Source of the DNA: Gemmatimonadales bacterium | GTDB lineage: Bacteria; Gemmatimonadota; Gemmatimonadetes; Gemmatimonadales; GWC2-71-9 | Assembly (NCBI GenBank): GCA_039934355.1 | Contig: JBDTMI010000001.1 | Span: 931 to 64,930 of the forward strand | Length of the DNA: 64,000 bases | Direction: 5' to 3' | Shown here: in pieces, positions 1 to 64,000 of the stretch | Numbering within the stretch: the first letter of the stretch is position 1 | Layout of the letters: each line of letters begins with the position of its first letter | Program-made: the position numbers and the translations under genes | Notes under the pieces: model-generated | Database searches by the model: none | What the model saw: the letters and a program-made list of their open reading frames with translations, nothing else | Told to the model about the DNA's origin: nothing

Positions 1-107
1 GGGTGGAGAAGATGACACACGTCACAAGGCGGCGCATAGACACGAGGTTGGAGGTGGAAAGTTGGCGGAATCTAGTCGGTTCCTGTTGCGAGGGCAGCCC
101 GCCCAAG

Positions 108-143
108 AATCGGGAAACAAAGCGGCCTCCCCGGAGGGAGGCC
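108..143 (-). terminator. Rho-independent terminator downstream of the porin gene
   Basis: Perfect 8-bp stem GGCCTCCC (124-131) / GGGAGGCC (136-143) with a CGGA loop. On the minus strand it is followed directly by GCTTTGTTT. Confidence 0.55.
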
Positions 144-197
144 ATTTGCACCAGCGAGGAGCGAGCGGCGCATGGCGCCACGCGCCCCGTGCGGGAT

Positions 198-1373
198 TTA
201 GTAGAACAGCATCAGGCCGAATGCCGCCGTGAAGGACTTGTTCTTGCCCGAGGCTTCCTTGTCCTTGGACCAAGCGTAATCGCCTTCGCCCACGACCTTG
301 AGGGACTTGGTCGCCTGGTAATAGACGCCACCGGAGATCAGGCTGTTCTCGGTCTTGAAAGTCTTGGCGTCATCCTTGAGGAAGCTGGAACCGTAGCTGC
401 CCGCGAGGGTCGCCTTACCGGCAGTGTAGGTCAACTGCCCGATGTAGCCGTAGCTGGTCGTCAGCTCGCCACCGATGACCGACGCGCCGCCAGAGATGCC
501 GCCGAACATGAGGGTGGTGCCCAGGCCCTTGCCGAAGTAGCCGGAGCCGGTCAGTGAGAACTGGCTGGCCTTGTAGCCGATGACGGCGGCGCCGCCGACG
601 GCGGTCTTCGAATCATCCGCGACGGGATCCTTGCCGTTCTGGACGGTGCCGCTGACGTTGAACGTGATGCTGCTCGCCTTGAACGTCACGTCGGCCTCGA
701 GGCGCGGCGTGGTGAGTTCGGTATAGGTGCCGAACCTGCTGGGCTCCATCAGGCCAATGTTGAAGCTGGTCGACCGGCCGGCGGGCGAGGAATAGGTGAA
801 CTGCGGCACGAAGTTAGGGTAGATGTAGCCGTAGCCGATGCGGCCGAGGGTCGTTCCGCCGGGAGCGAGCGAACCGCTCAGGTTGTTCGGCCCGCCGACG
901 CCAAAGAGCGTCTGGTCGTTCAGGATGTTGGCACGCTGGTAGACGCCGAGCTCCTTACCCGCGGTGATCGTACCCCAGCTGCCGCCGGCGGTCAGGAACA
1001 CCTGACGCATGTCGATCTGGGCGCCGAAGCAGTCGTGGCTGTTGCTGCCGCACTGCACTTCTGGCGCGAAGCCGAAGTGGGCGCCGAGGTCGGTGTTGCC
1101 TTCCTTGCCGGTTGCGGCGAACGTCGCGAAGGCCGGGAGCAGGCCGGTGCCGTAGTACAGCCCCTTGGTGTCGCCGCCGTTGATCAGGAACTCGCTGGTG
1201 CTGCCGGTGGCGTTGTTGCTTTTGCTGAGCGACTGGTACTGGGCAAAGATGTTGACATTGCCGGCGAACGAGAAGTTCCACCCGTTCGACATCTGCATCG
1301 AGAGACCCTGGGCATTGGCCGCACTGGCCGCGCCCACCAGCAGGGCCGAGAACAAAAGAGCGCTACGCTTCAT
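198..1373 (-). CDS. Porin-like outer-membrane beta-barrel protein
   Basis: Track ORF of 391 aa. Signal peptide MKRSALLFSALLVGAASAANA/Q. Gly/Ser/Thr/aromatic-rich alternating composition. C-terminal ...GLMLFY aromatic terminus typical of OMP barrels. Confidence 0.7.
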   Translation of the reverse strand: MKRSALLFSALLVGAASAANAQGLSMQMSNGWNFSFAGNVNIFAQYQSLSKSNNATGSTSEFLINGGDTKGLYYGTGLLPAFATFAATGKEGNTDLGAHFGFAPEVQCGSNSHDCFGAQIDMRQVFLTAGGSWGTITAGKELGVYQRANILNDQTLFGVGGPNNLSGSLAPGGTTLGRIGYGYIYPNFVPQFTYSSPAGRSTSFNIGLMEPSRFGTYTELTTPRLEADVTFKASSITFNVSGTVQNGKDPVADDSKTAVGGAAVIGYKASQFSLTGSGYFGKGLGTTLMFGGISGGASVIGGELTTSYGYIGQLTYTAGKATLAGSYGSSFLKDDAKTFKTENSLISGGVYYQATKSLKVVGEGDYAWSKDKEASGKNKSFTAAFGLMLFY

Positions 1374-1476
1374 CGGTGCTTCTCCTGACTAGAAGAGGAC
1401 TGAATCCACCTGCCTGCTTCAGAACCACACCTGCTGTAAAGACTGGAGCGTCGTACCAAGGGATTGGGTTCGTCGC

Positions 1477-1866
1477 TCAGGGACCCCGGCCGGGCGGGTG
1501 CCGGAACTGACGGTTCACCTCCCAGATGGCGTACCAGATGGGGAGGACGCGATGGTCCTCATAGAAGTAGTAATCTCCCAATCGGGCTGCATAAACATTC
1601 GGAGCGAACGGGAACGCCAGTCCTGTGGGGACTAGACTGTGCACCCGCTCCACCAGGGCGGCGGAATCCGGTGCGCCAGCAGCGAGTGCCTGTCCCACTG
1701 CGGTCCCGGCGAGGAACCCCGCCAGGTAGGCTTGTCGACTTGCCGGATCAAATTCGGCCCAGGTGTGTCCATCGGCCCGCAGCCACTCCGGTACAGCTAT
1801 CTCCAGTTGCGCCCCTAAGATACCGACTGCCGCCGTGACCGCAACCCAAGATGTTCTAATTGCCAT
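1477..1866 (-). CDS. Hypothetical secreted or membrane-anchored protein
   Basis: In-frame ATG at 1866 (MAIRTSWVAVTAAVGILGA...) inside track ORF 1477..2067. The 67 codons upstream are Arg/Pro-rich and run into the cupredoxin 3' end. No family recognised. Confidence 0.45.
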   Translation of the reverse strand: MAIRTSWVAVTAAVGILGAQLEIAVPEWLRADGHTWAEFDPASRQAYLAGFLAGTAVGQALAAGAPDSAALVERVHSLVPTGLAFPFAPNVYAARLGDYYFYEDHRVLPIWYAIWEVNRQFRHPPGRGP

Positions 1867-2005
1867 TAAAGTACTCGGAATTGAGTGGTTGGAGGCCGAA
1901 TCAGCCCGTGGCGGGGCCGGGAGTGGAGCGGAGCCCGGACCCGAACGAGGCATCCCCTGCGGCCAGCATTCCCGGCCCCATCCGGCTGCCCGTCGTTCCT
2001 CTGAT

Positions 2006-2548
2006 CTAGTCCCTAGGTTTGGGAGTTTCGATGAGCGCCGGGGCCTGGGCCGTCGCGCTGACCGCAAACCGGATCCACATGCCTGACAAACCGTGGCCGG
2101 GCACGCCGCAGAAAATCAGGTAGTCACCGGCCGGCGCTGCCGTGAACTTGAGGATGTCGGTGCCGAACTGGGCGATGCCCTCGCCCGCCTGCTTGCTGTA
2201 GGCCCGGGGGATCGCCGCGTCGCCCGCCATGTTCGGCATGGTGCCACCGCTGTTGATCACCATGGCACTGTGCGGGGTTCCGTCGTCATTGACGAAATTC
2301 ATCACGGTGGTGCTGCCGACCGGGACGACCAGCGTCAGCTCACCATCCGTATACCCGTTGAAGTTGAACGGACTCTTCGCACGGCCAGGAATCCCGGCGA
2401 TCAGCTTGAACTTCGCGGTGTTCGTGCTGGCGTTCCATTCGAGCCAGGTCGGATCCGGGCCGGGCGTCGCCGCGGCGCTCTGGGCCGAAACGACACTCGC
2501 GCTCAGGGCGCTGAGACCAAGGGGCAGGGCGATCATCCAGCGGCGCAT
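2006..2548 (-). CDS. Cupredoxin (type-1 blue copper protein, sulfocyanin/azurin-like)
   Basis: Track ORF 2006..2584; the likely start is ATG at 2548 (MRRWMIALPLGLSALSASVVSAQS signal peptide). The copper-site motif is DDGTPHSAMV ... FCGVPGHGLSGMW, with upstream His and C-x4-H-x4-M spacing as in azurin-type sites. Confidence 0.75.
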   Translation of the reverse strand: MRRWMIALPLGLSALSASVVSAQSAAATPGPDPTWLEWNASTNTAKFKLIAGIPGRAKSPFNFNGYTDGELTLVVPVGSTTVMNFVNDDGTPHSAMVINSGGTMPNMAGDAAIPRAYSKQAGEGIAQFGTDILKFTAAPAGDYLIFCGVPGHGLSGMWIRFAVSATAQAPALIETPKPRD

Positions 2549-2561
2549 GCCATTGCTCCAG

Positions 2562-2607
2562 GAAGAAAAAGGTGACGGGAGCACCCCTCCCGAAGGGGGG
2601 CACTCCC
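2562..2607 (-). promoter_or_regulatory. Intercistronic stem-loop between the PQQ dehydrogenase and cupredoxin genes (possible attenuator or RNA-stability element)
   Basis: Minus-strand RNA is GGGAGUGCCCCCC-UUCG-GGAGGGGUGCUCCC (2607..2577). The two mismatches seen on the plus strand become G-U wobbles on the minus strand. A UUUUUCUU tract follows, but only after a 6-nt gap. Confidence 0.4.
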
Positions 2608-2634
2608 GCCGGTAAAACTAGTGTGACCGCGAAC

Positions 2635-4311
2635 TCAGTGCATCGCTGCCATGTACGGCTTGGGCAGACCGAAGATGAAGACGCCGGCACCCAGCGGATA
2701 GTTGAGCTGGAAATTGCCGCCACAGGCGACACCGATGAACTGCTCGCCCTTGTACTGGAAGCTCATCGGGGCGCTGTTGCAACCGGCGCCGGCGTTGAAC
2801 TGCCACAGCAGCTTGCCGGTGCGCGAGTCGTAGGCGTTGAAGTTGCCGTTGCCCTCGCCAGTGAACGTGAGGCCGCCGGCCGTCGCCAGACCACCACCCA
2901 TCATCGGCTGGGCCACCTTGTTCTGCCAGACGACCTTGCCGGTGGCCAGGTTCAGGGCGGTGTACGTCCCATACTGCTCTTCCCCCGCGATCGCCACGAA
3001 GGCGGAGCCGAGCCAGAGACGCCCCTTCTCGTACGGGCCGGTGTGGGTGATGTAATTCATCGGCTGGTGCAATCCGGCGACAAACGCGTAGTTCAGCTTC
3101 GGGTCCACCGCGATTGGCGACCACTCGGCTCCCCCGTTCGCGCCCGGCAGCATCCGCGTGCCCTCGGCGGTGGGCTGGGCGAATATGTTCTCCTGCGGCG
3201 TGAAGTTCTCCGTGCGGCGGACCAGCTTGCCGGTGGATGCATCGAGGACGTAGACCCACGCGGTCTTGCCGGCATGCACGACGACCTTGCGGCCGCCAAG
3301 CGTGGTGACCACGGGCGGGGAGACCGCGTCTAGGTCCCACACGTCGTGCGGCACCGTCTGGTAATACCACTTGGTCTTGCCGGTCTTCGCGTCGATGCCG
3401 ACGACGCAGTCGGTGTACAGGTTGTCGCCGGGACGAATGCCGCCATCGAGGTCGGGCGAGGGATTGCCCACGGCGACGTAGATCATGCCCAGGTCCTTGT
3501 CATAGGCCGGGGTCATCCACACGCCGCCGCCGCCGCGGGTCCACGCATCGGCGTATTTGGCGCTGTCGGCCTTCTCGGCGGCCACATTGCGGTGCAGGTT
3601 CGCGCCGTCCGCGGTGCTGCCGGGCCACGTGCCCCACCAGCCATTCGGGGCGACCGCATCAAACGTCGGGTCGCCCTTGGGAGCGGGGATCGAATACCAG
3701 CGCCACATCTGTTCGCCGGTCATGGCGTTGTACGCCGTCACGTGGCCGCGAATGCCGTATTCACCGCCCGAGACGCCGATCAGCACCATGTCGTCAATCA
3801 CCAGCGGCGCGGCCGTGATGCTGTAGCCGTAGGCCGGATCCGCGACCTCGATATCCCACGCCACTTCGCCCGTCATCCGATCCAGCGCGACCAGGCGGGC
3901 GTCCATCGTGCCCATGTACACGTGCGGGCCATGCACGGCGACGCCGCGATTGTTCGGGCCACAGCAGGTAATGGTGCTGCCGAGCTTGTGCTCATAGCGC
4001 CAGACCTGCTTGCCGGTGTTCAGGTCGTAGGCGATCGCGGTGTTGAACGGGGTGGTCACGTACACCATGTTGTCTACAACGATTGGTGTGGTCTCGAAGC
4101 TGCCAAGCCGGCTGATGCCGGTCTGGAACACCGTGCGGGGGACCAGGTTGCGCACGTTGGTGGCGTTGATCTGGGTCAGCGTGGAGTACCGCTGGTTCCA
4201 CAGATTGCCACCATACGTGGTCCAATTGGCCTGGGCCGGGAGGTTCGTGGCGCCAGCTCCGATGAGCAGGGCGACGACGGCCCAGTGCGCTCGAATACGC
4301 ATAGGGTACAA
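2635..4311 (-). CDS. PQQ-dependent quinoprotein alcohol/methanol dehydrogenase family enzyme, predicted lanthanide-type
   Basis: Track ORF of 558 aa with a signal peptide. Vicinal disulfide motif TITCCGPNNRG. Metal and PQQ ligand motifs SGGEYGIRG, GGGVWMTPAYD and GNPSPDLDGGIRPGDNLYT. Catalytic region PHDVWDLDAV has Asp at +2 from the catalytic Asp. AGGAG Shine-Dalgarno lies 8 nt upstream of the ATG. Confidence 0.9.
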   Translation of the reverse strand: MYPMRIRAHWAVVALLIGAGATNLPAQANWTTYGGNLWNQRYSTLTQINATNVRNLVPRTVFQTGISRLGSFETTPIVVDNMVYVTTPFNTAIAYDLNTGKQVWRYEHKLGSTITCCGPNNRGVAVHGPHVYMGTMDARLVALDRMTGEVAWDIEVADPAYGYSITAAPLVIDDMVLIGVSGGEYGIRGHVTAYNAMTGEQMWRWYSIPAPKGDPTFDAVAPNGWWGTWPGSTADGANLHRNVAAEKADSAKYADAWTRGGGGVWMTPAYDKDLGMIYVAVGNPSPDLDGGIRPGDNLYTDCVVGIDAKTGKTKWYYQTVPHDVWDLDAVSPPVVTTLGGRKVVVHAGKTAWVYVLDASTGKLVRRTENFTPQENIFAQPTAEGTRMLPGANGGAEWSPIAVDPKLNYAFVAGLHQPMNYITHTGPYEKGRLWLGSAFVAIAGEEQYGTYTALNLATGKVVWQNKVAQPMMGGGLATAGGLTFTGEGNGNFNAYDSRTGKLLWQFNAGAGCNSAPMSFQYKGEQFIGVACGGNFQLNYPLGAGVFIFGLPKPYMAAMH

Positions 4312-4468
4312 CTCCTGAAGTGAGAGAAGACACGGAAGGAACTTCGTACGCCCCCCCGGTCGGGCGGTGGAGAGACAGATCTGTCGCGATCGACGTGGTC
4401 GGGGACAGCCATGTATCAGAGTGCTACCAATATCCCGGGTTGGAAGTTCCCGTCAAGTGGGTTGAGCG

Positions 4469-4609
4469 CTACTTGAACAGGAGCGCCGCCTTCTTTACGG
4501 TCATCAGGACGCCCCACAACATGGGGATTCCCACCCCAAGCCACGCGGCGATCAGAACGACCGGGCTCGTGCCGCGGGCCGATTGGGAGTCCGGCAGGTT
4601 CGGCTTCAT
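4469..4609 (-). CDS. 46-aa single-TM peptide translationally coupled to the MFS transporter (MFS small-subunit-like)
   Basis: Hand translation: MKPNLPDSQSARGTSPVVLIAAWLGVGIPMLWGVLMTVKKAALLFK*. Its ATG (4609..4607) overlaps the MFS TGA (4608..4606) as ATGA. It has a hydrophobic core with flanking basic residues and high GC3. It is below the ORF-track length cutoff. Confidence 0.55.
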   Translation of the reverse strand: MKPNLPDSQSARGTSPVVLIAAWLGVGIPMLWGVLMTVKKAALLFK

Positions 4610-6075
4610 CGGGTCACCTCGATCGGGGATGCCTGCGCCGTGGTCCCGCCCGCGCCAGCCGCGGCTTCGCGGCGCAAATCGTCGTCGGTCATGAAATGCC
4701 GATCCGCCACCGGCCGGACCAGCAGATTACAGAGAAATCCCACCACCAGCAGTCCGGCGAGAATGTACATGGTGGTGTTGTACGCCTCTCCTGCGGCCAG
4801 GCCGCGGGCGAGCTGCCAGTCTCGCAGATAACTGACGATGGCCGGCCCCACCAATCCTGCCGCCGACCAGGCCGTGAGCAGGCGGCCATGAATGGCACCG
4901 ACGAAGGCCGTGCCGAACATGTCTGCTAGGTAGGCCGGAATCGTCGCGAAGCCGCCGCCATACATGGTGAGGATGACGAAGAAGAGCGTCACGAAAAGCG
5001 GTACCGCCCCGGTGCGTCCCGCGAAGGGCACCGTGGCGTACAGCACGGCGCCGAGCGAGAAGAAGATCATGTAGGTTGGCTTGCGCCCGAGCTTGTCCGA
5101 GAGCGACGACCAGCCGATCCGACCGATCAGGCTCGCCAGACTGAGCAGGCCGGTGAATCCAGCGGCGATACTCGCGATGGCGGCCTTCTGCTCGGTCGTG
5201 AGCTCAGCGAGCGTCCCCGTCACTCCGATCAACCGGCCGCCGAAGATTTCCTGGATCATCGGGGAGGCCAGGCTGAGCACGCCGATGCCCGCGGTCACGT
5301 TCGTGAAGAGCACACCCCAGAGGAGCCAGAATTGCGGCAGGCGCCAGGCACGATCCACGTGGACATGGCGGCTGGTCTGCGCCGCTTTCTGGGTGGTCGG
5401 TGGAGTCCAGCCAGCCGGCTTCCATCCCGAAGCAGGAACCCGGTAGCCGAAGGCACCGGCGAGCATCGCGACGAAATAGAGCAGCCCCATCACCGCAAAG
5501 GTCTCCCACACTCCGACCGAGGTGGCCGATGCGAAGTGTTTCATCAGGAGGTCCGCGAGTGGCGCGCCGATCATGGCGCCCCCGCCGAAGCCCATGATGG
5601 CCATCCCCGTCGCGAGGCCCCGCCGATCGGGAAACCACTTGATCAGGGTCGAGACCGGCGAGATGTAACCGAGTCCAAGCCCGCAACCGCCGATCACCCC
5701 GAGGCCGAGCCACAGCAATTGAATGATGTGGAGGCGCACCCCAACCGCGGCGATGAGGAAACCACCGCCCCAGCAGAATGCCGCGACCACCCCGGCCTTG
5801 CGTGGTCCCACCCGCTCGAGCCAACGCCCGAACACTGCCGCCGACGAGCCCAGGAAGAAGATGCCGAGCGCGAACGTGAGGTTGACCTGGGTCAGCGTCC
5901 AGTCGCCCGCGATGGACTGCGTGATGCCCAGCACCTGCGTGAGCGGCTTCCAGAATACGCTCAGGCCATACGCCATTCCGATCGAGAGGTGAATGGCGAG
6001 CGCGGCGGGCGGGAACAGCCACCGGTTGAAGTCGGGGCCGGCAACGGTGCGTTCACGGTCGAGCAGACCGGCCAT
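4606..6075 (-). CDS. MFS transporter, oxalate/formate antiporter (OFA) family
   Basis: Track ORF of 489 aa. N-terminus ...FNRWLFPPAALAIHLSIGMAYGLSVFWKPL is typical of OFA-family MFS. About 12 hydrophobic segments. Confidence 0.85.
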   Translation of the reverse strand: MAGLLDRERTVAGPDFNRWLFPPAALAIHLSIGMAYGLSVFWKPLTQVLGITQSIAGDWTLTQVNLTFALGIFFLGSSAAVFGRWLERVGPRKAGVVAAFCWGGGFLIAAVGVRLHIIQLLWLGLGVIGGCGLGLGYISPVSTLIKWFPDRRGLATGMAIMGFGGGAMIGAPLADLLMKHFASATSVGVWETFAVMGLLYFVAMLAGAFGYRVPASGWKPAGWTPPTTQKAAQTSRHVHVDRAWRLPQFWLLWGVLFTNVTAGIGVLSLASPMIQEIFGGRLIGVTGTLAELTTEQKAAIASIAAGFTGLLSLASLIGRIGWSSLSDKLGRKPTYMIFFSLGAVLYATVPFAGRTGAVPLFVTLFFVILTMYGGGFATIPAYLADMFGTAFVGAIHGRLLTAWSAAGLVGPAIVSYLRDWQLARGLAAGEAYNTTMYILAGLLVVGFLCNLLVRPVADRHFMTDDDLRREAAAGAGGTTAQASPIEVTR

Positions 6076-6178
6076 GGTGGAGCTCCGCAGAGGTAGGAAG
6101 GGGATCAGGGCCGGGGTACATTATCGTCCCGATGGAGAAAACGCTATTCCCGGGTACCGGGCTCAGGAAAGGCTTCCG

Positions 6179-6697
6179 ATGCAGCTGATTCAGCGGGATT
6201 CGCTGCTGGTGCTCACCAGCCTGGTCCTGGCCGGTCCGGCCTCGGCCCAGTCTGCCGCCCTGCCCGCGTGGATGACGGTTGATTCGGCGAGCCATACCAT
6301 CAGCCTCCAACTCAGGGTGGAGTCCGGCGGCCCCGACAGCAGCGCCACGATCAATGGCGCGCGGGCCGGCCGGGTGCAGGTCGTGGTGCCGCGGAACTGG
6401 AGCGTGCGGTGGACGTGGATCAATGCCGACAGCAGTGCCGCGCACAGTCTGGTGCTGATGGCGGAACGTGAGAAACTGCCGCTGCAGGGCGGGCAGCCCG
6501 CACTGGACAACGCCTGGACCCGCGCCGTTGTCACCGGGCTTAAGACCGGTCAGCGCGACCTCACCAGCTTTGTGGCGGACCAGGCCGGCTGGTACTGGCT
6601 CCTCTGTGGGGTGCCGGGACATGCACTCAGCGGGGAGTGGATCGGGCTGAAAGTGGATCGAGACGCCACCGAGCCAAGCGTGGTGGAAAAAATGTGA
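6179..6697 (+). CDS. Cupredoxin paralog with a variant copper site (axial Met replaced by Glu)
   Basis: Internal ATG at 6179 in track ORF 5993..6697 (MQLIQRDSLLVLTSLVLAGPASAQS signal peptide). The motif is DSSAAHSLVL ... LCGVPGHALSGEW. It aligns with the 2006..2548 protein, but SGMW becomes SGEW. Confidence 0.7.
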   Translation: MQLIQRDSLLVLTSLVLAGPASAQSAALPAWMTVDSASHTISLQLRVESGGPDSSATINGARAGRVQVVVPRNWSVRWTWINADSSAAHSLVLMAEREKLPLQGGQPALDNAWTRAVVTGLKTGQRDLTSFVADQAGWYWLLCGVPGHALSGEWIGLKVDRDATEPSVVEKM

Positions 6698-6738
6698 GGA
6701 GTGAGGAGGAAGTACTGCTCCTCACTCCTCACTCCTCC
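6695..6738. terminator. Bidirectional hairpin built from inverted heptamer units, between convergent genes
   Basis: TGAGGAG x2 (6695-6708), spacer GAAGTACTG, then CTCCTCA CTCCTCA CTCCTCC (6718-6738), giving a stem of at least 13 bp. The left arm contains the cupredoxin stop codon and the right arm contains the TlpA-like stop codon. Confidence 0.55.
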
Positions 6739-7895
6739 GTCAACAGCCGCTCGACCACCCGTCGGAACTCCGCCAGCAATGCGGTGTGGGCTGATCCGGT
6801 CACCGCGCCATAAAATCCCGCGTGAATCTGGCGGACCCGACCGTCTCTTCCCAGGAAAACCGTGGTCGGAAACGCGGTAAATCCCACCAGCCCTGGAAGC
6901 AGCGCCTCGACCGTTTCAACGTCGCTGGTACCGCCTAGCAGGAGCGGGAAGGTCAGCCCGAACTTGTCGCGATACCGGCGCACCAGCGGGGCGTCGAACG
7001 TACTGTCGCCGGTAACCTCGAAGGCCAGCCCCACGATCTCCAGCCCGCGGGAATGAAAATCCCGGTACAACTCGGCCAGCAGCGGCGCGGCGTCGTGGCA
7101 CGTCGGACACCAGCTGCCGAAGATGTCCAGCAGGATGACCTTGCCGCGGAACCGCGCATCGGTCGAACGGACGAGTCGCCCCTCGAGGTCGGGGGCGGCA
7201 AAGGCGAAGGGCAGGCTTGAATCGGCGCGGGTCACCTCGGTCGGTGGGGTCAGGTGCCGGCGGCCGCTGCTCCGCACGGCCACGAACGGCGTCTGACTGC
7301 GCAGGCCGGCGTGGAAGATACCCCGCAGCGTGTCGCCGTCGAGTTGGGCGGTGAGCAGGTAAACGAATGAGCCGTCGAAGTGCCCCAGCCGGATGGTGTC
7401 GCCCGCCATCTCCCCGGCGAACCGGCCGTAGTCACCCGAATTGCTGATGACGGTACCCTCGAGGCCGCTCGGTACGTTCTCGATCAGGAGCACGCGTGGG
7501 GTGGCGTCGAATCCGCTCTGGAACCAGGCATCCCAGCGGCCGACCAGCGCGATCGGGGCGACGGCATGCGGGGGCGTGCCGCGCGCGGCACGGAAGGGAA
7601 TCGTCCGGGGACCTCGTCGCCCGACATTGTGGTAGCGACCCACGAGGGAATCGCCCCGTTGCACCGCAGCGATGGAGGCGGCGTAATCCGCCAGCTCAAA
7701 GACGAGGCTGTCCCCTGCCTGCCGGACGCTTGTGAATGGCTGGCATTCCACCCCACTGCACAGCTGCCCGGTCCACCGGCCGCTCGAACCGGCGACCTGC
7801 AGCACAAAGGGCAGCGGCCCTCCGGCGAGATCCAGCGTGGCGCGCCAGGAGCCTGCAGGATTGCCCGGTCCTCGGCTGGTATCGTCGTGCCGCAT
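6729..7895 (-). CDS. TlpA/ResA-like thioredoxin-fold thiol-disulfide oxidoreductase with a large N-terminal domain
   Basis: Track ORF of 388 aa. The C-terminal redoxin domain carries GKVILLDIFGSWCPTCHDAAP (a CxxC motif). The start is uncertain; see the finding on the hidden hydrophobic extension. Confidence 0.75.
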   Translation of the reverse strand: MRHDDTSRGPGNPAGSWRATLDLAGGPLPFVLQVAGSSGRWTGQLCSGVECQPFTSVRQAGDSLVFELADYAASIAAVQRGDSLVGRYHNVGRRGPRTIPFRAARGTPPHAVAPIALVGRWDAWFQSGFDATPRVLLIENVPSGLEGTVISNSGDYGRFAGEMAGDTIRLGHFDGSFVYLLTAQLDGDTLRGIFHAGLRSQTPFVAVRSSGRRHLTPPTEVTRADSSLPFAFAAPDLEGRLVRSTDARFRGKVILLDIFGSWCPTCHDAAPLLAELYRDFHSRGLEIVGLAFEVTGDSTFDAPLVRRYRDKFGLTFPLLLGGTSDVETVEALLPGLVGFTAFPTTVFLGRDGRVRQIHAGFYGAVTGSAHTALLAEFRRVVERLLTEE

Positions 7896-7936
7896 GCCAA
7901 GAACGCCGAGCAGGCTGCCGACAAGCAGCAGGGAAG

Positions 7937-8794
7937 TCAGGGTGCGCTGCGTGGCTCGCCTCCGTGGTACTGCTCACCGGCCTCGACTGAAAAGGGAATT
8001 GTGTTGCCCGGCCAGGGTGCGGGACAAGGAAAGGCGGAGGAGTAGGCGCAGAAGGGATTGCGGGCCCGGTTGAAGTCGAGACGATATCGCTCGCTGCCGG
8101 CCGGGGTCAGCGTCACGAATCGTCCGGCGGGGTAGCTGCCGTGGCCACTGGTGCTGTCGCGAAAATAAATCAGCAGCTCCGTCTCATCCGCTTCATCGCC
8201 GGGGACACGGTATACCCGCAACCGCGTGCTCCCGCCCGCCCGCGCAACCTGGATGAACCCAGCCTCATGGGCCTCGACGTCGGTGCCATCGGGACCGAGG
8301 ATGCGGAAGGCCTCGCGTCGTCCGCCCGGTTGCAGCGTCAGCGTGAGATCGAATCCTGGCGCCGGAGGAAACCAGGTGGGCGGTGCGAATCCTCTCACTG
8401 CGCCGAACGCCGCGATCACGCTGCGTCCCGGGAGACCGCTCGCGATCAGCGTGAAGGCGCCAACCGGTACCGGTCGTCCGCGAGGCAGGACCACCCGGTT
8501 GCTGTCTCGGCGAAATACCACGACCGTGCCCTCCTCACGGGCCATCCCGCGTCCGATGCCTGGCAGGGGAATATCGGACGGTTCCCTCCCGATACTGATG
8601 CCATCGCCAACGGGCTGGATGCGGAGGAGCGCAAACGGGGAGAGCGGGGCGGTCGCGAGCCATGCGGCGTACTCGTGGCGTTCACGTTCGAGGTCGTCGC
8701 CCTGCTGTGCGGCCATCGACGACAAAGGGCAGCTCGCCAGCACCAGCATGGTGACCCACCGGTGTCCCAGGCGTCCGCCTGTCACCTGCGTCAT
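7937..8794 (-). CDS. DUF1684 family protein
   Basis: C-terminal signature FRDSTSGHGSYPAGRFVTL...YRLDFNRARNPFCAYSSAFPCPAPWPGNTIPFSVEAGE matches the DUF1684 pattern as I recall it. Confidence 0.7.
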   Translation of the reverse strand: MTQVTGGRLGHRWVTMLVLASCPLSSMAAQQGDDLERERHEYAAWLATAPLSPFALLRIQPVGDGISIGREPSDIPLPGIGRGMAREEGTVVVFRRDSNRVVLPRGRPVPVGAFTLIASGLPGRSVIAAFGAVRGFAPPTWFPPAPGFDLTLTLQPGGRREAFRILGPDGTDVEAHEAGFIQVARAGGSTRLRVYRVPGDEADETELLIYFRDSTSGHGSYPAGRFVTLTPAGSERYRLDFNRARNPFCAYSSAFPCPAPWPGNTIPFSVEAGEQYHGGEPRSAP

Positions 8795-8807
8795 GACGCC
8801 GGCGGTT

Positions 8808-9608
8808 TCATGAGCTGGTCAGGGTGCCGACGAGGAATGGCGTCGTCGTCGGTTGCGGCGACCCGCCCGCGGGCTCCTCGGTGATCGCGGCGGCCGTCAG
8901 CTCCATGCCCTCGGGAACCTTGATCTCCTGGACCATGCCATGGCCGCTCGGCTCGGTGTTGAACGTGACCGAGGGAATCGGTTTGCCATTCTTCGGGATG
9001 AACCAGAGCTGGTAGGCGCGGGTCGCGGCCGCGGGTGACAGCTGGAAGGCATGGATCGTCAGCAAATTGGATTTGCGATTCCAGAAAAGCTGCACCACAG
9101 GTTGCGGCGTGCCCGGGGTACCCATCCGGGTCAACTGGACGTTGGGATCGAGGATGGCATTCAGTTCGGCCTCACGTCTCGCCAGTTTCGCGTCGCGGCT
9201 GGCGAGGGTCGCTTCAAGCTCGGAAATCGATGTGGTCTGCAGGGCGAGCAGTTCGCGGAGGGCGCGTTGCTGCAGCGCGAGCCCCGCGACGGCGACCAGA
9301 CTCGCGGCCAGGCCGATCCACGCCACGACCTGGGTCCGGACCTTCGGGGCGGGGAGGTGCCGCACCTTGGCGCTGGTCGCCCGCTCGACCACCCGCTGCT
9401 TGAGGTCCGGGGACGGCCCGGCGCTGATGGCCGTCGTGGAGCCCAGGGCCATCAGGGCGCCCACCTCGCGGTACTCGGCCACTTCCCGCTGGCCGGCGGG
9501 CGAGGTGGCGAGCCACACTTCGAACGCCCGGCTTTCCTCGGCGCTGAGCGCGCCGAACGCATAGGCGGCCGTCAGCTCCAGCATGTCCTGCTCGTGATTG
9601 GCGCTCAC
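8808..9608 (-). CDS. Anti-sigma factor (RskA-like, single-pass membrane)
   Basis: N-terminal zinc-less anti-sigma-type helix region (LTAAYAFGALSAEESRAFEVWL), a central TM segment (VVAWIGLAASLVAVAGLAL), and a C-terminal RskA-like domain. Its GTG start overlaps the sigma gene stop. Confidence 0.75.
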   Translation of the reverse strand: MSANHEQDMLELTAAYAFGALSAEESRAFEVWLATSPAGQREVAEYREVGALMALGSTTAISAGPSPDLKQRVVERATSAKVRHLPAPKVRTQVVAWIGLAASLVAVAGLALQQRALRELLALQTTSISELEATLASRDAKLARREAELNAILDPNVQLTRMGTPGTPQPVVQLFWNRKSNLLTIHAFQLSPAAATRAYQLWFIPKNGKPIPSVTFNTEPSGHGMVQEIKVPEGMELTAAAITEEPAGGSPQPTTTPFLVGTLTSS

Positions 9609-10210
9609 ACGGCCCCCTCGAAATAGTACGGACGCAGGGTATCACGGAGCTTCTGCATTCCGAGGCGCATCCGGGTCTTGATCGTGCCGAGCGGCTCCCG
9701 GAGCTGGTCCGCAATCTCCGACTGCGACAATCCTTCGTAGTAGGCCAGCTCAAGTGCCTGACGCTGCGGCGCGGAGAGGCTGCTCATGGCGGTCGCCACC
9801 GCCGTGCGGCGTTCAGCGTCCTCCAGCGCGGAGCCGGGTGAGCGAAATCCCTGGCTCATCGCGGGGGCGCTGCTGGCATCAGCCTGGGCCGCGGTCTCGG
9901 TGATCCGCGTGCGGCGGGCACGGGCGCGCACCAGGTCCAGCGCACGGCTCCGCGCCATCATGGTGAGCCACGCCGCCGCGGATCCGCGAGTGGTGTCGAA
10001 CCGCGCGGCTTCCTTCCACGCCTGTGCGAAGGCCGCCATCACCACTTCTTCGGCGTCCGCCTTTTCCCCGGTAATCCGGAATGCGACGGCGTACAACACT
10101 GGTCCGAAGCGATCATAGAGCAGACCCAGGGCACTCTCGTCACCCTGCGCGACCTGAAGCACCAGGTCGGCGTCACGGGACGGCGTACTCGAGGTCAGCG
10201 AATCGGTCAT
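9605..10210 (-). CDS. ECF-type RNA polymerase sigma-70 family factor
   Basis: Internal ATG at 10210 in track ORF 9605..10366. Region 2 reads LLYDRFGPVLYAVAFRITGEKADAEEVV. Region 4 HTH reads LELAYYEGLSQSEIADQLREPLGTIKTRMRLGMQKLR. Confidence 0.85.
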   Translation of the reverse strand: MTDSLTSSTPSRDADLVLQVAQGDESALGLLYDRFGPVLYAVAFRITGEKADAEEVVMAAFAQAWKEAARFDTTRGSAAAWLTMMARSRALDLVRARARRTRITETAAQADASSAPAMSQGFRSPGSALEDAERRTAVATAMSSLSAPQRQALELAYYEGLSQSEIADQLREPLGTIKTRMRLGMQKLRDTLRPYYFEGAV

Positions 10211-10362
10211 GAGGGGGCGGGGTCTCGCGTTCCACGGTACCGGGTGGGCTGCGTCGGGGGACAGGGACGCCATGATTCTAAGTCCCCGGAGGAATTCCCC
10301 ACAAGAGCGGGCCACAAGGAATGAGGGCGTCGCTCGTTCCGCGCGCGACACGGCGGCCCGGC

Positions 10363-10818
10363 TCATGGGAGGGATCTCGCCGAGCCGCCCGGAGTGAACA
10401 GCAGGCTGGTCCGATGCTCCCCATACTCGATCCGCACCACATTGACCTGATCCTCGAACAGCTCCATGTGCATCGCCTGCCGAACGCGGGCGCCTGCGAG
10501 ACCGTGCGGCAAGGCGGCCCGCAGGGTAACCAGCGTGATATCGCCATCGATCCTGGTGCCAACGAGCGCCAGCGTCGCGGGACGGCCCGCGGGGTCGGCG
10601 AGGGTCAGCGTCGCCCGGACATATCGCACGAGGGCCGAGTCGTCGGCGGCGTGCTCCCGGGCGGCAACCGCACGATGCAGGTCATCAGTGAAGGCGCGCA
10701 CCGTGATCTCGATCTCGCCCCGGTGCTCGCGCATGTCGGTGTGCGTGGTGTGCAGCGGATGCACCACCGGGGTGAGAAGCAGTCCCGCGACTCCCAGGAC
10801 TCGGTGCAGCGTGATCAC
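10363..10818 (-). CDS. DUF6702-like secreted protein
   Basis: Track ORF of 151 aa. HPLHTTHTDM...EIEITVRAFTDDLHRAV...ELFEDQVNVVRIEY resembles the DUF6702 pattern (HxxHxSxT..., RxFxDDL, DLFxEQxNVV) from memory. It overlaps the TPR gene stop by 4 nt. Confidence 0.45.
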   Translation of the reverse strand: MITLHRVLGVAGLLLTPVVHPLHTTHTDMREHRGEIEITVRAFTDDLHRAVAAREHAADDSALVRYVRATLTLADPAGRPATLALVGTRIDGDITLVTLRAALPHGLAGARVRQAMHMELFEDQVNVVRIEYGEHRTSLLFTPGGSARSLP

Positions 10819-12125
10819 CGTCGCGCGGCGGGGAAGGCGGCGAGGGTCGCACGTGCCGTGTCCGCCGCGAAGGGATCGAAGTGCGGATTGATGGCCAGCG
10901 CCTCCGCGAGTCGGGTGCGTGCCGCGGTCGTGTCGCCCACCGCAAGGGCAATCATGCCTGCGTGGTAGTAGAGGAGTCCGTCCCGGGTGTGCTGTGCCAG
11001 CGCCGCGGCAGCGTACGACTCGGCGGCACGATCCTGCCCCGACCGGTGGAGCGCCCAGCCGAGGAGGTCCGCCCCGTAGACATCGGTGCGGGTGGCGTAG
11101 TCCTTCGTGGCGCGCGTGAGCATCTCCTCGACCCGCCGGCCGTGATCGAGCAGAAAGAGCGCCCAGCCGCGATGAAATCCGCTGGGCTGTTTCGACACGG
11201 CAACTTCCATCGCGCGGCTGTACTCCTCGGCCTGTGCCGTGTCGCCCTGTGTCGCGTAGCCTTCGGCAAGCAGTGCGAGCGTCATCGGATCGAACCGGCC
11301 GGCCAGCGCGCGCTCCGCCAGCGGGATGGCCGAAGGCCAGTCGGCTTCAGCGGCACTGAGCCGCGCCGAGGCGGCGAGCAGCTGCGGGTCATCCGGCAGC
11401 AGTGCGAGGCCCCGGGCGTAGTGGGTCCCGGCGAGGTCGGGGCGACCATTCTTTGCGGCCAGCTCTCCGATGCGCAGTTCCAGCCACGCGAGCTGTTCGG
11501 GCGGAACGCCGAAGCCGCCGGAGAGCGAATCACCCATCGCTTCGAGCATCGTCCGCGCCTCGCCACTGTGACCAGTGAGTTCCAGCCAGCGCGCGTAACG
11601 GGGAGCAACGGCTGGTGAGGAGCGGGTCAGGGCCACAGAGGAGAAGAGACGCCCAGCTTCTTCGTATCGGCCCAATTCCAGCGCAACCTCGCCGAGCGTG
11701 GCGCGGGCCCCGAGATCGCTGGAATCCTGGGCGACAAGTTGCTCCGCTGCCTGGTATGCCTCTACGAACCGGTGCTGCGCCATCAGGCTGCTGATGAGCA
11801 CGCTCAAGGCCGCGGTGTTGCGTTTATGACGGGTCGTGAGACTTGCCCGCGCCAGCGACTCGGCGCGGAGGATGTCGTTCTCGCTGCCGCTGAAGCGCGC
11901 CCGCTGCAGGTATAGGGCACCGAGCACGGAACGATCGCGCGCGCCGTAGGGATCCCGCGCCACGCGGGCTTCATAGAAGGTGATGTCCTGATCGTGAATC
12001 CCTCGTGCTGCGGCTGCGCGATGAGCCGGCGTCTCGGCGCCGTCATGGTCCAGGTCATCTCGCGCCGACCGACAGCTCAGGGTGACGGTGGTCCATGCAA
12101 GGAGGAACAACCGTGGGAGATGCAT
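10815..12125 (-). CDS. Tetratricopeptide-repeat protein
   Basis: Internal ATG at 12125 (MHLPRLFLLAWTTVTLSC...). Multiple Ala/Leu/Tyr-rich 34-aa TPR-like repeats run through to the C-terminus. Confidence 0.7.
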   Translation of the reverse strand: MHLPRLFLLAWTTVTLSCRSARDDLDHDGAETPAHRAAAARGIHDQDITFYEARVARDPYGARDRSVLGALYLQRARFSGSENDILRAESLARASLTTRHKRNTAALSVLISSLMAQHRFVEAYQAAEQLVAQDSSDLGARATLGEVALELGRYEEAGRLFSSVALTRSSPAVAPRYARWLELTGHSGEARTMLEAMGDSLSGGFGVPPEQLAWLELRIGELAAKNGRPDLAGTHYARGLALLPDDPQLLAASARLSAAEADWPSAIPLAERALAGRFDPMTLALLAEGYATQGDTAQAEEYSRAMEVAVSKQPSGFHRGWALFLLDHGRRVEEMLTRATKDYATRTDVYGADLLGWALHRSGQDRAAESYAAAALAQHTRDGLLYYHAGMIALAVGDTTAARTRLAEALAINPHFDPFAADTARATLAAFPAARR

Positions 12126-12209
12126 GATCGATCCGCAGGGTAAGGCGCTGGCCCGAGGACCGAACGACTCGAGGAGGCGAGCCGTACGACCGCCGGGCCG
12201 TCGCATTAA

Positions 12210-12827
12210 TCAGTTCGGTGCTGCGAGGTACGGGAAGGTCGTGGTGAAGGTCGTGGGCTCCGGCCCCGGGGCGGCGCAGTTGCCACAGGGTACGTTGTCG
12301 GTGATCAGACTCGGTGTCGTGTGGGTCGGGTCGGCGCCGAATGGATCACCGAACACCGCGAGCAGGGCAAGGTCGGTCACATCGTCGGACAGCAGACGAC
12401 CGCCGTATCCGTTGGTAAAGGGTGCGAGCGGCAGCCAAGTGAGCCAGCCGGCGCCGGAGGCGGCGGTGGGATCCTTGTCAGTCTGGACGATCAGCATGTC
12501 GGGCAACAGGGCACCGGCCAGGACACCGACGTAGCCGCTGTCACGGCCGGCGAATGTCGTCGCCGATCCGAGCACCAGATGGCCGAAGATCTCGGGGCCG
12601 ATGAGCGCGCCGTCCTGATCGGGGCCAATGGAACCGTGGGTTGGGTGGCTCCGCTTGTCCAGCAGGACTTCGCTGATCAGCGGATTGCCGAGGCGCTGGA
12701 CCTGATTGTACGTCGTGGTTTTGCCGGGGCCGGTGCTCGTGTTGTTGTCGCTGCATGCGCCAACGGCGAGGACGAGTCCGAGAAGAAGGGCGCCGCCGAG
12801 GCTGCGCCGCATGGAACGGGTCTGCAT
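12210..12827 (-). CDS. DUF4331 C-terminal-half homolog, predicted lipoprotein
   Basis: Lipobox LVLAVGAC. Motifs QVQRLGNPLISEVLL, GYGGRLLSDDVTDLALL and terminal FPYLAAPN match the C-terminal part of canonical DUF4331. Confidence 0.65.
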   Translation of the reverse strand: MQTRSMRRSLGGALLLGLVLAVGACSDNNTSTGPGKTTTYNQVQRLGNPLISEVLLDKRSHPTHGSIGPDQDGALIGPEIFGHLVLGSATTFAGRDSGYVGVLAGALLPDMLIVQTDKDPTAASGAGWLTWLPLAPFTNGYGGRLLSDDVTDLALLAVFGDPFGADPTHTTPSLITDNVPCGNCAAPGPEPTTFTTTFPYLAAPN

Positions 12828-12851
12828 GATGGGAAATCTCCGTTGCGTCGG

Positions 12852-13595
12852 TTAGCGGCTGATGGTGCCCCAGATGCCCAGCTTGCCCGGCGCGCCATTC
12901 TCCAGCAGGCTGCTCGGAAGCTCGACAACAATGGACAGGAGGTTGAAACCGGCGGTGTAATTGACGGCCTGGCCGACGGGCCGGAATGCGGCCGACGGCA
13001 GGGCGCACGGTGCGGCGAGTGCGCCGGTCACCGGCTTGCGGTCGGGCAGGATGCAGAACGCGGCTTCGAGATCAATGAAGAACGGATCATCGCGCGAGCC
13101 GGCAAAGGCCTGAATGTTCGAGCTCGATCCGAAGTTGGTGTTGAAATCCCCGCGGAGGACGCTCGCCTTTGTATTGACGGTATTCATCATGGCACCAACC
13201 GTGACACCGGCGTCGGTGGCGGAGAACGGCCCGCGCACGACGGCTTTCTGATTGCTGCCGGTGCCCTCGAAGGTGACCTGAATGATCCGGTCTTCGACGG
13301 CATCGCCGTCATTGTCGATCTTGAACTGATAGAGAATGTTCGGGTCAAACCGTGCCGCACCGGTCTGGGCCGGCGAGAGGAACGGGCTGGAATTCATGAC
13401 GAGAACGATCCGGCCGGCGGTGGAGCCGGGAAAGGCATACACATCGCTCATATCCATTCGCGGATTGAGCTCCACTAGCGGGGTGTCCTGGTGATCGGAG
13501 CCCACTGCAACGCCGACTCCACCGGCGAGAGCGCCGGCGACGAGGACGAAGGCAGCGAGCCGCTGCGTGCGCGAAAGGGCGCGCCAACGGGTCAT
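12852..13595 (-). CDS. DUF4331 N-terminal-half homolog, secreted
   Basis: Signal peptide present. Motifs SDHQDTPLV, DMSDVYAF, YQFKIDNDGDAVED, FAGSRDDPFFIDL and NLLSIVVELP...IWGTISR match the N-terminal part of canonical DUF4331. Confidence 0.7.
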   Translation of the reverse strand: MTRWRALSRTQRLAAFVLVAGALAGGVGVAVGSDHQDTPLVELNPRMDMSDVYAFPGSTAGRIVLVMNSSPFLSPAQTGAARFDPNILYQFKIDNDGDAVEDRIIQVTFEGTGSNQKAVVRGPFSATDAGVTVGAMMNTVNTKASVLRGDFNTNFGSSSNIQAFAGSRDDPFFIDLEAAFCILPDRKPVTGALAAPCALPSAAFRPVGQAVNYTAGFNLLSIVVELPSSLLENGAPGKLGIWGTISR

Positions 13596-13882
13596 GGGAG
13601 TACTCCTGGTGCAAAGGGTATCGGGGCTGTGTAGACGCCCACGGTTCGAGCGACGACAGAGATGGATTCGTCGCCTGCACCCTCGTTACGCCAGTCGAGC
13701 GGGAGTGGATCTATCGGCGGGGCGGAGCCTGGAGAGGTCAGCCAATGGCCGTTAGCCGTTGGCGATTGGCACTCGTCTCACCAAGCTTCGCCCCGCCACC
13801 CGCCAGCGGAAATCCGATCGAGCCCACCGGCCGTAGTCGATTGGTTACCCTTCACGCCGCACTACCATCCGGAGTCACGTCC

Positions 13883-15970
13883 GTGTCGCGAATCCGCCGG
13901 CTCGGCCCGCTTGTCGCCGCGATCACTTTCTTCGCGGGTGCGCTGGAAGCCCAGGACTCGCTCCCGGCGTCGGCACGGGACACCGCGAAGGCCGTCGAGC
14001 TGCGCGCCATCACCGTGACAGGCCGCGCCGATGATCTTATCGGCACCGCGAGCACCGCCTCGGAAGGCCGGGTCGGCGCCGCCGATCTCCGGATCCGCCC
14101 TATTGCGCGGGAAGGGGAGCTTCTCGAGACCGTCCCCGGTGTCATCGTGACCCAGCACTCCGGCGACGGGAAAGCCAACCAGTATTTCGTACGCGGCTTT
14201 AATCTCGATCACGGGACGGATTTTCAGACCCGCATTGAAGGAATGCCGGTCAACATGGCGTCGCACGCTCACGGACAGGGGTATACCGATCTGAATTTCC
14301 TTATCCCGGAGCTGGTCGAGTATCTCGACTACCGGCTGGGCGTCTACCACGCGGAAGTGGGCGACTTCGGCAGCGCTGGCAGCGCCGAGTTTCATCTGGT
14401 CAAGCGCCTTGCCCGGCCATTCGTGACGGTGGGCGGCGGGGAGTTTGGTCTGGCCCGGGGCGCGGCGGGCGTCTCGGAGCGGGTGGGTAACGGCGATCTG
14501 CTGGTGGCGGGGGAGGTCAAAGGGTACAACGGTCCCTGGCAACTGGCCCAGCGGGTACGGAAGTTCAGTGGCGTTTCCCGGTATTCCTGGAATCGGGGCG
14601 CGTCGCAATTCTCCCTGCTGGCCATGGGATACCGCAACACCTGGAATTCCTCGGACCAGATTCCCCTGCGTGCAGTGCAGAGCGGGCTCATCTCGCGGTT
14701 CGGCAATATCGACAACTCCGACGGCGGCAACACCCAGCGCTACAGTCTCTCCGGTTCCTGGCGACATGTCGGTGACAACTCGGTGCAAGATGTCCAGCTC
14801 TTCGGCATCTACTCCGATCTCAGCCTCTTCTCGAACTTTGGGTACTTCCTCGACGATACGCTGCAGGGCGACCAGTTCAATCAGCGGGAACACCGTGTGG
14901 TCCTCGGCGCGAGCGTGAAGCACACCCAGCCGGTGGAGGCGATGGGCATCGGGCATGTGCTGAAGCTGGGGGGACAGACCCGGGCGGATGTCATTACCGG
15001 TCTGGGCCTCTACCACACTGTGGCACGGCGCCGGGTCGGCACGGTGCGGCAGGACGACGTGCGGGAGTGGGGTACGGGCGGATATGCCGAACTCGAATCG
15101 CGCTGGACACCGAGGTTCCGCTCGGTGCTCGGCGCGCGGGCGGACGTGTACGCCTTCAACGTCGATGCCCACATCAGCCAGAATTCCGGGAGCCGGACGG
15201 CGGCCATCGTCAGTCCCAAGGCTTCCTTCGTGTTCGCGCCCACGGCCGGCACCGAACTCTACCTTAGCGGCGGGCTCGGCTTCCACAGCAACGACGCACG
15301 AGGGACCACGATCAGCGTCGATCCGGTCTCCGGCGGAACGGCGCAGCAGGTGGATCCCCTAGTACGCTCGAGGGGTGCGGAACTCGGGCTCCGAGTGACG
15401 CCGCTGGCGGGATGGCGATCGACGGTGACGGCCTGGCTGCTGGATCTCGACAGCGAACTGCTCTTCATCGGCGACGGCGGAGCCACCGAGCCGTCCGCGG
15501 CCAGCCGTCGCCGCGGCATCACCTTCGCCAACTTCTACCGGCCCTTCCCCCAGCTGTCGCTCGACCTGGACGTATCGCTCGCCCATGCCCGCTTTGCCGG
15601 AGTGCCGAGTGGTCAGGATCGCATACCAGGCGCGTTGGAGAGCGTCGTGGCGGCTGGGATTACCTGGAGTCCGGTGGAGCGTGGGCTCTTCGGCGCAATA
15701 CGGGTGCGCAATTTCGGCGCGTACTCGCTGATCGAGGACAACTCCGTCCGGGCCACCCCAACGACAATGCTGAGTGCCGACGCGGGATTCCTTGTGTCCG
15801 GGATCCGAATCCAGGCCAGTGTGCTCAATCTGCTGAACGCGCGGGATGACGATATCCAGTACTACTACGCCTCACGATTGCCGGGCGAAGCGGCGGGAGG
15901 CGTCGAGGACGTGCATTTCCATCCGGTGGAGCCGCGGCAGGTGCGGGTTTCGCTCGGATGGGGACTGTAA
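13883..15970 (+). CDS. TonB-dependent outer-membrane receptor
   Basis: Track ORF 13745..15970. The GTG at 13883 gives a good signal peptide ((M)SRIRRLGPLVAAITFFAGALEA/Q). Plug motifs: ITVTGRADD, ETVPGVIVTQHSGDGKANQYFVRGF. A long beta-barrel follows. The start is uncertain. Confidence 0.8.
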   Translation: MSRIRRLGPLVAAITFFAGALEAQDSLPASARDTAKAVELRAITVTGRADDLIGTASTASEGRVGAADLRIRPIAREGELLETVPGVIVTQHSGDGKANQYFVRGFNLDHGTDFQTRIEGMPVNMASHAHGQGYTDLNFLIPELVEYLDYRLGVYHAEVGDFGSAGSAEFHLVKRLARPFVTVGGGEFGLARGAAGVSERVGNGDLLVAGEVKGYNGPWQLAQRVRKFSGVSRYSWNRGASQFSLLAMGYRNTWNSSDQIPLRAVQSGLISRFGNIDNSDGGNTQRYSLSGSWRHVGDNSVQDVQLFGIYSDLSLFSNFGYFLDDTLQGDQFNQREHRVVLGASVKHTQPVEAMGIGHVLKLGGQTRADVITGLGLYHTVARRRVGTVRQDDVREWGTGGYAELESRWTPRFRSVLGARADVYAFNVDAHISQNSGSRTAAIVSPKASFVFAPTAGTELYLSGGLGFHSNDARGTTISVDPVSGGTAQQVDPLVRSRGAELGLRVTPLAGWRSTVTAWLLDLDSELLFIGDGGATEPSAASRRRGITFANFYRPFPQLSLDLDVSLAHARFAGVPSGQDRIPGALESVVAAGITWSPVERGLFGAIRVRNFGAYSLIEDNSVRATPTTMLSADAGFLVSGIRIQASVLNLLNARDDDIQYYYASRLPGEAAGGVEDVHFHPVEPRQVRVSLGWGL

Positions 15971-16012
15971 AGGAAGGCGATAGACGACAAGCGGGGGGGG
16001 CGTCCGGAACGG

Positions 16013-17173
16013 TCACCACTCCCAGAATCGCTCAGGCCGCAGCGCCGCGATCCGCTCGACTTCGTTCTCACCGTTCATCAGTTGGGCGAGGATCAGTCCG
16101 GTGATGCCGGCCAGCAGGACGCCGTTCCGGCCGTGCCCGGTCGCATACCACAAGCCTTCGAGACGCGGCTCCGCCCCCACGACGGGCAAACCGTCCGGTG
16201 TCACCGGGCGCAGGCCGGCCCAGGTGCGGAGCACCTCGCCGCGAGCCAATGTGGGTATCAGCGCGCTCACCCCGGTAAAGATCTCCGCCAGTCCCGCTGC
16301 GGTGACTTCGGTCGAGTAGCCGACCGGTTCCATGGTACTGCCGATGATGGCTTCCCCGTCTCGCTCGACCACGTACGCGTTTCGTCCCACGACGACGGCT
16401 CGTGGGGTACCTGTCGGCCATTGCATCGCGGCCATCTGGCCCCGGACCGGTTCGACCGAGAGCGGCCGGGGGAGACCGGCGAGGCGCCCGGACCAGGCCC
16501 CCGCGGCGATGACCACGGCGCCGGCGGCGTACTGCTCCCTGGCGAGTACTCCACTGACACGGTTCCCACGCCGGACGATACTGAGTGCCCGATCGGTGAC
16601 GACGGTGACGCCGAGCCGGACGGCATCCTTGAGCAACGCCTCGACCAGCCGGATCGGATGCAGCGCCGCATCGCGGGAAGCAAAGAGTGCCCCGCTGGTG
16701 GGACCCACCCAGGGCCAGCGTCGCTTGACCTCCGCGCCGTCGAACCAGTCGCACACATGCCCCTGCTGTCGTTGCCATGCGACCTGGGACCGTAACTGAG
16801 CGGCATCGGCGTCATCCGCCGCGAGACGGGTGATGCCTTCCTGCCAGAAGCCAATGTCGATCCCGGTGCGTTCCAGCAGCACGGGCGCCAGTTCGGCGTA
16901 ACGCTCCCGGCCGGCGATCCCAAGTTCAAAGAGCGGATCATCCTGCAGCACGCCAACTTGGGCGGAGAGCATCCCGGCGGCTGCGTGCCAGGCATCACCC
17001 TCGTCGCCGCCCCGATCAAGGAGCAGGACCCGGCGACCCGTCTCGGCCAGCTCGCGGGCGCACGCCGCCCCGACGATGCCGCCCCCCACCACGATCACAT
17101 CGAAGGAATCTGTCACGTCGGCCGATACGAAACTTTGTGGAACGTGGCGCGTACAGGGCGCCACGTCTGACAT
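16013..17173 (-). CDS. FAD-dependent oxidoreductase (glycine oxidase ThiO / D-amino-acid oxidase family)
   Basis: Internal ATG at 17173 (alternative GTG at 17116) in track ORF 16013..17620. Rossmann motif FDVIVVGGGIVGAACARELAETGRRVLLLDRG. The 149-codon upstream extension is acidic low-complexity sequence and overlaps the divergent gene. Confidence 0.8.
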   Translation of the reverse strand: MSDVAPCTRHVPQSFVSADVTDSFDVIVVGGGIVGAACARELAETGRRVLLLDRGGDEGDAWHAAAGMLSAQVGVLQDDPLFELGIAGRERYAELAPVLLERTGIDIGFWQEGITRLAADDADAAQLRSQVAWQRQQGHVCDWFDGAEVKRRWPWVGPTSGALFASRDAALHPIRLVEALLKDAVRLGVTVVTDRALSIVRRGNRVSGVLAREQYAAGAVVIAAGAWSGRLAGLPRPLSVEPVRGQMAAMQWPTGTPRAVVVGRNAYVVERDGEAIIGSTMEPVGYSTEVTAAGLAEIFTGVSALIPTLARGEVLRTWAGLRPVTPDGLPVVGAEPRLEGLWYATGHGRNGVLLAGITGLILAQLMNGENEVERIAALRPERFWEW

Positions 17174-17191
17174 CTCCTGGAGGAAAATAGC

Positions 17192-17413
17192 ATGTTCCGG
17201 AACCTCTTCGGGTTCGCCCTGCTCGCGGTCGTGGCCTGGTTTGGACTCCAGCTCCTGTTCGGGCTGCTCGGTATCGCCCTCGGGCTGGTGGGTAAGCTGC
17301 TCTGGCTCGCCTTCCTTGGCTTCCTCGTCTACCTCGTGCTGCGAGTGTTCGCCCCACGCACCGCGGACCGCGTCAAGGAAACCATCTCGGGCAAGAGCTC
17401 CACGGCCCTGTAG
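17192..17413 (+). CDS. Small two-TM membrane protein, unknown function
   Basis: Track ORF of 73 aa: MFRNLFGFALLAVVAWFGLQLLFGLLGIALGLVGKLLWLAFLGFLVYLVL... It is followed by a strong hairpin. Confidence 0.5.
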   Translation: MFRNLFGFALLAVVAWFGLQLLFGLLGIALGLVGKLLWLAFLGFLVYLVLRVFAPRTADRVKETISGKSSTAL

Positions 17414-17431
17414 ACCCGCTGAATACCTTAA

Positions 17432-17473
17432 GCGCCGGCCCGCGAGATGATTGCGGGCCGGCGCTGGCCTTTT
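17432..17473. terminator. GC-rich hairpin terminator between convergent genes
   Basis: Perfect 12-bp stem GCGCCGGCCCGC (17432-17443) / GCGGGCCGGCGC (17453-17464) with a 9-nt loop. TGGCCTTTTCCC follows on the plus strand. Confidence 0.6.
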
Positions 17474-17496
17474 CCCTCCGGGGCCTTCCCCGCGTC

Positions 17497-17943
17497 CTAT
17501 TGCTCGAGTGAGCTGTGGATATGGGCGATCCGCCAGCCCCTTCCCGCTGCCGTCGCCACCCGAGTAAAGACCACGGTCGCCCGTCCCTCGTGAAATCGGT
17601 CCTGATCCGCCGCCAGCCACCGGTAGTCAAAGGTGGCCCAGGCGAAGTTGCCCGTCTGGTCGACGCGGATGCTCCCCAACGCCACTTGCCCGCCCGCCTC
17701 GATGCCCGCGAAGCGCGGCGCGCTCGTTCGACGCTGGCCCGCGGCGATCACCTCGGCGTCCGCCACGAATAGCGAGTCCGCTCCCTCCATCCTCGCGTCC
17801 GCCTTCAGCGCAACTGTGGCCAGTGCCTCCAGCGCGTCGGTGTCATTCGACGGCAACGCGGCGGTGGGCCGGGGCATCGGCCCGGCCCCACACCCCGCCA
17901 GGACCAGCAAGGCGGTGCTAGCGCTGATCCAGCGCATCGGCAA
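17497..17943 (-). CDS. SnoaL/DUF4440-like (NTF2 fold) lipoprotein
   Basis: Lipobox LLVLAGC. The C-terminal GRGWRIAHIHSS motif is typical of DUF4440/SnoaL-like proteins. Confidence 0.55.
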   Translation of the reverse strand: MPMRWISASTALLVLAGCGAGPMPRPTAALPSNDTDALEALATVALKADARMEGADSLFVADAEVIAAGQRRTSAPRFAGIEAGGQVALGSIRVDQTGNFAWATFDYRWLAADQDRFHEGRATVVFTRVATAAGRGWRIAHIHSSLEQ

Positions 17944-18886
17944 CGGCCCAGGCCAGCAGCGGGATCATCAATTCGTGATGGCCGGTCATCATGATGCCGA
18001 TGCCGGTGCCGAGGGTCGGGCGCTCCACGACGTTCAGCCGTGGTCGATACTGTCGGATCATGTCGAAATCCGCCGCGAGGAATCCGGTCGGGCGTCCCTG
18101 CCCAAGATTGCGGGCGACGGTGAGCGCCTTGAGAAACACCTCGGGCAGCACCACCGCACTGCCGAGGTTGAGGACGACTCCCCCATCATGCAGGTCGGGG
18201 AGCGATCCCGCCAGTCGGCGGAAATCCCGGTGCGTGGTGGCGCCGATCGCCGCACCGTTGGCCGCTGGGTGCTGGTGGGTGATTTCAGCGCCGATGGTCG
18301 AGTGGACCGTCACCGGAACATTGGCCGCCTGACAGGCGATCAGCACCGAAGCCGCTCCGCCGGGCAGATGCGCCCGTGCCGTGAGCGCCCGTGCGATGCC
18401 CTCCCCCAGCCCCGCATCCGTCGCATGAGCGGCCGCGGCCGCCGCGTTCATCTCGGCGCCGGTCTCCTCGACCATGCCGAACGACCCGTCGGTCAGGCCG
18501 CGCTCGACCTCTTCGCTGGTGCCGCCGAAAGCGGCGAGCTCGAAATCATGAATGGCGGCCGCACCGTTCATGGCGATATGCGTCGCGATGCCGCGGCGCA
18601 CCCAGTCGGCTAGCAGCGGTCCCAGACCGACCTTGATGACATGCCCGCCCACCAGCAGCACCACGCCTTTGCCGTTCCGGTGCGCGTTCGCAATCGCGCC
18701 CGCGATGGCACGCAACTGGTCGGCGGCGAGCGTGTGCGGAAGCTGGTCAAGGAACGAGTGAAACGAGCGATCGGCGCGGGTGGGGCCGGGCGGTCCGGCG
18801 AGGAGGGTGGGATCGAGTTTGTTGGGCCGGGTGCCGATCCCCACGGTTTTCAGCCGTGCGAGATCGGCCTCGCGGTACCCGCTCAC
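17918..18886 (-). CDS. Deoxyhypusine-synthase-like family protein (putative)
   Basis: GTG at 18886 overlaps the upstream stop as GTGA. The segments VVLLVGGHVIKVGLGPLL...THIAMNGAAAIHDFE, NVPVTVHSTIGAEITH and GGVVLNLGSAVVLPEVF parallel conserved DHS blocks by eye only. Confidence 0.4.
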   Translation of the reverse strand: MSGYREADLARLKTVGIGTRPNKLDPTLLAGPPGPTRADRSFHSFLDQLPHTLAADQLRAIAGAIANAHRNGKGVVLLVGGHVIKVGLGPLLADWVRRGIATHIAMNGAAAIHDFELAAFGGTSEEVERGLTDGSFGMVEETGAEMNAAAAAAHATDAGLGEGIARALTARAHLPGGAASVLIACQAANVPVTVHSTIGAEITHQHPAANGAAIGATTHRDFRRLAGSLPDLHDGGVVLNLGSAVVLPEVFLKALTVARNLGQGRPTGFLAADFDMIRQYRPRLNVVERPTLGTGIGIMMTGHHELMIPLLAWAVADALDQR

Positions 18887-19665
18887 GGCCGGGCTGGCTC
18901 CGTGCCGACCTTCTCGAGGATGAGGGTCACGGTGCCGAACGGCAGCTTGGATCGGATCTGGACCGGCAGGTGACGCTCGTCGTCGGTGAGCCAGAGCATG
19001 GCCTTGGCCCGCGGCGCGAACACGCCTTCCTCGCCGACTTCCGGATTGATGACGATGCACGGCGTGCCCTTGCCGCCGGGAATATCCATTTTTTCCCGCT
19101 TGATCACCCGGATGGTGACTGGATTCCATTCCTTACGAAAGTAGCGCTGATAGGTGTATGTCTTGCCCATCTCGAGCGGGATGGTGCGCAGGAAATAGAA
19201 GAACGCCGCATCGTCCAGGGGATCCGCGACGGACGGCTTGGTGCCGGGCCGGTTTTCCTGGGTATAGAACAGGGAATCGGGGAAGATGTCGTAATACTTC
19301 TTCCGTTCCTTGCCGTTCTCGACCAGATCCTGGTGAAAGCGGCGCGAGATCAGGTCCGCGGTCCCGGTCCACGAACGCATGACGTTGCGACTCTTGTAGA
19401 ACGGCGCCGAGGCGTCCAGCCCGAACTCGAAGACGAAGGACTCGGCATCACGCACGGTGTCGATGGCCGTCACCGACAGCCAGGCGGTGCCCAGCCGCAG
19501 GAAGCCCAGCTTGGCGGCGTACTCGAGCCGTTCGCCGACTGCGAAGGGGTAGCTGGCGGCGGTCTTTGGCGGAGCAAGTGGTGCACGCGCCGCCGCCGGG
19601 GCAGGTGGGGCAGACGGGCTGGTCGAGATCAACGCGGCGCCGAGCGCCGCGACAAGGATCCTCAT
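18883..19665 (-). CDS. DUF3108 domain protein (secreted)
   Basis: Track ORF of 260 aa with a signal peptide. GERLEYAAKLGFLRLGTAWLSV... and the overall beta-rich pattern resemble DUF3108. Its ATG overlaps the GT2 stop as ATGA. Confidence 0.5.
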   Translation of the reverse strand: MRILVAALGAALISTSPSAPPAPAAARAPLAPPKTAASYPFAVGERLEYAAKLGFLRLGTAWLSVTAIDTVRDAESFVFEFGLDASAPFYKSRNVMRSWTGTADLISRRFHQDLVENGKERKKYYDIFPDSLFYTQENRPGTKPSVADPLDDAAFFYFLRTIPLEMGKTYTYQRYFRKEWNPVTIRVIKREKMDIPGGKGTPCIVINPEVGEEGVFAPRAKAMLWLTDDERHLPVQIRSKLPFGTVTLILEKVGTEPARP

Positions 19666-20462
19666 GGTGTGGCTTCCTCCAGTTCCTGTTCCTCCACGGT
19701 CCGCGGCGCGGATGCGCGGCGGGCCTCGGTGTTGCGCGGAGCCCGGATACGCAGGCGGCCCCCGTCCTGCCAGAGCTGCCGGGCGAGCGGCCAGGGATCC
19801 AGCCGCGAGGCCCGGGGTCGGAGGTCATGGCGCTCGACCACGGGGACGACATCGATGCGCCGGGCATGGCAGGCGAGGCGCGCGAGCAACTCCGCGTTCG
19901 CGGTCCAGCCATCGGTCGTGAGCAGCGGTCCGGCCTGTCCCTTGAGCGCATTCTTGATGCACATCAGTCGATAGGCCGTGAACCCCGACACGATATCCTT
20001 CACGCCCGGCACCGAGACGCCGCGCAGCAGGAAGCGCGCACCCTGCCGCACCCAGCGGATGCCGCGTGATGGTTCACCGGCGAGCGTCGCTTCTGTGGTC
20101 ACGATGTCCGCGCCACCCTCCAATCGCTTGACGATTTCGGGCAGATACTCCGGTCCATGGGCGAAGTCGGCGTGCATCACGATGACGGCATCCCGCTTGG
20201 GCCGGTCGGTCCGCTCCACCGCGAGCCGGAGCAGCGCCTCCAGGGAGCGGGCGTAGCCATGGCGTTCACCGTGCCTGACAATCGTGAGTGGCAAGACCTT
20301 CGCATACGGCTCCAGCACCTCCACGGTGGTGTCGGAGGAGGCATCGTCCGCCACGAGAATCTCGTACTCGCGAGGAAAGGCCTGAAATGTCTTCCGGATC
20401 TTCCACAGCAGCAGGCCGACCGTCGCGGCCTCATCGTGGCTCGGAATGCAGAGGTAGAGCAT
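19662..20462 (-). CDS. Family 2 glycosyltransferase
   Basis: LCIPSHDEAATVG...YEILVADDASSDTT carries DxD-type GT-A motifs. Confidence 0.8.
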   Translation of the reverse strand: MLYLCIPSHDEAATVGLLLWKIRKTFQAFPREYEILVADDASSDTTVEVLEPYAKVLPLTIVRHGERHGYARSLEALLRLAVERTDRPKRDAVIVMHADFAHGPEYLPEIVKRLEGGADIVTTEATLAGEPSRGIRWVRQGARFLLRGVSVPGVKDIVSGFTAYRLMCIKNALKGQAGPLLTTDGWTANAELLARLACHARRIDVVPVVERHDLRPRASRLDPWPLARQLWQDGGRLRIRAPRNTEARRASAPRTVEEQELEEATP

Positions 20463-20468
20463 GGTCTC

Positions 20469-21518
20469 CTAGGGTGCGACACACATCGAACGATACACTT
20501 GGATTACCCGCCCTGTCATCCCGGCGTCGTCGTACTGACACACCCGTTGACGGGCCGTGGCGGCAAGCGCCGCCGCCGCGTTCGGGTCCGTGAGCAGGGT
20601 GAGCAGCGCGGCGGCCAGGGCCGCCGGATCCTCCGGTGGGACCAGCAGCCCTGCCTCGCCGTCGAGCAATTCGATCAGCCCGCCGGTCCGGCTCGCCACC
20701 ACCGGCACCCCCAGCGCCATCGCTTCGAGAACCGCGGCACCCAGCGCTTCGCGTCGGGAAGGATGCGCCAGCACCGTCGCCTGACGCAGCAGCGCGGGGA
20801 TATCGTCAACCTCGCCGCGGAACTCGACCCGGTCGGCGATGCCGAGTGCGCGTGCCTGCCGCAGCAGCGCGGCGCGTGCGGGACCGGTTCCCGCGACGAT
20901 CAGGCGCGTCGCGGGTCGGTGCCGGACGACGATCGCCAGGGCGGCAAGCAGCACATCATGCCCTTTCTCGGACGTGAGCGCGCCGATGGCGACAATAGGA
21001 CCATCAGCGGCAGGTCTGGTCGACTGGGCCAGCAGTCGGGCGACGGGGACGGTCGAGGGAATCACGGTGATGCGATCGGCAGCGACGCCCCCATCGAGCA
21101 GCGCCTGCTCGACCGCGCGGGAAATCGCGATCACCTCGGTCGCCCGGGGCCACGGTCCATGGCGGCCGGGGACCGTGACACTGCGTCGTGTTGCCACGAC
21201 CGGGCAGTGTCGCCAGCGACCCGCGAGATACCCGAGCATCAGGGCGTGACTGTCATGGGCATGGAGCAGGCAGGGACGATCGGTGTGGCGCAACAGTCGG
21301 TGCAACTCAATGAGAGCCCGCGGATCGGGACCCGCCCGCCAGGCGGCGCCGTGGACCGTCAGGCCTGACTCGGCCGCGGCGTGGGCGAGGGCACAGTCGG
21401 CGGCGGTGAAGAGGGATTGCTCCAGCCCGGGTTCACGCGCGAGCGCCAGCATCAGGTGCAGTACCTGGCGCTCGCCGCCGCGCCAGTCGCGGCCGCGGGC
21501 GACATGCACGACCCTCAC
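20469..21518 (-). CDS. Family 1/4 (GT-B) glycosyltransferase
   Basis: GTG at 21518 ((M)RVVHVARGRDWRGGE...) overlaps the kinase stop as GTGA. C-terminal motif SRREALGAAVLEAMALGVPVVASRTGGLIELL (an E-x7-E type motif). Confidence 0.8.
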   Translation of the reverse strand: MRVVHVARGRDWRGGERQVLHLMLALAREPGLEQSLFTAADCALAHAAAESGLTVHGAAWRAGPDPRALIELHRLLRHTDRPCLLHAHDSHALMLGYLAGRWRHCPVVATRRSVTVPGRHGPWPRATEVIAISRAVEQALLDGGVAADRITVIPSTVPVARLLAQSTRPAADGPIVAIGALTSEKGHDVLLAALAIVVRHRPATRLIVAGTGPARAALLRQARALGIADRVEFRGEVDDIPALLRQATVLAHPSRREALGAAVLEAMALGVPVVASRTGGLIELLDGEAGLLVPPEDPAALAAALLTLLTDPNAAAALAATARQRVCQYDDAGMTGRVIQVYRSMCVAP

Positions 21519-23419
21519 GGCGCGGCGGCGTCGCGAAGCAGATTGCGGAGTTCCGCCAGACTGAACGGCTTCTGCAGGACCGGCCGGGCCTGCGCTTCGA
21601 GAAAGGCCATCGTGTCGCCGCGAACGGTATCGCCCGTACTGAACGCCACTCGGGCGGCCGCCTCGGGGGAGCGCACCATGAGCTGCTCGTAGAATTCCCG
21701 GCCACCGACTCGCGGCATCCGGAGATCGGAGAGGATCAGGTCGAATGAGCCGGCCAGCGCGCGCTCGAGTCCGGTGTGCCCGTCCAGCGCGGTCTCGACG
21801 ACATGACCCCACGCTTCCAGCGTTGCGCGGAGATAGTGCAGGATGTGAGGTTCGTCATCGATCACCAGCACCCGAAGTCCGCGCGGCGCCGCCGGCTCCA
21901 CCGGTGCCGGCGGGTGGATGCGGCCCGGGACGCGAGCCGGGAACTCCACCGTGAAGGTCGCCCCCGCGCCCGGCGCTGTGGCCAAGGTGATCCGGCCACC
22001 ATGTTCCTTAATGATGCCCTGGCTGATCGAGAGCCCGAGCCCGGTGCCCTGGCCTTCGTCCTTGGTGGTGAAGAACGGCTCGAAAACCCGCTCGGCCACC
22101 TGGCTCAGCATCCCGGGGCCGTCGTCGGACACATCCACGGCCACCCCTTCCATCCAGCGTCTCGCCCGCACCCGCACCGTGCCGGGTCGATGCACTGAGA
22201 TGATCGCCTGCGCGGCGTTCTGAATCAGGTTGACGAAGACCTGCTGCACCTGGTTGGGGCTCAGGTCCAGGTCGGGCAGGTCGGGATCCAGGTCGAGCTG
22301 AAGTGCGATGCGCTCGCCGCTCAGCTGGTTGCGGAATAATCCGATGGTCGCCTCCAGGATCGGAGTGAGGGAGGCGAGCTGCCGCCGCTCCTGTCTCCGG
22401 GCAAAGCTCAGCAGGTTCTTCACGATCTTCGACGCGCGCTCGGCCTCCTGCTGAATCACCCGCAGCGGTTCCCGCAGACGCGACGGAACGTCGGCGGTCT
22501 CAGCCAGGAAGTCGGCGAAACCGACGACGGAGGTCAGGGGATTATTGAGGTCGTGGGCGACACCGGCGATGAGTTGACCGATGGCGGAAAGTTTTTCGGA
22601 CTGTACCAGCCGCTCCTGCAGCCGCCGTCGGTCGGTCTGGTCCTCGAAGACGAGCACCGTACGCTCAGGCTCGGGGGCCGTGGCCCGGAAGGTCGTGACC
22701 GCCAGGGTGCGTCCGCCGAGACTGAGCTCGACCGCGGTCGGCGTCTCCGCCGCAAGGGACTCGCGCACCGACTGGTGCCAGTCGGACGGCAACAGTTCGG
22801 CCCAGGGCCGGCCAGCCATTGGCGTGTTGTGACGGTCGAGCAGCAAGGCGAAGGCCCGGTTGGCGCGCTCGATTCGACCGGCCCGGTCGAGCACCACGAG
22901 TGCGAGATCTACCGCGTCGGTCGCGCGCTCCCAGGTCCGGTGGCTGGATTCGGCCGCGGCGACGAGCCGTGCCCCTTCCAGCGCCACCGTGGTGATTGCG
23001 ACGAGTCCCTCGAGGAGCAGACGTTCCGTGAGAAGGAGTGGGCGGCCGCACTCCACCGCCAGGACACCGAGGAGGGCGCGACGGCCGGACAGGGGGAGGA
23101 CGAGGAGCTCGCCCCCGTTCTGCGGTTCTTCCCAGGTGAGGCCGCTGGCGATGACTTCCGCCACCGCGGCGCGCAAACCGGGGTGTTCCGAGGCACCGCT
23201 GGCACTCTCCTCGTGTCCCTGCTCATCGAGGGAGATGGCCCGAACGTCCCTGGGCATGAGGGTTGCCTTTACTTCCTGAACCAGATGGTCGAGAAGCGTA
23301 GGAGGGCGCAGCGTGCCGGTCACCGCACGGGCGTACGCCACCAACCTGGGCAGGGCGCTTCCGCTGGCGACATCCCAGGCCGAGGTGACAGGCATTTCAG
23401 CGTGAGAGGAGTCGGTCAT
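21515..23419 (-). CDS. Hybrid sensor histidine kinase (GAF/PAS-like N-terminus, HisKA, HATPase, C-terminal receiver)
   Basis: H-box IAGVAHDLNNPLTSV. ATPase G-boxes DDGPGM and GTGLGLS. Receiver domain RVLVIDDEPHIL...DLILSDLRMPRVGG. Confidence 0.9.
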   Translation of the reverse strand: MTDSSHAEMPVTSAWDVASGSALPRLVAYARAVTGTLRPPTLLDHLVQEVKATLMPRDVRAISLDEQGHEESASGASEHPGLRAAVAEVIASGLTWEEPQNGGELLVLPLSGRRALLGVLAVECGRPLLLTERLLLEGLVAITTVALEGARLVAAAESSHRTWERATDAVDLALVVLDRAGRIERANRAFALLLDRHNTPMAGRPWAELLPSDWHQSVRESLAAETPTAVELSLGGRTLAVTTFRATAPEPERTVLVFEDQTDRRRLQERLVQSEKLSAIGQLIAGVAHDLNNPLTSVVGFADFLAETADVPSRLREPLRVIQQEAERASKIVKNLLSFARRQERRQLASLTPILEATIGLFRNQLSGERIALQLDLDPDLPDLDLSPNQVQQVFVNLIQNAAQAIISVHRPGTVRVRARRWMEGVAVDVSDDGPGMLSQVAERVFEPFFTTKDEGQGTGLGLSISQGIIKEHGGRITLATAPGAGATFTVEFPARVPGRIHPPAPVEPAAPRGLRVLVIDDEPHILHYLRATLEAWGHVVETALDGHTGLERALAGSFDLILSDLRMPRVGGREFYEQLMVRSPEAAARVAFSTGDTVRGDTMAFLEAQARPVLQKPFSLAELRNLLRDAAAP

Positions 23420-24098
23420 GATTCTGGCGAATACCCGTTGCCGGCTGCGTCCGGCCGACTTGCAGCTGGTGCTGCTGCTCCTGAGCCGTGGCTCGGCCGG
23501 TCGCCGAACCTCGCTGGAGCGCCGACTCGAACTGGAAGGCCCCGATCCCCTGCTGGATTCGCCGGAACTGGCGGAACGGCTGCTGGCGGTCCGTTCGATT
23601 CTGGTCCCGGGAGAGGCGCTGTTCTTCTACGTCCTGGTCCGGCAGGCCCTGCGCGCGGCCGACATCGATGACCGGGAGCTGGCCGACTACCTCGCGGCAC
23701 TGTTGATGGAGTTCGGCCAGCGAGACCGGGCGACGCGCATTGACTGGCACGATGACCACTCGCATCGGTACCTCGTGGATATTCTCCTCGACCTCGAGGC
23801 AACGCAGGGCGAGCGCCGCTTCAAGGTGATGGTGCACCTGGGTAACTACGCGCTCTGGCTTGCGGGACTGTTCCCTCACTACATCGAAGCCCGTCGCCTC
23901 CGTCACGGCGGACCGGACCTCAGCTATTACGACGGACTGGGTCGTCGGGGCTTCGCCCTGGCCTCCGACCATTCGCTCGCCGATCAGTATCACCTCGACG
24001 GGATCCTGCAGGTGGCGGCGGAGCGGTATCCCGCCATCCGAACGGCGCTCAACGGACTCAGCGAGCGAGTGCTCTTCCCCAACGGGTACACTCACTAG
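23418..24098 (+). CDS. Conserved-looking hypothetical protein
   Basis: Track ORF of 226 aa with high GC3 and balanced composition. The fully overlapping minus ORF 23397..24095 is Arg/Gln/Val-rich, typical of an antisense shadow. Confidence 0.55.
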   Translation: MILANTRCRLRPADLQLVLLLLSRGSAGRRTSLERRLELEGPDPLLDSPELAERLLAVRSILVPGEALFFYVLVRQALRAADIDDRELADYLAALLMEFGQRDRATRIDWHDDHSHRYLVDILLDLEATQGERRFKVMVHLGNYALWLAGLFPHYIEARRLRHGGPDLSYYDGLGRRGFALASDHSLADQYHLDGILQVAAERYPAIRTALNGLSERVLFPNGYTH

Positions 24099-24167
24099 GG
24101 AACCTCCCGCACCAATCGGGTGATGTATCCGGGACGCATCCGAGGTACTCGCCCAGGACCGCCCGCA

Positions 24168-24908
24168 CTACCGCCGCGGGGCCGGGTGGGCCGGCTGCGC
24201 TTCCCGCACCAGGGCGGCAAAGAGTCCGTGATCGGGCGCCCCGCCATCGGCATGGAATTCCTCCGGATGCCACTGGACGGCCAGCAGCCATGGCGCGCCC
24301 GTCGCACTCTCGAGCCCCTCGATCTCGCCATCGGGGGCGGTCGCGGTGATCGTCAGGCCGGGGGCGAGGTCGCGCACCGATTGATGGTGGAAACTATTCA
24401 CGTCGCACCTGGTGGTGCCGAGGGCGGCGGCCAGTCGGGACCCGGGGCGAAGCTCGATGGGATGGGTGCGGTCGTCCCGGCCGCCTGCCTGACGGTGGCC
24501 CAGCGCGCCGGGGCGCTCGCTCGGGATGTCCTGCCAGAGCGTGCCGCCTAACGCGACGTTGACAAGCTGGATGCCCCGGCAGATGGCCAGCACCGGCAGC
24601 CGGCGCTGCCACGCCTCCCGAAAGAGGGCGAGTTCGAAGGCGTCGCGCACCGGGTCAACGTCGCCCAGGGCAGGATGCGGTGGGCTGTTGAAGTGGGTCG
24701 GGTCCACATCCTCGCCGCCGGAGAGGACCAGGCCGTCCAGCGTGTCGAGCACCGTTCCGGCGTCCTCCAGCCGGATCAGCGGCGGCAGGATCAGCGGAAT
24801 CCCTCCTGCACGGACCACGGCATGGACATAGGCGGCGTTCACCTGACTCCGGTCGGCGCCGAGGACGTGCCGGGTCACCCCGGTCACGCCGATCCGTGGT
24901 GCGGTCAC
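24168..24908 (-). CDS. Class I glutamine amidotransferase, gamma-glutamyl-GABA hydrolase (PuuD/peptidase C26) family
   Basis: LPVLAICRGIQLVNVALGGTLWQDI provides the nucleophile Cys. NSFHHQSV and the WHPE motif are present. Confidence 0.8.
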   Translation of the reverse strand: MTAPRIGVTGVTRHVLGADRSQVNAAYVHAVVRAGGIPLILPPLIRLEDAGTVLDTLDGLVLSGGEDVDPTHFNSPPHPALGDVDPVRDAFELALFREAWQRRLPVLAICRGIQLVNVALGGTLWQDIPSERPGALGHRQAGGRDDRTHPIELRPGSRLAAALGTTRCDVNSFHHQSVRDLAPGLTITATAPDGEIEGLESATGAPWLLAVQWHPEEFHADGGAPDHGLFAALVREAQPAHPAPRR

Positions 24909-25387
24909 GAGAGCACGCTGTCGGGAAAGAGCGGGCAGCCCGGGTCCTCGAAGCGGGTCGGATCGACCTGGATGCCGATCAGCGGCAGCATCAGAGTGTC
25001 GAGCGCGACCTTGCCGATGACCGGGGCGCCCCGGAGCGGCTCGGACTCATACAGCATCACGCCCCGCGCCCGCCCGGAAGGATCGAGAATCAGCACCCCG
25101 AATCCGGGGCGGATCGGCGCCGGAGGGCTGCCCTCGACACCAATCACCCACCCGCTGTCAGCGGTGCGACCGACCACTGCTTCGAAAGCGGGACCGGCCG
25201 CGACCCGCGCCACCAGTCGCGGGGGGAGGCCCGCTGGCGGCACGCTCAGGGTCTGGTCCGGAATGCCAAACTCCTGCAGCAGCATGGTGGCGCCGGCAAT
25301 TGCTGTGATGCCACAGGTCCCGCCGGTCCGTGGAGGGCCGCAGCCGACGGTGGTGACGAGGGCCAGTCCGGAGAGGAATCGTCGCAT
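24905..25387 (-). CDS. Hypothetical lipoprotein
   Basis: Internal ATG at 25387 (MRRFLSGLALVTTVGC lipobox) in track ORF 24905..25744. It overlaps the downstream start by 4 nt. Confidence 0.5.
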   Translation of the reverse strand: MRRFLSGLALVTTVGCGPPRTGGTCGITAIAGATMLLQEFGIPDQTLSVPPAGLPPRLVARVAAGPAFEAVVGRTADSGWVIGVEGSPPAPIRPGFGVLILDPSGRARGVMLYESEPLRGAPVIGKVALDTLMLPLIGIQVDPTRFEDPGCPLFPDSVLS

Positions 25388-25474
25388 GCTGCAAAAGTAA
25401 CGCGCCGTCTTCCTTGACGCCCCCCGGGAGCCGCCCGTACCATTCCTCGTCCCTCCGACGCTGGATACTTCCTC

Positions 25475-26041
25475 GTGCTTGATGGGCTCAGGGCCCGGTT
25501 CGAGCGATTTCTCGCCGACCATACCCCGCCGGGTGACCCCCGTGCCCGTGCGGCCCAGCTTCACGCCGCCGTCCTCGACGCCAAGGTGGCGGTGGGCGAG
25601 ATGCGCAGTGCCCTGCAAACGAGCGAACTGGCGCTGACGCTTCAGCGGCAGCAGCTCACCGATGCCGAACGCCGGGGTGCGCTCGCCGCCGCGGTCCCGG
25701 ATCCGGAAACGGTGCAGGTGGCCGAGCAGTTCGCGGCACGGCACCGGGAGCGGATCGGACTACTGGAGAAAAAGGTGGCGGTGCAGCGCGACGAGCTCAT
25801 GCTGGCGGAACGTGATGTCGCCCAGTGGACCGCGGAGTTGAAACAGAACCGGCAGGGCACCGAGGCCGGACCGACCCCCGCCCAGGCTGCCGCGTGGCGC
25901 GATCTCGAAGCGGCGGGTGCACCCCGACCCGAGACAGACGTCGAAGGTGAGTTGCTCAAGGGCCGGCTGGAACGGGCCCAGATGGATGCGGCGGTGCAGG
26001 CGCAGCTCGACCACCTCAAGAAAAAGCTGGGGAAAGAATGA
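25475..26041 (+). CDS. Coiled-coil protein (weak PspA/IM30-like character)
   Basis: Track ORF of 188 aa with a GTG start. Heptad-like Ala/Leu/Glu/Arg/Gln-rich sequence throughout. Confidence 0.45.
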   Translation: MLDGLRARFERFLADHTPPGDPRARAAQLHAAVLDAKVAVGEMRSALQTSELALTLQRQQLTDAERRGALAAAVPDPETVQVAEQFAARHRERIGLLEKKVAVQRDELMLAERDVAQWTAELKQNRQGTEAGPTPAQAAAWRDLEAAGAPRPETDVEGELLKGRLERAQMDAAVQAQLDHLKKKLGKE

Positions 26042-26046
26042 ACGAC

Positions 26047-26192
26047 GGGGAAATGGGAAAAGGGAAATGGGAAAGGGGCGCTTTGTGGAATCGATGGCCG
26101 CGCATGGTCGCCCAATGCCCGCCCGCTGGAGCGGCGTGCATCGCCACACTGCTCGGGTTTTCCCTTTCCCTCTTCACTCTTCCCCTTTCCCC
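26047..26192. repeat. Imperfect inverted repeat built from heptamer arrays
   Basis: The left arm is GGGGAAATGGGAAAAGGGAAATGGGAAAGGGG (26047-26078). The reverse complement of the right arm (26155-26192) is GGGGAAAGGGGAAGAGTGAAGAGGGAAAGGGAAAACCC. About 26 of 32 positions match by hand alignment. The spacer is 76 nt. Confidence 0.7.
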
Positions 26193-27222
26193 GCTCTCCG
26201 CCCAGCAGCCCCTCACCCCCCCGTCCCACTTCCAGAAGCTGGCCCACACCTACAGCATCGTCGCGTGGGACTCTCTCACCGGGGACCTCGGCGTCGTGGT
26301 CGAATCGAAGTTCCCCAATGTCGGAGGGATCGTGCCGTGGGGGATCGCCGGGGTGGGCGCCGTGGCCACGCAGAGCCTCGGCAACACCGCCTACGGGGAG
26401 CGCGGCCTCGAGCTGATTGCCGAGGGCGCCACCGCGGAGGAAGCGCTTCGTATCATCATGCGCACCGACACCATGCTGCAGGACCGGCAGGTCGGGATGA
26501 TCGATGCGCACGGCAACTCGGCCAGCTTCACCGGGACGCGGACCTTCGATTGGGCCGGGGGCCGAGTCGGGTGTGGCGCGCTGATACCGGCGGCCGCCGA
26601 CTCGGTGCGGGTGGAAGGTGCGCTGTCGCGTCCAGGGTGCCAGGTGCTGGGTGGCAAGGGCGCGGTGATCGCGGGACACGGCTACGCCGCCCAGGCCAAC
26701 ATCATGGTGGCGGACCTGACGGTGAAGAATCTGGCCGAGACGTTTGAACGTTCGACCGGATCACTGGCGGATCGACTGATGGCGGCACTCAAGGCGGGGC
26801 AGGCGGGGGGAGGCGACCGGCGAGGGATGCAGTCGGCGGCGCTGCTCGTGGTGCGGAAGCAGGGCGGCTATCTTGGCGCCAACGACCGGTTCATCGACAT
26901 CCGGGTGTACGACGCGGTCGACCCGATCGCGGAACTCGAGCGGCTGCTGGCGTTGCATAAGCTGCACTTCTTTCCCAGCGAACCCGCCGACCTGACGAAG
27001 ATCACGCCTGGGATCGTGCGACAGCTCGAGCCGATCCTCCTCGCTGAGCCGCTGGGCCAGTCGGAGAAGTGGCTCAAGACCGCGACCGGCACAGCCACCC
27101 CGACCTTTCTCGCCGCGCTGCGCGACTTCATGTACTGGGAGAATTACGATGTCCGCGTCCGGATGGACGGGATGATCGACCGCGTTGTCCTGCAGGATGT
27201 CCTCCGGAAGCGGCACCACTGA
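26104..27222 (+). CDS. DUF1028 family (Ntn-hydrolase fold) protein with a C-terminal peptidoglycan-binding-like domain
   Basis: TYSIVAWDSLTGDLGVVVESKFPNVGGIVPWGIAGVGAVATQS matches the DUF1028 N-terminal nucleophile region. The start is taken at ATG 26104 (the track starts at 26038). Confidence 0.75.
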   Translation: MVAQCPPAGAACIATLLGFSLSLFTLPLSPLSAQQPLTPPSHFQKLAHTYSIVAWDSLTGDLGVVVESKFPNVGGIVPWGIAGVGAVATQSLGNTAYGERGLELIAEGATAEEALRIIMRTDTMLQDRQVGMIDAHGNSASFTGTRTFDWAGGRVGCGALIPAAADSVRVEGALSRPGCQVLGGKGAVIAGHGYAAQANIMVADLTVKNLAETFERSTGSLADRLMAALKAGQAGGGDRRGMQSAALLVVRKQGGYLGANDRFIDIRVYDAVDPIAELERLLALHKLHFFPSEPADLTKITPGIVRQLEPILLAEPLGQSEKWLKTATGTATPTFLAALRDFMYWENYDVRVRMDGMIDRVVLQDVLRKRHH

Positions 27223-27289
27223 CCCGCGCATTCCCGCGCGCACGAACGCCTTTCACTTTTATCCACGCCAGGAGTACCGCTTGGCTACC

Positions 27290-28993
27290 ATGACCGGCTC
27301 GCACGGCAATCCCGACGCCGACCCCACCGACACCGCTTTCTTTGGCCACCCGCGCGGCTTGTCGACGCTGTTCTTCGTCGAACTGTGGGAACGCTTCAGC
27401 TACTACGGCATGCGCGCGATTCTGATCCTCTTCATGACCGCGACCCTCGCTGAAGGAGGGCTGGGATTTGACACGGCCAAGGGCGGGCTGATCATCGGAA
27501 CCTATGCCGGACTGGTGTATCTGGCCGCCGTGCCAGGCGGCTGGCTCGCCGACAAGTTCATCGGACTCAGACGCGCGGTGCTTTATGGCGGCATCATCAT
27601 CATGCTGGGTCATGTCGCCCTCGCCATCCCGACGGTGGCGAGTTTCTATCTCGGCCTCGCCCTGGTGATCATCGGGACCGGCCTGCTGAAGCCGAATATC
27701 AGCGCCATGGTGGGCTCGCTCTACACGCCCGAGGATCACCGCCGCGACGCCGGTTTTTCCATTTATTACATGGGCATCAATCTCGGCGCCTTCCTCTCGC
27801 CCCTGGTCGTCGGCTGGCTGGCCCAGAGCCCCGCGTGGAAGACCGCACTCGCCGGCTTCGGGATCGCGCCCGAATCCTCCTGGCACTGGGGCTTCGGCGC
27901 CTCGGCGATCGGCATGTTCTGCGGTGTGGTCTGGTACCTGGTGGGATGGCGGCACCTGGGCGATTCGGGGATGGTCCCCGCACCACCCACCGCGACCGAT
28001 ACGCATCAGAGCCGGCGACGCATCCTGACGATCGGGCTTCTGCTGATCGTGGGACTGATCGGGCTCCTCGCGGTGCTCACGCGGAGCGGGGCGATCGTGC
28101 TCACGCCGGAAAAGGTGTCGAAGACCTTTGGCGCCATCCTCGCCTTTACCCCGCTCGTGCTCTTCCCGGCGCTCTTCCTCTTTGGCGGCTATGACCGACA
28201 GGAGAAGAAGCAGCTGATCGTCATCATGGTGCTGTTCTTCGGGGCCGCGGTGTTCTGGTCGGTCTTCGAGCAGGCGGCGAGCACGCTGAACCTATTCGCC
28301 ACCCGCAACACCGACCTCACTATCACTCGCGGCTTCGCCATCGCGATGGGGCTGACACTGCTGCTCCCCGCCGCCCTCGCCATACGGTGGTATCGCGCGC
28401 TTCCGGTAAAGGCGCCGATGGCGCTGGGATTCGCGGCAATGGTCACAGTACTGAGCCTCGGGGCGATCTACTACCTGTTTACCCACCAGGGCGAGGCGTT
28501 CGAGTCATCCTACTTCCAGTCGGCCAATGCCCTGTTCATCATCGTGCTGGCGCCGCTCTTCGCCACGCTCTGGGTGACCCTCGGTGACCGGGAACCGTCC
28601 AGCCCGGCGAAATTCGCCGTGGGTCTGCTGTTCGTGGCGCTGGGGTTCGCGATTCTCATCATCGCCGCACGGCTCTCGGCCAATGGCATCAAGGTCAGCC
28701 CGCTCTGGCTGGTCGCCACCTACTTCCTGCACACTATCGGCGAGCTGTGTCTCTCCCCGGTGGGCCTCTCCGCCATGACCCGCCTCGCCCCGCAGCGCAT
28801 CGTCGGGCTGGTGCTCGGCATCTGGTTCCTCGCGACCTCGCTGGGCAACTACATGGCCGGGTTCGCGGCCAGTCTCTACGAGACGATGCCCCTCTCCACG
28901 CTCTTCGCCGTCGTGACCGGCATCGCGCTGGCGGCGACGATCGTGCTGGCGATGCTGATCGGACCGATCAAGCGGATGCTGGCGCGGGGGTAG
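27290..28993 (+). CDS. Proton-dependent oligopeptide transporter (POT/PTR2 family)
   Basis: Internal ATG at 27290 in track ORF 27185..28993. Signature FFVELWERFSYYGMRAILILFM. About 14 TM segments. Confidence 0.9.
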   Translation: MTGSHGNPDADPTDTAFFGHPRGLSTLFFVELWERFSYYGMRAILILFMTATLAEGGLGFDTAKGGLIIGTYAGLVYLAAVPGGWLADKFIGLRRAVLYGGIIIMLGHVALAIPTVASFYLGLALVIIGTGLLKPNISAMVGSLYTPEDHRRDAGFSIYYMGINLGAFLSPLVVGWLAQSPAWKTALAGFGIAPESSWHWGFGASAIGMFCGVVWYLVGWRHLGDSGMVPAPPTATDTHQSRRRILTIGLLLIVGLIGLLAVLTRSGAIVLTPEKVSKTFGAILAFTPLVLFPALFLFGGYDRQEKKQLIVIMVLFFGAAVFWSVFEQAASTLNLFATRNTDLTITRGFAIAMGLTLLLPAALAIRWYRALPVKAPMALGFAAMVTVLSLGAIYYLFTHQGEAFESSYFQSANALFIIVLAPLFATLWVTLGDREPSSPAKFAVGLLFVALGFAILIIAARLSANGIKVSPLWLVATYFLHTIGELCLSPVGLSAMTRLAPQRIVGLVLGIWFLATSLGNYMAGFAASLYETMPLSTLFAVVTGIALAATIVLAMLIGPIKRMLARG

Positions 28994-29082
28994 GAAGCGG
29001 ACGCCCGGGTGTCAGCGGTGTGAGGGTGATCGCCCCCGGACGCCCAACGGCGCGGCGGCCGTCACACAGTCCCGGGACCCGC

Positions 29083-29256
29083 ATGCCCTCATGGTTTTCC
29101 AGGCGAGCACGGTTCGCCGTGCCCGGCGGGAGCACCATTGCCCTCGGACTGCTGGTGCATCGGAGAGGCGCGTTCCTTACGCCGCCGCTGCGCGACGTGC
29201 TTGGTGACGCCCTCTGGGCGACTACGACACTCCCTTCACCTGTGCCTTCGACTTGA
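29083..29256 (+). pseudogene. N-terminal remnant of a DUF2809-like gene
   Basis: MPSWFSRRARFAVPGGSTIALGLLVHRRGAFLTPPLRDVLGDALWA... matches the start of DUF2809 (the GDxLWA motif). It then diverges and stops after 57 codons, overlapping the cydB 3' end. Confidence 0.3.
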
Positions 29257-30244
29257 AAATCCGGAACAGGTAGAAGAGGGACGGCAGCAGGACGATCGCC
29301 CCGAGCCCGAGCGCGCCCAGAGTCAGCTTAAGGGTGATGAGCGGCGCGGCGGCATCGGCAATCGAGAGCGACGGTGGCAGCATCCACGGGTACTGGCTCA
29401 GGGCCCAACCCCAGAGAATCCCGCTTACCTGGGCCACCGCCGCGAGGCGGGCCACCCGCCACCGGCGCTGCCACAGCGCCCCGAGCGCGATCGTCGCCGT
29501 CACACCGACGGCCAGATGGAATGGCATCGCACCAGGGGCGGTGACGAGGCCGTTCCAGACCAGCGGTGCGCCTTGCCATGCCAGGACCAGGGTCACTAGC
29601 GCCATGACGAACACCCCGCCGCCGCTCCACAGCGCCCGGCGGCGGAAGTCCTCCCGCAGTTCCGTCTCACAGGTTTCGTTCGTGAGGTAGACAGCCGCGA
29701 GGAATGCGAACAGCGCGAGGGTGAAGCCACCGACGCTCGCGGCAAACGGGGTGAGCCAGGGGGCCACGAAGTCGGCGACGAAGCCCTCCCCCGACGGGCG
29801 CTGCACCCGTCCCGCCGCGACGGCTCCCACGCCCACGCCCAGCAGCAGCGGCGTGACCAGGCTGGAAATGGCGAAGACCCGGCCCCAGCGACGTTGCGCC
29901 AGGCTGTCCTGCCCGCCGTAGCTGCGAAAGATGAAGGCCGATCCCCGCAACACAATGCCGATGAGAATCAGCGTGAGAGGAATGTGCAGGGCGATCACGA
30001 TTCGGCTGAATGCCGGCGGAAAGCAGGTGAACAGCAGCACGACGACGAGGATGAGCCAGACGTGATTGGCCTCCCACACCGGTCCCAGCGCGTTGGCGAT
30101 GACGGCGCGCTGACGCTCGCGCCGCGAGCCCTGCGCGAAGAGATCCCACACCCCACCACCGAAGTCCGCCCCCGCCAGCAGCACATACGCCGTCATCGCG
30201 AGGAGAATCGCGCCGGCCAGCAGATCCGCCGCCGTCAGGCTCAT
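29222..30244 (-). CDS. cydB: Cytochrome bd ubiquinol oxidase subunit II
   Basis: Internal ATG at 30244 overlaps the cydA stop as ATGA. The N-terminus is MSLTAADLLAGAILLAMTAYVLLAGADFGGGVWDL...GPVWEANHVWLI. Confidence 0.9.
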   Translation of the reverse strand: MSLTAADLLAGAILLAMTAYVLLAGADFGGGVWDLFAQGSRRERQRAVIANALGPVWEANHVWLILVVVLLFTCFPPAFSRIVIALHIPLTLILIGIVLRGSAFIFRSYGGQDSLAQRRWGRVFAISSLVTPLLLGVGVGAVAAGRVQRPSGEGFVADFVAPWLTPFAASVGGFTLALFAFLAAVYLTNETCETELREDFRRRALWSGGGVFVMALVTLVLAWQGAPLVWNGLVTAPGAMPFHLAVGVTATIALGALWQRRWRVARLAAVAQVSGILWGWALSQYPWMLPPSLSIADAAAPLITLKLTLGALGLGAIVLLPSLFYLFRIFKSKAQVKGVS

Positions 30245-31584
30245 GGCGTCCCTCCCGATCGCGGGACATGGACCCGGTGCCACTCCCGTTCGTGCGGGCT
30301 GCGAATGATCTGGGTGTACAATAGCCAGGCCACGACGACGCCGAGGAAGAAGTAGAGCGCGGTGAACGTGACGAAGGTGTAGGCCAGGCCGGGCATCGGA
30401 GTCACCGCGGCGCTGGTCCGCATCACGTTGTAGATGATCCACGGCTGGCGACCGACTTCCGTGACAGTCCAGCCGGCCTCGATGGCGATGAACCCCATGG
30501 GCGCGGCGAGGGCCGTGAGCGTCAAGAACCGACGGTCGGCGGCGAGATCATGCCCGCGGAACAACTTGAACAGCGCCCACAGCGCGACCAGCGCCATGAG
30601 CGAGCCGAGCGCGATCATCGTCTGGAAGGCGAGGTGCACCGTTGGCACGTGGGGCCAGTCGGCCCGGGGGACCGAATCGAGTCCGGTCACCACCCGTTTC
30701 GGATCATGATGGAGGAGCAAGGAAAGCCCGGCCGGGATCTCGAGGCCCCAGTGCGTCGACCGGGATTCCATGTCCGGCAGACCGCCGATGAGGAACGGGG
30801 CGCCCGCCTGGGTCGTGAACAGCGCTTCCATCGCCGCGAGCTTGGCCGGCTGATGCTCGGCGATATTCCGTGCGCTGATGTCGCCGGAGAGAGGTTGCAG
30901 CAGCGCGGCGGGGGCTCCGACCATCAGGCCGATGGTGAGGGCACGCCGGTGAAAGGCGTTCAGGGGATCGCGCCGGAGGAGAAACGCGTGAATGCCGGCG
31001 ACGGCCAGCCCGGTCGCGGCGTACGAGGCGAGCGTCATGTGCAGCACCTGCTGGATCGCCGCACTATTCGCCATCGCGGCGAGCGGATCGAGATCGGTGA
31101 ACCGGCCGTCGACCAGGGTGAAGCCAGTCGGCGCGTTCATCCAGGCATTGGCGATCACGACGAAGACACCCGACACGACGCCGCTGATCGCGACGATGAT
31201 ACCGGCGAGCAGGTGGGCGCGCGGCGAGATCCGGTCCCAGCCATACAGATAGATGCCGAGGAAGATCGCCTCGGTGAAGAAGGCAAAGCCCTCGAGCGAG
31301 AACGGCATGCCGATGATCGGGCCCGCCAGCTCCATGAAGCCGGGCCACAGCAGCCCGAGCTCGAAGCTGAGCACGGTGCCCGAGACCGCGCCCACCGCGA
31401 AGAGGATCGCCGTGCCTCGGCTCCATCGCCGGGCGAGCTCGAGGTCGATCGGGTCGCCGGAGCGCCGCCAGCGCGCTTCGGCGATGACCATGAGCAGCGG
31501 CATGCCGATGCCGACGACGGCGAACAGGATGTGGAATCCCAGCGACATGGCCATCTGGGAGCGGGCAGCGAAGAGATCGGTCAC
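30241..31584 (-). CDS. cydA: Cytochrome bd ubiquinol oxidase subunit I
   Basis: Track ORF of 447 aa. MTDLFAARSQMAMSLGFHILFAVVGIGMPLLM... is a typical CydA N-terminus. Multi-pass membrane protein. Confidence 0.9.
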   Translation of the reverse strand: MTDLFAARSQMAMSLGFHILFAVVGIGMPLLMVIAEARWRRSGDPIDLELARRWSRGTAILFAVGAVSGTVLSFELGLLWPGFMELAGPIIGMPFSLEGFAFFTEAIFLGIYLYGWDRISPRAHLLAGIIVAISGVVSGVFVVIANAWMNAPTGFTLVDGRFTDLDPLAAMANSAAIQQVLHMTLASYAATGLAVAGIHAFLLRRDPLNAFHRRALTIGLMVGAPAALLQPLSGDISARNIAEHQPAKLAAMEALFTTQAGAPFLIGGLPDMESRSTHWGLEIPAGLSLLLHHDPKRVVTGLDSVPRADWPHVPTVHLAFQTMIALGSLMALVALWALFKLFRGHDLAADRRFLTLTALAAPMGFIAIEAGWTVTEVGRQPWIIYNVMRTSAAVTPMPGLAYTFVTFTALYFFLGVVVAWLLYTQIIRSPHEREWHRVHVPRSGGTP

Positions 31585-31604
31585 GCAGACAATCTAGCCG
31601 GGGC

Positions 31605-33128
31605 TCACCCCCAGTCGACGCCGAGCCACCGCCAGACCTCACCGAGGGGACGCTTCGGCTGGCGGCACACGAAGATGGGCACGTCCTGCTCTTCATCCAC
31701 GCCGAGAGGATTGTGGCTGCGGGCGGCGAGCGTCACCTCACCGAACAGCCGGCCGAGGTCCGCTGCGTCGTCGCCAATGACAATCACGACGTCGCCTGAC
31801 CGCTCCCCCGGACCCCAGTGGTAGAAGTCGCCGTGGGTGCTGATGGGGTAGGGCAGCCCCAGGGCCGGCCCGTAGAGCGCCACCGCCGCGGCTCGGCCGT
31901 AGTTGTCGCCCACGATCACCGCGCCGGCCTGCTCCGACGGCGGGAGGGCATGGAACACCTCTGCCACGACATCGACCTGTTCGCGCCAGCCCGTCATGTC
32001 GGCGTAGTCCTGCGGCAGCGCGAGCGCGGTCCCGTAGTTGGTCGTCACCACGCGACTGAGGCCGAGCCGTGCAGCGTAACGGATCATCTGCGCCGGTGGG
32101 AGCAACGGGATGCCGATCGGCAGGAGCAACATCCCACCGCAGGCGAGGACGATCACGGTTGTCACCCAGAGCCGGCGACGCGAGGAGAGCCATTGTCCGG
32201 CGACGACCGCGCCGGCCGCGAGGAGCGCGGGATGCATCGGACCGAAGTAGTACTCCTTCCCCCGTTCGACGAGGAGCAGTGCGAACGCGATGGCGGCAAC
32301 GAGCAGCACGCTGCGATAGGGACGGAGCGTCGCACTCCATCCCAGCCCTGCCACGCCGACGATCAGGAGCGGCGCGGCGATGCCCGTCAGCAGGAACTGC
32401 CCGGTGATGAACCCGGTCGCGGTAACATGCTCCAGCTGGGTCTCGCGCAGCACCTGCACCTGCGCGAAGATCGGCCAGCCCCAGTGTTGCTGACCGAGGA
32501 ACGACGGCGCCGCGAGGACTAGCGTGATCGTCCCGGCGAGCCAGGGCCACCGGGTGACGAGGTCCCGCCGCAGTGGTGAGGCAAGAATCCCCACCACAAG
32601 TGCGACCCCGAACACGACTCCACTGAGCTTGGTCATCGCCGAGAGCCCCACGGCGAGGCCGAGGAGGAGCCACCAGGTTCTGGGTCGGCCCGCGAGCAGG
32701 GCGACCAGCGCCAGCGTCGCGAGGCACCACCAGAGCTGCTCGAAGACGACCGGCTGGAACAGCACCCCGGTGCGCATGAACAGCGGCGCCACCAGCAGGC
32801 TCAAGGCGGCGAGCACCTGCGCATGCGCTCCGCCACCCAGTATGGCGGTGAGTCGCGCCGTCAGCAGGATCAGGCCGACGAGGGCGAGCGCGGGGAGCAG
32901 GTGGATGGCGGTGAGCAGGCTGAATGGGAGCAGCCGGGCGACCTGAGCCAGCATCGCGATCATGGGCGGAAACTGCATACGGAGAAAATCGAGGTGATCC
33001 CCCATGGCGAGGTAGAACAGTTCGTCCCGATGGAATTCGTATCCGGATCTGGGCAGGAGGTGCAGGATCAGGGAAAGCAGCGCGACGATCCAGACGGCGC
33101 GCGGCAGTGGATCAGACCGATCCTGCAT
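31605..33128 (-). CDS. GT-C glycosyltransferase (family 39/83, ArnT/PMT-like)
   Basis: Track ORF of 507 aa. The N-terminal loop motif is YEFHRDELFYLAMGDHL. It has more than 10 TM segments followed by a soluble C-terminal domain. Confidence 0.75.
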   Translation of the reverse strand: MQDRSDPLPRAVWIVALLSLILHLLPRSGYEFHRDELFYLAMGDHLDFLRMQFPPMIAMLAQVARLLPFSLLTAIHLLPALALVGLILLTARLTAILGGGAHAQVLAALSLLVAPLFMRTGVLFQPVVFEQLWWCLATLALVALLAGRPRTWWLLLGLAVGLSAMTKLSGVVFGVALVVGILASPLRRDLVTRWPWLAGTITLVLAAPSFLGQQHWGWPIFAQVQVLRETQLEHVTATGFITGQFLLTGIAAPLLIVGVAGLGWSATLRPYRSVLLVAAIAFALLLVERGKEYYFGPMHPALLAAGAVVAGQWLSSRRRLWVTTVIVLACGGMLLLPIGIPLLPPAQMIRYAARLGLSRVVTTNYGTALALPQDYADMTGWREQVDVVAEVFHALPPSEQAGAVIVGDNYGRAAAVALYGPALGLPYPISTHGDFYHWGPGERSGDVVIVIGDDAADLGRLFGEVTLAARSHNPLGVDEEQDVPIFVCRQPKRPLGEVWRWLGVDWG

Positions 33129-33201
33129 GCGATTTCCTGTGAGAGTGGGTCGGCGCCATGTACGCCGTGGATTGGGCTCGAGTTTCAGGTCGCAACAAAC
33201 C

Positions 33202-33774
33202 TTAGGGGTACCTGCTGTGCAGGTCGGTGATCACCCCACAAGCGATCCGCACGCCAGAATTTCCGGTTGGATCGGTCAGCTCATCGTCCGGGTCAGCGTG
33301 AATGACCAGCGCCGTCCCGGGCCCGGCGATCGACGGGGCCGGCGGCTGAAGCGTGACGGCGGCGATCAGCACGCGAGCGCGTCCGACACCCTTCGGGTCT
33401 ATCACCAGGTTGGGGAGATCGCCCTGGTGAGCGCCGAGGGGGTTCTTGTGGCCATGTTGTCTGGAGGCGGGGTTCAGGTGACCGGCGGCAGTAGTGAATG
33501 CCGGTGCCTCGCAGAGGCCCGCGTCATGGAGGTGCATACCGTGCATTCCCGGGGGCATCCCGGCGACGAAAACATCGAGTTGTACGCCGGCCCCGGTTTC
33601 GACGGCACTGACCTGGCCGACACGGCGGCCGGCGGAATCGATGATGGCAAACGTGACGCGCGATGCGGCATGGGTGGCGACGCTCCCGGCCGGAGTCGGG
33701 GAGGTGGAGTCGGTGGAGCGGGAATGACAGGCACCGAGCAGGAGCAGCAGCGAAAGCGCGGAGAAACGCGTCAT
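33202..33774 (-). CDS. sodC: Periplasmic Cu/Zn superoxide dismutase, lipoprotein
   Basis: Lipobox LLLGAC. Metal ligands HGMHLHDAGLC, GHLNP...HGHKNPLGAHQGDLPNL and LVIHADPDD...GNSGVRIACGVI. Confidence 0.9.
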   Translation of the reverse strand: MTRFSALSLLLLLGACHSRSTDSTSPTPAGSVATHAASRVTFAIIDSAGRRVGQVSAVETGAGVQLDVFVAGMPPGMHGMHLHDAGLCEAPAFTTAAGHLNPASRQHGHKNPLGAHQGDLPNLVIDPKGVGRARVLIAAVTLQPPAPSIAGPGTALVIHADPDDELTDPTGNSGVRIACGVITDLHSRYP

Positions 33775-34319
33775 GGGTCACTCGCGGAATGGTTGGTATC
33801 GGCGGGAAGATTGGCCTGGCTCCCGGACCAGGGGACGCGCTCGAGGGCGGTCCAGAGTTCAATGATGTTGCGGCGGTTCTGACCGAGATCGCTCTTGCCG
33901 ACGCGCGAGCCACTGCGTACCAGGAGGGCGCTCTTGTCGTCGCGCGTCTCGACCACGATGTACAGGTCATCCACGAAGCGAAAGAGCCGAGTGGTTCGTG
34001 TCACCCACAACACGGCCCCACTGGTATCTTGCACCCGCCACCGTGGAAGGGAGAGGACCGCGCCGATGACGCGCTTGCGAACTTCAGCCGGTGGTGCGGA
34101 ATACAGATGCGGTCGGAGGGCGGAGTCGGCGTGACCTTCTTCGGTAAGTGCGACATTTCGCCCCTGGCCCTGGGCGAGCAGGGCGCGGAAGTCGGCCTCG
34201 GAAGGGGTGGGATGGGGGACCGCCACGGTACAACCTCCAGCCAGTAGAAGCAGGCAGCTCAGGATCGGGAGGCGGGAGACGCGCAGGGAGTACCGGGGCG
34301 GGGCCCCGAGGTTCCTCAT
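33771..34319 (-). CDS. DUF1499 family lipoprotein
   Basis: Internal ATG at 34319 with lipobox LLLAGGC. TRLFRFVDDLYIVVE...VRSGSRVGKSDLGQNRRNIIEL matches DUF1499. It overlaps the sodC start as ATGA. Confidence 0.65.
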   Translation of the reverse strand: MRNLGAPPRYSLRVSRLPILSCLLLLAGGCTVAVPHPTPSEADFRALLAQGQGRNVALTEEGHADSALRPHLYSAPPAEVRKRVIGAVLSLPRWRVQDTSGAVLWVTRTTRLFRFVDDLYIVVETRDDKSALLVRSGSRVGKSDLGQNRRNIIELWTALERVPWSGSQANLPADTNHSASDP

Positions 34320-34465
34320 CTCGCCTACCCATCTTGCCGAGTGCTGGTGGGTTGGCACTATCGGTCCTTCCGGGGCCAGATCGTACGTCGCGCGGCCCGT
34401 GGGAAATCCATGCACCGGCGGCACTTGCAGAACAATACCGGATTCGCCGCTGAACTGGCGGCGCT

Positions 34466-34481
34466 GGGCACCCGACTTGCT
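34466..34481 (+). promoter_or_regulatory. Sigma-54 (-24/-12) promoter
   Basis: GGGCAC-CCGAC-TTGCT against the consensus TGGCAC-N5-TTGCW. The GG (34467-68) and GC (34479-80) have exact spacing. It lies 37 nt upstream of ATG 34517, with AGGAGGGG as the SD in between. Confidence 0.6.
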
Positions 34482-34516
34482 CTTTTCGACTTGGTTCCCG
34501 AATTCAGGAGGGGGTC

Positions 34517-34864
34517 ATGAAATTCATGCTCGTGGTCGCGCTGCTCCTTGGCGGCGCGTGGTACGTCGTGAAGACGCAGCTTCCGCAGCCGGGGCAGGGA
34601 CCGCAAGCCGCCTCAGGCAAACGCGCGGCCGGCGCGGTGCTGCAGGCGATCGACTACTACAAATCTGCGCGACAGGTCTATCCGCAGGGGCTGGAAGACA
34701 TGATCCCGGAATTCCTCTCCGGGATGCCGCACGTCGCCGACGGCGTGTCGATCGAGTATCAGCGCCTCGGGTCGAACTTCAAGCTGACCTTCAACTATCG
34801 CAACCCGCTGCCGGTCCACTGCAGCTTCGAACCTGCCACGCAGTGGGTGTGCGAGTGGTTCTGA
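34517..34864 (+). CDS. Small N-terminally anchored exported protein, unknown function
   Basis: Track ORF of 115 aa: MKFMLVVALLLGGAWYVV... followed by a soluble domain with two Cys residues. Strong SD. Confidence 0.6.
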   Translation: MKFMLVVALLLGGAWYVVKTQLPQPGQGPQAASGKRAAGAVLQAIDYYKSARQVYPQGLEDMIPEFLSGMPHVADGVSIEYQRLGSNFKLTFNYRNPLPVHCSFEPATQWVCEWF

Positions 34865-34870
34865 GCTGAG

Positions 34871-37642
34871 CTAGAAGGCGATTTCCATCCCCAGCCGGAA
34901 CAGCCGCGGCGGCCCGAAGGCGAACAGCGGCTGCGTAAAATCCCGGGCGGCCGCAAGATAGAGCGGTCGCAGTTCACCGGCCCCATCGACATATCCGTTG
35001 CCGTCCAGATCCGCCCACGGGCGATACCGCGGCGACTCAAAGGGGATGGGCGACGGGTTCGCGCTGAGCGCGGAATCCGCCAGCGCCTGAATGCCCGCCT
35101 CCGTCAGCACCGGCGTCCCGGTATCCCGCCGCACCGACACCACGTTTCTCCGATTCAGCAGATTCCGCGCATCGACGTACACGATGCCCCTGACCGCGCC
35201 CAGACGAATCGGGCGACGCACCAGCATGTCGAGCGTGGAGGTCCCGGGCAGCCGTCCATCGTTGGGCAGGCCCACGATGGAATCGCCCGCGGCGTTGGTG
35301 AACGTGAACGGCAGGCCCGAGGCCACCCGGAAGATCACCGTCCCCTCGATGGCGGCGAACGGCCGCACGCCGAGGACGCGAGGCCCGGCGGTGGCAGGCA
35401 CCGCGCCGCTCACGATGGCGGTGAGGGTGTGTCGGCGGTCATAATCGAGCGGGAATTCGACCTTGGAGGGAAAGAGGGTATCGCCGCTCACCGGGTCGAT
35501 GGTGAACGAGCGTCGGATGAAAAAGGCGCTGCTGGAGTTGGCGGTCGCCTCCTGCAGCGAATAGCTGACCCGCACGGCCCAGTTGTTCTGGAATTCCCGC
35601 TCCACGATCACCTCTGCGCCCTTCACCGACCCGGCATCGACATTACCAAAAATGCTGGAGTCGGGGTCCACGCTGAGCGGGACCGAGGCGACCAACCCGT
35701 CCAGTCGTCGGATATAGACGTTGCCGCGCACGCTCACGAACGGGACCGGCCGGATCCGCAGGCTGAACTCGTACTGGGTGGACGACTCGAAGCCGAGACC
35801 GGGATTGCCCTGCCGGGAGCGGCCGGTGCGGGTCGTATCGTCGAAGGCGGCATCGACCAGGTACTGGTAGTCTGGAGCCTGGGAAAACTTCCCGATGCTG
35901 GCGATGAACGTCGCACCCTTGAGGACGGTACTCACCGCGAAGCGTGGACTCAGTGACCGCTTGGCCTGCGCCGCCTTCCCCGGCAGCTCAGCGCGACCGC
36001 TGAATTGGTCGTACCGCAGGCCCAGCGTAATGGCGAGATCGGTGCTTCGGGCCTGCACCTCGGAATAGATGGCGCCTGACCAGGGCGAAAAATTCGCCGC
36101 GGTCGCCGCCGGGACGGTGTCGCCGGTGGGCAGGTAGCCGAGCACGCGCTGAAAGGTGCGCACGCCCTGGCCGGAGTATTCGCCGCCGAAATAGAAATCG
36201 GTGTTCCGGCCCGCCGGCACGCTCAGGTCGAGCCGAGTGCGCACTTCACGAAAGCGGTTCCATGCGAGATCGCCGCGGGGGCCGCGACCCAGGAAGAAGG
36301 CCGGGACCCCCCAGGGCGTCTGGTCGCTGAACGTCGGTGCAAGGAGGCCCGCGATCGGGGCACGGGCCCCCGCCGTATCCTGGGCCCGCGCGATTTCCTC
36401 GCCGACGATGCCGATCTTCTTGCCGGTGAAGGCACCGAACTGGTAGTCCGGCAGGCTCGACGGGGCTCCGCGGGTGAATTCCCGCGAGAAGTATCCTACC
36501 CGCAGGTCGGCAATGATATCCGGGCCGGCGAAAACCTTTTGCAGGTGAGTATTGAGCAGGTTGCCGCTCGACCGTCGCACGGGGGCGAGGTCGAGGTCGT
36601 ACTTGTAGGCCGGATCGTAGAGCAGTCGCTGGTCGGCGGAATGGAGGGCCAGGATCCGGAGGGTCTGCTGGCTGCCCAGGGGAATGGTGAGCTTGGCGGC
36701 GAGATCGGCCTGCTCACCGCTATTGTGCGGCAGGAGCCATGGGGCATCATGCCGGGGATCGCGTGGGTTCGCCGGCCGGGGCGCGTTGATCGGATCGGCG
36801 TCCAGCTTGCCGGAGAGGTCGGCGACGGCAAGGAAACGGATTTTCGCCGGTAACGGTCCTTCGACCGAGACCACGCCCCGATCGAGACCGTAGTCGCCGC
36901 CGTTGCCGAGGGGCCGGTCGGTCTCATAGGAGAGCCGTCCGGCCCAGCGGTCGCCGCCGTCGCGGGTGGCCAGGTTGACCAGCGCCGACACCGCCTGACC
37001 GTAGCGGGCGGAGAATCCATTGGTCACGAGGGACGCTTCGGCGAGGAGAGCAGGGGGCACGCGGACCCCGAGCGAGCCGGTGGAGGCGTCCAGCTGGTTC
37101 TTGAGGCCGAGCCCGTCCACGATGAACGCCTGCTGGCCGAGTCGCCCGCCGCGATAGCTCTCGCCGACCGCACCAGCCGAGAGGGCGATAGCCTCCTCCA
37201 CCGAGGAGACCGGCAGCCGGCGCAACTCTTCCGCGGTGAATCGCTGCTGGTCGGCGACCGCGAGGGGATCGAGCACCGAATCCACCCGGTCGGCGATGAC
37301 CTCGATCGGCGCCAGGCCGATCGGATCGGCTTGCAGCGGCAGATCGAGCAGGGTCGTCTGCCCCGCGCGGACCAGGACGCTGTCGCGCGACAGCGGCCGA
37401 TAGCTGATGGCCGCAGCGGCGACGCTGTGCCAGCCGGCGGTCACCTCGCGCAGCCGATATTCGCCCTGGGCGCTGGTGGTGACAGGATATCGGCCGCCAT
37501 CCACGGTCACTCGCGCGCCGGCGAGCGGTGTCCCGCCGGGGCCCGCGGCTCGCACGACACCGGCGACGGTACCGACGGCCTGTGCGGCGAGAGGTGCACC
37601 CGTGAGCAGCAGTAGCAGGAGGCCTGCCCAGGGCGTCCTCAT
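34871..37642 (-). CDS. TonB-dependent receptor with an N-terminal carboxypeptidase-regulatory-like domain
   Basis: Track ORF of 923 aa with a signal peptide. CarboxypepD_reg-like segment (GVVRAAGPGG...GEYRLREVTAGWHSV). Plug region (VSSVEEAIALSAGAV...FIVDGL). C-terminal ...LGMEIAF. Confidence 0.85.
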   Translation of the reverse strand: MRTPWAGLLLLLLTGAPLAAQAVGTVAGVVRAAGPGGTPLAGARVTVDGGRYPVTTSAQGEYRLREVTAGWHSVAAAAISYRPLSRDSVLVRAGQTTLLDLPLQADPIGLAPIEVIADRVDSVLDPLAVADQQRFTAEELRRLPVSSVEEAIALSAGAVGESYRGGRLGQQAFIVDGLGLKNQLDASTGSLGVRVPPALLAEASLVTNGFSARYGQAVSALVNLATRDGGDRWAGRLSYETDRPLGNGGDYGLDRGVVSVEGPLPAKIRFLAVADLSGKLDADPINAPRPANPRDPRHDAPWLLPHNSGEQADLAAKLTIPLGSQQTLRILALHSADQRLLYDPAYKYDLDLAPVRRSSGNLLNTHLQKVFAGPDIIADLRVGYFSREFTRGAPSSLPDYQFGAFTGKKIGIVGEEIARAQDTAGARAPIAGLLAPTFSDQTPWGVPAFFLGRGPRGDLAWNRFREVRTRLDLSVPAGRNTDFYFGGEYSGQGVRTFQRVLGYLPTGDTVPAATAANFSPWSGAIYSEVQARSTDLAITLGLRYDQFSGRAELPGKAAQAKRSLSPRFAVSTVLKGATFIASIGKFSQAPDYQYLVDAAFDDTTRTGRSRQGNPGLGFESSTQYEFSLRIRPVPFVSVRGNVYIRRLDGLVASVPLSVDPDSSIFGNVDAGSVKGAEVIVEREFQNNWAVRVSYSLQEATANSSSAFFIRRSFTIDPVSGDTLFPSKVEFPLDYDRRHTLTAIVSGAVPATAGPRVLGVRPFAAIEGTVIFRVASGLPFTFTNAAGDSIVGLPNDGRLPGTSTLDMLVRRPIRLGAVRGIVYVDARNLLNRRNVVSVRRDTGTPVLTEAGIQALADSALSANPSPIPFESPRYRPWADLDGNGYVDGAGELRPLYLAAARDFTQPLFAFGPPRLFRLGMEIAF

Positions 37643-37643
37643 C

Positions 37644-38738
37644 TCACTCCTCGAAGAGCCAGAGGTCAGCCCGCCTGCTCGTCACGGTGTCAGCGCCGAC
37701 AACGGCACCGCTGGAATCGAGGATGGGTGTCACGACATACGGAAAGCCCTCTGCCACCATCCGACTGCCGTCAGGCGAAAGCGCTGGTCGCCGGTAGAGC
37801 CGGTCACCATCGGGCACGACGGTTTCCGCACCATTCTGCAGATCAACCAACACGAGGTGACCGCCGCGATCCACCTGTCCCAGTCCCTGCAGCGGGAAGT
37901 CTCTGAGTCCCGGCTGGCCCCCAACGATGGCGGCGAGGCGCTGGCCAACCACGGAGGGGTCTCGGGCAATTCCCGCGGCGCCGAAATCGTGCACCAGCGT
38001 CTCCAGGCCGGTGGAGAGATCCTGGCGCAGCACCCGGGTGTCTCCGGTGATGGTGTAGTAGATACTCGTGCCATCGGGACTGGCGCTCACGGCGCTGGCG
38101 CCCGACGTCCCGGCGACGAAGTCGAGTGTCGGTACCGGGGCGGTGAGATTCAGCAACGTCACCTGGTCGCCAAGCCACACGGTGTCGGGGAAACTTGTGC
38201 CGAAGGATGCACCGAGGTAGAGCAACACACCGGGGCGCAGCCACTGCAGGAAGAGCGGCATATCGTGGGGGTGGCCGGCGGTGGTCGCGTAGGGAAACCG
38301 GAGCAGCAGTCGCACCGGAGCGTCGGGGACCGGCACCGCGGCCAGGATGGAATGACGGGGGGAGGAGTGCTCGACGACACCGAGTTCCGAGCGGCTCCAT
38401 GCGAGCAGGTCCGGACCCGGGGCCGGCCTCTCGAGCAATTCGCTGGTATCGTTGACCCCGAGGGCCGGGCACTGCACTGCGGTTCGTGTCCCACCGGTGG
38501 AGGGCATCGTCACGATGCATGCGTCGTGGTCGCTGCGAGCGGAGTCGTGGGCAGAGTAGTACAGCCGCCGGCCATCGAAGCTCCAGGCGGGGGAGGCATC
38601 GGTCGCGATATTGTAAGTCAGTCGGATCGGCTGGCTGGCGGTGAAGGGAGTGTCAGCGCGCGGCTCATGATGCGCGAGAGGCTCCTGGTGCGCGCAGCCC
38701 ACCGCCATCGCCACCGCGACCGCGCTCCGGATCCTCAC
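37644..38738 (-). CDS. TolB-like beta-propeller lipoprotein
   Basis: GTG at 38738 ((M)RIRSAVAVAMAVGC lipobox) overlaps the upstream stop as GTGA. Repeated SPDG/WSFDGRRLYY-type propeller blades. It ends 1 nt before the receptor start. Confidence 0.65.
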   Translation of the reverse strand: MRIRSAVAVAMAVGCAHQEPLAHHEPRADTPFTASQPIRLTYNIATDASPAWSFDGRRLYYSAHDSARSDHDACIVTMPSTGGTRTAVQCPALGVNDTSELLERPAPGPDLLAWSRSELGVVEHSSPRHSILAAVPVPDAPVRLLLRFPYATTAGHPHDMPLFLQWLRPGVLLYLGASFGTSFPDTVWLGDQVTLLNLTAPVPTLDFVAGTSGASAVSASPDGTSIYYTITGDTRVLRQDLSTGLETLVHDFGAAGIARDPSVVGQRLAAIVGGQPGLRDFPLQGLGQVDRGGHLVLVDLQNGAETVVPDGDRLYRRPALSPDGSRMVAEGFPYVVTPILDSSGAVVGADTVTSRRADLWLFEE

Positions 38739-38962
38739 GGGGACTCGAAGAGGTAAATGTCCGGGAGCAGGGGGCCGCGGGTATCGGCAATCGCCTCCGG
38801 GGCGATCCGACTTCCCTTCGCCGCCAGCCGGGGGGAGAGCGGCGTAACGATGCTCGCATCCTCGGCCGATCCGGGTGCCGGGTGCGCGCAGCCGGTGAGA
38901 ACGAGAAGGCCAACGCACCACAATCGCGCCAGTGCTGGCACAGGGCGGGAGCGTATTCGCAC
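38735..38962 (-). CDS. Small (75 aa) predicted lipoprotein
   Basis: GTG at 38962 in track ORF 38735..39277: (M)RIRSRPVPALARLWCVGLLVLTGC... with an LTGC lipobox. The remainder of the track ORF upstream is Arg/Pro-rich noise. Confidence 0.4.
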   Translation of the reverse strand: MRIRSRPVPALARLWCVGLLVLTGCAHPAPGSAEDASIVTPLSPRLAAKGSRIAPEAIADTRGPLLPDIYLFESP

Positions 38963-39254
38963 GTGAATCCGGGTAGGCGGGAGGAGTGTTGGGCCGCTCG
39001 GCAGTGCGGCCTGACACACGGTAGCCTCGGTGACGACCGCGCCGCAATGCCGCCACACAACTGGGGAACGGGAGCGCGCTTCTGGGACGACCAATCCCAC
39101 AACCGGACACCGCGGCGCAGGGGCGAGCCGGGTCACGCCGTTCAACTCCGTACGTGTCAACGGCTTCAGGCTTGAGCGCCACGCGCGGGGCAGGCATGCT
39201 TCTTTCCTTGTCAACGGCGCGAGACCTGAGGCACCCAGATCATCCGAGGACGTC

Positions 39255-40499
39255 GTGGATATAGCCCGTGAGCCCAAACCGAAGGGTCGGCGCTTCCTCT
39301 ATATGGGGGGCGGCCTGGTCGCGTTGGTTCTGGCGACGGTCGCGATTTCGCGCCTGCGACCTGCGGCCCCGTCGGTGGAGCGCGGCACGCTCTGGATGGA
39401 CACGGTGGTCACCGGAGCGATGACACGCGAAGTGCGCGGCCCTGGCACGCTGGTGCCGGAGCAGGTCCGGTGGGTGTCCGCGGTGACGGCCGGACGGGTG
39501 GAGCGGAAGCTGGTGCAGCCCGGTGTGCGGGTGACGGCGAGCACCATCCTGCTCGAACTGAGCAATCCCGACGTGCAGATCCAGCTGCTCCAGGCCGAGC
39601 GCCAGCTCACTGACGCGCAGGCCCAGGTTGTTTCGCTCAAGACCTCGCTGGAGACGCAACGCCTGACGCAGTCGAGCCTCGTCGCCCAGATCCGCACCGA
39701 ATATCGCGATGCGATCCGCCGCGCGGCGGCCGATTCCGAGCTCGCCGCCGAGGACCTCATTTCCCGCGGCGACTACGATCGCTCCAAAGACAAGGCGACG
39801 GAGCTGATCGAGCGGCTGCAGCTGGAGCAGCAGCGCCTCACCCTCTACACCGAAAACATCCACTCGCAGCTGGAGGTCCAGGAGGCGCAGGTGGGACGGC
39901 TCCGCGCGGTGGCGGACTTCCAGCGCAATCTGGTCGACGCGATGGTGGTCCGCGCCGGTGCCGATGGGGTGCTCCAGGAGTTGCCGCTCGAGGTCGGACA
40001 GTGGGCCACGTCGGGCGTGACGCTGGCGAAGGTGGTCCAGCCGGAAAAGCTCAAGGCCGTCCTTCGTATCCCCGAGACGCAGGCCAAGGATCTCAGCCTT
40101 GGGCAGGCGGCCTCGGTCGATACCCGGAACGGCCTCGCCGCCGGCCATGTCATGCGGATCGATCCCGCTTCCCAGAATGGCACAGTGACGGTGGATATCG
40201 CCCTTGAGGGCGCGCTGCCGAAGGGCGCCCGCCCCGACCTGAGTGTGGATGGGACCATCGAGATCGAGCGTCTGGGCGAGGTGATCTCGATGGGCCGCCC
40301 GGCCTACGGTCAGGCCAACAGTGCGGTTGGCATTTTCCGAATGGTGCCCGGCACCGATGAGGCTGAGCGGGTGCGGGTCGATCTGGGCCGCAGCTCGGTC
40401 AACCGGATCGAGGTGGTTCGGGGACTCAAGCCGGGCGACGTGGTCATCCTTTCCGACATGAGCCGGTGGGACGCGGTGGAGCGGGTCCGGGTCCGGTGA
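39255..40499 (+). CDS. HlyD/MacA-type periplasmic adaptor (membrane fusion protein)
   Basis: GTG at 39255 ((M)DIAREPKPKGRRFLYMGGGLVALVLATVAI). It has a lipoyl-like segment, a long coiled-coil hairpin (QLLQAERQLTDAQAQV...EQQRLTLY) and beta-barrel segments. Confidence 0.85.
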   Translation: MDIAREPKPKGRRFLYMGGGLVALVLATVAISRLRPAAPSVERGTLWMDTVVTGAMTREVRGPGTLVPEQVRWVSAVTAGRVERKLVQPGVRVTASTILLELSNPDVQIQLLQAERQLTDAQAQVVSLKTSLETQRLTQSSLVAQIRTEYRDAIRRAAADSELAAEDLISRGDYDRSKDKATELIERLQLEQQRLTLYTENIHSQLEVQEAQVGRLRAVADFQRNLVDAMVVRAGADGVLQELPLEVGQWATSGVTLAKVVQPEKLKAVLRIPETQAKDLSLGQAASVDTRNGLAAGHVMRIDPASQNGTVTVDIALEGALPKGARPDLSVDGTIEIERLGEVISMGRPAYGQANSAVGIFRMVPGTDEAERVRVDLGRSSVNRIEVVRGLKPGDVVILSDMSRWDAVERVRVR

Positions 40500-40514
40500 G
40501 GCACGACCGGCGCG
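40499..40514 (+). promoter_or_regulatory. Candidate sigma-54 promoter upstream of the ATPase/permease array
   Basis: AGGCACG-ACCG-GCGCG. The -24 GGCACG is perfect and the -12 GC sits at the correct spacing (GG 40500-01, GC 40512-13), but TT is replaced by GC. It lies about 85 nt upstream of ATG 40597. Confidence 0.3.
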
Positions 40515-40596
40515 AACGCATTCCCCCGTCACGGCTCAACGTGTTTCCTGACGTTTCTCGTGCAGCAGCGATCCCGCATTCCTCCAGAGAGATCCC

Positions 40597-41307
40597 ATGA
40601 CGACGAACGGTTCGGCGCTGATCCGACTTGAAGGCCTCAAGAAGGTCTTCCTCACCGAGGAAGTGGAGACCCACGCCCTCGAGGAGATTCACCTGGAAAT
40701 CAAGCGGGGCGAGTACGTCGCGATCGCCGGGCCCTCCGGTTGTGGCAAGACCACGCTCCTCTCCCTGCTCGGCCTGCTCGACACGCCGACCAGCGGGCAG
40801 TACTGGCTTGACGGCAAACCGGTGGCCCAGCTCTCCGCGGCGGAGCGCGCCCGGATCAGGAACAAGGAGATCGGCTTCATCTTCCAGGCCTTCAACCTGA
40901 TCGGCGACCTGACGGTCTACGAGAATGTCGAGCTGCCGCTCACCTATCGCGGGCTTGGTGCGGCGGACCGGAAGCAGCGGGTGATGAACGCGCTCGAACG
41001 CGTCGGCATGGCGCACCGGGTGAAGCACTATCCGGCCCAGCTCTCCGGCGGTCAGCAGCAGCGCGTCGCGGTGGCACGCGCCGTCGCGGGAGAGCCGCTG
41101 ATCCTCCTCGCCGACGAACCGACCGGCAACCTCGATTCCACCAACGGCGAAGCCGTGATGGACCTGCTGCAGCAACTGCACCAGGCGGGGGCGACCGTGT
41201 GCATGGTGACCCACGATCCCCGCTACGCGCGCAATGCACAGCGCGCCATTCACCTGTTCGACGGCCGGGTCGTGGAAGATCGTTCGCTGGAGCTCGCGGG
41301 CGCCTGA
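40597..41307 (+). CDS. ABC transporter ATP-binding protein (MacB/LolD-type NBD), copy 1
   Basis: Walker A GPSGCGKTTLL, Q-loop FIFQAF, signature LSGGQQQRVAVARA, Walker B/D-loop [13 protein letters not shown]-loop VTHD. Confidence 0.9.
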   Translation: MTTNGSALIRLEGLKKVFLTEEVETHALEEIHLEIKRGEYVAIAGPSGCGKTTLLSLLGLLDTPTSGQYWLDGKPVAQLSAAERARIRNKEIGFIFQAFNLIGDLTVYENVELPLTYRGLGAADRKQRVMNALERVGMAHRVKHYPAQLSGGQQQRVAVARAVAGEPLILLADEPTGNLDSTNGEAVMDLLQQLHQAGATVCMVTHDPRYARNAQRAIHLFDGRVVEDRSLELAGA

Positions 41308-41337
41308 GTTTCGCATCATCTCCCCGAGGCCACCCGT

Positions 41338-43797
41338 ATGCGAGTGTTCCTTGCCGACCTGCGCCACGCCCTTCGCACGCTGACCCACAGTCCCGGGTAC
41401 GCGAGCGTCGCCATTCTCTCGCTGGCCCTGGGGGTTGCGGGCACGGCGACGGTGTTCACCGTGGTCAACGCGCTCCTGTTCAAGCCGCTGCCGGTCGGGG
41501 AGCCGGCGCGTACGGTGAGTCTCTACACCAGCGACTACAGCGGCCCGCTCTTCGGCACCTCGAGCTACCCTGACCTCCTCGCGTTCCGTCAGGGCATCCC
41601 CGCGCTGGATCACATCGTCGGCATGGGGCTTCAGCAGACCAGCCTGACGATCGGCGCCGAGCCGGTCCGGGTCACGCTAGCCATGGTCTCGGAGGATCAT
41701 TTCAGCGGTCTGGGCATTCCGCTCGCGCTGGGGCGCGGGTTTTCGGTCGAGGAGAACCAGATCGGTGGCGCGGTCACCGTCGTGGTGCTCAGTCATGCGC
41801 TCTGGACCTCGCGATTCCACCGGCGGCCGGAGGTCGTGGGCCAGGCGGCCCTGGTCGGCGGCCGGCCCTTCACCGTCATCGGCGTCGCCCGGCCGGGCTT
41901 TAGCGGCTTGATGCGCGGGCTGGGTTTGGATGGATGGGTGCCACTCGCCGCCGCCCCACTGCTGCGCGCCGACCCGAGCCTGCTCACCAACCGGGGCGAC
42001 CGGGGCCTGATGGTCATCGGGCACCTCGCGCCCGGCGCCACGCTGGCCCAGGCGCGAGCGCAGGCGGACGGGCTGTCCCGTCAGCTCCACGCGGACTTTG
42101 CCGGCGCCTGGACCGATCGGCAGGACCACGGGCGGACGATCACCCTCCTGCCGGAGGGCGAGAGCCGGCTCTTTCCTGGCGCGCGCGGCCCGGTGCTCGG
42201 GGTCAGCGCCCTCCTGTTCCTCGTGGTGCTCGCGGTCCTGCTGATCGCCTGCGGCAACGTGGCCAGCCTCTTCCTGGCCCGCGCGATGGCCCGCCAGCGC
42301 GAGGTCGCGGTCCGTCTGGCGCTGGGCGCGAGTCGCGGCCGCGTGGTGCGTCAGCTGGTGACTGAAAGCGTCGTGCTCGCCACGCTCGGCGGCGTGTTAG
42401 GCGGCATGCTCTCGTTCTGGCTGGCCGGGCTCCTCCTCTCCGCCCACCTGCCAATTCCGGTCACCCTCGCGCTCAATCTCGCCCCCGATCTCCGGGTGCT
42501 CGGCTTCGCCCTGCTGCTGTCGATCGTGACCGGCCTGCTGGTCGGTCTCGCGCCGGCGCTGCAGGCGTCGCGGCCCGAGCTGCTCTCCGCGCTCAAGGAC
42601 AATACCGGCGGGTCGCTCTCCCCCCGCTCGCGCCTGCGCGGCGGCTTCGTCATTGGGCAGGCGGCGCTTTCCATCCTGCTGCTCGTCATGGCCGGCCTGT
42701 TTCTCCGTAGCCTGCAGCGCGCCTCGTCGATCGACCTGGGGTTCGGCGCGCGAAATGGTCTGGTGCTGGCGACCGACCTGGGACTCGCCGCGTATGACGA
42801 GGCCCGGGTGCAGCGCTTCCAGCACGAGCTCCTGCACCGGTCCCGCACCCTGCCCGGTGTAACGGCGGCGGGTCTCACCGGTGAGCTGCCGCTCTCGCTT
42901 TTCGGCAACCGCTCCGGACTGACCATCGAAGGATACGTGCCACAGGACCGGGAGAATCTGGAGGTCGGTCGGGGGGCGATCAGCCCCGGGTATCTCGAGG
43001 CGCTTGAGCTCCCGGTGCTCCGCGGTCGGGCGTTCACGGATCAGGATCGGACCGACGCGCCCCTGGTCGCGCTGGTCAGCGAGGCCTTTGCGCGACGATA
43101 CTGGCCCGGGCTGGATCCCATCGGCCATCGAGTAAGCACGAGCGGCGAGGAGGGTCCCTGGCGAGAGGTCGTGGGCGTCGTGCACGACGCAAAGTATTCC
43201 ACGCTGGGCGAAGAGCTCATGCCCTACTTCTATCTGCCGGTCGCCCAGATCAACGTGGAGCGCACGTCGCTGCTGCTGCGCACCCATGGCGTTCCGGCGG
43301 CGCTTATCGCGAGCGTGCGAGCGCTGGTCCACGATCTCGATCCTGCGTTGCCGGTCGAAGCGATCGGCACCTTCCAGGACCATCTCTCCTTCGCGCTGCT
43401 TCCGGCCCGGGCCGGCGGTCTGGCCCTCGGGGCCTTCGGGCTGCTCGGGCTGCTGCTGGCGAGTCTCGGCGTCTACGGCGTGGTCGCCTACGGCGTCGCG
43501 CAGCGGCGCCGGGAGATCGGGATTCGGATCGCCCTCGGCGCGAAGGGGGGAGCGGTGGTGCGCATGATGGTCCGCGACGGCCTGCGCCTGGTGTCGATCG
43601 GGCTGGGAATCGGGTTGCTGCTCGCGGGTGTCTCTGGCTTCCTCGTTCGCGGCCTGCTGTACGGTCTCACGCCGCTGGACCCGGTGGCGTTCATAGCGGG
43701 ACCTCTCGTGTTTGGACTTGTCGCGTTGGGCGCCAGCTACCTGCCGGCCCGGCGCGCCACCCGGATCGACCCAATGGCGGCGCTCCGCGCGGAATAG
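41338..43797 (+). CDS. ADOP-family duplicated FtsX/MacB-type permease, copy 1
   Basis: 819 aa. N-terminus MRVFLADLRHALRTLTHSPGYASVAILSLALGVAG. Two 4-TM FtsX halves, each preceded by a large periplasmic domain. C-terminus YLPARRATRIDPMAALRAE. Confidence 0.9.
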   Translation: MRVFLADLRHALRTLTHSPGYASVAILSLALGVAGTATVFTVVNALLFKPLPVGEPARTVSLYTSDYSGPLFGTSSYPDLLAFRQGIPALDHIVGMGLQQTSLTIGAEPVRVTLAMVSEDHFSGLGIPLALGRGFSVEENQIGGAVTVVVLSHALWTSRFHRRPEVVGQAALVGGRPFTVIGVARPGFSGLMRGLGLDGWVPLAAAPLLRADPSLLTNRGDRGLMVIGHLAPGATLAQARAQADGLSRQLHADFAGAWTDRQDHGRTITLLPEGESRLFPGARGPVLGVSALLFLVVLAVLLIACGNVASLFLARAMARQREVAVRLALGASRGRVVRQLVTESVVLATLGGVLGGMLSFWLAGLLLSAHLPIPVTLALNLAPDLRVLGFALLLSIVTGLLVGLAPALQASRPELLSALKDNTGGSLSPRSRLRGGFVIGQAALSILLLVMAGLFLRSLQRASSIDLGFGARNGLVLATDLGLAAYDEARVQRFQHELLHRSRTLPGVTAAGLTGELPLSLFGNRSGLTIEGYVPQDRENLEVGRGAISPGYLEALELPVLRGRAFTDQDRTDAPLVALVSEAFARRYWPGLDPIGHRVSTSGEEGPWREVVGVVHDAKYSTLGEELMPYFYLPVAQINVERTSLLLRTHGVPAALIASVRALVHDLDPALPVEAIGTFQDHLSFALLPARAGGLALGAFGLLGLLLASLGVYGVVAYGVAQRRREIGIRIALGAKGGAVVRMMVRDGLRLVSIGLGIGLLLAGVSGFLVRGLLYGLTPLDPVAFIAGPLVFGLVALGASYLPARRATRIDPMAALRAE

Positions 43798-43851
43798 CAG
43801 TCGAAGTAGTCGGGTTGGCGCTGCTCCGTCCTCACTCTTCGGGGAGACACC

Positions 43852-46290
43852 ATGCGTGAGCTGATACAGGATATCCGTTACGCTTTCCGGGGCTTGCGGC
43901 AGAGCCGGGGCTTTACCACCGTCGCGGTGCTCACGCTCGGGCTCGGGATCGGCGCCAACACCGCGATCTTCTCGGTCATCAACAGCGTGCTGCTCCGGCC
44001 GCTGGGCTACCCAGATCCTGACCGCCTGGTGACGGTGGAGCATCACTATCCCACTCTCGGCGATCTGCATGCATCAGTTTCGGTGCCGGGTTTCCTCGCC
44101 TACCAACAAAAGCGCCAGATCTTTGAAAAGGCCGCAGTGCAGAACGGCTGGCAGCCGACCCTCACCGGCCGAGGTGAGCCCACGCGGGTCCTCGGTTCCC
44201 AGGTTTCCGGCGACTTCTTCGGTGTCTTCGGGGTACCCCCGGCGCTGGGTCGCGTCCTGGGGGCCGAGGAAGCCGAGGCCGGTCACGACAGGGTCGTGGT
44301 CCTGAGCCTGGGGATGTGGCAGCGCGTATTCGGAGAGGACCCCTCCGCCCTGGGCCAACGAGTCCTGCTCGACGGTGAGAGTTATGAAATCGTCGGTATC
44401 ATGCCACCCGCCTTCGTCGATTTCTGGAACCGGCGGGCCGAGTTCTGGGTGCCGCTGGCGTTCACCCCGGCGCAGATGGACCCGAACCGTTGGACCAACG
44501 AGTTCCTGAGATTCACGGCCCGGATTCGCTCGGGAGAGTCGGTGGAGCAAGCGTCGGCGGACCTGGCAGCTTACGGGGTCCAGTTGCGGACTGAAAACCC
44601 GGACCGGTTCTCGCCAGACTGGGGCCTGCTCACCACCACGCTGAATGAGAAGGCCCGGGGACCGATGCGTGGCGCACTCTACCTGATGCTTGGCGCCGTC
44701 GGCCTGGTATTGCTGATCGCGTGCGCGAATGTCGCCAATCTGCAGCTGGCCCGGGCGGCGGCGCGCGGACGGGAGATCGCCGTGCGCGTGGCCCTCGGTG
44801 CATCCCCGGGCGCGTTGATGCGACAGTTGCTCACCGAGAGCATCCTGCTGGCGCTGGCGGGCGGCGTGCTGGGCGTGGTGCTGGCCGTGTGGAGTGTGCC
44901 GGCCCTGCTCGCGCTGGGGGGCGGTCGTGGGCTGCCCGATGCCAGTGATGTCCATCTCGACGGCAGTGTGCTCGCCTTTGCCCTGCTGATCTCGGTCCTG
45001 ACTGGCATCGTCTTCGGGCTTGCCCCGGCGATCCGGGTCGCTCGTGCCAGTCTCAACGAAGCACTCAAGGAAGGCGGGCGTGGCGTGGCGGCGGATCGGG
45101 GCGGACTGGCGCTCCGCCGGAGCCTGGTGGTTGCTACGGTGGCGCTGGCGCTGATGCTGCTCGCCGGGTCGGGTCTCCTGGTGCGCAGCTTCGGGCGCCT
45201 GGTTGGCATGGATCCCGGCTTCCACTCCGATCATCTGCTGACATTCAATGTGGCGCTTCCGCAGGTGAAGTATCCCAACGATACGGTCCGGATCGCAGCG
45301 CTCGAGAGGATCACCAGTGCCCTGAGCAACATGCCTGGCGTCACCTCCGCCGGCGGCACGTCGGTGATGCCGTTCGGGGGATCATGGTCCACCGGCAGCT
45401 TCAGCGTCGAGGGTTTCCAGCCTCCCACCAACGCGCCGGGTCCCTGGGGGGACATGCGGACGGTGACGCCGGACTTTCTGCCGACGCTCGGCGTCGAACT
45501 GCTCCAGGGGCGCCAGTTCAATGGAGAGGATCGGGCCGGGGGCCGCGCCGTGGTCATTGTGGACGAGGAGATGGCCCGGCGATTCTGGCCCAATGAGAAT
45601 CCCGTTGGCAAGCGGATCACGTTCAACAACCTGACCGACAGCAGCATTGCCTGGGTCGATGTGGTGGGCGAGGTGCGTCACACCATGCACGAGGGGCTTG
45701 ATGCGCAGGCGCGGGTCCAGCTCTACTTTCCGCTGCAGCAGAATGCTTTGCCGTTTCTTGCCTATGCGGTCCGCGTCAGTGGCGATCCCAAGGCCATTGC
45801 CAGCCTCGTCCGGCAGGCGGTCGCGTCAGTCGATGCCGACCTGCCGGTCTCCAATGTCAGCACGATGGACGAGCTGATCGAGGGCACCACCGGCCCGCGC
45901 CGGTTCGCGATGCTGCTGCTGGGCTCGTTCTCGGTGCTGGCAGCCGCGCTGGCCGCGATCGGGCTGTATGGGGTCATGTCGTATACCGTCACCCAGCGTT
46001 CCCGCGAACTCGGCGTCCGCCTCGCGCTCGGGGCGGTGCAGCGTGATGTGCTGAAGCTCGTGCTGGGGCAGGGGCTCCGACTCGCCCTCATCGGTGTCGG
46101 AGTGGGCCTGGTCGCAGCCCTCGTACTCACCCGGCTCCTGCGGAGCATGCTCTTCAACGTGAGCGCGACCGATCCGCTCACCTTCGTGCTGATACCGCTG
46201 TTGCTGCTGGCCGTGACGCTGCTGGCCAGCTGGATTCCGGCGCGACGGGCGACGCGGGTCGACCCGGCGGTTGTGCTGCGCGCAGACTGA
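43852..46290 (+). CDS. ADOP-family duplicated FtsX/MacB-type permease, copy 2
   Basis: 812 aa. N-terminus MRELIQDIRYAFRGLRQSRGFTTVAVLTLGLGIGAN. C-terminus WIPARRATRVDPAVVLRAD. Confidence 0.9.
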   Translation: MRELIQDIRYAFRGLRQSRGFTTVAVLTLGLGIGANTAIFSVINSVLLRPLGYPDPDRLVTVEHHYPTLGDLHASVSVPGFLAYQQKRQIFEKAAVQNGWQPTLTGRGEPTRVLGSQVSGDFFGVFGVPPALGRVLGAEEAEAGHDRVVVLSLGMWQRVFGEDPSALGQRVLLDGESYEIVGIMPPAFVDFWNRRAEFWVPLAFTPAQMDPNRWTNEFLRFTARIRSGESVEQASADLAAYGVQLRTENPDRFSPDWGLLTTTLNEKARGPMRGALYLMLGAVGLVLLIACANVANLQLARAAARGREIAVRVALGASPGALMRQLLTESILLALAGGVLGVVLAVWSVPALLALGGGRGLPDASDVHLDGSVLAFALLISVLTGIVFGLAPAIRVARASLNEALKEGGRGVAADRGGLALRRSLVVATVALALMLLAGSGLLVRSFGRLVGMDPGFHSDHLLTFNVALPQVKYPNDTVRIAALERITSALSNMPGVTSAGGTSVMPFGGSWSTGSFSVEGFQPPTNAPGPWGDMRTVTPDFLPTLGVELLQGRQFNGEDRAGGRAVVIVDEEMARRFWPNENPVGKRITFNNLTDSSIAWVDVVGEVRHTMHEGLDAQARVQLYFPLQQNALPFLAYAVRVSGDPKAIASLVRQAVASVDADLPVSNVSTMDELIEGTTGPRRFAMLLLGSFSVLAAALAAIGLYGVMSYTVTQRSRELGVRLALGAVQRDVLKLVLGQGLRLALIGVGVGLVAALVLTRLLRSMLFNVSATDPLTFVLIPLLLLAVTLLASWIPARRATRVDPAVVLRAD

Positions 46291-46371
46291 ATCCCTCCCC
46301 GCATTCTCAGGGCAAACCGCCGGTTCGTCCCCGCCCGACCCGGGAACTACTCAACGCCTGGACGCGCATTC

Positions 46372-48822
46372 ATGAGTTCACTGTTCGCTGATGTCCGCGC
46401 CGCGTGGCGCTCGGTCCGTCGCGCGCCGCAATTCTCCGTGATCGCCGCGTTGACCCTCGCGGTCGGCATCGGTGCCGTCACGACGCTCACCAGCATGCTC
46501 GACATGCTGCTGCGGCGTCCGCCAGCGGATGTCACGGCGCCGGCGCAGGTGGCCCGGCTGTTCTTCCATCACCGGAACCCGCAGTTCGGCGACTGGCGCA
46601 ACTCGGTGGTGAGCTACCCCGACTACACCGACCTCAGGCAGGCAAAGAGCTTCTCGGCCGTCACCGCGGTCTATAGCGGGTCGGCCTCGATGGGGCGTGG
46701 TGCCGACGCCGCCCCAGTCGACCTGGCCGCAGTGACGGGAAGCTATTTCCCGCTGCTGGGCGCCAGCCCGCTGCTGGGCCGGCTGCTGGGCCCCGACGAC
46801 GACCGGCTCGATGCCGGCGTCCCGGTGGTGGTGCTGAGCGAACGGTTGTGGCGTACCCGGTTTGGTGCCGGCCGGACCATCCTGGGACAGAGCATCGCAC
46901 TGGACGACCAGACCTACACCGTCGTCGGGGTGACCCGACCCGCATTTGACGGAGGTGAATACACGGCACCGGACCTCTGGGTGCCATTCACCGGCGTCGC
47001 GCACCGGATGCAGGGCAACGACGAGTATCGCACCGACCGGGGATGGTACTTCATCTCGCTGCTGGGACGGCTGGCGCCCGGTGCCACGCGGGAAGGGGCC
47101 GCCGCCGAGGCGACCAGCCTGATCCGCGCAGGCCGCAGCGATTCCGCCACGGCAAACGGGTTTCAGGATGTCCAGCTCGGGCCCGTCATGGAGGCGGCCG
47201 GCCCGGATCACAGCGGCACCGCGAATCTGGCGCGCTGGCTCAGCGCCATGTCGCTCCTGGTGCTGCTGATCGCCTGCGCCAACGTGGCCAACCTCATGCT
47301 CGCCCGCGGCCTGACGCGCGGCCGGGAACTCGCTATCCGCAAGGCACTCGGCGCGGGCCAGCGCCGCCTCGTCCGGCAGCTCTTCCTCGAGGGACTGCTG
47401 ATTTCGCTGATGGCCGGTTGCGTGGGGCTGCTGGTGGCAGCCTGGGGTGGTGGAGTGCTGCGCCACTACGTTCTCCCCGCCGCACTGGCGGAGCGATTCA
47501 CCACCGACGGGCGGGTCTTCGCGATCGCGGCAGGGGCCACGCTGATCGCCGCACTTCTAGCCAGCCTGGTGCCGGCGCTGCAGGTGACGGGGAGTGATCT
47601 GACACCGGTCCTGAAGGAAGGTGGGCGCGGCAGCGGATTTCGGCGCTCGCGGGTGCGGTCCGGCCTGGTGGTGGCCCAGGTCGCGCTGAGCGTGCTGTTG
47701 GTGATTGGCGCCGGGCTCTTCGCCCGCAGCCTCCGCAACATCCTCGGCATCGATGTCGGCTACGACCGCGACCAGGTGCTGATGGTGAGCGCCGATCCCG
47801 CCTCGGTGGGATTCACCGGCCCGCAGACGGGGCAGGCCTTCGATGCCATGCTCGCGGCGGCGCGCGCCCATCCGGGGGTTGTCTCGGGGGCCCTGACGTA
47901 TGGTGAACCCTTTGGCTGGAGCATGGCGCAGGGGCTGCGGATCGTGGGGCGGGATTCGCTCCCGCGGATGTCGAGCGGAGGGCCATACATCCAGCGCACC
48001 ACGGCGGAGTTCTTCCAGACGATGGGGATCGCGTTGCAGCGGGGACGCGGCTTCACGGAGGCGGACCGCCGCGAGCACCCTGCCGTCGCCGTTATCGGTG
48101 CCACCATGGCGAAACGGTTCTTTCCCGATGAGGATCCGATCGGCCAGTGTCTTCTCCTGGGCAAGGAGGCGATGGACTGCACTGCGATCATCGGGATCGC
48201 CGAGGACGGGGTGCGTTACTCGCCGCGGGAGGAGCCGCAGGCGATTTACTATGTGCCCCTTTCGCTGCCTGGGGTCGAGACCCGCCACCTGACGCTCTTC
48301 CTTCGCTCCCGCGGCCCCGCGGCGGCCCTCGCGGCGGAGGTGCGGGGTGTGCTGCAGTCCGCTGCGCCAGGGCTGCCCTATGTCGAGGTGCGGCCGCTGA
48401 ACCAGGTGCTGGAACCGGCGTACCGGGATTTCCGCCTTGGCGCCATGCTCTTCACGCTCTATGCGTTCGTGGCACTGCTGCTGGCGGCGCTCGGATTGTA
48501 CAGCGTGCTCGCGTATGCGGTGCGGGGACGGACCCAGGAACTCGGGGTGCGCCTCGCGCTGGGTGCCGCACCGAGCAGCCTGGTGCGGCTGGTGGTATCC
48601 GACGGTGTGCGACTCACGCTGCTGGGCACGGCGCTCGGCATCCTCGGCGCGCTGGCGGCGGGGAGGGCGCTCGCCAGTCTGCTGTATGGTGTACCGGCCT
48701 GGGATCCGCTCACCCTCGGACTCGCCACCGCGACGGTCCTGCTGACAGCGCTTTGCGCCAGTCTACTACCGGCGCGTCGGGCCACGCGCATCGACCCCAT
48801 GACCGCGCTCCGATCCGAATAG
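46372..48822 (+). CDS. ADOP-family duplicated FtsX/MacB-type permease, copy 3
   Basis: 816 aa. N-terminus MSSLFADVRAAWRSVRRAPQFSVIAALTLAVGIGA. C-terminus LLPARRATRIDPMTALRSE. Confidence 0.9.
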   Translation: MSSLFADVRAAWRSVRRAPQFSVIAALTLAVGIGAVTTLTSMLDMLLRRPPADVTAPAQVARLFFHHRNPQFGDWRNSVVSYPDYTDLRQAKSFSAVTAVYSGSASMGRGADAAPVDLAAVTGSYFPLLGASPLLGRLLGPDDDRLDAGVPVVVLSERLWRTRFGAGRTILGQSIALDDQTYTVVGVTRPAFDGGEYTAPDLWVPFTGVAHRMQGNDEYRTDRGWYFISLLGRLAPGATREGAAAEATSLIRAGRSDSATANGFQDVQLGPVMEAAGPDHSGTANLARWLSAMSLLVLLIACANVANLMLARGLTRGRELAIRKALGAGQRRLVRQLFLEGLLISLMAGCVGLLVAAWGGGVLRHYVLPAALAERFTTDGRVFAIAAGATLIAALLASLVPALQVTGSDLTPVLKEGGRGSGFRRSRVRSGLVVAQVALSVLLVIGAGLFARSLRNILGIDVGYDRDQVLMVSADPASVGFTGPQTGQAFDAMLAAARAHPGVVSGALTYGEPFGWSMAQGLRIVGRDSLPRMSSGGPYIQRTTAEFFQTMGIALQRGRGFTEADRREHPAVAVIGATMAKRFFPDEDPIGQCLLLGKEAMDCTAIIGIAEDGVRYSPREEPQAIYYVPLSLPGVETRHLTLFLRSRGPAAALAAEVRGVLQSAAPGLPYVEVRPLNQVLEPAYRDFRLGAMLFTLYAFVALLLAALGLYSVLAYAVRGRTQELGVRLALGAAPSSLVRLVVSDGVRLTLLGTALGILGALAAGRALASLLYGVPAWDPLTLGLATATVLLTALCASLLPARRATRIDPMTALRSE

Positions 48823-48870
48823 AGGCAACCCACGGGTTGCGTGCGTTCACCTCCCTCCGACACGAGGCCG

Positions 48871-51333
48871 ATGCTCATGACCGCGCTCATCGACGATCTG
48901 CGGATCGCCTTACGCACATTGCGGCGGGCCCCCGGCTTTGCCGCCGCCTGTGTGCTGACGTTCGCGGTCGGCATCGGCGCCACCACCTCGCTCTTCTCGG
49001 TGGTTGACGGGGTGATCCTCCGGCCGCTCCCTTTCGCCAACCCGGACGACCTCTACTTCTTCTCGGAGCAGGGCCGCGATGGCGCCCAACGCCTCCCGTC
49101 GTACCCCAATTTTTCCGACTACCGCACGGAGGCGACGGCCTTCGCCGCACTGGGGTATGTCGTTGGACAGTCGGCCATTCTCCGTACCGGGGACGGCGTC
49201 ACCAACTTCGCCCTGGGCAAGGTCTCCGACGGTTTCTTCCAGACGCTGGCGGTGGCACCGCTCCTCGGGAGAGGGCTCCTGCCGGAAGACGAGCGACCCT
49301 CCGCCGCCCCGGCGGCGGTACTGACCTACAGCTTCTGGCGATCCCAATTCGCTGGCGATCCGACGATCATCGGCCGGACCGTCACGACCGCCGAGGGCGG
49401 GCTGACGGTCGTCGGCGTCCTGCCGCCCGGGGTGGTCTTCCCCATCTGGGCCCAGATCTATTCGCCGCTGTCCGCCGGCGCACCCCCCGCAGCAATGCAG
49501 TGGCGGAATCTGCATGTAGACGGCGGGATGATCGCGCGCCTGGCCCCAGGTGCCGATCGGGCCCAGGCCGAGGCGCAGCTCGCCGCGCTCAGCCACCGGA
49601 TGGCCGAAGCCTATCCTGCCGACAACGCCGGATTCAGCGCGCTGCTCACGCCACTCCGCGATACCGTGATCAATGGCAACGTGCGGACGCCGCTGCTGTT
49701 CCTGCTCGCCGCGACCGGGGTTGTGCTGCTCATCGCGTGCGTCAATGTCGCCAACCTGTTCCTTGCCCGTCTGGCGCGCCGGACCCATGAACTGGCGCTC
49801 CGCTCGGCCCTCGGCGCGGAACGGAGCCGGCTGGTGACGCAGCTGCTGGCGGAAGCGGTGCTGCTGGCCAGCGTCGGCGCGGTGATCGGGCTGGTGTGCG
49901 CCGCCCTCCTGATCCGACTCCTGGCGACGGGCGATTCCAGCGTCGCGATCGCCGTTGGCAGCTTCGTGCCGCGACTCGAGGAGTTGCGAATGGATGGCCG
50001 CATCGTGGCGCTCGCCGTCAGCCTCACGCTCGCCAGTGCGCTGGCCGCGGGCCTGGTGCCGGCGTGGACCGGCAGTCGCACCGATCTCGCCAGGGTGCTC
50101 AAGCAGGGGGGCGCACGGAACAGCGGCGGATCAGGAACCGCCGGCCGCCGGCTGTTGATCGGCGCACAGAGCGGGCTCGCGCTGGCGCTGCTCATTGGGG
50201 CGGGGTTGCTCCTGAACAGTCTTTGGCGCGTGACCAGGGTGGATCGTGGTTTCGAGAGCGCAGGGCTGCTGACGGCGCACATCTTCCCGTCGCCGCGGTA
50301 CCAGGCGCCGGACAGCAACCTCCCGGAGCTGTATCGCCGCCTGGTCGATGCGGTCAGCGCGGTGCCCGGGGTGCGTGGGGTCGGACTGGTGAACCATCTC
50401 CCGATGGGCGGAGCGTGGACGGGCAGCCGAGTGAGCATTGATGGCGCGCCGATCGAGCCGGGGCGTGAGCTCACCGTCGGTGTCCGCTCCGTCAATCAAC
50501 CCTACCTCGACGTGATGCGGATTCCGCTGCGGCGCGGCCGGTGGTTCTCCCCGGGTGACATGCGCGAATCGCTCACCGGGGTCGTCATCAACCAGGCGAT
50601 GGCGGATAAGTACTGGCCCGGCGCCGATCCCGTCGGGCGTCGGGTTGCGTTTTTCAAGAGCGCCGCCGGCCGGGCTGATTTCGGACAGCCGCTCTCGGCG
50701 GAGGTCATCGGCGTCGTGGGCGACGTGCGGCAGTTCGGCCTGGAGCAGGCCTCGGATGCCGCGCTCTACGTCCCCTTCACGGCGGCGCCCTGGGGGCACA
50801 CGTCATTTACGATCCGCACCACTGGCGATCCGGCGCTATTGATCGAGCCGGTGCGACGCGCGCTCGTCGCGGCCGAGCCCGACCTGGTCGTCGATGGGCT
50901 GACCCCCATGGATCTGGTGGTGTCGGGCACGCTGGTGACCCGCAACTTCCTGCTGCTCCTGCTCGGCGGCTTCGCGCTGACCGCGCTGGTGCTGGCCGGC
51001 ATCGGTCTCTATGGCGTGCTCAGCCATCTGGTTGGCGAACGGACCAGGGAGATCGGGATTCGCCGCGCGATTGGTGCCAGCGAGGGCCGCATTGTGCGAC
51101 AGATTGTGAGCGACGGGATGATGGCGGTGACCGGCGGCGCGGTGGCCGGACTGACGCTCGCATGGGGCGTCGGCCGGCTACTCGCCAGCCAGCTCTTCGG
51201 GGTGACGCCGACCGATCCATTCACCTGGCTCGCGACCACGCTGGTGCTGTTGATTACCGGGCTCGTGGCCTGCTATGGACCGGCCCGACGGGCCGCGCGC
51301 ATCGATCCGCTCACCGCACTCCGGAGTGAATGA
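48871..51333 (+). CDS. ADOP-family duplicated FtsX/MacB-type permease, copy 4
   Basis: ATG at 48871 ([37 protein letters not shown]) inside track ORF 48841..51333. C-terminus [19 protein letters not shown]. Confidence 0.9.
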
Positions 51334-53750
51334 TGGACACACTGCTGAAGGATCTCGTGTACGCCCTTCGCACCCTCCGGCGCAATCCGGGTTTCACGGC
51401 GGTGACCGTGTTGACGCTCGCACTGGGGATTGGCGCGAACACTGCGGTGTTCAGCGTCTTGTACAGTGTCATGCTCAAGCCGCTGCCGTATCCGGAGCCG
51501 GAGCGACTGGTCCGACTCACGCAACGGGGCGATGGCTACGAGGGGGAGCAGTCCCTCACCTACTCCACTTTCCAGTACATCTCCGCGCACCCGGCCGGAC
51601 TGGAGGCATCGGCGGTCACCGCTTCGGTCGGCTTCAACATCGTCGCTCCCGGGGGCGCAGTGCGCGCAGCCGGCATGCGGGTCTCTCGGGACTACCTCCG
51701 CACGCTCGGGATCAGCCCGGCCATGGGCCGCGACTTTGTCACTGAGGAAGACCAGCCGGGCGGCGCCAACGCCGTGATCCTGAGCCATGGATTCTGGCAG
51801 CGCGCCTTCGGCGGGGACCCTCGTGTGCTCGGGCGAAGCGTTTCCCTCGATGGCGCCCCCTACCAGGTGGTCGGGATCATGCCGGCCGACTTCCACGTGA
51901 CTCCGGCGGTGGAGGCCTGGTCGACCATCGCCCAGGTGGCGAACACGATCGGCAACGGCGCCAATCTCCAATTCGTGGGCCGACTCGCTCCCGACGTCAC
52001 GCTGGCGGAAGCGCGGGCGCGGTGGCTGCCGACCGCGTTGGAGCTGCCGCGAGCCTTCCCGGGGAATTTTGATCCGGTGAACCGGATCGAGCTTGCCTCC
52101 GCACTGGGAGTCACGATGCAGGCGGTGTCCGGCCCCATGAAACTGCTGGCCGGCGCGATCGCCTTCGTGCTCCTGATCGCCTGTGCCAACGTGACCAGCC
52201 TGGTCCTCGGCCGGGGACTGGTCCGCAACCGGGAACTGGCGCTGCGTCAGGCGCTCGGCGCGAGCCGCGCCCGGCTGATACGGCAACTCTTCACCGAGAG
52301 CATTCTGCTCGGATTGATCGGTGGCGCCCTCGGGCTCCTCCTCGCCACCTGGGGCGTGCATCTGCTGGTCAGCGTTCTCCCCGGTGACCTCCCCCGCGGC
52401 GAGGACGTCCGTATCGATGGCGCAGCGCTGGGCTTCACCCTTGGTCTGTCACTCCTGGTCGGCATCGTGGTCGGCCTGCTCCCCGCCTGGCACGCGCGAG
52501 TCGGCCTGCGCGGCGGAGCACGCATCGAGGGATCCTCTCGCAGCACCAGCGGCTCGAGCCACACCCGGATGCGCAACGCGCTGGTGATCGGTGAACTCGC
52601 CCTGGCCCTGGTGCTGCTCACCGGCGCGGGATTGCTGATCCGCACCTTTGCAAACCTCGTGGCGACCGATCCCGGGTTCGAGCCGAAGCAGGTGCTCGCT
52701 GCCGAGATCTGGTTGACTGGAACCCGCTATGCGACTCCCGCCGCCACCAGCGATTTCTACGACCGGCTCACCACCGAGTTGGCGGGGGTTCCCGGGGTGG
52801 TGCGCGCCGGCGTGGTCGAAGCCGGGCTTCCGCTCGAGCGTGGAGGCAACCTCGCGGTGGTACTCGATGGTGCGCGCCTGAAAGGCACGATCGATTATCG
52901 CAGCATTACGCCCGGCTACTTCGACGTCCTCGGCGTGTCGCTGCGTCAGGGACGGGGCGTCGCGGTCACCGACGTCGCCGGCGGAGAGCCAGTGGTCGTC
53001 GTGAACGAATCGTTCGCCGCTCACTTCCTCGGCGGTGGCGGCGCGGCGCTCAATCGCCAGGTGTCCGTCAGCCATGACCAGTTGGCGCTGCGCCGGGTCG
53101 TTGGTGTCGTAGCCGATGTCCGCTCGTTTGTCGGCCTGCCGGCCCCACCGACAGTGTTCCTCCCTTCGGCTCAGACCCCGACCGAGTTGACCCGGCTGTT
53201 GAGCACCTGGTATCCGATCCATGTGGTGCTCCAGACCCGGAATGACCCCGCCCGGCTGCAGGAGGCGCTGCGCAGCACGATTCATCGGGTGGATCCCCAG
53301 GTTCCCGTGGGTCGGGTGCGGCCGCTTTCGGAGGTGCTCGCCGAGACGCTGTCCCTGCAACGATTCATCATGGTCGTGCTCGCCGCCTTCGCGAGCCTCG
53401 CGATGCTGCTCGCCGTGGTCGGGATCTACGGGCTGCTGTCGTACCTGGTCCTTCAGCGCACCCGCGAGATCGGAGTGCGACTGGCGCTTGGTGCACGACC
53501 GGTCGACGTGCTCCGCATGGTGCTGCGGCAGGGCCTGGTGCTCACGATGGGAGGCGTGGTCCTGGGGCTGCTCGGTGCCGCGGCGCTGACCCGGCTCCTC
53601 GCCAGCCAGCTGCACGGGGTCGGGTCGCTCGATCCCAGGACATTCATTCTCGGCGGGTCCCTTCTCGTCGTGGTCGGTCTCGTGGCGAGCGCCCTCCCGG
53701 CGGTGAGGGCGGCGCGCGTTCAGCCAATGCAGTCACTCAGGAGCGAATGA
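51330..53750 (+). CDS. ADOP-family duplicated FtsX/MacB-type permease, copy 5
   Basis: 806 aa. N-terminus [41 protein letters not shown] overlap with copy 4. C-terminus [19 protein letters not shown]. Confidence 0.9.
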
Positions 53751-56167
53751 TGGACACCCTGCTGCAGGATCTCCGGTACGCGCTCCGCGCACTCCGGCGC
53801 AGTCCCGGCTTCACGGTCGTCACCGTGCTGACGCTGGCCCTCGGCATCGGGGCGAACACCGCGATCTTCAGCGTGGTCAACGCGGTGCTCCTGCGGCCGC
53901 TGCCGTACGGAGCACCGGATCGACTGGTGATGGTGTGGGAGCGGAAGAGCGGAGGGCCCACCGACCGCAACGTCGTGAGTCCCGCCAACTATCTCGACTG
54001 GAAGGACCGCTCCTCCAGCTTCGAAGGTCTTGCGGCGTTCACCTGGTCCGGCACCACGTTGTTAGGCGACATACCGGAACGGGTGCAGGGCCGCAAGGTC
54101 ACTCCTGACTTCTTCAGTGTGCTTGCGGTGGCTCCGGCGCTGGGGCGCACCTTTACCGACGAAGAGGCCCGCAAGGGACAGGGGCGGGTGCTGATCCTGA
54201 GTGACGGGCTCTGGCGGCGGCGGTTCGGCGCCGATCCAACGCTGGTGGGGCAGTCCATCGCTGTGGCGGGAGGGACCGCCACGGTCCTGGGTATCATGCC
54301 GCGCTCCTTTCAGCCGCTTCCATGGGGGCAGGAGGAATATTGGGAGCCGCTCACCCTCGGTGCGGATGACCACCTCCGGCGGGGTCGATATGCGCAGGTC
54401 ATCGGACGGCTGAAACCCGGCGTGACCCTGGCTGCGGCGGAAGCGGAGATGGCGGGCATCGCCGGCGCGCTGGCGCAGGAGTATGTGGAGTTCAATACCG
54501 GATGGGGGGCAAATCTCGTCCCGCTCTCCGAGCAGGTGTCGGGCTCGTCGCGGCTGGCACTTCTGGTCGTCCTCGGCGCGGTGTCGCTGGTCCTGTTGAT
54601 CGCCTGCGCGAACGTGGCGAACCTGATGCTCGGCCGCGCCGCCTCGCGTCGCCGGGAACTCGCAGTCCGTTCCGCGCTGGGGGCGCCGCGCTGGCGCCTC
54701 ACTCGACAGTGGTTCACCGAAGGCGTCCTGCTGGCGTGCGCCGGGGGAGCGCTCGGAGTTCTCCTGGCGGTCTGGGGGGTGGATCTCCTGGTCGCAGCCG
54801 GACCAACCGGGATCCCCCGGTTGGCAGAATTGAGCGTGGACGGTCGTGTCCTCGCGGTCTCGGTGCTGGTGTCGCTCCTGGCGGGCGTGCTCTTCTCGTT
54901 GCCCGGACTCTGGGGCGGGGTGGCTCGACCGAGCGCGACCGGACTGCGCGAAGGGGCCCGCACCACGGCGGGCACCGGGGCGCGTCGTTTCCGTGGCGCA
55001 CTCGTCATCGGCCAGGTGGCGCTTGCGCTGGTACTGCTGTTCGGTGCCGGACTGCTGGTCCGCTCACTCCAGCGGCTAACGGCGGTTGACACCGGGTTCG
55101 ACCCCCGCAATCTCCTGACGGCGCAGCTGGACCTGCCCCTGGCGAGCTATCCCGACGACGCGCGCCAGGATGCGTTCTTCCGCCGACTGCTCGAGCGACT
55201 TCGCGCCACCCCGGGCATCGAGGCGGCCGGACTGGTCACCTACGTGCCGTTCATGGGCGCGGGGGCTGCCACCGGGTTCACCGTCGTGGGGCGGCCCCGC
55301 CCTTCGGCAGGTGAGGAGCCGGTGGCCGATATCCGGGTGGTCGATCCGGGATACTTCGATGCGATGAAGATTCCCCTGCGCCTTGGCCGCGGACCGACGG
55401 CAGCGGATGGCGCGGGTGCGCCGCCGGTGGTAGTGATCAACGAGACGATGGCGCGCCAGCTCTGGCCCGGCAGCGATCCGATCGGTCAGCGGGTACAGGT
55501 GAGCTGGTGGAACGAGCAGGCGTTGCCGGAGGTGATCGGCGTTGTGGGCGACGTGCGGCGCACCAGCCTCGATGAAGACCTGCGGCCGATGATCTATTAT
55601 CCGATGGGGCAGAGCCCGACCGGGGGCGGGATGATGCTGGTGGCCCGCACCCGGGGGGACGCCACCGCTTCGACCACGGCCGCGATCCGCCAGGCACTGC
55701 GCGAACTCGATCCCGTTCTGCCTATCAGCGACGTTGCCACCATGTACAACCGCCTCGCTGCGACCATGACGGACCGGCGCTACCCGATGATCCTGCTCGG
55801 GCTGTTCGCCGGAGTGGCGCTGGCTCTCGCGGCCATAGGTTTGTATGGTGTGCTCGCCTTTGCGGTGGGAGAGCGCACCCGGGAACTCGGGGTGCGGATG
55901 GCGCTGGGCGCGCGACCCGTCGACATCGTCGGCATGGTCTTGCGCGGAGGGCTCTCCCTCACGCTCGCCGGCTTGGGATTGGGTGCGGTCACGGCCGCGA
56001 TCGTTTCCCGGGTGCTCGGGCATCTGCTCTATCAGGTCCCGGCCACCGATCCGGCCACCTTCGGGGCGGTGTCGACGCTGCTGGTGATTGTGGCCGGCGT
56101 CGCCTGTCTCGTCCCCGCCCGTCGGGCAGCCCGCACCGATCCGATCGTGGTGCTCCGTGCCGAGTAG
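53747..56167 (+). CDS. ADOP-family duplicated FtsX/MacB-type permease, copy 6
   Basis: 806 aa. N-terminus [41 protein letters not shown] overlap with copy 5. C-terminus [19 protein letters not shown]. Confidence 0.9.
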
Positions 56168-56221
56168 GCGGCCCGGACGGACGGCCCGCATCGTTCCCGT
56201 GGTCACCCTTCGGAGCACCTG

Positions 56222-56884
<663 letters not shown>

Positions 56885-56886
56885 GT

Positions 56887-56916
56887 GCGGTCAGCATTGA
56901 GCGTTCAGCGTTCAGC
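56887..56916. repeat. Left arm of the heptamer inverted repeat
   Basis: GCGGTCAGC ATTGAGC GTTCAGC GTTCAGC. It overlaps the stop codon of the four-helix-bundle ORF. Confidence 0.8.
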
Positions 56917-57277
56917 ACTTGATCGAGGTGGTGAGACGAGCCACAAACCTTGCCAGCATCCGCTTCACTTCCACGACCGCATCGCTCACCGCCGGGAGGT
57001 CCTGCTCCACGCCGTACCCGAGGTCGGTCGCCAGGAGGAGCAGGTATTCCAGTTCAGCGGCCGATCCCAGCGAGTAGCGGAAAAATCTGGCGGCTTCGCG
57101 GTCGCTTCCCCGAGCGCTACCTTCCACAATATTGGCCGCGACCGAGACGGCCGCTCGTTCCATCTGGGAAATGAGCCCGAAACGCTCTTTCGCCGGTAGC
57201 GAACGTGTTACTCGATAGACCTCCAGCGTAGTGCGGTGCGCCTTCTGCCAGACTTTCAGTCGCCGGTATCCTTGCAT
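56912..57277 (-). CDS. Four-helix-bundle protein (TIGR02436 / 23S rRNA intervening-sequence protein family)
   Basis: 121 aa: YRRLKVWQKAHRTTLEVYRVTRSLPAKERFGLISQMERAAVSVAANIVEGSARGS...FFRYSLGSAAELEYLLLLATDLGY matches the family pattern from memory. Confidence 0.85.
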   Translation of the reverse strand: MQGYRRLKVWQKAHRTTLEVYRVTRSLPAKERFGLISQMERAAVSVAANIVEGSARGSDREAARFFRYSLGSAAELEYLLLLATDLGYGVEQDLPAVSDAVVEVKRMLARFVARLTTSIKC

Positions 57278-57386
57278 GCCTGTCCGCTTGTGTGAGAGGC
57301 GCCGAATCTGTTGGAGTCTGACATGGCCAGGGTATCATTTGACCGCACTTCGAAGCATTCCTACGCGATTCGGGGGTAGGAGGGAT

Positions 57387-57437
57387 GCTGAATGCTGAAC
57401 GCTGAACGCTGAACGCTGAATGCTGAACGCTGACCGC
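57387..57437. repeat. Right arm: tandem heptamer array
   Basis: GCTGAAT GCTGAAC GCTGAAC GCTGAAC GCTGAAT GCTGAAC GCTGACC GC. That is seven 7-nt units, the reverse complement of the left-arm units. Confidence 0.85.
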
Positions 57438-57446
57438 CCACGGCCC

Positions 57447-58808
57447 ATGCCTCTCCTTACGCCTCGCATCCTCATCGCCGACGACCAGGCCGATGTGCTT
57501 CAGGCCCTGCGGCTGCTGCTCAAGGGCGAGCATTTCACTGTCGAGACGACCAGTTCGCCCGGCGGTGTGCTGGCGGCGCTGGAGCGAAGTGATTTCGATG
57601 TCCTGCTGATGGACCTCAATTACACCCGCGACACCACCTCCGGCATCGAGGGCTTCGACCTGCTGAGCCGGATCCAGCTCCTGGACGCGATGCTGCCCGT
57701 GGTGGTGATGACGGCCTATGGGAGTGTCGAGGGCGCGGTGGAAGCCATGCGACGTGGCGCGCGCGACTATCTCGAGAAGCCGTGGGACAACACCCGGCTG
57801 GTCGCGGTGCTGAACATCCAGGTGGAGCTGGGCCGCGCGCTGCGCCGCAGCCAGCGGCTGGAGAGCGAGAACCAGATGCTGCGCCACGATGGGCTGCCGC
57901 CGCTGGTAGCGGAGTCGGCCGCCATGCGGCAGATCGCCCGCCTGATGGAAAAGGTGGCCCCGTCGGATGCGAATGCGCTGATCACCGGGGAGCACGGGGT
58001 CGGCAAGGAAGTCGCCGCGAACTGGCTGCATGCCGCCTCGCTCCGTGCCGCCCGGCCGATGATCACCGTCAACGTCGGCGGCCTCCCCGAGGGCGTGTTC
58101 GAGAGCGAACTCTTCGGCCACCTGAAAGGCGCCTTCACCGACGCCAAGGCCGACCGGATGGGCCGCTTTGAACTGGCCGACGGAGGCACCCTCTTTCTCG
58201 ACGAAATCACCAACATCACGCTGGCGCAGCAGGCGCGGCTGCTGCGGGTGCTGCAGTCGGGACAGCTCGAACGGGTCGGCAGTTCCAAGACCCGCAAGGT
58301 CGATGTGCGGGTCGTGTCGGCGACGAATGCCGACGTGCGTGCCGAAGTGGCCGCCGGCCGGTTTCGCGAGGACCTGCTGTACCGGCTCAATACCGTCGAG
58401 ATCCGCATTCCCCCGTTGCGCGACCGGCGCGAGGACCTCGCACCACTCGCGGCCCAATTCCTTTACCGCCATGCGACGCGCTACCGCAAACCGATCAGCG
58501 GCTTCCGGCCCGACGCCATGGAAGCGCTGCTGCGCTACGGCTGGCCCGGCAACGTGCGCGAACTCGAGCACACGATCGAACGCGCGGTGCTGTTGGTCGA
58601 TGGCCCCGAGATTCGCCCGGCGGATCTTTCCCTCTCACCTCCAGGTGATGCGGCGGCGGGACTCGACCAGCTCACGCTGGAGGAGGTCGAGGGCGTGCTG
58701 GTCCAGAAGGCTCTGGCCCGCACTGGCGGCAATGTCTCCGAAGCCGCCAAGGCGCTCGGTCTCTCCCGCAGCGCCATGTATCGGAGGCTGGAGCGCCATG
58801 GCCTGTGA
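57447..58808 (+). CDS. Sigma-54-dependent response regulator (NtrC family bEBP)
   Basis: ATG at 57447 (MPLLTPRILIADDQADVL...DVLLMDLNY receiver). AAA+ domain with a Walker A-like GEHGVGKE, the GAFTDA variant of the GAFTGA loop, and GGTLFLDEI. C-terminal Fis-type HTH GNVSEAAKALGLSRSAMYRRL. The track start at 57420 lies inside the repeat arm. Confidence 0.9.
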   Translation: MPLLTPRILIADDQADVLQALRLLLKGEHFTVETTSSPGGVLAALERSDFDVLLMDLNYTRDTTSGIEGFDLLSRIQLLDAMLPVVVMTAYGSVEGAVEAMRRGARDYLEKPWDNTRLVAVLNIQVELGRALRRSQRLESENQMLRHDGLPPLVAESAAMRQIARLMEKVAPSDANALITGEHGVGKEVAANWLHAASLRAARPMITVNVGGLPEGVFESELFGHLKGAFTDAKADRMGRFELADGGTLFLDEITNITLAQQARLLRVLQSGQLERVGSSKTRKVDVRVVSATNADVRAEVAAGRFREDLLYRLNTVEIRIPPLRDRREDLAPLAAQFLYRHATRYRKPISGFRPDAMEALLRYGWPGNVRELEHTIERAVLLVDGPEIRPADLSLSPPGDAAAGLDQLTLEEVEGVLVQKALARTGGNVSEAAKALGLSRSAMYRRLERHGL

Positions 58809-58826
58809 GGCGGGCCGGCGCACGGA

Positions 58827-60152
58827 ATGATGTCGCACCCGCGGCGGGTGCTTGGGCTGGCGCTGATCACCGCGCTGCCGGGGACCGCGGTCGGGCTCTG
58901 GCTGCTGTGGCACGGCGAATTCACCTCCCGGGCCCAGTGGACCGTCACCGTCGTCATCCTGCTCGTCCTGCTGTTCGGGCTGAGCGCGCTGCACGAGCGC
59001 GTCATTCGCCCGCTGCAGACCCTCTCGAACGTGCTCGCCGCCCTCCGGGAGGGCGATTACAGCCTGCGGGCCCGGCGCGCCGATGCCACGGATGATCTCG
59101 GGCTGGTCTACCTCGAGGCCAACGTGCTGGCGGAAACGCTGCGTGGGCAGCGGCTTGGCGCCCTCGAGGCGGTGGCACTCCTCCGCACCGTCATGGCGGA
59201 ACTCGATGCGGCGATCTTCGCCTTCGACGCGGACGGTACGTTGCGGCTGGTGAACCGGGGCGGCGAACGCTTCGTGCACCACCCCGGCGACCGGTTGCTC
59301 GGACGCACCGCCGCCGAGCTGGGCCTCGCCGAATGTCTCGCCGGGGAGACGCCGAGGGTATTGGAGCGGGCCGGCGCCTCGGCGACCCGCTGGGAGCTGC
59401 GGCGCACCAGCTTCCGTCAGGATGGACGTCCCCACCAGCTGATTGTCCTGACCGACGTGAGCCGTACCCTGCAGGCCGAGGAACGGCAGGCGTGGCGCCG
59501 CCTGATCCGCGTCCTCTCGCACGAGATCAACAATTCCCTCGCACCGATTCGCTCCCTGGCGGGCACACTGCAGGGGATCCTCGAGCGCGCGCCACGGGGA
59601 GCGGACGCCGAACAGGATCTGCGTCAGGGGCTCGGGATCATCGAACAGCGGGCCGATGCCCTGGGACGATTTATGGCCGCGTACGCCCAGCTCGCCCGGC
59701 TTCCGCGGCCGCGGCTGGCCCTGGTGGTGGTCGATCAGTGGGTGCGGCGGGTCGTCACGCTGGATCAGCGCCTGCCACTCCGCGTCATTCCCGGTCCGGA
59801 TCTCAGCGTCACCGCCGATGGTGACCAGCTCGACCAGCTGCTCATCAACCTCGTTCGCAACGCGGCGGACGCCGTCGCCGGCACGGCGGGGCTGGTGCGG
59901 GTGGGGTGGGGCGAGGTGCGCGGTGGCGTCGAGTTGTGGGTCGAGGACGACGGACCCGGGCTCGCGGAGACGGCAAATCTGTTCGTTCCCTTTTATACCA
60001 CCAAGCCGGGTGGGTCGGGAATCGGGCTCGCGCTGTCGCGGCAGATCGCGGAAGCGCATGGCGGCGAACTGTGGCTGGAGAACCGGACGGACGCGACCGG
60101 GTGCCGGGCGCGGTTCTGGCTGCCGAGCGGGATTCGGGGGGCCGCCCCGTGA
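58827..60152 (+). CDS. Sensor histidine kinase (2 TM with about a 10-aa external loop, HAMP, PAS, HisKA, HATPase)
   Basis: TM1 VLGLALITALPGTAVGLWLLW, loop HGEFTSRAQW, TM2 TVTVVILLVLLFGLSAL. H-box LSHEINNSLAPI. G-boxes DDGPGL and GSGIGLAL. Confidence 0.9.
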   Translation: MMSHPRRVLGLALITALPGTAVGLWLLWHGEFTSRAQWTVTVVILLVLLFGLSALHERVIRPLQTLSNVLAALREGDYSLRARRADATDDLGLVYLEANVLAETLRGQRLGALEAVALLRTVMAELDAAIFAFDADGTLRLVNRGGERFVHHPGDRLLGRTAAELGLAECLAGETPRVLERAGASATRWELRRTSFRQDGRPHQLIVLTDVSRTLQAEERQAWRRLIRVLSHEINNSLAPIRSLAGTLQGILERAPRGADAEQDLRQGLGIIEQRADALGRFMAAYAQLARLPRPRLALVVVDQWVRRVVTLDQRLPLRVIPGPDLSVTADGDQLDQLLINLVRNAADAVAGTAGLVRVGWGEVRGGVELWVEDDGPGLAETANLFVPFYTTKPGGSGIGLALSRQIAEAHGGELWLENRTDATGCRARFWLPSGIRGAAP

Positions 60153-60256
60153 CCCGCGATCCAGCTCCTGCCGGCTATTCCGGCACACCACTCGTCAGGA
60201 AGCTCGGTATTCCCCTCGACACCCGTGTGGTCGTGCTCAACGCACCGTGGCCGTAG
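60149..60256 (+). pseudogene. Truncated DUF3052-like gene fragment
   Basis: GTG overlaps the kinase TGA as GTGA. (M)TRDPAPAGYSGTPLVRKLGIPLDTRVVVLNAPWP* matches the N-terminus of DUF3052 (GYSGTPLxxKLGI) but stops after 35 codons. The downstream sequence loses the frame. Confidence 0.4.
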
Positions 60257-60514
60257 GCGGCGTTCGAGACGCCCCTGCCTCCCCGCACGCGACGCTCCTG
60301 ACGCGCCGAACTCCCCTGATCACCGGACGCTCCGGGGCACGTACAATGCTGTGCACACTGTCCTATTCTCGGCCTCTGATCGCTGTTGCGGCCCGGTTTG
60401 ACACCGGTAGTAGCCGCCGGTACGTTCGAGAGGATTATTTCTCACCAAATTCAGGTCCCCTTGGCTGAATCTGCCGTATCGCGGAGAGGCGTCCGCTCCG
60501 TCCAGCTCGCCAGA

Positions 60515-63500
60515 GTGCTGCGCGCTTTCCGCGTAGTCGTTGCGGCGACGCTGCTTACGACGTGCGGCACCGACACTGCGATGGGCCCGGGTATCCCGGT
60601 CCAATCGGCCGTCGACCTCACCGGCCTGCTGCGTGCCGGGGGCCCGATTCCCATCCCGATCGATACCGTCCTCGTCGAGCTGCGGCGGGTCTCCGACTCC
60701 TCTGTGGCGTTCACCCAGCAGGTGGATGTTTCGCGCTTCCTGCAGCAGGGAAACGATCTCATCCTGAGCGTCGCCCTGGCGCTCCGTACCACCCCGGAAC
60801 AATTCTACCTTTTTGCCGAAGCACGCGGCGGGGGCGTGGTCTACTACACGGTGCGTTCGACCGTGACCGCCACGGCGGGGCAGTCGAGCCAGACACCCTC
60901 CCTCGTCCCAACCTATGTCGGACCGGGCAGCACCGCTGACAGCGTCGTACTGACCGTGGTCCCGAGCTCCGTCGCCGCGGGCGACAGCGCGCTCGCGACC
61001 GCGGTGGTGTACGACAACGATGCGCCGGTGGTGGGCGCACCGGTGGGCATCGTCCCGGCGGATACGGTCGCCGTTCGCACCCATGAGATCGGAGTGAACA
61101 CGGTCTGGCTGGTTGCGCCGGCCACCGGTACGGGCAGCACACCCGTCACCGCGACCACGCCGACTGGCCTGATCACCCTCGGGCAGTTCGATTGGGCGGC
61201 GGGTGCCGGCGTTTCGTTCGTCACGGTGTTGCCCGCGACCCTGAGCCTCGCCCCCACCCAGACGTCGCAGTACACGGCGACGGCGTACGATGCACTCAAC
61301 AACATCATCAGCGGCCTGCCCGTCACCTGGAACTCCAGCAATCTGGCTGCGGCGACCGTTTCGACCACTGGCCTCGTGACTGCGGTCGCCGTCGGCAGCA
61401 GCACAATCAGCGCGACCATTGGCGGCGTGCCCGGCACCAGCACGTTGACGGTGGCGACCGGCGCCTCGGGAGCGGCCACGGTCATCGCCGCGAGCGCCAC
61501 CAGTCAGAGCGTCACGGTGAACCAGCTGGTCGCGGCGGTGCCTTCGGTCACGGTGCGCGATTCCTCCGTGAAGCCACTCGCCGGCGTGACGGTAACTTTT
61601 GCGATCACCGCTGGCGCCGGGTCAATCACCGGCGGTACCGCGACGACCGACTCGGTCGGCGTCGCGACTCTCGGCAGTTGGCGCGCGGGGACGGTGTCCG
61701 GCGCCAACACGCTCACGGCAACGGTCAGCGGGCTCACGCCGGTGATCTTTACGGCGACCGGTCTTCCGACCGCCGTCACCACGGTGGCGCAGATCTCCGG
61801 CAATGCCCAGACCGACTCGGCTAACTTTGTTCTGCCGCTGCCATTGATTGCGGAAGTGCGCGACAGCTTCAACAATCCGGTCCCGGGAGTGCCGGCCACT
61901 TGGAGCGCCACCGATGGGAGCGTGGCGCCCGCCGTGGATACCAGCGACGCCGCCGGCCAGGTGCAGGGCACCTGGACGCTTGGCGCGACGCAGGCGAATC
62001 CCACGGTCACGGTCGTTGCCGCCGGAGCGCAAACCAGCTTCTCGGCCACGACGCTCTTTGGCCAGCCGACGATCCTGCTGTCCTTTGCCGGCATTCCCGG
62101 CGTGGGCGTGGGGCTCACGTCCCTGGTCTACCTCGACCTCAATCAGGCGGCACCGGCTGGCGGCCTCGTCGTTTCGCTGGTCAGCGGGAATACGTCGTTC
62201 TTCACCGTGCCCGCCACCCGGACGATCCCGCAGGGGCAGACGCACGACAGCGTCGCCGTCACCGGTCTCTCAGCGGGGACCGCAGCACTCACCGGCAGCG
62301 CGTCCGGCTACACCAACGGCATGCTGACGGTCGATGTGCAGAACCGCAATGTCTCGGTCCCGGGCACCGTGAATGTGCCCTACGGCCAGACCTCCTCCCT
62401 GCCGATCACGCTTCCCGCGCCGGCCCCGGTCGGTGGCGTGGCCTTCACCGTGACCAGCGCCGATCCGACCCGCGTCGGCATCCTGACCCCGACGGTCACG
62501 ATCGCGGCCGGTGCCTCGACCGGCAACGCGACCTTGAGCGGCGTACTCCCGGGCACGGCGGTGGTGACGGTGGCCAATCCGTCGTACGTCTCCGCGACCT
62601 CGAGTGCCACGACGACGGCCTCGCTCAACATCACCGTGCCATCGATCCTGATCAACGCGAGTTTCGCTTCGCCGATCACCATCAACTTCGAGAGCAACAA
62701 TACGCCCGCCGCTGCGCCGGCGCCCGGCATCACCGTGACCCTGGTGCCGGCCAACCCGGCCTGCGTGGCGCCACAGAGTCCTGTCACGATCGGCACCGGC
62801 CTGGTGACCGCGACGAGCCTGCTCTCGTACGGCGGGAGCGCGACGCTCCCCTGCACGACGCAGGTCCTGGCGACGGCCACGAACCTTCAGTCCGACAGCA
62901 TCACCGTGACGGTTAACCCGATGCCGCCGATCACGGTGAACACCAACTTCGATCAGGTGGGCCAGGGGCTGATGGAGGCGGGCAGCATCGGGCTCGGCGC
63001 AACGAATCATGGTGGCGTGACGGTGACGCTGACGAGCTCCGACCCGACCCGGTTCCTGGTGTCGACCTCGCCGAGCGTCGTAGGGGCGAGCAGCATCACG
63101 GTGCCAGTGCTGCCGCTGGTCGGCAGCTTCACGTACTACGCCCAGGCGCTCGAGGGCGTCACCGGCACGGCGGTCATCACGGCGACCGCACCGGGATTCG
63201 CGCCGGTGCCGGATACCCTCACGGTGGTGGTGCCGGGAATCGAACTGCAGGGTCTCCCGGCGACGACCACGAGCCTCTCGACCGACAACAGCCTGTATGC
63301 GCAGGTCGGACTGGTGAACGGGCAGCTTACCGCGCTCTCGCGAGTGCAGAATGTCCGGCCCGGCGGACCGGTGGTCGCGGTGACCTTCGGCCTCCAGAGC
63401 ACCGGCGTCGGCACCATCATCGACAGCCTGACGACGCCGACCGGCGCCCAGAGCGGCCAGGCCCGGCTCCGGCCTGGACTCTACTACACCCAAACCGGTG

Positions 63501-64000
63501 GACCGACGGCGGGTGGAATTCTCTTCCATCCGGTGGCCGCAGGCTTCGATTCGGTCGGAGTGTCGGCGCCCGGTTTCATTTCGATGGCCAACGCGACGCG
63601 CGGCATTCAGGTCACCCAGCCGACGATCACCCTGAGCGTCAACTCGCCGCAGATCGGCGTGGGGCTGCAGGAGGGCGCCCAGATGTTCCTCTCCGCCAGC
63701 CAGCACGGCGGAGCGACCGTCACGCTCACCTCGCTGGACCCGACGGTGGTCCTGCTTGACACGCTGGTGAATGGGCCAGGCCACACCACCATCGTGAAGA
63801 CGCTGCCCAACGGTCAGACCGGCCTCACCTACTACGCCCAGGTGGTGGAGTTCTCGCAGTTCCTTTCGGTGTCGATCGTGGCCACCGAACCGCGCTTCGC
63901 CCCCGACACCATCGTCGTCACCGCGGCCCAGCCTGGCGTGGAGCTGATCGGCTTGCCGACCACGACGACGACGCTCACGGGGAACAACAACCTCTACGCC
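60515..64000 (+). CDS. Giant Ig-like-repeat surface lipoprotein (Big_2 / Big_1-type domains), 3' end outside the window
   Basis: Hand translation shows no stop codon in this frame (codon starts at coordinates equal to 2 mod 3) from the TGA at 60377-60379 to 64000. GTG at 60515 gives (M)LRAFRVVVAATLLTTC, a lipoprotein signal. A Big_2-like segment reads LSLAPTQTSQYTATAYDALNNIISGLPVTWNSSN...GSSTISATIGG. Big_1-like segments follow (VTVRDSSVKPLAGVTVTF..., AEVRDSFNNPVPGVPATW...). The ORF is not in the track because it has no stop in the window. The start codon is uncertain (TTG 60461 is an alternative). Confidence 0.8.
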   Translation, partial: MLRAFRVVVAATLLTTCGTDTAMGPGIPVQSAVDLTGLLRAGGPIPIPIDTVLVELRRVSDSSVAFTQQVDVSRFLQQGNDLILSVALALRTTPEQFYLFAEARGGGVVYYTVRSTVTATAGQSSQTPSLVPTYVGPGSTADSVVLTVVPSSVAAGDSALATAVVYDNDAPVVGAPVGIVPADTVAVRTHEIGVNTVWLVAPATGTGSTPVTATTPTGLITLGQFDWAAGAGVSFVTVLPATLSLAPTQTSQYTATAYDALNNIISGLPVTWNSSNLAAATVSTTGLVTAVAVGSSTISATIGGVPGTSTLTVATGASGAATVIAASATSQSVTVNQLVAAVPSVTVRDSSVKPLAGVTVTFAITAGAGSITGGTATTDSVGVATLGSWRAGTVSGANTLTATVSGLTPVIFTATGLPTAVTTVAQISGNAQTDSANFVLPLPLIAEVRDSFNNPVPGVPATWSATDGSVAPAVDTSDAAGQVQGTWTLGATQANPTVTVVAAGAQTSFSATTLFGQPTILLSFAGIPGVGVGLTSLVYLDLNQAAPAGGLVVSLVSGNTSFFTVPATRTIPQGQTHDSVAVTGLSAGTAALTGSASGYTNGMLTVDVQNRNVSVPGTVNVPYGQTSSLPITLPAPAPVGGVAFTVTSADPTRVGILTPTVTIAAGASTGNATLSGVLPGTAVVTVANPSYVSATSSATTTASLNITVPSILINASFASPITINFESNNTPAAAPAPGITVTLVPANPACVAPQSPVTIGTGLVTATSLLSYGGSATLPCTTQVLATATNLQSDSITVTVNPMPPITVNTNFDQVGQGLMEAGSIGLGATNHGGVTVTLTSSDPTRFLVSTSPSVVGASSITVPVLPLVGSFTYYAQALEGVTGTAVITATAPGFAPVPDTLTVVVPGIELQGLPATTTSLSTDNSLYAQVGLVNGQLTALSRVQNVRPGGPVVAVTFGLQSTGVGTIIDSLTTPTGAQSGQARLRPGLYYTQTGGPTAGGILFHPVAAGFDSVGVSAPGFISMANATRGIQVTQPTITLSVNSPQIGVGLQEGAQMFLSASQHGGATVTLTSLDPTVVLLDTLVNGPGHTTIVKTLPNGQTGLTYYAQVVEFSQFLSVSIVATEPRFAPDTIVVTAAQPGVELIGLPTTTTTLTGNNNLYA

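Follow-up and report, generated by a model that had tools for sequence, protein, structure and literature searches.

Gene content and signals of the locus

The window analyzed here, a 64-kb stretch of DNA from a soil Gemmatimonadales bacterium, carries on its minus strand an MFS transporter, a PQQ dehydrogenase, the cupredoxin cup1, a 129-aa protein, and a porin, in this order. The same order had been given in the initial annotation of the DNA, and the ORF coordinates and profile matches confirmed it. Export signals or signal peptides were found in all gene products of the locus.

The PQQ-dependent alcohol dehydrogenase (2635..4311, minus strand; 558 aa) has a Sec signal, with a probable ATG start at 4302 and cleavage after AQA. 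It scored well above the cut-off of PF01011 (E = 8e-84, 282.9 bits, cut-off 26.7) and just below that of the methanol/ethanol family TIGR03075 (446.4 bits, cut-off 480). Its best solved relatives are PedH (6ZCV), ExaA (1FLG), and XoxF (6DAM), each at ∼270 bits in alignments that are ∼88% complete, and it has low identity to all solved enzymes. The alignment to PedH revealed that the Cys-Cys pair, the Glu and Asn metal ligands, and the catalytic Asp are kept (TCCGPNNRG, GGEYG, GNPSP, and WDLD). The last motif, W-D-L-D, aligns with W-D-F-D of PedH, which contains the catalytic Asp and the lanthanide Asp. The presence of this lanthanide-type D-x-D suggests a metal site of the lanthanide type and that the enzyme may use a lanthanide. 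Three positions, which we take to lie in the PQQ pocket, deviate from MxaF/PedH in the PedH alignment (Arg to Lys, Asn to Glu, and Trp to Met), with the Lys presumably standing in place of the Arg that adjoins PQQ. The protein also contains an insert specific to its clade, WWG.W...LHR..A.EKADSAKYADAW. Neither a heme domain nor a CxxCH motif was found in its 558 residues, indicating that it lacks the C-terminal cytochrome c domain that defines type II quinohemoproteins. The genome carries pqqC and pqqE, both over curated cut-offs, as well as a 73%-identical dehydrogenase paralog (contig C39), after which come a SoxE cupredoxin and a plastocyanin-type protein.

Gene cup1 (2006..2548, minus strand) encodes a secreted, SoxE/sulfocyanin-like cupredoxin of 180 aa, whose true start is Met-13 of the ORF at 2006..2584. 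The match to PF06525 (E = 1e-19, 70.8 bits, cut-off 21) places it in the broader SoxE Pfam domain. Assignment to the sulfocyanin equivalog TIGR03094 was rejected (67.4 bits, cut-off 168.4). The copper ligands His-93, Cys-147, and His-152 are invariant in our alignment (A1) and Met-157 nearly so, being present in all cup1-type rows, and the C-x4-H-x4-M loop occurs in 120 of 120 close homologs. Rusticyanin and auracyanin are both the nearest solved sequences and the top fold matches of the AF2 model (pLDDT 87.6). A complete His-Cys-His-Met site on a predicted cupredoxin fold is what is expected of a type-1 (blue) copper protein, as which cup1 had been annotated.

Further along the same strand, a conserved protein of 129 aa, exported or anchored, is encoded at 1477..1866. 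It gave no match in Pfam or the PDB; in most of the loci examined, its orthologs lie between the dehydrogenase/cupredoxin and the porin, and they keep this position in loci without cup1. The outer-membrane porin (198..1373, minus strand; 391 aa) has a signal peptide and a C-terminal LMLFY, and likewise gave no Pfam match and no PDB sequence match. Its AF2 model, built of β hairpins, is of moderate confidence (pLDDT 64.7) and resembles DcaP, OmpT, Omp32, PorB, and OmpF (Foldseek E = 1e-15 to 1e-10, TM up to 0.70). The modeled barrel fold, the signal peptide, and the aromatic C terminus fit the general 16-strand outer-membrane porins, and the gene is kept downstream of the dehydrogenase in families f1 and f2.

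The upstream transporter (4606..6075, minus strand; 489 aa; OFA/monocarboxylate type) had been placed in the OFA family. It is indeed an MFS transporter by its match to MFS_1, but its scores place it nearer the lactate transporters than the oxalate/formate antiporters: the top NCBIfam model was the l-lactate transporter SfMCT (NF049980, 301.7 bits against a cut-off of 320), and the antiporter assignments were rejected (TIGR00890, 137 bits against 375; TIGR04259, 109 against 335). It is present in the loci of genera g1, g14, and g17, absent from those of g48, g33, g35, g13, and family f2, and missing from many loci that retain the dehydrogenase-cupredoxin pair. The transporter is an accessory neighbor whose link to the locus is lineage-specific, and a function in handling the acid product of the dehydrogenase, such as formate, is speculation. 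Just past the transporter, we observed a second SoxE-type cupredoxin that had been overlooked. This gene, cup2 (6179..6697, plus strand; PF06525, 59 bits), is divergently transcribed, and its axial Met is replaced by Glu. We assign no firm role to cup2, the 129-aa protein, or the transporter, which accompany the locus as conserved neighbors.

A scan combined with folding identified a hairpin between the dehydrogenase and cup1 (2574..2610, minus strand) that resembles an intrinsic terminator or attenuator, with a GC-rich stem followed by a U-rich tract. More than 20 orthologous loci have the same stem and U tract, and the changes among them fall in both arms of the stem. Because this terminator-like hairpin is conserved, the dehydrogenase and cup1 may not be strictly co-transcribed. 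A second terminator-like hairpin directly 3′ of the porin gene (123..144, minus strand; stem of 9 pairs, 7 of them G-C, and a T-rich tail) is probably the end of the transcription unit. The sole promoter-like site in 7 kb, a σ70-like match ∼120 bp upstream of the dehydrogenase (4429..4456, minus strand), is weak, as such sites turn up at least as often in shuffled sequence.

Pairing and fusion of dehydrogenase and cupredoxin

A search of other genomes for the pairing had been suggested as a check, and it found the two genes side by side in 31 of the 63 Gemmatimonadota genomes that carry the dehydrogenase, comprising 17 genera of two families and both gene orders. The cupredoxin family is present in 61 of the 63 genomes that have the dehydrogenase clade, compared with 114 of 301 overall. 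Starting from cup1, the dehydrogenase lies directly upstream in about 40 of the best 80 species-level loci. All 14 genomes examined from the same genus are syntenic over the entire locus. Family f2 has the reversed order (cupredoxin and then dehydrogenase) within unrelated flanks, and in one genome (G098) the pair stands alone. A single family contributes much of the adjacency, part of which may be due to common descent. In the cupredoxin tree, which is midpoint-rooted and whose bootstrap is not settled, the nonadjacent genes form one well-supported clade nested among adjacent ones, suggesting that adjacency is ancestral.

These data modify the proposal in the initial annotation that porin, dehydrogenase, and cupredoxin form a self-contained module. 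Adjacency is widespread, but the conserved core consists of the dehydrogenase, the 129-aa protein, and the porin: in genus g14 (∼18 genomes), cup1 is missing from the orthologous locus, and a cup1-type gene adjoins uvrA instead. Moreover, some genomes have the cupredoxin family but not this dehydrogenase, and the genome studied here has a xoxF-xoxJ-xoxG-like cluster, including a cytochrome c, at another site.

In related bacteria, dehydrogenase and cupredoxin also occur as a single chain. Proteins P0305, P0316, P0389, and P0361 each consist of a PQQ dehydrogenase with a C-terminal SoxE domain. P0305 was assembled identically in four independent samples, and no cupredoxin copy was found in its genome besides the fused one. 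Both domains are present in 67 of the best 120 homologs of P0305, and a Met-type, cup1-like C-x4-H-x4-M loop is found in all 63 homologs of at least 700 aa. The D-x-D was present in 16 of 16 fused proteins selected by motif search. The fused state needs five changes on the dehydrogenase tree, which implies several independent fusions.

Candidate electron acceptors of the dehydrogenase

Together, these data make it probable that the locus encodes a periplasmic alcohol-oxidizing system without cytochrome c, in which cup1 would be the electron acceptor of the dehydrogenase. The idea that a cupredoxin replaces the cytochrome had been put forward from this locus only; it is now well supported comparatively, as the two genes adjoin in several orders and contexts, co-occur almost completely, and have been fused repeatedly in relatives. 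That more distant members of the dehydrogenase clade have a monoheme cytochrome c in the slot directly downstream also speaks in its favor. In the proposed pathway, the substrate alcohol would enter via the dedicated porin and be oxidized by the PQQ dehydrogenase, presumably with a lanthanide in its D-x-D-containing metal site. Reduced PQQ would then deliver two electrons, one at a time, to secreted cup1, which would fill the role of cytochrome cL, XoxG, or c550; gene linkage and the natural fusions point to this transfer. From reduced cup1, the electrons would most likely pass to the single CuA oxidase of the genome, the subunit II of which has its own fused cytochrome c domain (caa3 type). 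This last step is suggested by P0378 of another organism, in which a cupredoxin is fused to COX2 (subunit II) and cytochrome c within a caa3 operon.

Cup1 is not necessarily exclusive to the dehydrogenase, as its gene lies elsewhere in some genera, and it may serve as a general carrier too. A stronger version of this, which we consider unlikely, holds that cup1 is only a general periplasmic carrier, running for example from a quinol-oxidizing complex to the caa3 oxidase or a copper reductase, and adjoins the dehydrogenase by descent with no direct transfer between them. Solo cup1-type copies next to uvrA, a peptidase, and other housekeeping genes are in agreement with such a role, as is the cupredoxin-COX2 fusion. 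Most genomes have only one cup1-type gene, whether linked to the dehydrogenase or not, and the presence of the family in 14 f1/f2 and 39 f6/f7/f9 genomes without the dehydrogenase clade indicates that it has at least one other partner. However, the same domain has been fused repeatedly and independently to the dehydrogenase, the fused copy is the sole cupredoxin in one genome, adjacency persists in both gene orders and with unrelated flanks, and no f1/f2 genome with the dehydrogenase lacks the cupredoxin. Nor do the two roles conflict, because a general carrier can be the acceptor of the dehydrogenase as well.

As in all studied enzymes of the family, the true acceptor might be a c-type cytochrome encoded elsewhere, leaving cup1 another task, such as copper handling or service to a different enzyme. 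The genome does encode candidates, namely a XoxG-like monoheme protein within the xoxF-xoxJ-xoxG-like cluster on contig C6 and a diheme cytochrome on contig C90. Members of the dehydrogenase clade at ∼50% identity have a monoheme cytochrome c in the slot directly downstream, those at ∼60% adjoin a xoxF-xoxJ-xoxG set, with such sister enzymes spanning 50–62% identity, and the hairpin between the dehydrogenase and cup1 suggests some transcriptional separation. We nevertheless regard this explanation as improbable. The cytochromes on C6 and C90 each adjoin another PQQ dehydrogenase, the cup1 site is a full redox-type copper site with no chaperone motif, and the fusions put the copper domain where type II enzymes have their heme domain. 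Furthermore, the absence of a cytochrome c (CxxCH) gene, initially noted for the dehydrogenase-to-porin region, extends to the whole window: a CxxCH scan of its GC3-rich ORFs yielded no credible c-type cytochrome gene, and the only two motifs were the CPTC-H of a thioredoxin-like gene and one in a doubtful 159-aa ORF.

That the Glu-ligated cup2 is the primary acceptor, with cup1 further down the chain or uninvolved, is very improbable: an axial Glu, present in all 27 orthologs with an intact loop, is expected to lower the potential of a cupredoxin, here toward that of PQQ, and cup2 still adjoins the dehydrogenase locus in g14, from which cup1 has moved away, but all 63 fused enzymes have the Met-type loop, and cup2 is divergently transcribed, has lost the Cys ligand in two orthologs, and is absent from f2, g13, g19, and g22 loci that keep the dehydrogenase-cup1 pair.

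Beyond cup1 as acceptor, a broader scheme is conceivable, which we put forward tentatively. Soil Gemmatimonadota would possess a periplasmic alcohol oxidation chain without soluble cytochrome c, in which the PQQ of a lanthanide-type dehydrogenase is connected directly to type-1 copper, on a separate protein or a fused domain, and the Glu-ligated cup2 is the low-potential partner in a two-copper relay to caa3; the enzymes would represent a new “quino-cuproprotein” dehydrogenase class. If this two-copper reading is true, it would add a new quinoprotein class in very abundant uncultured bacteria.

Significance and comparison with known systems

PQQ alcohol and methanol dehydrogenases of this type, including those of Gemmatimonadetes, rank among the most abundant enzymes of soil metaproteomes (PMC5103831), and their electron exit is always described as a c-type cytochrome (PMC10875860; bioRxiv 10.64898/2026.07.10.737718). 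Many such dehydrogenases are currently annotated as “alcohol dehydrogenase (cytochrome c).” A copper exit route, if true, would alter this annotation, the modeling of energy yield, and how lanthanide and copper demands connect in soil carbon turnover. The natural fusions provide a ready-made single-chain system for measuring PQQ-to-copper electron transfer and may be useful for bioelectrocatalysis, which now uses heme-containing type II enzymes (PMC8348568).

We found no published description of a PQQ dehydrogenase wired to a cupredoxin. The quinoprotein ethanol dehydrogenases of the PedH/ExaA/ExaF type, which work with cytochrome c550 (PedF/ExaB), and XoxF, which works with XoxG, share with the enzyme described here the eight-bladed PQQ propeller, the periplasmic location, and the Cys-Cys, Glu, and Asn residues; the D-x-D is common to it and the lanthanide enzymes (XoxF/ExaF/PedH type). 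In contrast to these systems, there is no accompanying cytochrome gene at our locus, and a type-1 copper protein is found in that place, together with the Lys for the PQQ-adjacent Arg, the clade-specific insert, a dedicated porin, and the small protein.

The type II quinohemoprotein alcohol dehydrogenases ADH IIB and IIG (1KV9 and 1YIQ) have azurin as their natural acceptor (PMC8348568). They are likewise PQQ alcohol dehydrogenases that ultimately reduce a blue copper protein, and their two-domain architecture, in which the carrier domain is C-terminal, recurs in the fused relatives described here. In ADH IIB/IIG, a heme c domain stands between PQQ and azurin, whereas here heme is absent and PQQ would lie directly opposite the copper protein or domain.

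Cup1 falls in the SoxE Pfam domain family and has the same C-x4-H-x4-M loop as sulfocyanin (SoxE, from the SoxM complex of Sulfolobus), auracyanin, and rusticyanin, all of which connect respiratory complexes with terminal oxidases. Unlike sulfocyanin, cup1 is bacterial, has a cleavable signal instead of a membrane anchor, and is linked to a quinoprotein and not to a bc-type complex.

Methylamine dehydrogenase is a periplasmic quinoprotein with a TTQ cofactor, whose dedicated first acceptor, the cupredoxin amicyanin, is encoded beside the enzyme and hands the electrons on to cytochrome c. It resembles our locus in combining a quinoprotein with a neighboring cupredoxin and differs in its cofactor (TTQ, not PQQ), its unrelated enzyme fold, and its other cupredoxin subfamily. 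A quinoprotein with a blue-copper acceptor is already known as a kind; judging from the sequences, its PQQ dehydrogenase variant would be new.

Gene order and products of the dehydrogenase locus

The window covers positions 931-64930 of contig C1 in a source genome of 4.06 Mb and 139 contigs, and the names carried by close homologues put it within the Gemmatimonadales. In the first 6 kb of the window, five genes lie on the minus strand in the transcription order transporter, PQQ dehydrogenase, cupredoxin (cup1), 129-aa protein, and 391-aa porin, and all five products carry signal-peptide-like N termini. The dehydrogenase (2635-4311, minus strand) was assigned by family profile and alignment. 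It obtained near-equal scores against PedH (PDB entry 6ZCV), ExaA (1FLG), and XoxF (6DAM), at ~270 bits each, and 446 bits against TIGR03075, slightly below the curated cut-off of 480. The alignment matches the vicinal Cys-Cys pair, the metal-ligating Glu and Asn, and W-D-L-D, a motif in which the catalytic Asp is accompanied by the second Asp characteristic of lanthanide enzymes. Three aligned pocket positions differ: Lys, Glu, and Met in this enzyme correspond to Arg, Asn, and Trp in PedH. The enzyme has no haem domain. Contig C46 of the same genome carries pqqC and pqqE, both scoring above their cut-offs, which indicates that the organism makes PQQ.

The product of cup1 (2006-2548, minus strand) was identified as a SoxE/sulfocyanin-like cupredoxin from its ligand set and structural model. 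Its start was placed at Met-13 of a longer ORF, as fixed by homologue lengths of 178-185 aa. The type-1 ligand set is complete: His-93, Cys-147, and His-152 are invariant, Met-157 occurs in every cup1-type sequence, and each of 120 close homologues has the C-x4-H-x4-M loop. The protein is modelled (pLDDT 87.6) as a cupredoxin sandwich with rusticyanin and auracyanin as the nearest folds, and rusticyanin is also the closest solved sequence (E = 8e-4, ligands aligned). Compared with archaeal sulfocyanin, cup1 is not an equivalog, scoring 67 bits against a model cut-off of 168.

Between the dehydrogenase gene and cup1 lies a GC-rich hairpin with a U tract after it (2574-2610, minus strand). The structure recurs in >20 orthologous loci, where both arms of the stem have changed, and it looks like an intrinsic terminator or attenuator. 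Its effect may be to keep the enzyme in large excess over the carrier or to separate the transcripts, and it may act as an attenuator or an mRNA-stabilising element. On any of these readings, its position between the two genes weakens a simple one-operon interpretation. A second, stronger terminator-like hairpin lies 3' of the porin gene.

The exported 129-aa protein (1477-1866, minus strand) matched no family or structure, and a PDB sequence search gave nothing useful. Its motifs Y(L/V)xGFLAG and NVYxxR(I/L)xDYY...P(I/L)WYA(I/F)WEVN are nevertheless conserved, and in most loci examined in families f1 and f2 its gene sits between the dehydrogenase (or cupredoxin) gene and the porin gene. The 391-aa protein (198-1373, minus strand) likewise gave no family match and no hit in a PDB sequence search. 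Its AF2 model consists of beta hairpins, is of moderate confidence (pLDDT 64.7), and has DcaP, OmpT, Omp32, PorB, and OmpF as best structural matches; by this modelled fold the protein is a porin. DcaP is a dicarboxylate channel and Omp32 is anion-selective, and their place among the matches to this moderate-confidence model suggests that the pore may prefer small organic acids to alcohols.

The MFS transporter (4606-6075, minus strand) had been annotated initially as an OFA-family protein that may handle the acid product. It scores poorly on oxalate/formate models, and its best model is the L-lactate transporter SfMCT (301.7 bits versus a cut-off of 320). Many loci retaining the dehydrogenase-cupredoxin pair have no such transporter gene. 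Uptake of the acid product by the transporter is a speculative possibility.

A second SoxE-type cupredoxin gene, cup2 (6179-6697, plus strand), is divergent from the transporter gene. Its axial position is occupied by Glu in place of the Met ligand, and this Glu is kept in 27 of 27 intact-loop orthologues from several genera; two orthologues lack the Cys. Even in genomes where cup1 has relocated, cup2 still adjoins the dehydrogenase locus. Beyond it lie genes for a 388-aa protein that ends in a TlpA/ResA-like thioredoxin domain (6729-7895, minus strand) and a DUF1684 protein (7937-8794, minus strand), both syntenic with the locus in genera g1, g14, and g17. A role of these two proteins in copper-protein maturation is conceivable.

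Conservation of the dehydrogenase-cupredoxin pairing

Within the genus, the entire locus is syntenic in 14 of 14 genomes examined, in the order DUF1684, thioredoxin-like gene, cup2 (divergent), transporter, dehydrogenase, cup1, small protein, and porin. The best 80 species-level cup1 loci, drawn from 185,579 species genomes, belong without exception to Gemmatimonadales, and in ~40 of them the dehydrogenase gene is directly upstream. We then surveyed an even sample of 301 Gemmatimonadota genomes, defining the dehydrogenase clade by a cut-off of E <= 1e-170. The clade was present in 63 genomes and the cupredoxin family in 114, including 61 of the 63 with the dehydrogenase. Comparison of coordinates placed the two genes next to each other in 31 of the 63, spanning 17 genera and two families, in both gene orders and with unrelated flanks. 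In family f2 (G268 and G296), the order is reversed, with the cupredoxin gene preceding the dehydrogenase gene among unrelated neighbors; in genome G098 the pair stands alone; and in genera g48, g33, and g35 the transporter is missing. These arrangements argue that the adjacency is more than inherited synteny.

The pairing also has exceptions. In genus g14 (~18 sampled genomes), the orthologous locus consists of dehydrogenase, small protein, and porin genes without cup1, and the cup1-type gene adjoins uvrA. In the cupredoxin tree, which is midpoint-rooted and whose bootstrap has not settled, the solo genes group together in a single well-supported clade (100/99), which is nested within the dehydrogenase-adjacent genes, suggesting that the adjacency was ancestral and was lost once. 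Members of the cupredoxin family occur, moreover, in genomes without this dehydrogenase clade. Taken with the g14 loci, this identifies dehydrogenase, small protein, and porin as the invariant core of the locus and indicates that cup1 probably has other partners as well. The self-contained module of porin, dehydrogenase, and cupredoxin envisaged in the initial annotation needs correction on this point.

The window genome also encodes a 73%-identical dehydrogenase paralogue on contig C39, followed by genes for a TTHB210-like protein, a plastocyanin-type protein, and a SoxE cupredoxin. The full order at this locus (C39:11855-17033; L030:5856-11034) is LuxR-type regulator, PQQ dehydrogenase, TTHB210-like small protein, plastocyanin-type protein with a Tat signal, SoxE cupredoxin, and Rieske plus FAD reductase. 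The three small genes recur without the dehydrogenase gene in genome G183.

Proteins that join the two domains

A search of 1.84 billion representative proteins with a cupredoxin profile, with domains assigned by Pfam, returned several long matches. P0305 (741 aa), P0316 (752 aa), P0389 (738 aa), and the partial P0361 each consist of a PQQ dehydrogenase with a C-terminal SoxE domain, a domain order equal to the gene order in the window. P0305 is 47% identical to the window dehydrogenase over the propeller, with a clade-specific insert in common, and 36% identical to cup1 over the copper domain. No second copy of the cupredoxin was found in the P0305 genome. Both domains are present in 67 of the best 120 P0305 homologues, and the named ones are labelled Gemmatimonadaceae or Gemmatimonadetes; homologue names suggest Gemmatimonadaceae as the taxon of the P0305 genome. 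The C-x4-H-x4-M loop is kept in all 63 two-domain homologues of at least 700 aa, and D-x-D in all 16 fused proteins picked by motif search. On the dehydrogenase-domain tree the fused state requires five changes, indicating that the fusion arose several times. A gene-calling or assembly artefact was rejected, as P0305 is identical in one NCBI genome and three independent run assemblies and the architecture is common to dozens of distinct clusters. Searching a plasmid collection for fused enzymes yielded unfused proteobacterial homologues only (~44% identity), and the one context inspected was uninformative.

P0389 (L161:5001-7217) is a very divergent propeller-SoxE fusion with Gln at the axial position (CGVPGHAASGQW), encoded among sugar ABC transporter genes. 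A different architecture was found in P0378 (790 aa; L162:5001-7373), in which Pfam places a SoxE domain with COX2 and cytochrome c domains. This single chain has a C-x4-H-x4-His loop in its cupredoxin and a long low-complexity linker before COX2; its gene heads a caa3 oxidase operon and occurs in two JGI samples.

The probable electron acceptor and comparison with known systems

The initial observation that the dehydrogenase gene is followed by cupredoxin, small-protein, and porin genes and by no cytochrome c gene stands, because no credible c-type cytochrome gene was found across the whole 64-kb window. The CxxCH of the thioredoxin-like gene was rejected as a cytochrome mark, being a CPTC redox motif with His as the next residue.

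Sister enzymes differ in what lies beside them. Enzymes of ~50% identity (G191 and G223) have a 189-aa monohaem cytochrome c directly downstream, followed by a xoxF-xoxJ-xoxG set, and f2 members at ~60% identity show dehydrogenase, small protein, and porin, then xoxF-xoxJ-xoxG. In G183:C140 (L057:7668-11496), a same-clade dehydrogenase gene (59-62% identity) directly precedes genes for subunit II (CuA) and subunit I of a haem-copper oxidase, with no carrier gene between. Other PQQ dehydrogenases of the window genome have as neighbors a XoxJ/XoxG-like pair on C6 and a dihaem cytochrome on C90. From these neighborhoods, the cupredoxin occupies the slot held by a cytochrome in relatives.

We consider it likely that cup1 is a physiological acceptor of the window dehydrogenase. 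The initial interpretation is supported in part, strongly for the cupredoxin as acceptor and less well for the module and the transporter. The genome encodes a single subunit II with a CuA motif, which carries a fused cytochrome c domain, and this sole caa3-type oxidase would be the most likely sink for electrons from cup1.

In the XoxF, MxaF, ExaA, and PedH enzymes studied, the electron acceptors are c-type cytochromes, and a blue copper acceptor, amicyanin, serves methylamine dehydrogenase. The searchable open-access literature yielded no description of a haem-free PQQ dehydrogenase paired with or fused to a SoxE-type cupredoxin. For XoxF3 of Gemmatimonadetes, published surveys describe XoxG (PMC10875860); a preprint from 2026 that treats the diversity of PQQ enzymes likewise discusses cytochromes alone (10.64898/2026.07.10.737718). 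Type II quinohaemoprotein alcohol dehydrogenases reduce azurin after their haem domain (PMC8348568); in those enzymes haem precedes the copper protein, whereas the window dehydrogenase is haem-free.

Follow-up and report, generated by a model that had tools for sequence, protein, structure and literature searches.

Gene content of the locus

The window analyzed here is a 64,000-nucleotide stretch of the genome of a soil Gemmatimonadales bacterium. Between positions 39255 and 60152 it encodes, all on the plus strand, a periplasmic adaptor, an ABC ATPase (NBD1), six ADOP permeases (P1 to P6), a second ATPase (NBD2), an NtrC-type activator and a sensor kinase. This inventory is the one given in the original prediction, which had also described the block as co-directional; that holds for the listed genes, but one minus-strand gene of 121 amino acids (56921-57283) intervenes in the 535-bp gap between NBD2 and the activator. 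Intergenic gaps within the operon range from -4 to 97 bp, the ATGA overlaps reported at P4/P5 and P5/P6 are real, and no terminator-like site was found between 39400 and 58400. The genes from adaptor through NBD2 presumably form a single co-transcribed operon. As previously claimed, the block holds no outer-membrane factor (OMF) gene, and a Pfam scan of 30 further ORFs in the window found none. MacAB-type pumps commonly have their OMF encoded elsewhere; the E. coli tolC gene, for example, is not linked to macAB.

The adaptor (MFP; 39255-40499, plus strand) is a membrane-anchored protein of 414 amino acids with a GTG start. It scores 95.4 bits against TIGR01730 (cut-off 94.9), matches HlyD_3 and is identical to the deposited 414-residue protein P0241, 'HlyD family adaptor [Gemmatimonadales]'. 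Its AF2 model (pLDDT 82.6) places a transmembrane (TM) helix at 12-32 and contains an alpha-hairpin whose two helices are about 60 and 58 residues long, and a Foldseek search with the model returned MacA in MacAB-TolC as best match (9qgy_G, 5nik_D, 4dk0), followed by EmrA and AcrA. According to the model, the adaptor is a protein of MacA-like fold.

NBD1 (40597-41307, plus strand; ABC_tran 123 bits) and NBD2 (56222-56884, plus strand; ABC_tran 100 bits) are both stand-alone ATPases. NBD1 is of the MacB/LolD/DarD type, its top NCBIfam matches being DarD, MacB and LolD, every one under its cut-off. The two proteins are 47% identical to each other; NBD2 is closer, at 60-91% identity, to its NBD2-type counterparts in other loci, and NBD1 orthologs at 68-100% identity occur in 12 loci from two phyla. 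The two types fall into separate clades, each spanning Gemmatimonadota and Acidobacteriota, and are discriminated by 19 fixed positions that include the D-loop and the residue after the signature motif. The segment following the Q-loop reads FNLIG in the NBD1 class and YHLLD in the NBD2 class. NBD1 retains intact Walker A, LSGGQ, Walker B-E and H-loop motifs, and the motifs of NBD2 are intact as well.

The six permeases

The permeases score 733-963 bits against the ADOP profile TIGR03434 (curated cut-off 622), and each carries two MacB_PCD and two FtsX domains. All on the plus strand, they are P1 (41338-43797; 819 aa; 824 bits), P2 (43852-46290; 812 aa; 956 bits), P3 (46372-48822; 816 aa; 733 bits), P4 (48877-51333; 818 aa; 819 bits), P5 (51330-53750; 806 aa; 824 bits) and P6 (53747-56167; 806 aa, 805 if the second ATG is used; 963 bits). 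The P4 reading frame opens at GTG 48841, and the deposited protein P0121 is identical to P4 from ATG 48877, most likely the true start. With that start the permeases measure 806-819 amino acids, so the earlier count of six ADOPs stands and the earlier size range of 806-830 does not. At pairwise identities of 31-43%, P1-P6 are evidently old paralogs.

A Gemmatimonadales MAG encodes a protein, P0001, identical to P6. The AF2 model of P6 (pLDDT 82.7) contains eight TM helices, a pair of periplasmic domains and a pair of coupling helices, and its top Foldseek match among PDB structures is YbbP (9ge6_A, E 5.5e-21), followed by MacB and LolCDE. Judged from this model, each ADOP is a complete 8-helix fused pseudo-dimer. 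The terminal motifs, once described as near-identical, are conserved without being identical: the first R is V in P5, and the C-terminal stretch of P5 also departs from the shared motif. Both coupling-helix motifs are retained in all six copies. Across 201 ADOPs, motifs 1 and 2 differ at position 9 (A in 89% versus G in 100%), position 20 (R in 90% versus D in 65%) and position 24 (Q in 95% versus L/M in 90%), indicating that the two halves of ADOP permeases are systematically asymmetric at the coupling helices.

When the TM and periplasmic segments of P1-P6 were compared separately, the periplasmic domains were the more diverged, as expected from the original prediction, with a mean identity of 28.9% against 46.5% for the TM regions and the lower value in 15 of 15 pairs. 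The periplasmic/TM rate ratio, however, is about 1.5-1.6 in orthologs and paralogs alike. Faster periplasmic divergence therefore appears to be a family-wide rate difference and is in itself no sign of specialization.

Related loci

The layout recurs in at least 12 further loci from Gemmatimonadota and Acidobacteriota, with three to six permeases each; they include L009, L010, L016, L038 and L070 from Acidobacteriota and L085/86, L087, L088, L089/90, L091 and L092 from Gemmatimonadales. Every related array seen in full has a single gene of the NBD1 type and a single gene of the NBD2 type, and each locus whose 5' end is visible has one adaptor. In the compared arrays, identity to the window is 81-98% for NBD1, 70-91% for NBD2, 65-95% for the adaptor and 73-84% for the activator, and the permeases have orthologs of 54-85% identity or none. 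Even close relatives (adaptor 95%, NBD1 98-100%), which still have a single NBD1 and a single NBD2, possess three or four permeases compared with six in the window.

The array order is P1 P2' P3 in L092, P1 P2' P3 P6 in L087, P1 P2 P3 P4 in L091 and P1-P6 in the window. By blastn, positions 48715-53733 of the window (the 3' end of P3 with P4 and P5), about 5 kb of extra DNA, are without a counterpart in L087. P1 orthologs occupy the first slot each time (83% identity in L087 and L092, 56% in L091), and those of P3 reach 74-75% identity in L087 and L092, 60% in L091 and 57% in L095. P4 and P5 look like accessory cassettes: P4 is missing from L087, L092, L085 and L090, its orthologs in L091 and L095 (54% and 68%) being the final permease ahead of NBD2, and no P5 ortholog above 41% identity was found in any compared array. 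A P2-type gene is present in every compared Gemmatimonadales array visible in full. P2 itself is 80% identical to L091_a2, but L087 and L092, although the closer genomes, carry in the P2 slot a gene only 62% identical to it; the affinities of P2 thus clash with the chassis relationships and group it, by these identities, with the more distant lineage. P6 orthologs are found in L087 (85%), L085 (63%) and L090 (59%). The permeases thus behave as cassettes, which one lineage or another has acquired, lost, reordered or replaced. Since the chassis of adaptor and ATPases stays nearly constant while permeases are swapped, added or dropped, the comparison points to a single efflux machine whose substrate modules can be exchanged.

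Promoter, activator and kinase

Upstream of the adaptor gene lies the palindrome GGGACGACCAATCCCA (39084-39099, plus strand; pattern GGGAC-N6-TCCCA), a candidate UAS with a single match in the window. It is kept at the same site in L085/86, L088, L091 and L092 as well as in L090, where the spacer is N7; elsewhere among 91 loci there are only two unrelated matches. The NtrC-type activator may be the protein that binds it. Downstream of the palindrome, a sigma-54-like -24/-12 element, GGCATG-CTTC-TTTCC (39193-39207, plus strand), was missed by a strict sigma-54 consensus search and does not have the usual G at -13 in its -12 element. Six Gemmatimonadales loci share the invariant form GGCAYG-N4-KTNCC in register, always 99-109 bp 3' of the palindrome and 15-87 bp 5' of the adaptor start, and L088 and L072 carry a near-canonical TGGCACG-N4-GTGC. 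The conservation of both elements 5' of the adaptor ties the operon to the adjacent activator.

The activator (57447-58808, plus strand) is an NtrC-type response regulator, or bacterial enhancer-binding protein, whose best NCBIfam matches are ZraR, PrsR and NtrC (about 370 bits, under the cut-offs). Its first ATG, 57420, falls inside a heptamer repeat, which makes ATG 57447 the likelier start. Orthologs are 63-85% identical, carry REC, Sigma54_activat and HTH_8 domains and adjoin ADOP arrays in both phyla. In 12 of 12 loci checked, including the window, the activator loop reads GAFTDA and not GAFTGA. The sigma-54 two-component control originally proposed is favored by the conserved palindrome and the -24/-12-like element, but the atypical -12 and the GAFTDA loop leave sigma-54 dependence not secure. 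The kinase (58827-60152, plus strand) has PAS, HisKA and HATPase_c domains in Pfam. Its topology, as read from the sequence, comprises two TM helices, an outer loop of about nine residues and a HAMP-like segment, with no periplasmic sensor domain. Orthologs 58-69% identical follow the activator in L021, L076, L088, L090 and L095.

A proposed shared chassis with swappable permeases

We put at roughly 60% the probability that adaptor, NBD1 and NBD2 are a shared chassis serving six swappable ADOPs in a MacB-type (type VII ABC) efflux machine. In such a machine, the kinase would phosphorylate the activator, which would bind the palindrome and open the sigma-54-like promoter to give one transcript through NBD2. 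Permease monomers would then draw ATPases from a common pool, the most likely set being one NBD1 and one NBD2 per permease, each on one of the two non-equivalent coupling helices, and dock beneath an adaptor hexamer. The outcome would be six alternative pumps that differ in the substrates which they draw, by mechanotransmission, out of the periplasm or outer leaflet, with an outer-membrane channel encoded elsewhere as the exit route. Efflux is itself the function that we infer for the array, with diverse antimicrobials or toxic lipophilic compounds as the probable substrates, and physical sharing of the chassis is inferred from gene counts alone. The interchangeable modules of the original prediction fit the comparative data well, and this comparative support is strong; the term 'combinatorial' used there is misleading, because each ADOP is already a fused pseudo-dimer and the array would offer alternative pumps rather than mixed permease dimers.

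The pairing of NBD1 with NBD2 in a heterodimer is presumptive. An unlikely alternative, preserving the chassis and cassette logic, is that the permeases are divided between two homodimeric ATPases, for instance with NBD1 dimers powering the adaptor-proximal and NBD2 dimers the distal ones. Both ATPases have complete, canonical catalytic motifs, and neither shows a degenerate site that would point to an obligate heterodimer. In LolCDE, the asymmetric halves of the heterodimeric permease LolCE are served by a single-NBD homodimer. YbbAP is a precedent for a fused type VII permease that works together with NBDs present as two separate copies, but like LolCDE it uses a homodimer of one NBD despite its asymmetric permease halves (PMC12646458). 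Permease asymmetry therefore does not demand two ATPases. NBD2 also often overlaps or nearly abuts the stop codon of the last permease (L092 17971, L085 20141, L016 19773), suggesting a special tie to that neighbor. Against separate homodimers, NBD1 and NBD2 co-occur 1:1 whatever the number (three to six) or order of the permeases, including L038 and L088, where their genes are side by side, and the three-permease arrays L090 and L092 still retain both. Moreover, the class-specific changes in the D-loop and beside the signature motif concern dimer-interface elements.

It is quite improbable that only the 'core' P2- and P6-types use the adaptor and ATPases while the remaining ADOPs are ATP-independent orphans, parked, co-regulated or being lost. 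These two types are the only ones common to the window, L085, L087 and L090. Elsewhere, ADOPs mostly occur as lone genes that follow a PadR regulator, none of 20 fully visible lone loci has an ATPase within 10 kb, no NBD is within view for 27 of the 37 arrays in the sample, and PadR-ADOP units can occur within an array (L070). From the lone genes and the arrays with no visible NBD, ADOPs might function without NBD1/NBD2-type ATPases. However, a universal core set is contradicted by L092 and L091, from which the P6-type is missing. All six window permeases are intact, score above the cut-off and keep, besides both coupling-helix motifs, the C-terminal PARRA-type helix that is an NBD contact in MacB-type pumps, and the start-stop overlaps that join P4 to P5 and P5 to P6 are of a kind typically seen in operon partners translated together.

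Neighboring genes

Downstream of the kinase, a giant Ig-like protein with Big_2 and Big_1 domains and a lipoprotein-like signal (60482-64000, plus strand) runs past the window end in a single high-GC3 reading frame that extends from about 60480; its membership of the pump system is uncertain. Big_1 proteins also lie 3' of the kinase in L089/90 and L091. A client of this sort would suit a non-efflux role in which the permeases work as mechanotransducers resembling Lol, FtsEX or YbbAP, extracting or activating proteins or lipids of the envelope with the adaptor as periplasmic scaffold. The type VII ABC family does include FtsEX-EnvC, LolCDE and YbbAP-TesA (PMC12646458), and no linked OMF gene was found in the window, but such a role is very improbable given the MacA fold and long alpha-hairpin that are hallmarks of tripartite pumps docking a TolC-like duct, a Big protein that is not beside the Acidobacteriota loci examined or L076, and a rapid cassette turnover better suited to changing xenobiotic or antimicrobial substrates than to one housekeeping client.

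The minus-strand gene at 56921-57283 belongs to the four-helix-bundle/23S rRNA IVS family (PF05635 116.6 bits; TIGR02436 110 bits). It is convergent with the pump operon, has the identical place and strand in L085/86 and L092, and is absent in L090, L091 and L095. It is framed by an inverted pair of heptamer arrays detected by TRF, GCGTTCA x4.3 on the left (56887-56916) and GCTGAAC x7.3 on the right (57387-57437), the left-arm unit being the reverse complement of the right-arm unit; the equivalent arrays in L085 have the unit GCTGAYG.

Organization of the locus

One adaptor and one pair of ATPases would, with a probability of roughly 0.6, serve six alternative and self-contained ADOP permeases that share an unlinked outer-membrane duct. 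On this reading the locus would provide six MacB-type pumps, each with periplasmic or outer-leaflet substrates of its own, and the substrates would exit through that duct. The genes concerned were recovered by ORF listing and translation in the order originally predicted (adaptor, ATPase, six permeases, second ATPase, activator and kinase), all on the plus strand. The adaptor gene (39255-40499, 414 amino acids) begins with a GTG inside an ORF that opens at 39030. It is followed by the stand-alone ABC ATPase NBD1 (40597-41307, 236 amino acids), six long ORFs encoding the permeases P1 to P6 (41338-56167), the second stand-alone ATPase NBD2 (56222-56884, 220 amino acids), an NtrC-type regulator that ends at 58808 and a histidine kinase (58827-60152). 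Since the first ATG of the regulator ORF falls inside a heptamer repeat, the ATG at 57447 (MPLLTPRILIADD) is the likelier start.

The gaps from the adaptor to NBD2 are 97, 30, 54, 81, 18, -4, -4 and 54 bp, of which the gap of 18 bp becomes 54 bp with the corrected start of P4; 30 bp separate NBD1 from P1, and 54 bp separate P6 from NBD2. Three starts are fixed by identical deposited proteins, namely those of the adaptor (414 amino acids), P4 (818 amino acids, ATG at 48877) and P6 (805 amino acids, second ATG). Exact-sequence look-ups of the 830-amino acid P4 ORF and of NBD2 returned no deposited match, which in the case of P4 is due to the start codon. With a GC3 of 0.81-0.86 in DNA of 68% GC, every gene of the block can be regarded as a real coding region. 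The lack of any terminator-like site between 39400 and 58400 fits a single transcript from the adaptor to NBD2. No further ADOP, adaptor or NBD of the kinds in this block was found elsewhere in the 64-kb window.

The original prediction of a single co-directional block holds for the pump and regulator genes but not for the 535-bp gap after NBD2, where a minus-strand gene of 121 amino acids from the 23S-rRNA-IVS/four-helix-bundle family is located (PF05635, 116.6 bits; TIGR02436, 110 bits). This gene is bracketed by an inverted pair of heptamer arrays, with 4.3 copies of GCGTTCA as the left arm (56887-56916) and 7.3 copies of GCTGAAC as the right arm (57387-57437). Because of this bracketed gene, pump and regulator are most likely transcribed as separate units. 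Together with its arrays, the four-helix-bundle gene may act as an insulator or terminator hairpin. The gene is found in the identical spot and on the same strand in the related Gemmatimonadales loci L085/86 and L092, and is missing from L090, L091 and L095. In L085 (20813-21305) the arrangement is kept while the repeat unit differs, being GCTGAYG rather than the GCTGAAY of the window. A literature search for heptamer arrays around four-helix-bundle genes found nothing.

Permease architecture and divergence

Against the whole-protein model of the ADOP family (TIGR03434, NCBIfam), P1 to P6 score 824, 956, 733, 819, 824 and 963 bits, where the curated cut-off is 622.3 bits. Each chain of about 800 amino acids contains two MacB_PCD and two FtsX stretches according to Pfam (6/6). 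An AlphaFold2 model of P6 built from an alignment of 53 sequences (pLDDT 82.7, pTM 0.70) predicts eight transmembrane (TM) helices at residues 20-49, 260-300, 315-351, 366-392, 408-445, 675-709, 724-760 and 769-795, with one periplasmic domain (PCD) after TM1 and a second after TM5. Short coupling helices are placed at 302-310, between TM2 and TM3, and at 711-719. In the model, an FtsX-type unit of TM1, PCD, TM2, coupling helix, TM3 and TM4 occurs twice, the two copies being joined by a cytoplasmic, disordered, low-confidence linker (390-408), the extra helix pair being absent. A Foldseek search of the PDB with this model returned Escherichia coli YbbP as the top match (9ge6_A, E 5.5e-21), followed by MacB, the Streptococcus pneumoniae MacB-like protein 5xu1, LolCDE and BceAB, with YtrF also matched; by sequence (phmmer), the detectable relatives of P6 were MacB, 5xu1 and YtrF only. 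A review of the MacB family gives fused permeases only with two interceding helices (PMC5985334), and a literature search for a direct fusion with eight TM helices found none. As modelled, the ADOP fold is an addition to the catalogue of MacB-superfamily architectures.

The permeases are 31-43% identical to one another as proteins, the DNA repeats among them are only 60-76% identical, and no near-identical junction repeats or mobile-element signatures were found between the genes. Together the identities and the lack of near-identical junctions rule out a recent tandem duplication. The six permeases are old paralogs. The strong divergence of their periplasmic domains, first judged by eye, is borne out by separate alignment of the membrane and periplasmic parts, for which the mean identities are 46.5% and 28.9%, respectively; the periplasmic value is the lower one in 15 of 15 pairs. 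A similar difference separates P2 from its orthologs in L069 and L076 (0.67-0.69 in the TM parts and 0.54-0.57 in the periplasmic parts). Orthologs have a PCD/TM rate ratio of about 1.5 and paralogs one of about 1.6, estimated roughly by way of -ln(identity), so any extra periplasmic acceleration among the paralogs is ruled out. Since the two ratios are alike, the periplasmic domains must be faster-evolving across the whole family, a behavior that is compatible with substrate specialization yet is no evidence for it.

The adaptor and the two ATPase classes

The AlphaFold2 model of the adaptor (pLDDT 82.6) predicts a TM helix at the N terminus and, at residues 105-165 and 171-228, the two helices of an alpha-hairpin (about 60 + 58 residues). 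Foldseek lists MacA chains of MacAB-TolC first (9qgy_G, 5nik_D, 4dk0), then EmrA and AcrA, and the TIGR01730 score is marginally over the cut-off. Turning to the ATPases, NBD1 and NBD2 are 47% identical, and both have canonical Walker A, Q-loop, LSGGQ signature, Walker B-Glu and H-loop motifs, the H-loop reading VTHD in NBD1 and VTHS in NBD2. Their nearest relatives in the PDB are 5xu1_A, the MacB NBD, MJ0796 and LolD. Across loci, NBD1-type proteins are 68-100% identical to NBD1 of the window and NBD2-type proteins 60-91% identical to NBD2, and a neighbour-joining tree separates the two clades, each of which includes both Acidobacteriota and Gemmatimonadales. Nineteen positions are invariant within each class and different between the classes. 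The differences include the motif after the Q-loop (FNLIG in NBD1 and YHLLD in NBD2), the residue after the signature (QQQR and QQQL) and the D-loop (NLD and N/S-LH). Every fully visible array contains exactly one NBD1-type and one NBD2-type gene regardless of the number of permeases, and the two lie next to each other in L038 and L088.

The two coupling helices of the permease chain also differ in a fixed manner. Among 201 ADOPs, the first and second motifs are distinguished at position 9 (A/G), position 20 (R/D) and position 24 (Q and L/M, respectively). NBD1 and NBD2 could instead form two homodimers, each serving a subset of the permeases. LolCDE is energized by an NBD homodimer, and a degenerate catalytic site is absent from both NBD1 and NBD2. 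YbbAP likewise works with a homodimeric NBD (PMC12646458). Because the ATPase classes are paired and the coupling-helix differences are fixed, an NBD1-NBD2 heterodimer with one NBD per permease half would nevertheless be the most economical reading of these sequences, and a pair of homodimers seems unlikely.

Permease turnover on a stable module

Syntenic Gemmatimonadales loci were obtained through homolog look-ups of P6, P4 and the adaptor. The adaptor look-up also delimits a clade in which adaptors are at least 93% identical (P0242-P0253). Array copy number across these relatives ranges from three to six permeases in a locus that is otherwise stable. The closest loci are L092, with P1, P2' and P3 (adaptor 95%, NBD1 98% and NBD2 90% identical to those of the window; activator not compared), and L087, with P1, P2', P3 and P6 (adaptor 95% over its last 56 amino acids only, NBD1 98%, NBD2 91%; activator outside the contig), where P2' denotes the gene in the P2 slot of these two loci. 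L091 carries P1 to P4 (adaptor 75%, NBD1 84%, NBD2 83%, activator 82%). In L085/86 the order is X, P6-type, P2-type, X and X, where X is a permease without an ortholog in the window (adaptor 77%, NBD1 83%, NBD2 81%, activator 84%), and in L090 it is P2-type, X, P6-type and an HpcH-family gene (adaptor 65%, NBD1 81%, NBD2 70%, activator 73%). The visible part of L095 consists of an X cut by the contig start, P3 and P4 (NBD2 80%, activator 81%; adaptor and NBD1 outside the contig).

Between the window permeases and their orthologs the identity is only 54-85%, and no compared array contains a P5 ortholog above 41%. By blastn, the window and L087 are colinear except for 48715-53733 of the window, covering the 3' end of P3, P4 and P5, which is absent from L087. 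Changes in the arrays coincide with gene boundaries. P2 of the window shares 80% identity with P2 of the more distant L091 and only 62% with the P2-slot gene of L087 and L092, a relationship that points to replacement of the P2 cassette through recombination or transfer. That the chassis of adaptor and ATPases would be used by the core P2- and P6-type permeases only is improbable.

ADOP loci in other genomes

A scan of species-representative genomes with P4 yielded 80 ADOP loci, mostly from metagenome-assembled genomes (MAGs) of Acidobacteriota, with matches also in Opitutia, Limisphaerales and others; none of these genomes had a P4 ortholog (best 39%). Typing of the loci by tblastn with the window proteins found a lone ADOP in 35 of 80 and three or more tandem ADOPs in 37 of 80. 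An NBD1- or NBD2-type gene, called at an identity of at least 55%, is present in 11 of the 80 loci and in none of the 20 lone-ADOP loci with full 10-kb flanks. In at least 12 sampled loci, a lone ADOP is preceded by an acidobacterial PadR gene (TIGR03433, 140 bits). The majority of ADOPs in nature are far from ATPase genes.

ADOPs flanked by ATPases as in the window were found in 12 related loci. The acidobacterial loci L009, L010, L016, L038 and L070 present an adaptor (where the 5' end is visible), an NBD1-type gene, several ADOPs and an NBD2-type gene, and an NtrC-type regulator and kinase are additionally present in L021, L039, L042 and L076. An extra gene of the Acidobacteriota loci, which has no counterpart in the window, encodes a 405-amino acid response regulator with a PP2C/SpoIIE-like phosphatase output (L009 17795-19012, L010 20277-21494, L021 13126-14346, L042 12658-13875). 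It is located directly ahead of NBD2, as is often the case, or of the last ADOP, and in the receiver domain it shares 42-54% identity with the NtrC-type activator.

The adaptor- and NBD-flanked array of L070 includes two PadR genes of the TIGR03433-like kind (2493-2825 and 12210-12572), each directly upstream of an ADOP. Because these genes sit within the array, the PadR-ADOP "orphan" unit and the array mode can be mixed. A tentative extension of the shared-module reading is that NBD1-NBD2 and the adaptor could energize all "orphan" ADOPs of the genome in trans. If true, such a supply would explain the long-noted lack of ATPases in the ADOP family. Just as doubtful is a broader version, in which the genome-wide chassis would include the PadR-linked orphans and the array would be a fast-evolving, recombination-driven repertoire of cassettes, an "immune repertoire" for efflux. 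Exchange of such cassettes among lineages would take place at the conserved ends of the genes.

Relation to known transporters

Each component is of a known kind: the permeases belong to type VII ABC, the adaptor resembles MacA, the NBDs are of the MacB type and the two-component system is NtrC-type. Tandem ADOPs, too, have been seen before. The outer-membrane factor of the E. coli MacAB pump is encoded by tolC, which is unlinked to macAB. The predicted absence of an outer-membrane factor gene from the block was confirmed, with no OEP-family match among 30 further window ORFs (Pfam), and none was found beside the loci of relatives. With MacAB-TolC (5NIK, 9QGY), the locus has in common an adaptor of the MacA fold with a TM anchor and long alpha-hairpin. 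Its permease units are likewise FtsX-type 4-TM bundles that have a coupling helix, a periplasmic domain of the Porter/Sabre type and, at the C terminus, a helix of the PARxA type. Among known NBDs, those of MacB, LolD and DarD are nearest to its ATPases. MacB differs in that its NBD is fused to a homodimerizing 4-TM permease, whereas the NBDs of the window are separate genes. Moreover, the window has its permease halves fused in a single 8-TM chain, two distinct ATPase genes rather than a single one, and six alternative permeases within an operon that is controlled by an NtrC-type activator.

Over its full length, P6 is structurally closest to E. coli YbbAP(-TesA) (9GE6-9GE8; PMC12646458). The permease YbbP, a fused pseudo-dimer, is served by two separate NBD subunits of YbbA (PMC12646458). 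Like an ADOP, it is a single pseudo-symmetric chain with two periplasmic domains and two coupling helices, but it has ten TM helices, two of them linking, in place of the eight and the short disordered linker (390-408) of the ADOP model (PMC12646458). YbbAP also has one ATPase gene (2 YbbA : 1 YbbP), no adaptor, a single permease and a thioesterase partner, in contrast to the two ATPase genes of the window.

In soil Acidobacteriota, Gemmatimonadota and some Bacteroidota, few paralogous families are as large as the ADOPs, which number dozens per genome. For more than 15 years they have been annotated as "orphan" permeases of unknown function with no known energy source. The family (TIGR03434) is reported to have been named, in its TIGRFAMs description, for the absence of adjacent ATPase genes, and to have been described originally as acidobacterial only. 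The ADOPs of the window depart from that definition in being flanked by two ATPases and an adaptor, and in belonging to Gemmatimonadales, the deposited proteins identical to those of the window being labelled as from a Gemmatimonadales MAG. Outside Acidobacteria, ADOPs are further represented by the Opitutia and Limisphaerales matches and, in the literature, by Bacteroidota.

For ADOP arrays, a literature search found only a copy count in Dyadobacter and a passing description in Psychroflexus torquis (PMC3914696). Genomic island 43 of the latter carries a cluster, 42 kb in size, in which eight to ten ADOP paralogs are joined by other transporter genes, including ATP-binding proteins, and which is highly expressed at the protein level and was suspected by its authors of a role in efflux (PMC3914696). 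That description, of a genomic island in a member of the Bacteroidota, covers neither chassis and cassettes nor ATPase classes, adaptor or regulator (PMC3914696). The same search found no report of a cross-phylum chassis of one adaptor, two ATPase classes, a GAFTDA activator and a kinase, of rapid cassette turnover on such a chassis, or of the conserved palindrome and promoter pair upstream of it.

This type of locus supplies ADOPs with candidate partners in the form of two ATPase classes, a MacA-like adaptor and a dedicated pair of regulators. For type VII exporters it would represent a new principle, with none like it in the literature searched, in which many exchangeable permeases compete for one energizing and adaptor module and turnover of the permease set far outpaces that of the module. 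Group II ECF transporters and the multitask ATPases MsiK and MsmK are established cases of one energizing module shared by many exchangeable, substrate-specific membrane components. They offer an analogy only, being importers of unrelated folds for which sharing has been shown biochemically, whereas here it is inferred. If true, the arrangement would help explain how abundant soil bacteria cope with chemically diverse antimicrobials, and could serve as a modular efflux platform.

Regulation of the locus

The best NCBIfam matches of the activator are ZraR, PrsR, NtrC and AtoC, with full-length scores of about 356-372 bits that stay below the equivalog cut-offs. Its orthologs, 84% identical, carry PF00072, PF00158 and PF02954, corresponding to REC, sigma-54-interaction AAA+ and HTH_8 domains. 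The sigma-54-contact loop reads GAFTDA rather than GAFTGA in 12 of 12 loci, consisting of the window and 11 array-linked orthologs from both phyla; in the window it is encoded at 58107-58145 on the plus strand (activator residues ELFGHLKGAFTDA). The kinase, as read from its sequence, contains a pair of TM helices with a loop of about nine residues between them, a HAMP-like segment, and then PAS, HisKA and HATPase domains. Since the loop is so short, the kinase has no periplasmic sensing domain. A type VII permease is also genetically coupled to a two-component system in BceAB-BceRS (7TCG, 8G4C), whose kinase similarly crosses the membrane twice with hardly any extracellular loop. BceB differs in having 10 TM helices and one extracellular domain, and its system in having an OmpR-type regulator and no adaptor; in the window, the coupling seen between kinase and permeases is genetic.

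Upstream of the adaptor, no strict sigma-54 consensus was found either by a search for TGGCAC-N5-TTGCW with up to one mismatch or by a scored search demanding GG and GC. The region was also aligned from five, then six Gemmatimonadales loci, and two conserved islands emerged from otherwise divergent DNA. The first is a palindrome, GGGAC-N6-TCCCA (39084-39099, plus strand; GGGACGACCAATCCCA), with a spacer of N7 in L090, and is a candidate activator site. It occurs once in the window, and among 91 loci it is found only in the same spot in L085/86, L088 and L091, apart from two unrelated matches. The second island, GGCAYG-N4-KTNCC (39193-39207, plus strand), lies 99-109 bp downstream of the palindrome in the six loci. 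In the window its GG is at 39193-39194, and the transcript is predicted to start near 39218. It keeps the -24 element of a sigma-54 promoter and the T and C of the -12 element, with the G at -13 only in L088 and L072; a near-canonical TGGCACG-N4-GTGC is seen in L088 and in the acidobacterial L072. Two atypical features coexist, in that the activators have GAFTDA and, in most candidate promoters, the G of the -12 GC is missing.

A minus-strand ORF (37644-39197, 517 amino acids) with weak PD40/TolB-like repeats crosses the conserved promoter element. Its relatives have 365-366 amino acids, so the ORF is over-extended at the 5' end, and the intergenic region is therefore about 400 bp rather than 57 bp. 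The true start is probably near 38750-38850. On the sequence evidence, the operon would very probably be governed by the adjacent activator through an enhancer-like site, and its dependence on sigma-54 appears likely but not secure.

Neighboring genes and repeats

Directly after the kinase, a Ser/Thr/Ala/Val-rich protein of more than 1170 amino acids with a lipoprotein-like signal (LLTTC) and Big_2/Big_1 domains is encoded from 60482 to the end of the window at 64000, where the gene runs off. A weak sigma-54-like site (GGGCACGTACAATGCT) is present at 60335, ahead of this Ig-like gene. In L089/90 and L091, too, the kinase is followed by Big_1 proteins, of up to 1923 amino acids, but L076 has no conserved Ig-like gene at this position. 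A non-efflux role resembling those of Lol, FtsEX or YbbAP, perhaps tied to this giant lipoprotein, is very improbable.

Heptamer arrays seem to be recurrent between genes of these genomes. Other intergenic examples in the window, inverted or in tandem, are located at 6694-6737 and 26048-26191 (GTGAGGA/CTCCTCA and GGGAAAT/TTTCCC). CATTCAN repeats are found upstream of the adaptor in L072 (about 4850-4940), and GGTGTCR and its complement in L088 (about 4520-4590).

The HpcH/HpaI aldolase-family gene of L090 (12554-13339) is inserted after the last ADOP, ahead of NBD2. It could be a passenger, or its product an enzyme related to the substrate. A DUF1028 gene and a POT-family transporter gene lie directly upstream of the adaptor in the same locus (78-2843). 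In the window, where the region compared is 26038-33128, these two genes are separated from the adaptor by cytochrome bd, a PMT_2 glycosyltransferase, a 923-amino acid CarboxypepD_reg outer-membrane protein and a PD40-like gene, so that the wider neighborhoods of the window and L090 are syntenic in a rearranged form. A further weak sigma-54-like site (GGGCACCCGACTTGCT) at 34466 lies 36 bp upstream of a 115-amino acid ORF without a family match, site and ORF together covering 34466-34864. An ORF that is 53% identical to it occupies the equivalent position in L085/86.

Follow-up and report, generated by a model that had tools for sequence, protein, structure and literature searches.

A small gene for a four-helix-bundle protein, enclosed by two inverted arrays of 7-nt units, occupies the junction between the ATPase gene of a pump operon and the downstream regulator gene in a 64 000-nt stretch of Gemmatimonadales DNA (hereafter, the window). 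Comparison with related genomes gives good support to the view that this cassette was inserted into a junction of 11–14 nt, about 2 nt after the ATPase stop codon, and that the 9 nt directly upstream of the regulator ATG were kept. We consider it reasonably probable that the arms and the PF05635 gene form one inserted unit, in which the gene sits in the loop of a heptamer-stem hairpin, and that this unit represents a widespread class with the design of 23S rRNA intervening sequences.

Layout of the cassette in the window

The original prediction described a 121-aa open reading frame (ORF) on the strand opposite to the operon, lying between inverted heptamer arms that have identical 9-nt outer termini and continue as three further units on the left and six on the right. 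All of these features were found at the predicted positions (Table 1). The termini GCGGTCAGC and GCTGACCGC are perfect reverse complements. After GCGGTCAGC, the left arm reads ATTGAGC, GTTCAGC and GTTCAGC, and the right arm reads GCTGAAT, GCTGAAC, GCTGAAC, GCTGAAC, GCTGAAT and GCTGAAC before it reaches GCTGACCGC. Tandem Repeats Finder assigned a period of 7 to both arrays, with 4.3 copies on the left and 7.3 copies (score 81) on the right, and a repeat search found the arms to be 87–93% complementary over 27–31 nt. The pattern TCAGCNNTCAGCNNTCAGC with at most two mismatches matched 8 times in the window, always within the two arms, compared with 0.26 matches expected from shuffled sequences. 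Throughout the 64 kb, TCAGC-type arrays were located at the cassette only, and the cassette itself is present in one copy. Its removal had been expected to leave about 12 nt; with the regulator start set by homologues, the host spacer from the ATPase stop to the regulator ATG amounts to 2 + 9 = 11 nt. A detail missed in the first reading is that the ORF terminates within its downstream arm: its stop codon (TGA, positions 56912–56914, minus strand) falls in the first GCTGAAC unit there.

Table 1. Features at and around the cassette, in window coordinates
Feature	Position	Strand	Evidence or remark
Host ABC-transporter ATPase; the pump block ends with this gene	56222..56884	+	Pfam ABC_tran, E 2e-28
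ATPase stop codon TGA	56882-56884	+	5' border of the junction
Left spacer remnant GT	56885..56886	+	Comparison with empty sites
Left arm (3' of the four-helix-bundle gene)	56887..56916		9-nt terminus GCGGTCAGC plus 3 units
Four-helix-bundle gene, 121 aa, PF05635/TIGR02436	56912..57277	-	Profile matches
Untranslated leader of the four-helix-bundle gene, ~107 nt, ATG to upstream arm	57278..57386	-	
Right arm (5' of the four-helix-bundle gene)	57387..57437		Six GCTGAAY units plus terminus GCTGACCGC
Right spacer remnant CCACGGCCC, abutting the regulator ATG	57438..57446	+	Aligns with the 3' part of empty-site spacers (ATT-CCACGCCC)
Sigma-54-dependent response regulator	57447..58808	+	Pfam Response_reg, Sigma54_activat and HTH_8
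Histidine kinase of the regulator pair	58827-60152		Follows the regulator gene

The encoded protein matched PF05635 at 116.6 bits (cut-off 33.8), which was its sole Pfam match, and TIGR02436 at 110.3 bits (cut-off 24). Its AlphaFold model (pLDDT 94.2) comprises four helices and aligned with 2GSC (XCC0516) and 2RLD (BT_0352) at Foldseek TM scores of 0.85–0.90 and 0.77–0.80, respectively; phmmer also detected 2GSC (E 2e-16). A 100% identical database protein is annotated as 'four helix bundle protein [Gemmatimonadales bacterium]'. Profiles and fold therefore agree on membership in the family originally discovered within intervening sequences of 23S rRNA, as had been claimed. No match was obtained for the protein among the PADLOC defence models and no homologue was found in phage genomes; the neighbours of the cassette are the pump, ATPase, regulator and kinase genes. 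The fold is also common to Avd of diversity-generating retroelements (Foldseek TM 0.71–0.76 to 4DWL and 8UB7), but the protein matched the Avd profile NF033474 only weakly (20.7 bits against a cut-off of 80). A diversity-generating retroelement was rejected on this score, and neither a reverse transcriptase nor a template or variable repeat lies nearby.

Because the gene is oriented opposite to the operon, it would need its own promoter, which we presume to lie in the 107-nt leader. A scan of positions 56700–57600 returned no sigma-70-like promoter and no terminator, and the arms are accordingly not an intrinsic terminator. Rfam had no match in the whole window at the gathering threshold or in the cassette at a permissive threshold, and a tRNA scan found none, which indicates that the context is neither rRNA nor tRNA.

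Insertion and descent at the ATPase–regulator junction

ATPase orthologues with 72–90% identity adjoin the regulator gene in relatives, where the junction is empty, holds the same cassette with other repeat numbers or holds a different four-helix-bundle cassette. It is empty, with a spacer of 10–14 nt, in L104–L108, L122 and L147, and occupied in the window, L094, L089–L093, L096, L097, L100, L101, L103, L148, L155 and L001. The search for empty orthologous sites, which the original prediction had suggested, was therefore successful. One empty site reads tag-ATTCCACGCCC-atg; in the window, GT and CCACGGCCC stand on either side of the cassette.

In orthologous cassettes, the upstream array has 7, 9 or 4 units and the downstream array 4, 6 or 3, and the orthologous locus was assembled independently 8 times with identical arrays. 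Comparison with the window finds most of the leader conserved in L081, but not in L089. At the level of sequence, these comparisons show that the cassette has since been inherited vertically and that its arrays have gained and lost units. At an equal regulator identity of ~84%, identity of the four-helix-bundle protein amounts to 72.5% in one lineage but to 44–56% in others, which carry other repeat units. We therefore disfavour a single old insertion at the regulator site, which would combine very fast protein divergence with two precise losses, since the divergence of the four-helix-bundle protein is discordant.

The suggestion that the cassette may be mobile was borne out in part: empty and occupied sites speak for insertion, whereas recent mobility found no support, since identical proteins occur in a single context each. 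Seven proteins were traced by exact sequence, and each was present in one genomic context only. No transposase was found with the cassette, and comparison with empty sites revealed no target-site duplication (GT, cassette, CCACGGCCC), although palindromic ends could mask 1–2 nt. Among the hallmarks of transposons and miniature elements, the cassette displays terminal inverted repeats and both occupied and empty sites, but not near-identical copies at several sites. From the comparison of occupied and empty sites, we infer that the cassette has been mobile.

Heptamer arms across the protein family

Period-7 arrays were detected on both sides of the gene at 34 of 81 loci, upstream only at 19/81 and downstream only at 8/81. 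Heptamer arms accompany about two-thirds of ~80 homologous loci from many phyla, and are weak or absent at the remaining third or so. Many loci without clear arrays still have degenerate heptamer stems that pair; Rfam gave no match for 20 loci lacking clear arms. Array density within 150 nt of the gene was ~11 times that elsewhere in the same loci. The consensus units of the two arms agreed at 5.91 of 7 positions per locus, compared with 4.84 after permutation, and 0 of 5000 permutations reached the observed value. Core variants (TTAGC, TGAGC, TAAGC, ACAGC and TCAGT) were each found on both arms of one cassette. The stems span 15–39 nt, with Watson–Crick pairs at 816 of 913 positions. The 5' arm always carries TCAGC and never the GCTGA orientation, and the frequencies along this core are T 0.9, C 0.7–0.8, A 0.8–0.95, G 0.95 and C 0.7–0.8. 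At many loci, the end of the ORF overlaps the downstream arm, which provides the stop codon; arms and ORF therefore form one unit.

The host operons are diverse, and the arms abut the stop and start codons of the neighbouring genes. Cassettes were located at the junctions dprA–topA, accB–accC, cas6–cas4, cmr2–cmr3 and parA–parB, and further in nrd and ABC-importer operons; the arrangement with the gene between dprA and topA recurs in ~11 Terriglobales (Acidobacteriota). Finished genomes show the same repeat-armed layout in cultured strains of Xanthomonas, Nostoc, Calothrix and Anabaena, and cyanobacterial plasmid loci from cultured isolates had arms, with other units, in 11 of 13 cases. At one cyanobacterial locus (L175), the arrays are direct rather than inverted. 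In Xanthomonas, GGGAATC-type arms around XCC0516 extend from 6 nt past the accB stop to the accC ATG; the array upstream of XCC0516 is entry #15 in the supplement of Rehm (PMC4692102), and the XCC0516 arms are members of the GGGAATC family. The opposite orientation in the window is not typical, given that 40 of 71 scored loci are codirectional with both neighbours. A longer leader containing its own promoter was expected where the upstream neighbour lies on the other strand; median leader lengths were 53 nt at such loci versus 28.5 nt at the others, which is only a trend (p = 0.11).

We also examined 428 kb of sequence chosen by the regulator and not by the four-helix-bundle gene. All 10 of the 10 inverted heptamer pairs with loops of 420–510 nt enclosed a four-helix-bundle gene, and 4 other inverted heptamer pairs, with loops of 23–80 nt, contained no ORF. 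Taken across the family, the sequences point to the repeat-armed cassette as a widespread, largely undescribed kind of insertion element.

Predicted pairing and possible consequences for the operon

Minimum-free-energy folds of both strands closed the arms (3 + 8 + 17 bp), with z-scores of –3.8 and –3.2, and hence predict a helix of ~28 bp in transcripts of either strand. Mismatches between arms on the gene strand comprised 28 G-U and 17 A-C pairs, with 6 of the 28 G-U pairs coming from one doubtful locus; there is no clear preference for G-U, and thus no trace in the sequence of selection acting on the RNA.

In the operon transcript or the opposite-strand transcript, pairing of the arms would produce this ~28-bp helix, loop out the 470-nt interior and reunite the stop codon of the ATPase with the start codon of the regulator at the foot of a single stem. 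Judged by the rRNA intervening sequences, the helix would be a plausible substrate of RNase III, and a cut would part the pump mRNA from the regulator mRNA and, in codirectional cassettes, free the four-helix-bundle mRNA. Both RNase III cleavage and polarity, which the original prediction raised as possibilities, are putative here. Insertion of the cassette in the window probably uncouples the regulator pair from the pump transcript. Such a helix, with its interior looped out, would also give a reason for the arms to be maintained, namely, selection for limiting the harm of the insertion to the operon. The original prediction viewed the architecture as transplanted from rRNA into an mRNA site. 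This direction is probably wrong: operon junctions are a common setting of the cassettes, and the rRNA site therefore looks like a special case.

We note that a plain RNA hairpin leaves the period of 7 and the fixed TCAGC chirality of the 5' arm unaccounted for. Integron attC-like cores (GTTRRRY) were considered and rejected, as the heptamer units do not fit. The idea that a reverse transcriptase added the arrays at the termini, as at telomeres, is speculative: telomeres have the opposite strand polarity, and no gene for such an enzyme lies nearby.

Alternative explanations

The arms might function purely as DNA, in the form of terminal inverted repeats or of arrays bound by a recombinase or transposase encoded elsewhere or by the four-helix-bundle protein, with RNA pairing as an irrelevant by-product. 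The fixed chirality and the core conserved across phyla do resemble protein-recognised ends, mismatches are not enriched in G-U, and the site is occupied in some relatives and empty in others. However, the arms have been kept with the gene over long vertical descent (between dprA and topA, and between accB and accC across Xanthomonas), where unselected microsatellites should decay, and the sequence of the unit varies across the whole family. Moreover, neither a target-site duplication nor identical multi-copy elements were seen, and the contact with the stop and start codons of the neighbours suggests a role in expression. We consider this explanation rather unlikely, although it deserves some weight.

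Alternatively, heptamer hairpins could have spread first and on their own, such that only the ORF and its leader are mobile and land in hairpin loops, the arms being the target. ORF-less heptamer hairpins and arrays are indeed common at junctions, for example between the regulator and kinase genes in L097 and L100–L103, and ORF-less arrays occur in the window at positions 6694–6737 and 26048–26191. The arm of the L109 cassette and a nearby array have one unit in common, and rRNA intervening sequences without an ORF exist as well. The units also look genome-specific: the Xanthomonas arms consist of GGGAATC, a repeat reported at 186 sites there (PMC4692102). Two observations nevertheless make this order of events improbable. 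No relative has a gene-less hairpin at the ATPase–regulator junction, where sites are either bare or fully occupied, and the ORF takes its stop codon from the downstream arm in many lineages and with many types of unit, which is better explained by co-inheritance than by insertion into a loop.

That the gene is an ordinary resident, such as an accessory of the pump or the two-component pair, with arrays serving as translational or regulatory signals, as proposed for the TAACTGA repeats that precede start codons, and no insertion involved, appears very unlikely. The (GCTGAAY)n array does stop 9 nt short of the regulator ATG; in L026, L039, L069 and L175, too, arrays run up to a start codon, as MacGregor described (PMC4679880), and the junction upstream of the regulator is occupied in most of one clade regardless of the gene beyond. 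Yet orthologous operons work with a bare junction of 10–14 nt, the same family with its arms is found in operons unrelated to this one (dprA/topA, accBC, cas, cmr, par, nrd and ABC importers), and no match to a defence system or another functional family was obtained. Chance microsatellites or an assembly artefact, which might be suspected because the window comes from a metagenome-assembled genome, repeats often distort assemblies and several contigs end near cassettes, are refuted by the excess of pattern matches over expectation, the independent assemblies and arms of the same design in finished genomes of cultured isolates.

Comparison with known elements

The inserted unit that we favour is closest to the 23S rRNA intervening sequences of Leptospira and Coxiella ('S23p'), in which an ORF of the same PF05635 family is enclosed by inverted repeats with a stem of ~28 bp, as in the window. 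Those elements reside in an rRNA helix, whereas the cassette lies between protein-coding genes in a window without rRNA. The intervening sequence of Coxiella burnetii, with an ORF of the PF05635 family, contains three to four tandem heptamers (GACAGAT) between stem and ORF, the number being variable among strains, and is excised by RNase III, which cuts at the first heptamer upstream of the ORF (PMC4990558). In the window, both arms are overt heptamer arrays and the gene looks intact and conserved, in contrast to the Coxiella ORF, which is described as decaying. RNase III processing is established for the Coxiella element and is proposed for the window cassette by analogy.

Heptamer repeats have been described independently, as GGGAATC in Xanthomonas and GGGGAYT in Nostoc (Rehm 2015, PMC4692102), and as TAACTGA in Beggiatoaceae and cyanobacteria, where they precede start codons and were proposed to have a translational role (MacGregor 2015, PMC4679880). 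Like the arms in the window, these families and the cyanobacterial STRR are intergenic, have a period of 7, often form inverted pairs, vary in copy number among strains and lie near the end of the upstream gene or right before a start codon. The unit GTTCAGC of the window, however, is neither G-rich nor TAACTGA, and the two papers proposed G-quadruplex or translational roles and did not tie the repeats to four-helix-bundle genes. Our literature searches for papers that connect four-helix-bundle or S23p genes with heptamer repeats found only the Coxiella note and the unlinked supplement entry of Rehm, which does not prove that no such connection has been published.

REPIN–RAYT systems consist of a small gene flanked by inverted short repeats, which are also dispersed without the gene at intergenic and operon-junction sites, with hairpins just past stop codons. 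The combination of a flanked small gene and a dispersed repeat holds for Xanthomonas GGGAATC (PMC4692102). In contrast, the protein in the window is a 120-aa four-helix bundle and not an HUH/Y1 transposase, and its repeats are tandem 7-mers, not single palindromes, located within the 64 kb at the cassette only; dispersal of heptamer repeats by the four-helix-bundle protein would be pure conjecture. Correia elements of Neisseria are intergenic and co-transcribed, and their inverted ends pair and are cut by RNase III, which alters the stability of the neighbouring mRNA. They lack an ORF, their terminal repeats are defined and non-repetitive, a TA target is duplicated, and they number hundreds of near-identical copies. 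The window cassette resembles them as a small insertion with inverted ends at sites occupied in some strains and empty in others, but shares none of these latter properties.

Implications for the protein family and for heptamer repeats

PF05635 is a large, structurally solved family for which we know of no function outside the retroelement protein Avd, and reports have repeatedly noted an excess of heptamer repeats among bacterial genomes and left it unexplained. Our analysis joins the two: no cargo other than the four-helix-bundle gene was seen within heptamer-array hairpins, and these hairpins stand exactly where one gene of an operon stops and the next starts, also in essential and well-studied operons (accB–accC in Xanthomonas, dprA–topA in Acidobacteriota, cas/cmr in cyanobacteria). 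Culturable hosts make it feasible to test whether mRNAs contain excisable insertions like those of rRNA, how operons tolerate 0.5 kb in an 11-nt junction and what the protein does.

It is conceivable, albeit doubtful, that the four-helix-bundle cassettes and the ORF-less heptamer hairpins constitute one undescribed element family, in which the protein is the element's own factor for recognising, processing or propagating 7-nt arrays. The four-helix-bundle protein, a homologue of Avd, has invariant Y, E, Q, R, S, N, E, G, S and E positions. The protein would then be comparable to RAYT for REPINs or to Avd for reverse transcriptase, and the gene-less hairpins would be non-autonomous derivatives; if true, this would account for the heptamer repeats of Xanthomonas, Nostoc and Beggiatoaceae. 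Links of CRISPR arrays to the '23S rRNA IVP' domain may also partly reflect such cassettes and their repeats.

Heptamer arms in the 4HB gene family

We retrieved 80 loci encoding relatives (44–56% identity) of the four-helix-bundle (4HB) protein of the window from Acidobacteriota, Gemmatimonadota, Planctomycetota, Chloroflexota, NC10, Nitrospirota, candidate-phyla-radiation bacteria and others. In these loci and the window, period-7 arrays were found on both sides of the 4HB gene (34/81), upstream only (19/81) or downstream only (8/81), and significant degenerate heptamer stems were detected in 18 of the 46 loci tested among those without two-sided arrays. Array density was ~11-fold higher within 150 nt of the 4HB gene, compared with the remainder of the same loci. 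The arms belong to the 4HB gene family and are not peculiar to the window locus; the architecture originally predicted, a 4HB gene between inverted heptamer arms, is present in the window and shared by many members of the family.

Read along the gene strand, upstream arms were (TCAGCNN)n arrays and downstream arms were (NNGCTGA)n arrays, and the reverse was never found in a TCAGC-type survey of the 81 loci. The unit position frequencies, somewhat inflated by aligning rotation, were T 0.9, C 0.7–0.8, A 0.8–0.95, G 0.95, C 0.7–0.8, T 0.6 and N. Units of the two arms agreed at 5.91 of 7 positions within a cassette, compared with 4.84 of 7 between cassettes (0 of 5000 permutations reached 5.91), and rare core variants (TTAGC, TGAGC, TAAGC, ACAGC, TCAGT) were present together on both arms of a cassette. 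The arm stems were 15–39 nt in length with ~89% Watson–Crick pairs, and in many loci the downstream arm overlapped the end of the 4HB ORF and supplied its stop codon. In one homologous locus, L006, a 92-bp unit occurred in ~7 tandem copies upstream of an intact 4HB gene; each unit has a heptamer array followed by a 36-nt leader, the 7 initial 4HB codons and a TAG. Such structures could pass for CRISPR arrays.

By profile score and fold, the window protein is a member of PF05635/TIGR02436: it scored clearly with both profiles, and its structure model was a confident four-helix bundle, almost superimposable on Xanthomonas XCC0516. A metagenome-assembled Gemmatimonadales genome has an annotated protein 100% identical to it. 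Identity as the retroelement protein Avd was rejected, with a score under the cut-off and no reverse transcriptase nearby. A promoter scan around the cassette detected none for the 4HB gene, whose direction is opposite to that of the operon.

Repeat units in cultured organisms

Inverted heptamer arrays bracketed 11 of 13 4HB genes on cyanobacterial plasmids, with units including TTAGCTG, GGGTGTR, GGGAGTR, GGGAARA, TCAGGAG, AGGTGAC and GGAGATA. In Xanthomonas (L188–L191), XCC0516, whose crystal structure is known, and its orthologues lie with GGGAATC-type arms between accB and accC; the array begins 6 nt past the accB stop and the complementary array ends exactly at the accC ATG. Because these finished genomes of cultured organisms show the design with other units, the features conserved around the 4HB family are tandem arrays, their 7-nt period and their inverted arrangement, and the unit sequence is lineage- or genome-specific. 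The cyanobacterial locus L175 breaks the inverted rule: its 4HB gene has (GCTAAAA)15 on the upstream side and (GCCAAAA)n on the downstream side in one orientation, and both arrays stop just before a start codon.

An earlier report described the GGGAATC family as putatively quadruplex-forming and counted 186 sites, of which 70 are in inverted pairs; the supplement of that report includes the array upstream of XCC0516 and includes neither its partner array nor the gene family (PMC4692102). The Xanthomonas locus, in the essential accB-accC operon, offers a culturable system for model testing. On plasmid 1 of the cultured Gemmatimonadota species Gemmatirosa kalamazoonensis (L178), a short-loop heptamer hairpin of (GGGCAGGA)-type and (TCCTGCC)-type arrays was located just upstream of a partial 4HB match.

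Insertion at operon junctions

Tandem Repeats Finder assigned a period of 7 to both window arrays, and a repeat search found the arms 87–93% complementary across 27–31 nt. The TCAGC-heptamer pattern matched eight times in the 64-kb window, every time within the arms (expected, 0.26). The 4HB stop codon, TGA, falls within the first GCTGAAC unit of the arm. Re-reading the sequence confirmed the predicted unit counts and placed the residual host spacer at 11 nt, near the ~12 nt proposed.

Positions of the window cassette and of related features (L-numbers denote homologous loci)
Locus	Feature	Position	Strand	Basis
Window	ABC ATPase stop, TGA	56882–56884	+	sequence
Window	2-nt spacer remnant GT, ATPase stop to left arm			sequence
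Window	Left arm: GCGGTCAGC ATTGAGC GTTCAGC GTTCAGC	56887–56916		sequence
Window	121-aa 4HB ORF between arms	56912–57277	–	sequence
Window	Right arm: GCTGAAT GCTGAAC GCTGAAC GCTGAAC GCTGAAT GCTGAAC GCTGACCGC	57387–57437		sequence
Window	9-nt spacer remnant CCACGGCCC, right arm to regulator ATG			sequence
Window	Sigma-54 response regulator, ATG	57447	+	sequence
Window	Six tandem ORFs	41338–56167
Window	Hairpin between convergent ORFs	6694–6737
Window	GGGAAAW/TTTYCCC inverted arrays	26048–26191
L006	92-bp tandem units	2340–3000
L099	910-nt insert	1590–2500
L132	910-nt insert	439–1349
L101	(GGAGTGA)n array	226–358
L148	(GGAGTGA)n array	176–241
L175	Direct arrays around 4HB gene	1030–1700
L188–L191	accB/XCC0516/accC	~1425–1880
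L178	Heptamer hairpin	~1030–1110
L097	ORF-less hairpin or array, regulator/histidine-kinase junction	2089–2160
L100	same	3860–3910
L101	same	2738–2819
L102	same	1482–1587
L103	same	3873–3978
L096	same	3865–3894
L109	same	3851–3882

We fetched 80 metagenomic loci with the regulator as probe and typed the junction upstream of the regulator. Empty junctions, with 10–14 nt from the ATPase stop to the regulator ATG (e.g. tag/ATTCCACGCCC/atg), were found in relatives whose regulators are 76–81% identical to that of the window (L104–L108, L122, L147), bearing out the proposal that the cassette is an insertion. Because the window GT plus CCACGGCCC aligns with the empty-site spacer, the cassette entered ~2 nt past the ATPase stop; no target duplication was visible between the window cassette and these empty junctions.

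The same cassette with GTTCAGC-type arms was found in L094/L081 (4HB 82% identical; 9 upstream and 6 downstream units) and L089–L093 (72.5%; 4 and 3), compared with 7 and 4 units in the window. Different cassettes occupied this junction in L100 (unit RTCAGCC, 4HB 49% identical to that of the window), L096 (56%) and L001 (unit TCAGCCG), and cassettes with unit GTTGGCC occupied it in L097, L101, L148, L155 and L103 (44–47%); the L103 4HB copy is a frameshifted pseudogene with retained arms. At equal host divergence (regulator ~84%, ATPase ~82% identical), 4HB identity was 72.5% in one lineage and 44–56% in others, the latter no closer than 4HB proteins from other phyla. Given this discordance, we favor several acquisitions or replacements of cassettes at the regulator junction; one old insertion followed by fast 4HB divergence and two precise losses is disfavored.

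In two relatives (L099, L132), the junction held a 910-nt insert encoding a probable secreted protein, with heptamer arrays and the 4HB gene absent from both inserts; this marks the junction as a general hot spot of gene-content change. In L101 and L148, a long direct (GGAGTGA)n array (at least 17 units in L101), each unit containing a Shine–Dalgarno-like GGAG plus TGA, runs from the ATPase stop up to the beginning of a DUF3052-like ORF, after which the 4HB cassette lies. The window ATPase is preceded by six tandem ORFs of ~810 aa each, the last a MacB_PCD + FtsX duplicated permease and the one before it with a near-identical N-terminus, which looks like an unusually large paralogue array for one operon.

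Among 71 scored loci, both neighbors were co-directional with the 4HB gene in 40, and opposite-strand placement, as in the window, was the minority. The neighbors are unrelated housekeeping pairs, such as dprA/topA (~11 Terriglobales), ABC permease/ATPase and MacB/EF-G. The upstream arm started a median of 1.5 nt past the neighbor's stop codon, with frequent overlap, and the downstream arm ended 0–7 nt from the next start in one third of cases and ~30–75 nt in the others. On cyanobacterial plasmids, 4HB genes were wedged between parA and parB, between two nrd genes and, within CRISPR-cas operons (L175, L179, L186), between cas6 and cas4 (twice) and cmr2 and cmr3 (once). These CRISPR-cas placements may be the reason why ‘23S rRNA IVP’ is listed with the CRISPR-linked domains (PMC10910872).

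Possible role at the RNA level

Predicted folds of both strands paired the arms (3 + 8 + 17 bp; z = –3.8 and –3.2 against shuffled controls). Such pairing would loop out the 470-nt interior and place the ATPase stop codon and the regulator ATG together at the foot of a single helix, and probable RNase III cleavage would separate the pump and regulator messages. In Coxiella, RNase III excises an intervening sequence with the same ORF family and makes its 5΄ cut at the first heptamer of a tandem run, which has three or four copies depending on the strain (PMC4990558). On the basis of the predicted geometry and this precedent, the most likely function of the arms is in RNA, where they would loop out the interior and probably direct RNase III cleavage; it would explain why they survive long vertical descent and hug their neighbors' stop and start codons. 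A comparison of G–U and A–C mismatches between the arms gave no support for this role. Neither the 7-nt period nor the fixed chirality is accounted for by a hairpin alone; both hint that a protein, possibly 4HB itself, recognizes the arms.

Relation to known systems

An rRNA intervening sequence with an ORF shares the predicted looped-out-stem geometry but is defined by its location in rRNA; no rRNA was matched by an Rfam search of the whole window or a permissive search of the cassette. The original prediction regarded the cassette as transplanted from rRNA, and the direction was probably the reverse. Miniature inverted-repeat elements such as Correia share inverted ends and occupied/empty sites, whereas they have target duplication and multiple identical copies, and no near-identical second copy of the cassette was found in the window or by exact-sequence look-ups of 4HB proteins. 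REPIN-RAYT follows a similar overall logic, a gene between inverted copies of a repeat that is also dispersed over the genome, as is the GGGAATC repeat in Xanthomonas; within the 64-kb window, the TCAGC pattern matched in the arms. The REPIN-RAYT enzyme is of a different kind. We group the cassette repeats with the unexplained bacterial heptamer repeats (PMC4692102; PMC4679880), which no publication in the literature searched linked to the 4HB gene family. The window locus represents a type of cassette that is widespread. The arms, the placement at junctions and the exclusive cargo of this type appear previously undescribed as such.

Hairpins without an ORF

In 428 kb chosen regardless of 4HB, a 4HB gene was present in each of the 10 inverted heptamer pairs whose loops were long (420–510 nt), and the remaining 4 pairs had loops of 23–80 nt and no ORF. 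Several ORF-less hairpins in relatives begin right at the regulator stop codon. The hairpins or arrays at the regulator/histidine-kinase junction start at or near this stop, and some end at the kinase start; the window has a plain 18-nt spacer there.

Two further elements were observed in the window. A hairpin, (GTGAGGA)2 GG + 8-nt loop + (CTCCTCA)3, lies exactly between convergent ORFs 5993–6697(+) and 6729–7895(–) and looks like an ORF-less version of the cassette-type element; its unit also builds the long arrays in L101 and L148. Inverted arrays of (GGGAAAW)4 and ~5 units of (TTTYCCC) lie ~80 nt apart, the first starting 6 nt past the stop of ORF 25475–26041(+) and the second overlapping the region in which the next long ORF starts. 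GGGAAAW is similar to the GGGAATC repeat of Xanthomonas and to the GGGAARA arms of Geminocystis (L180).
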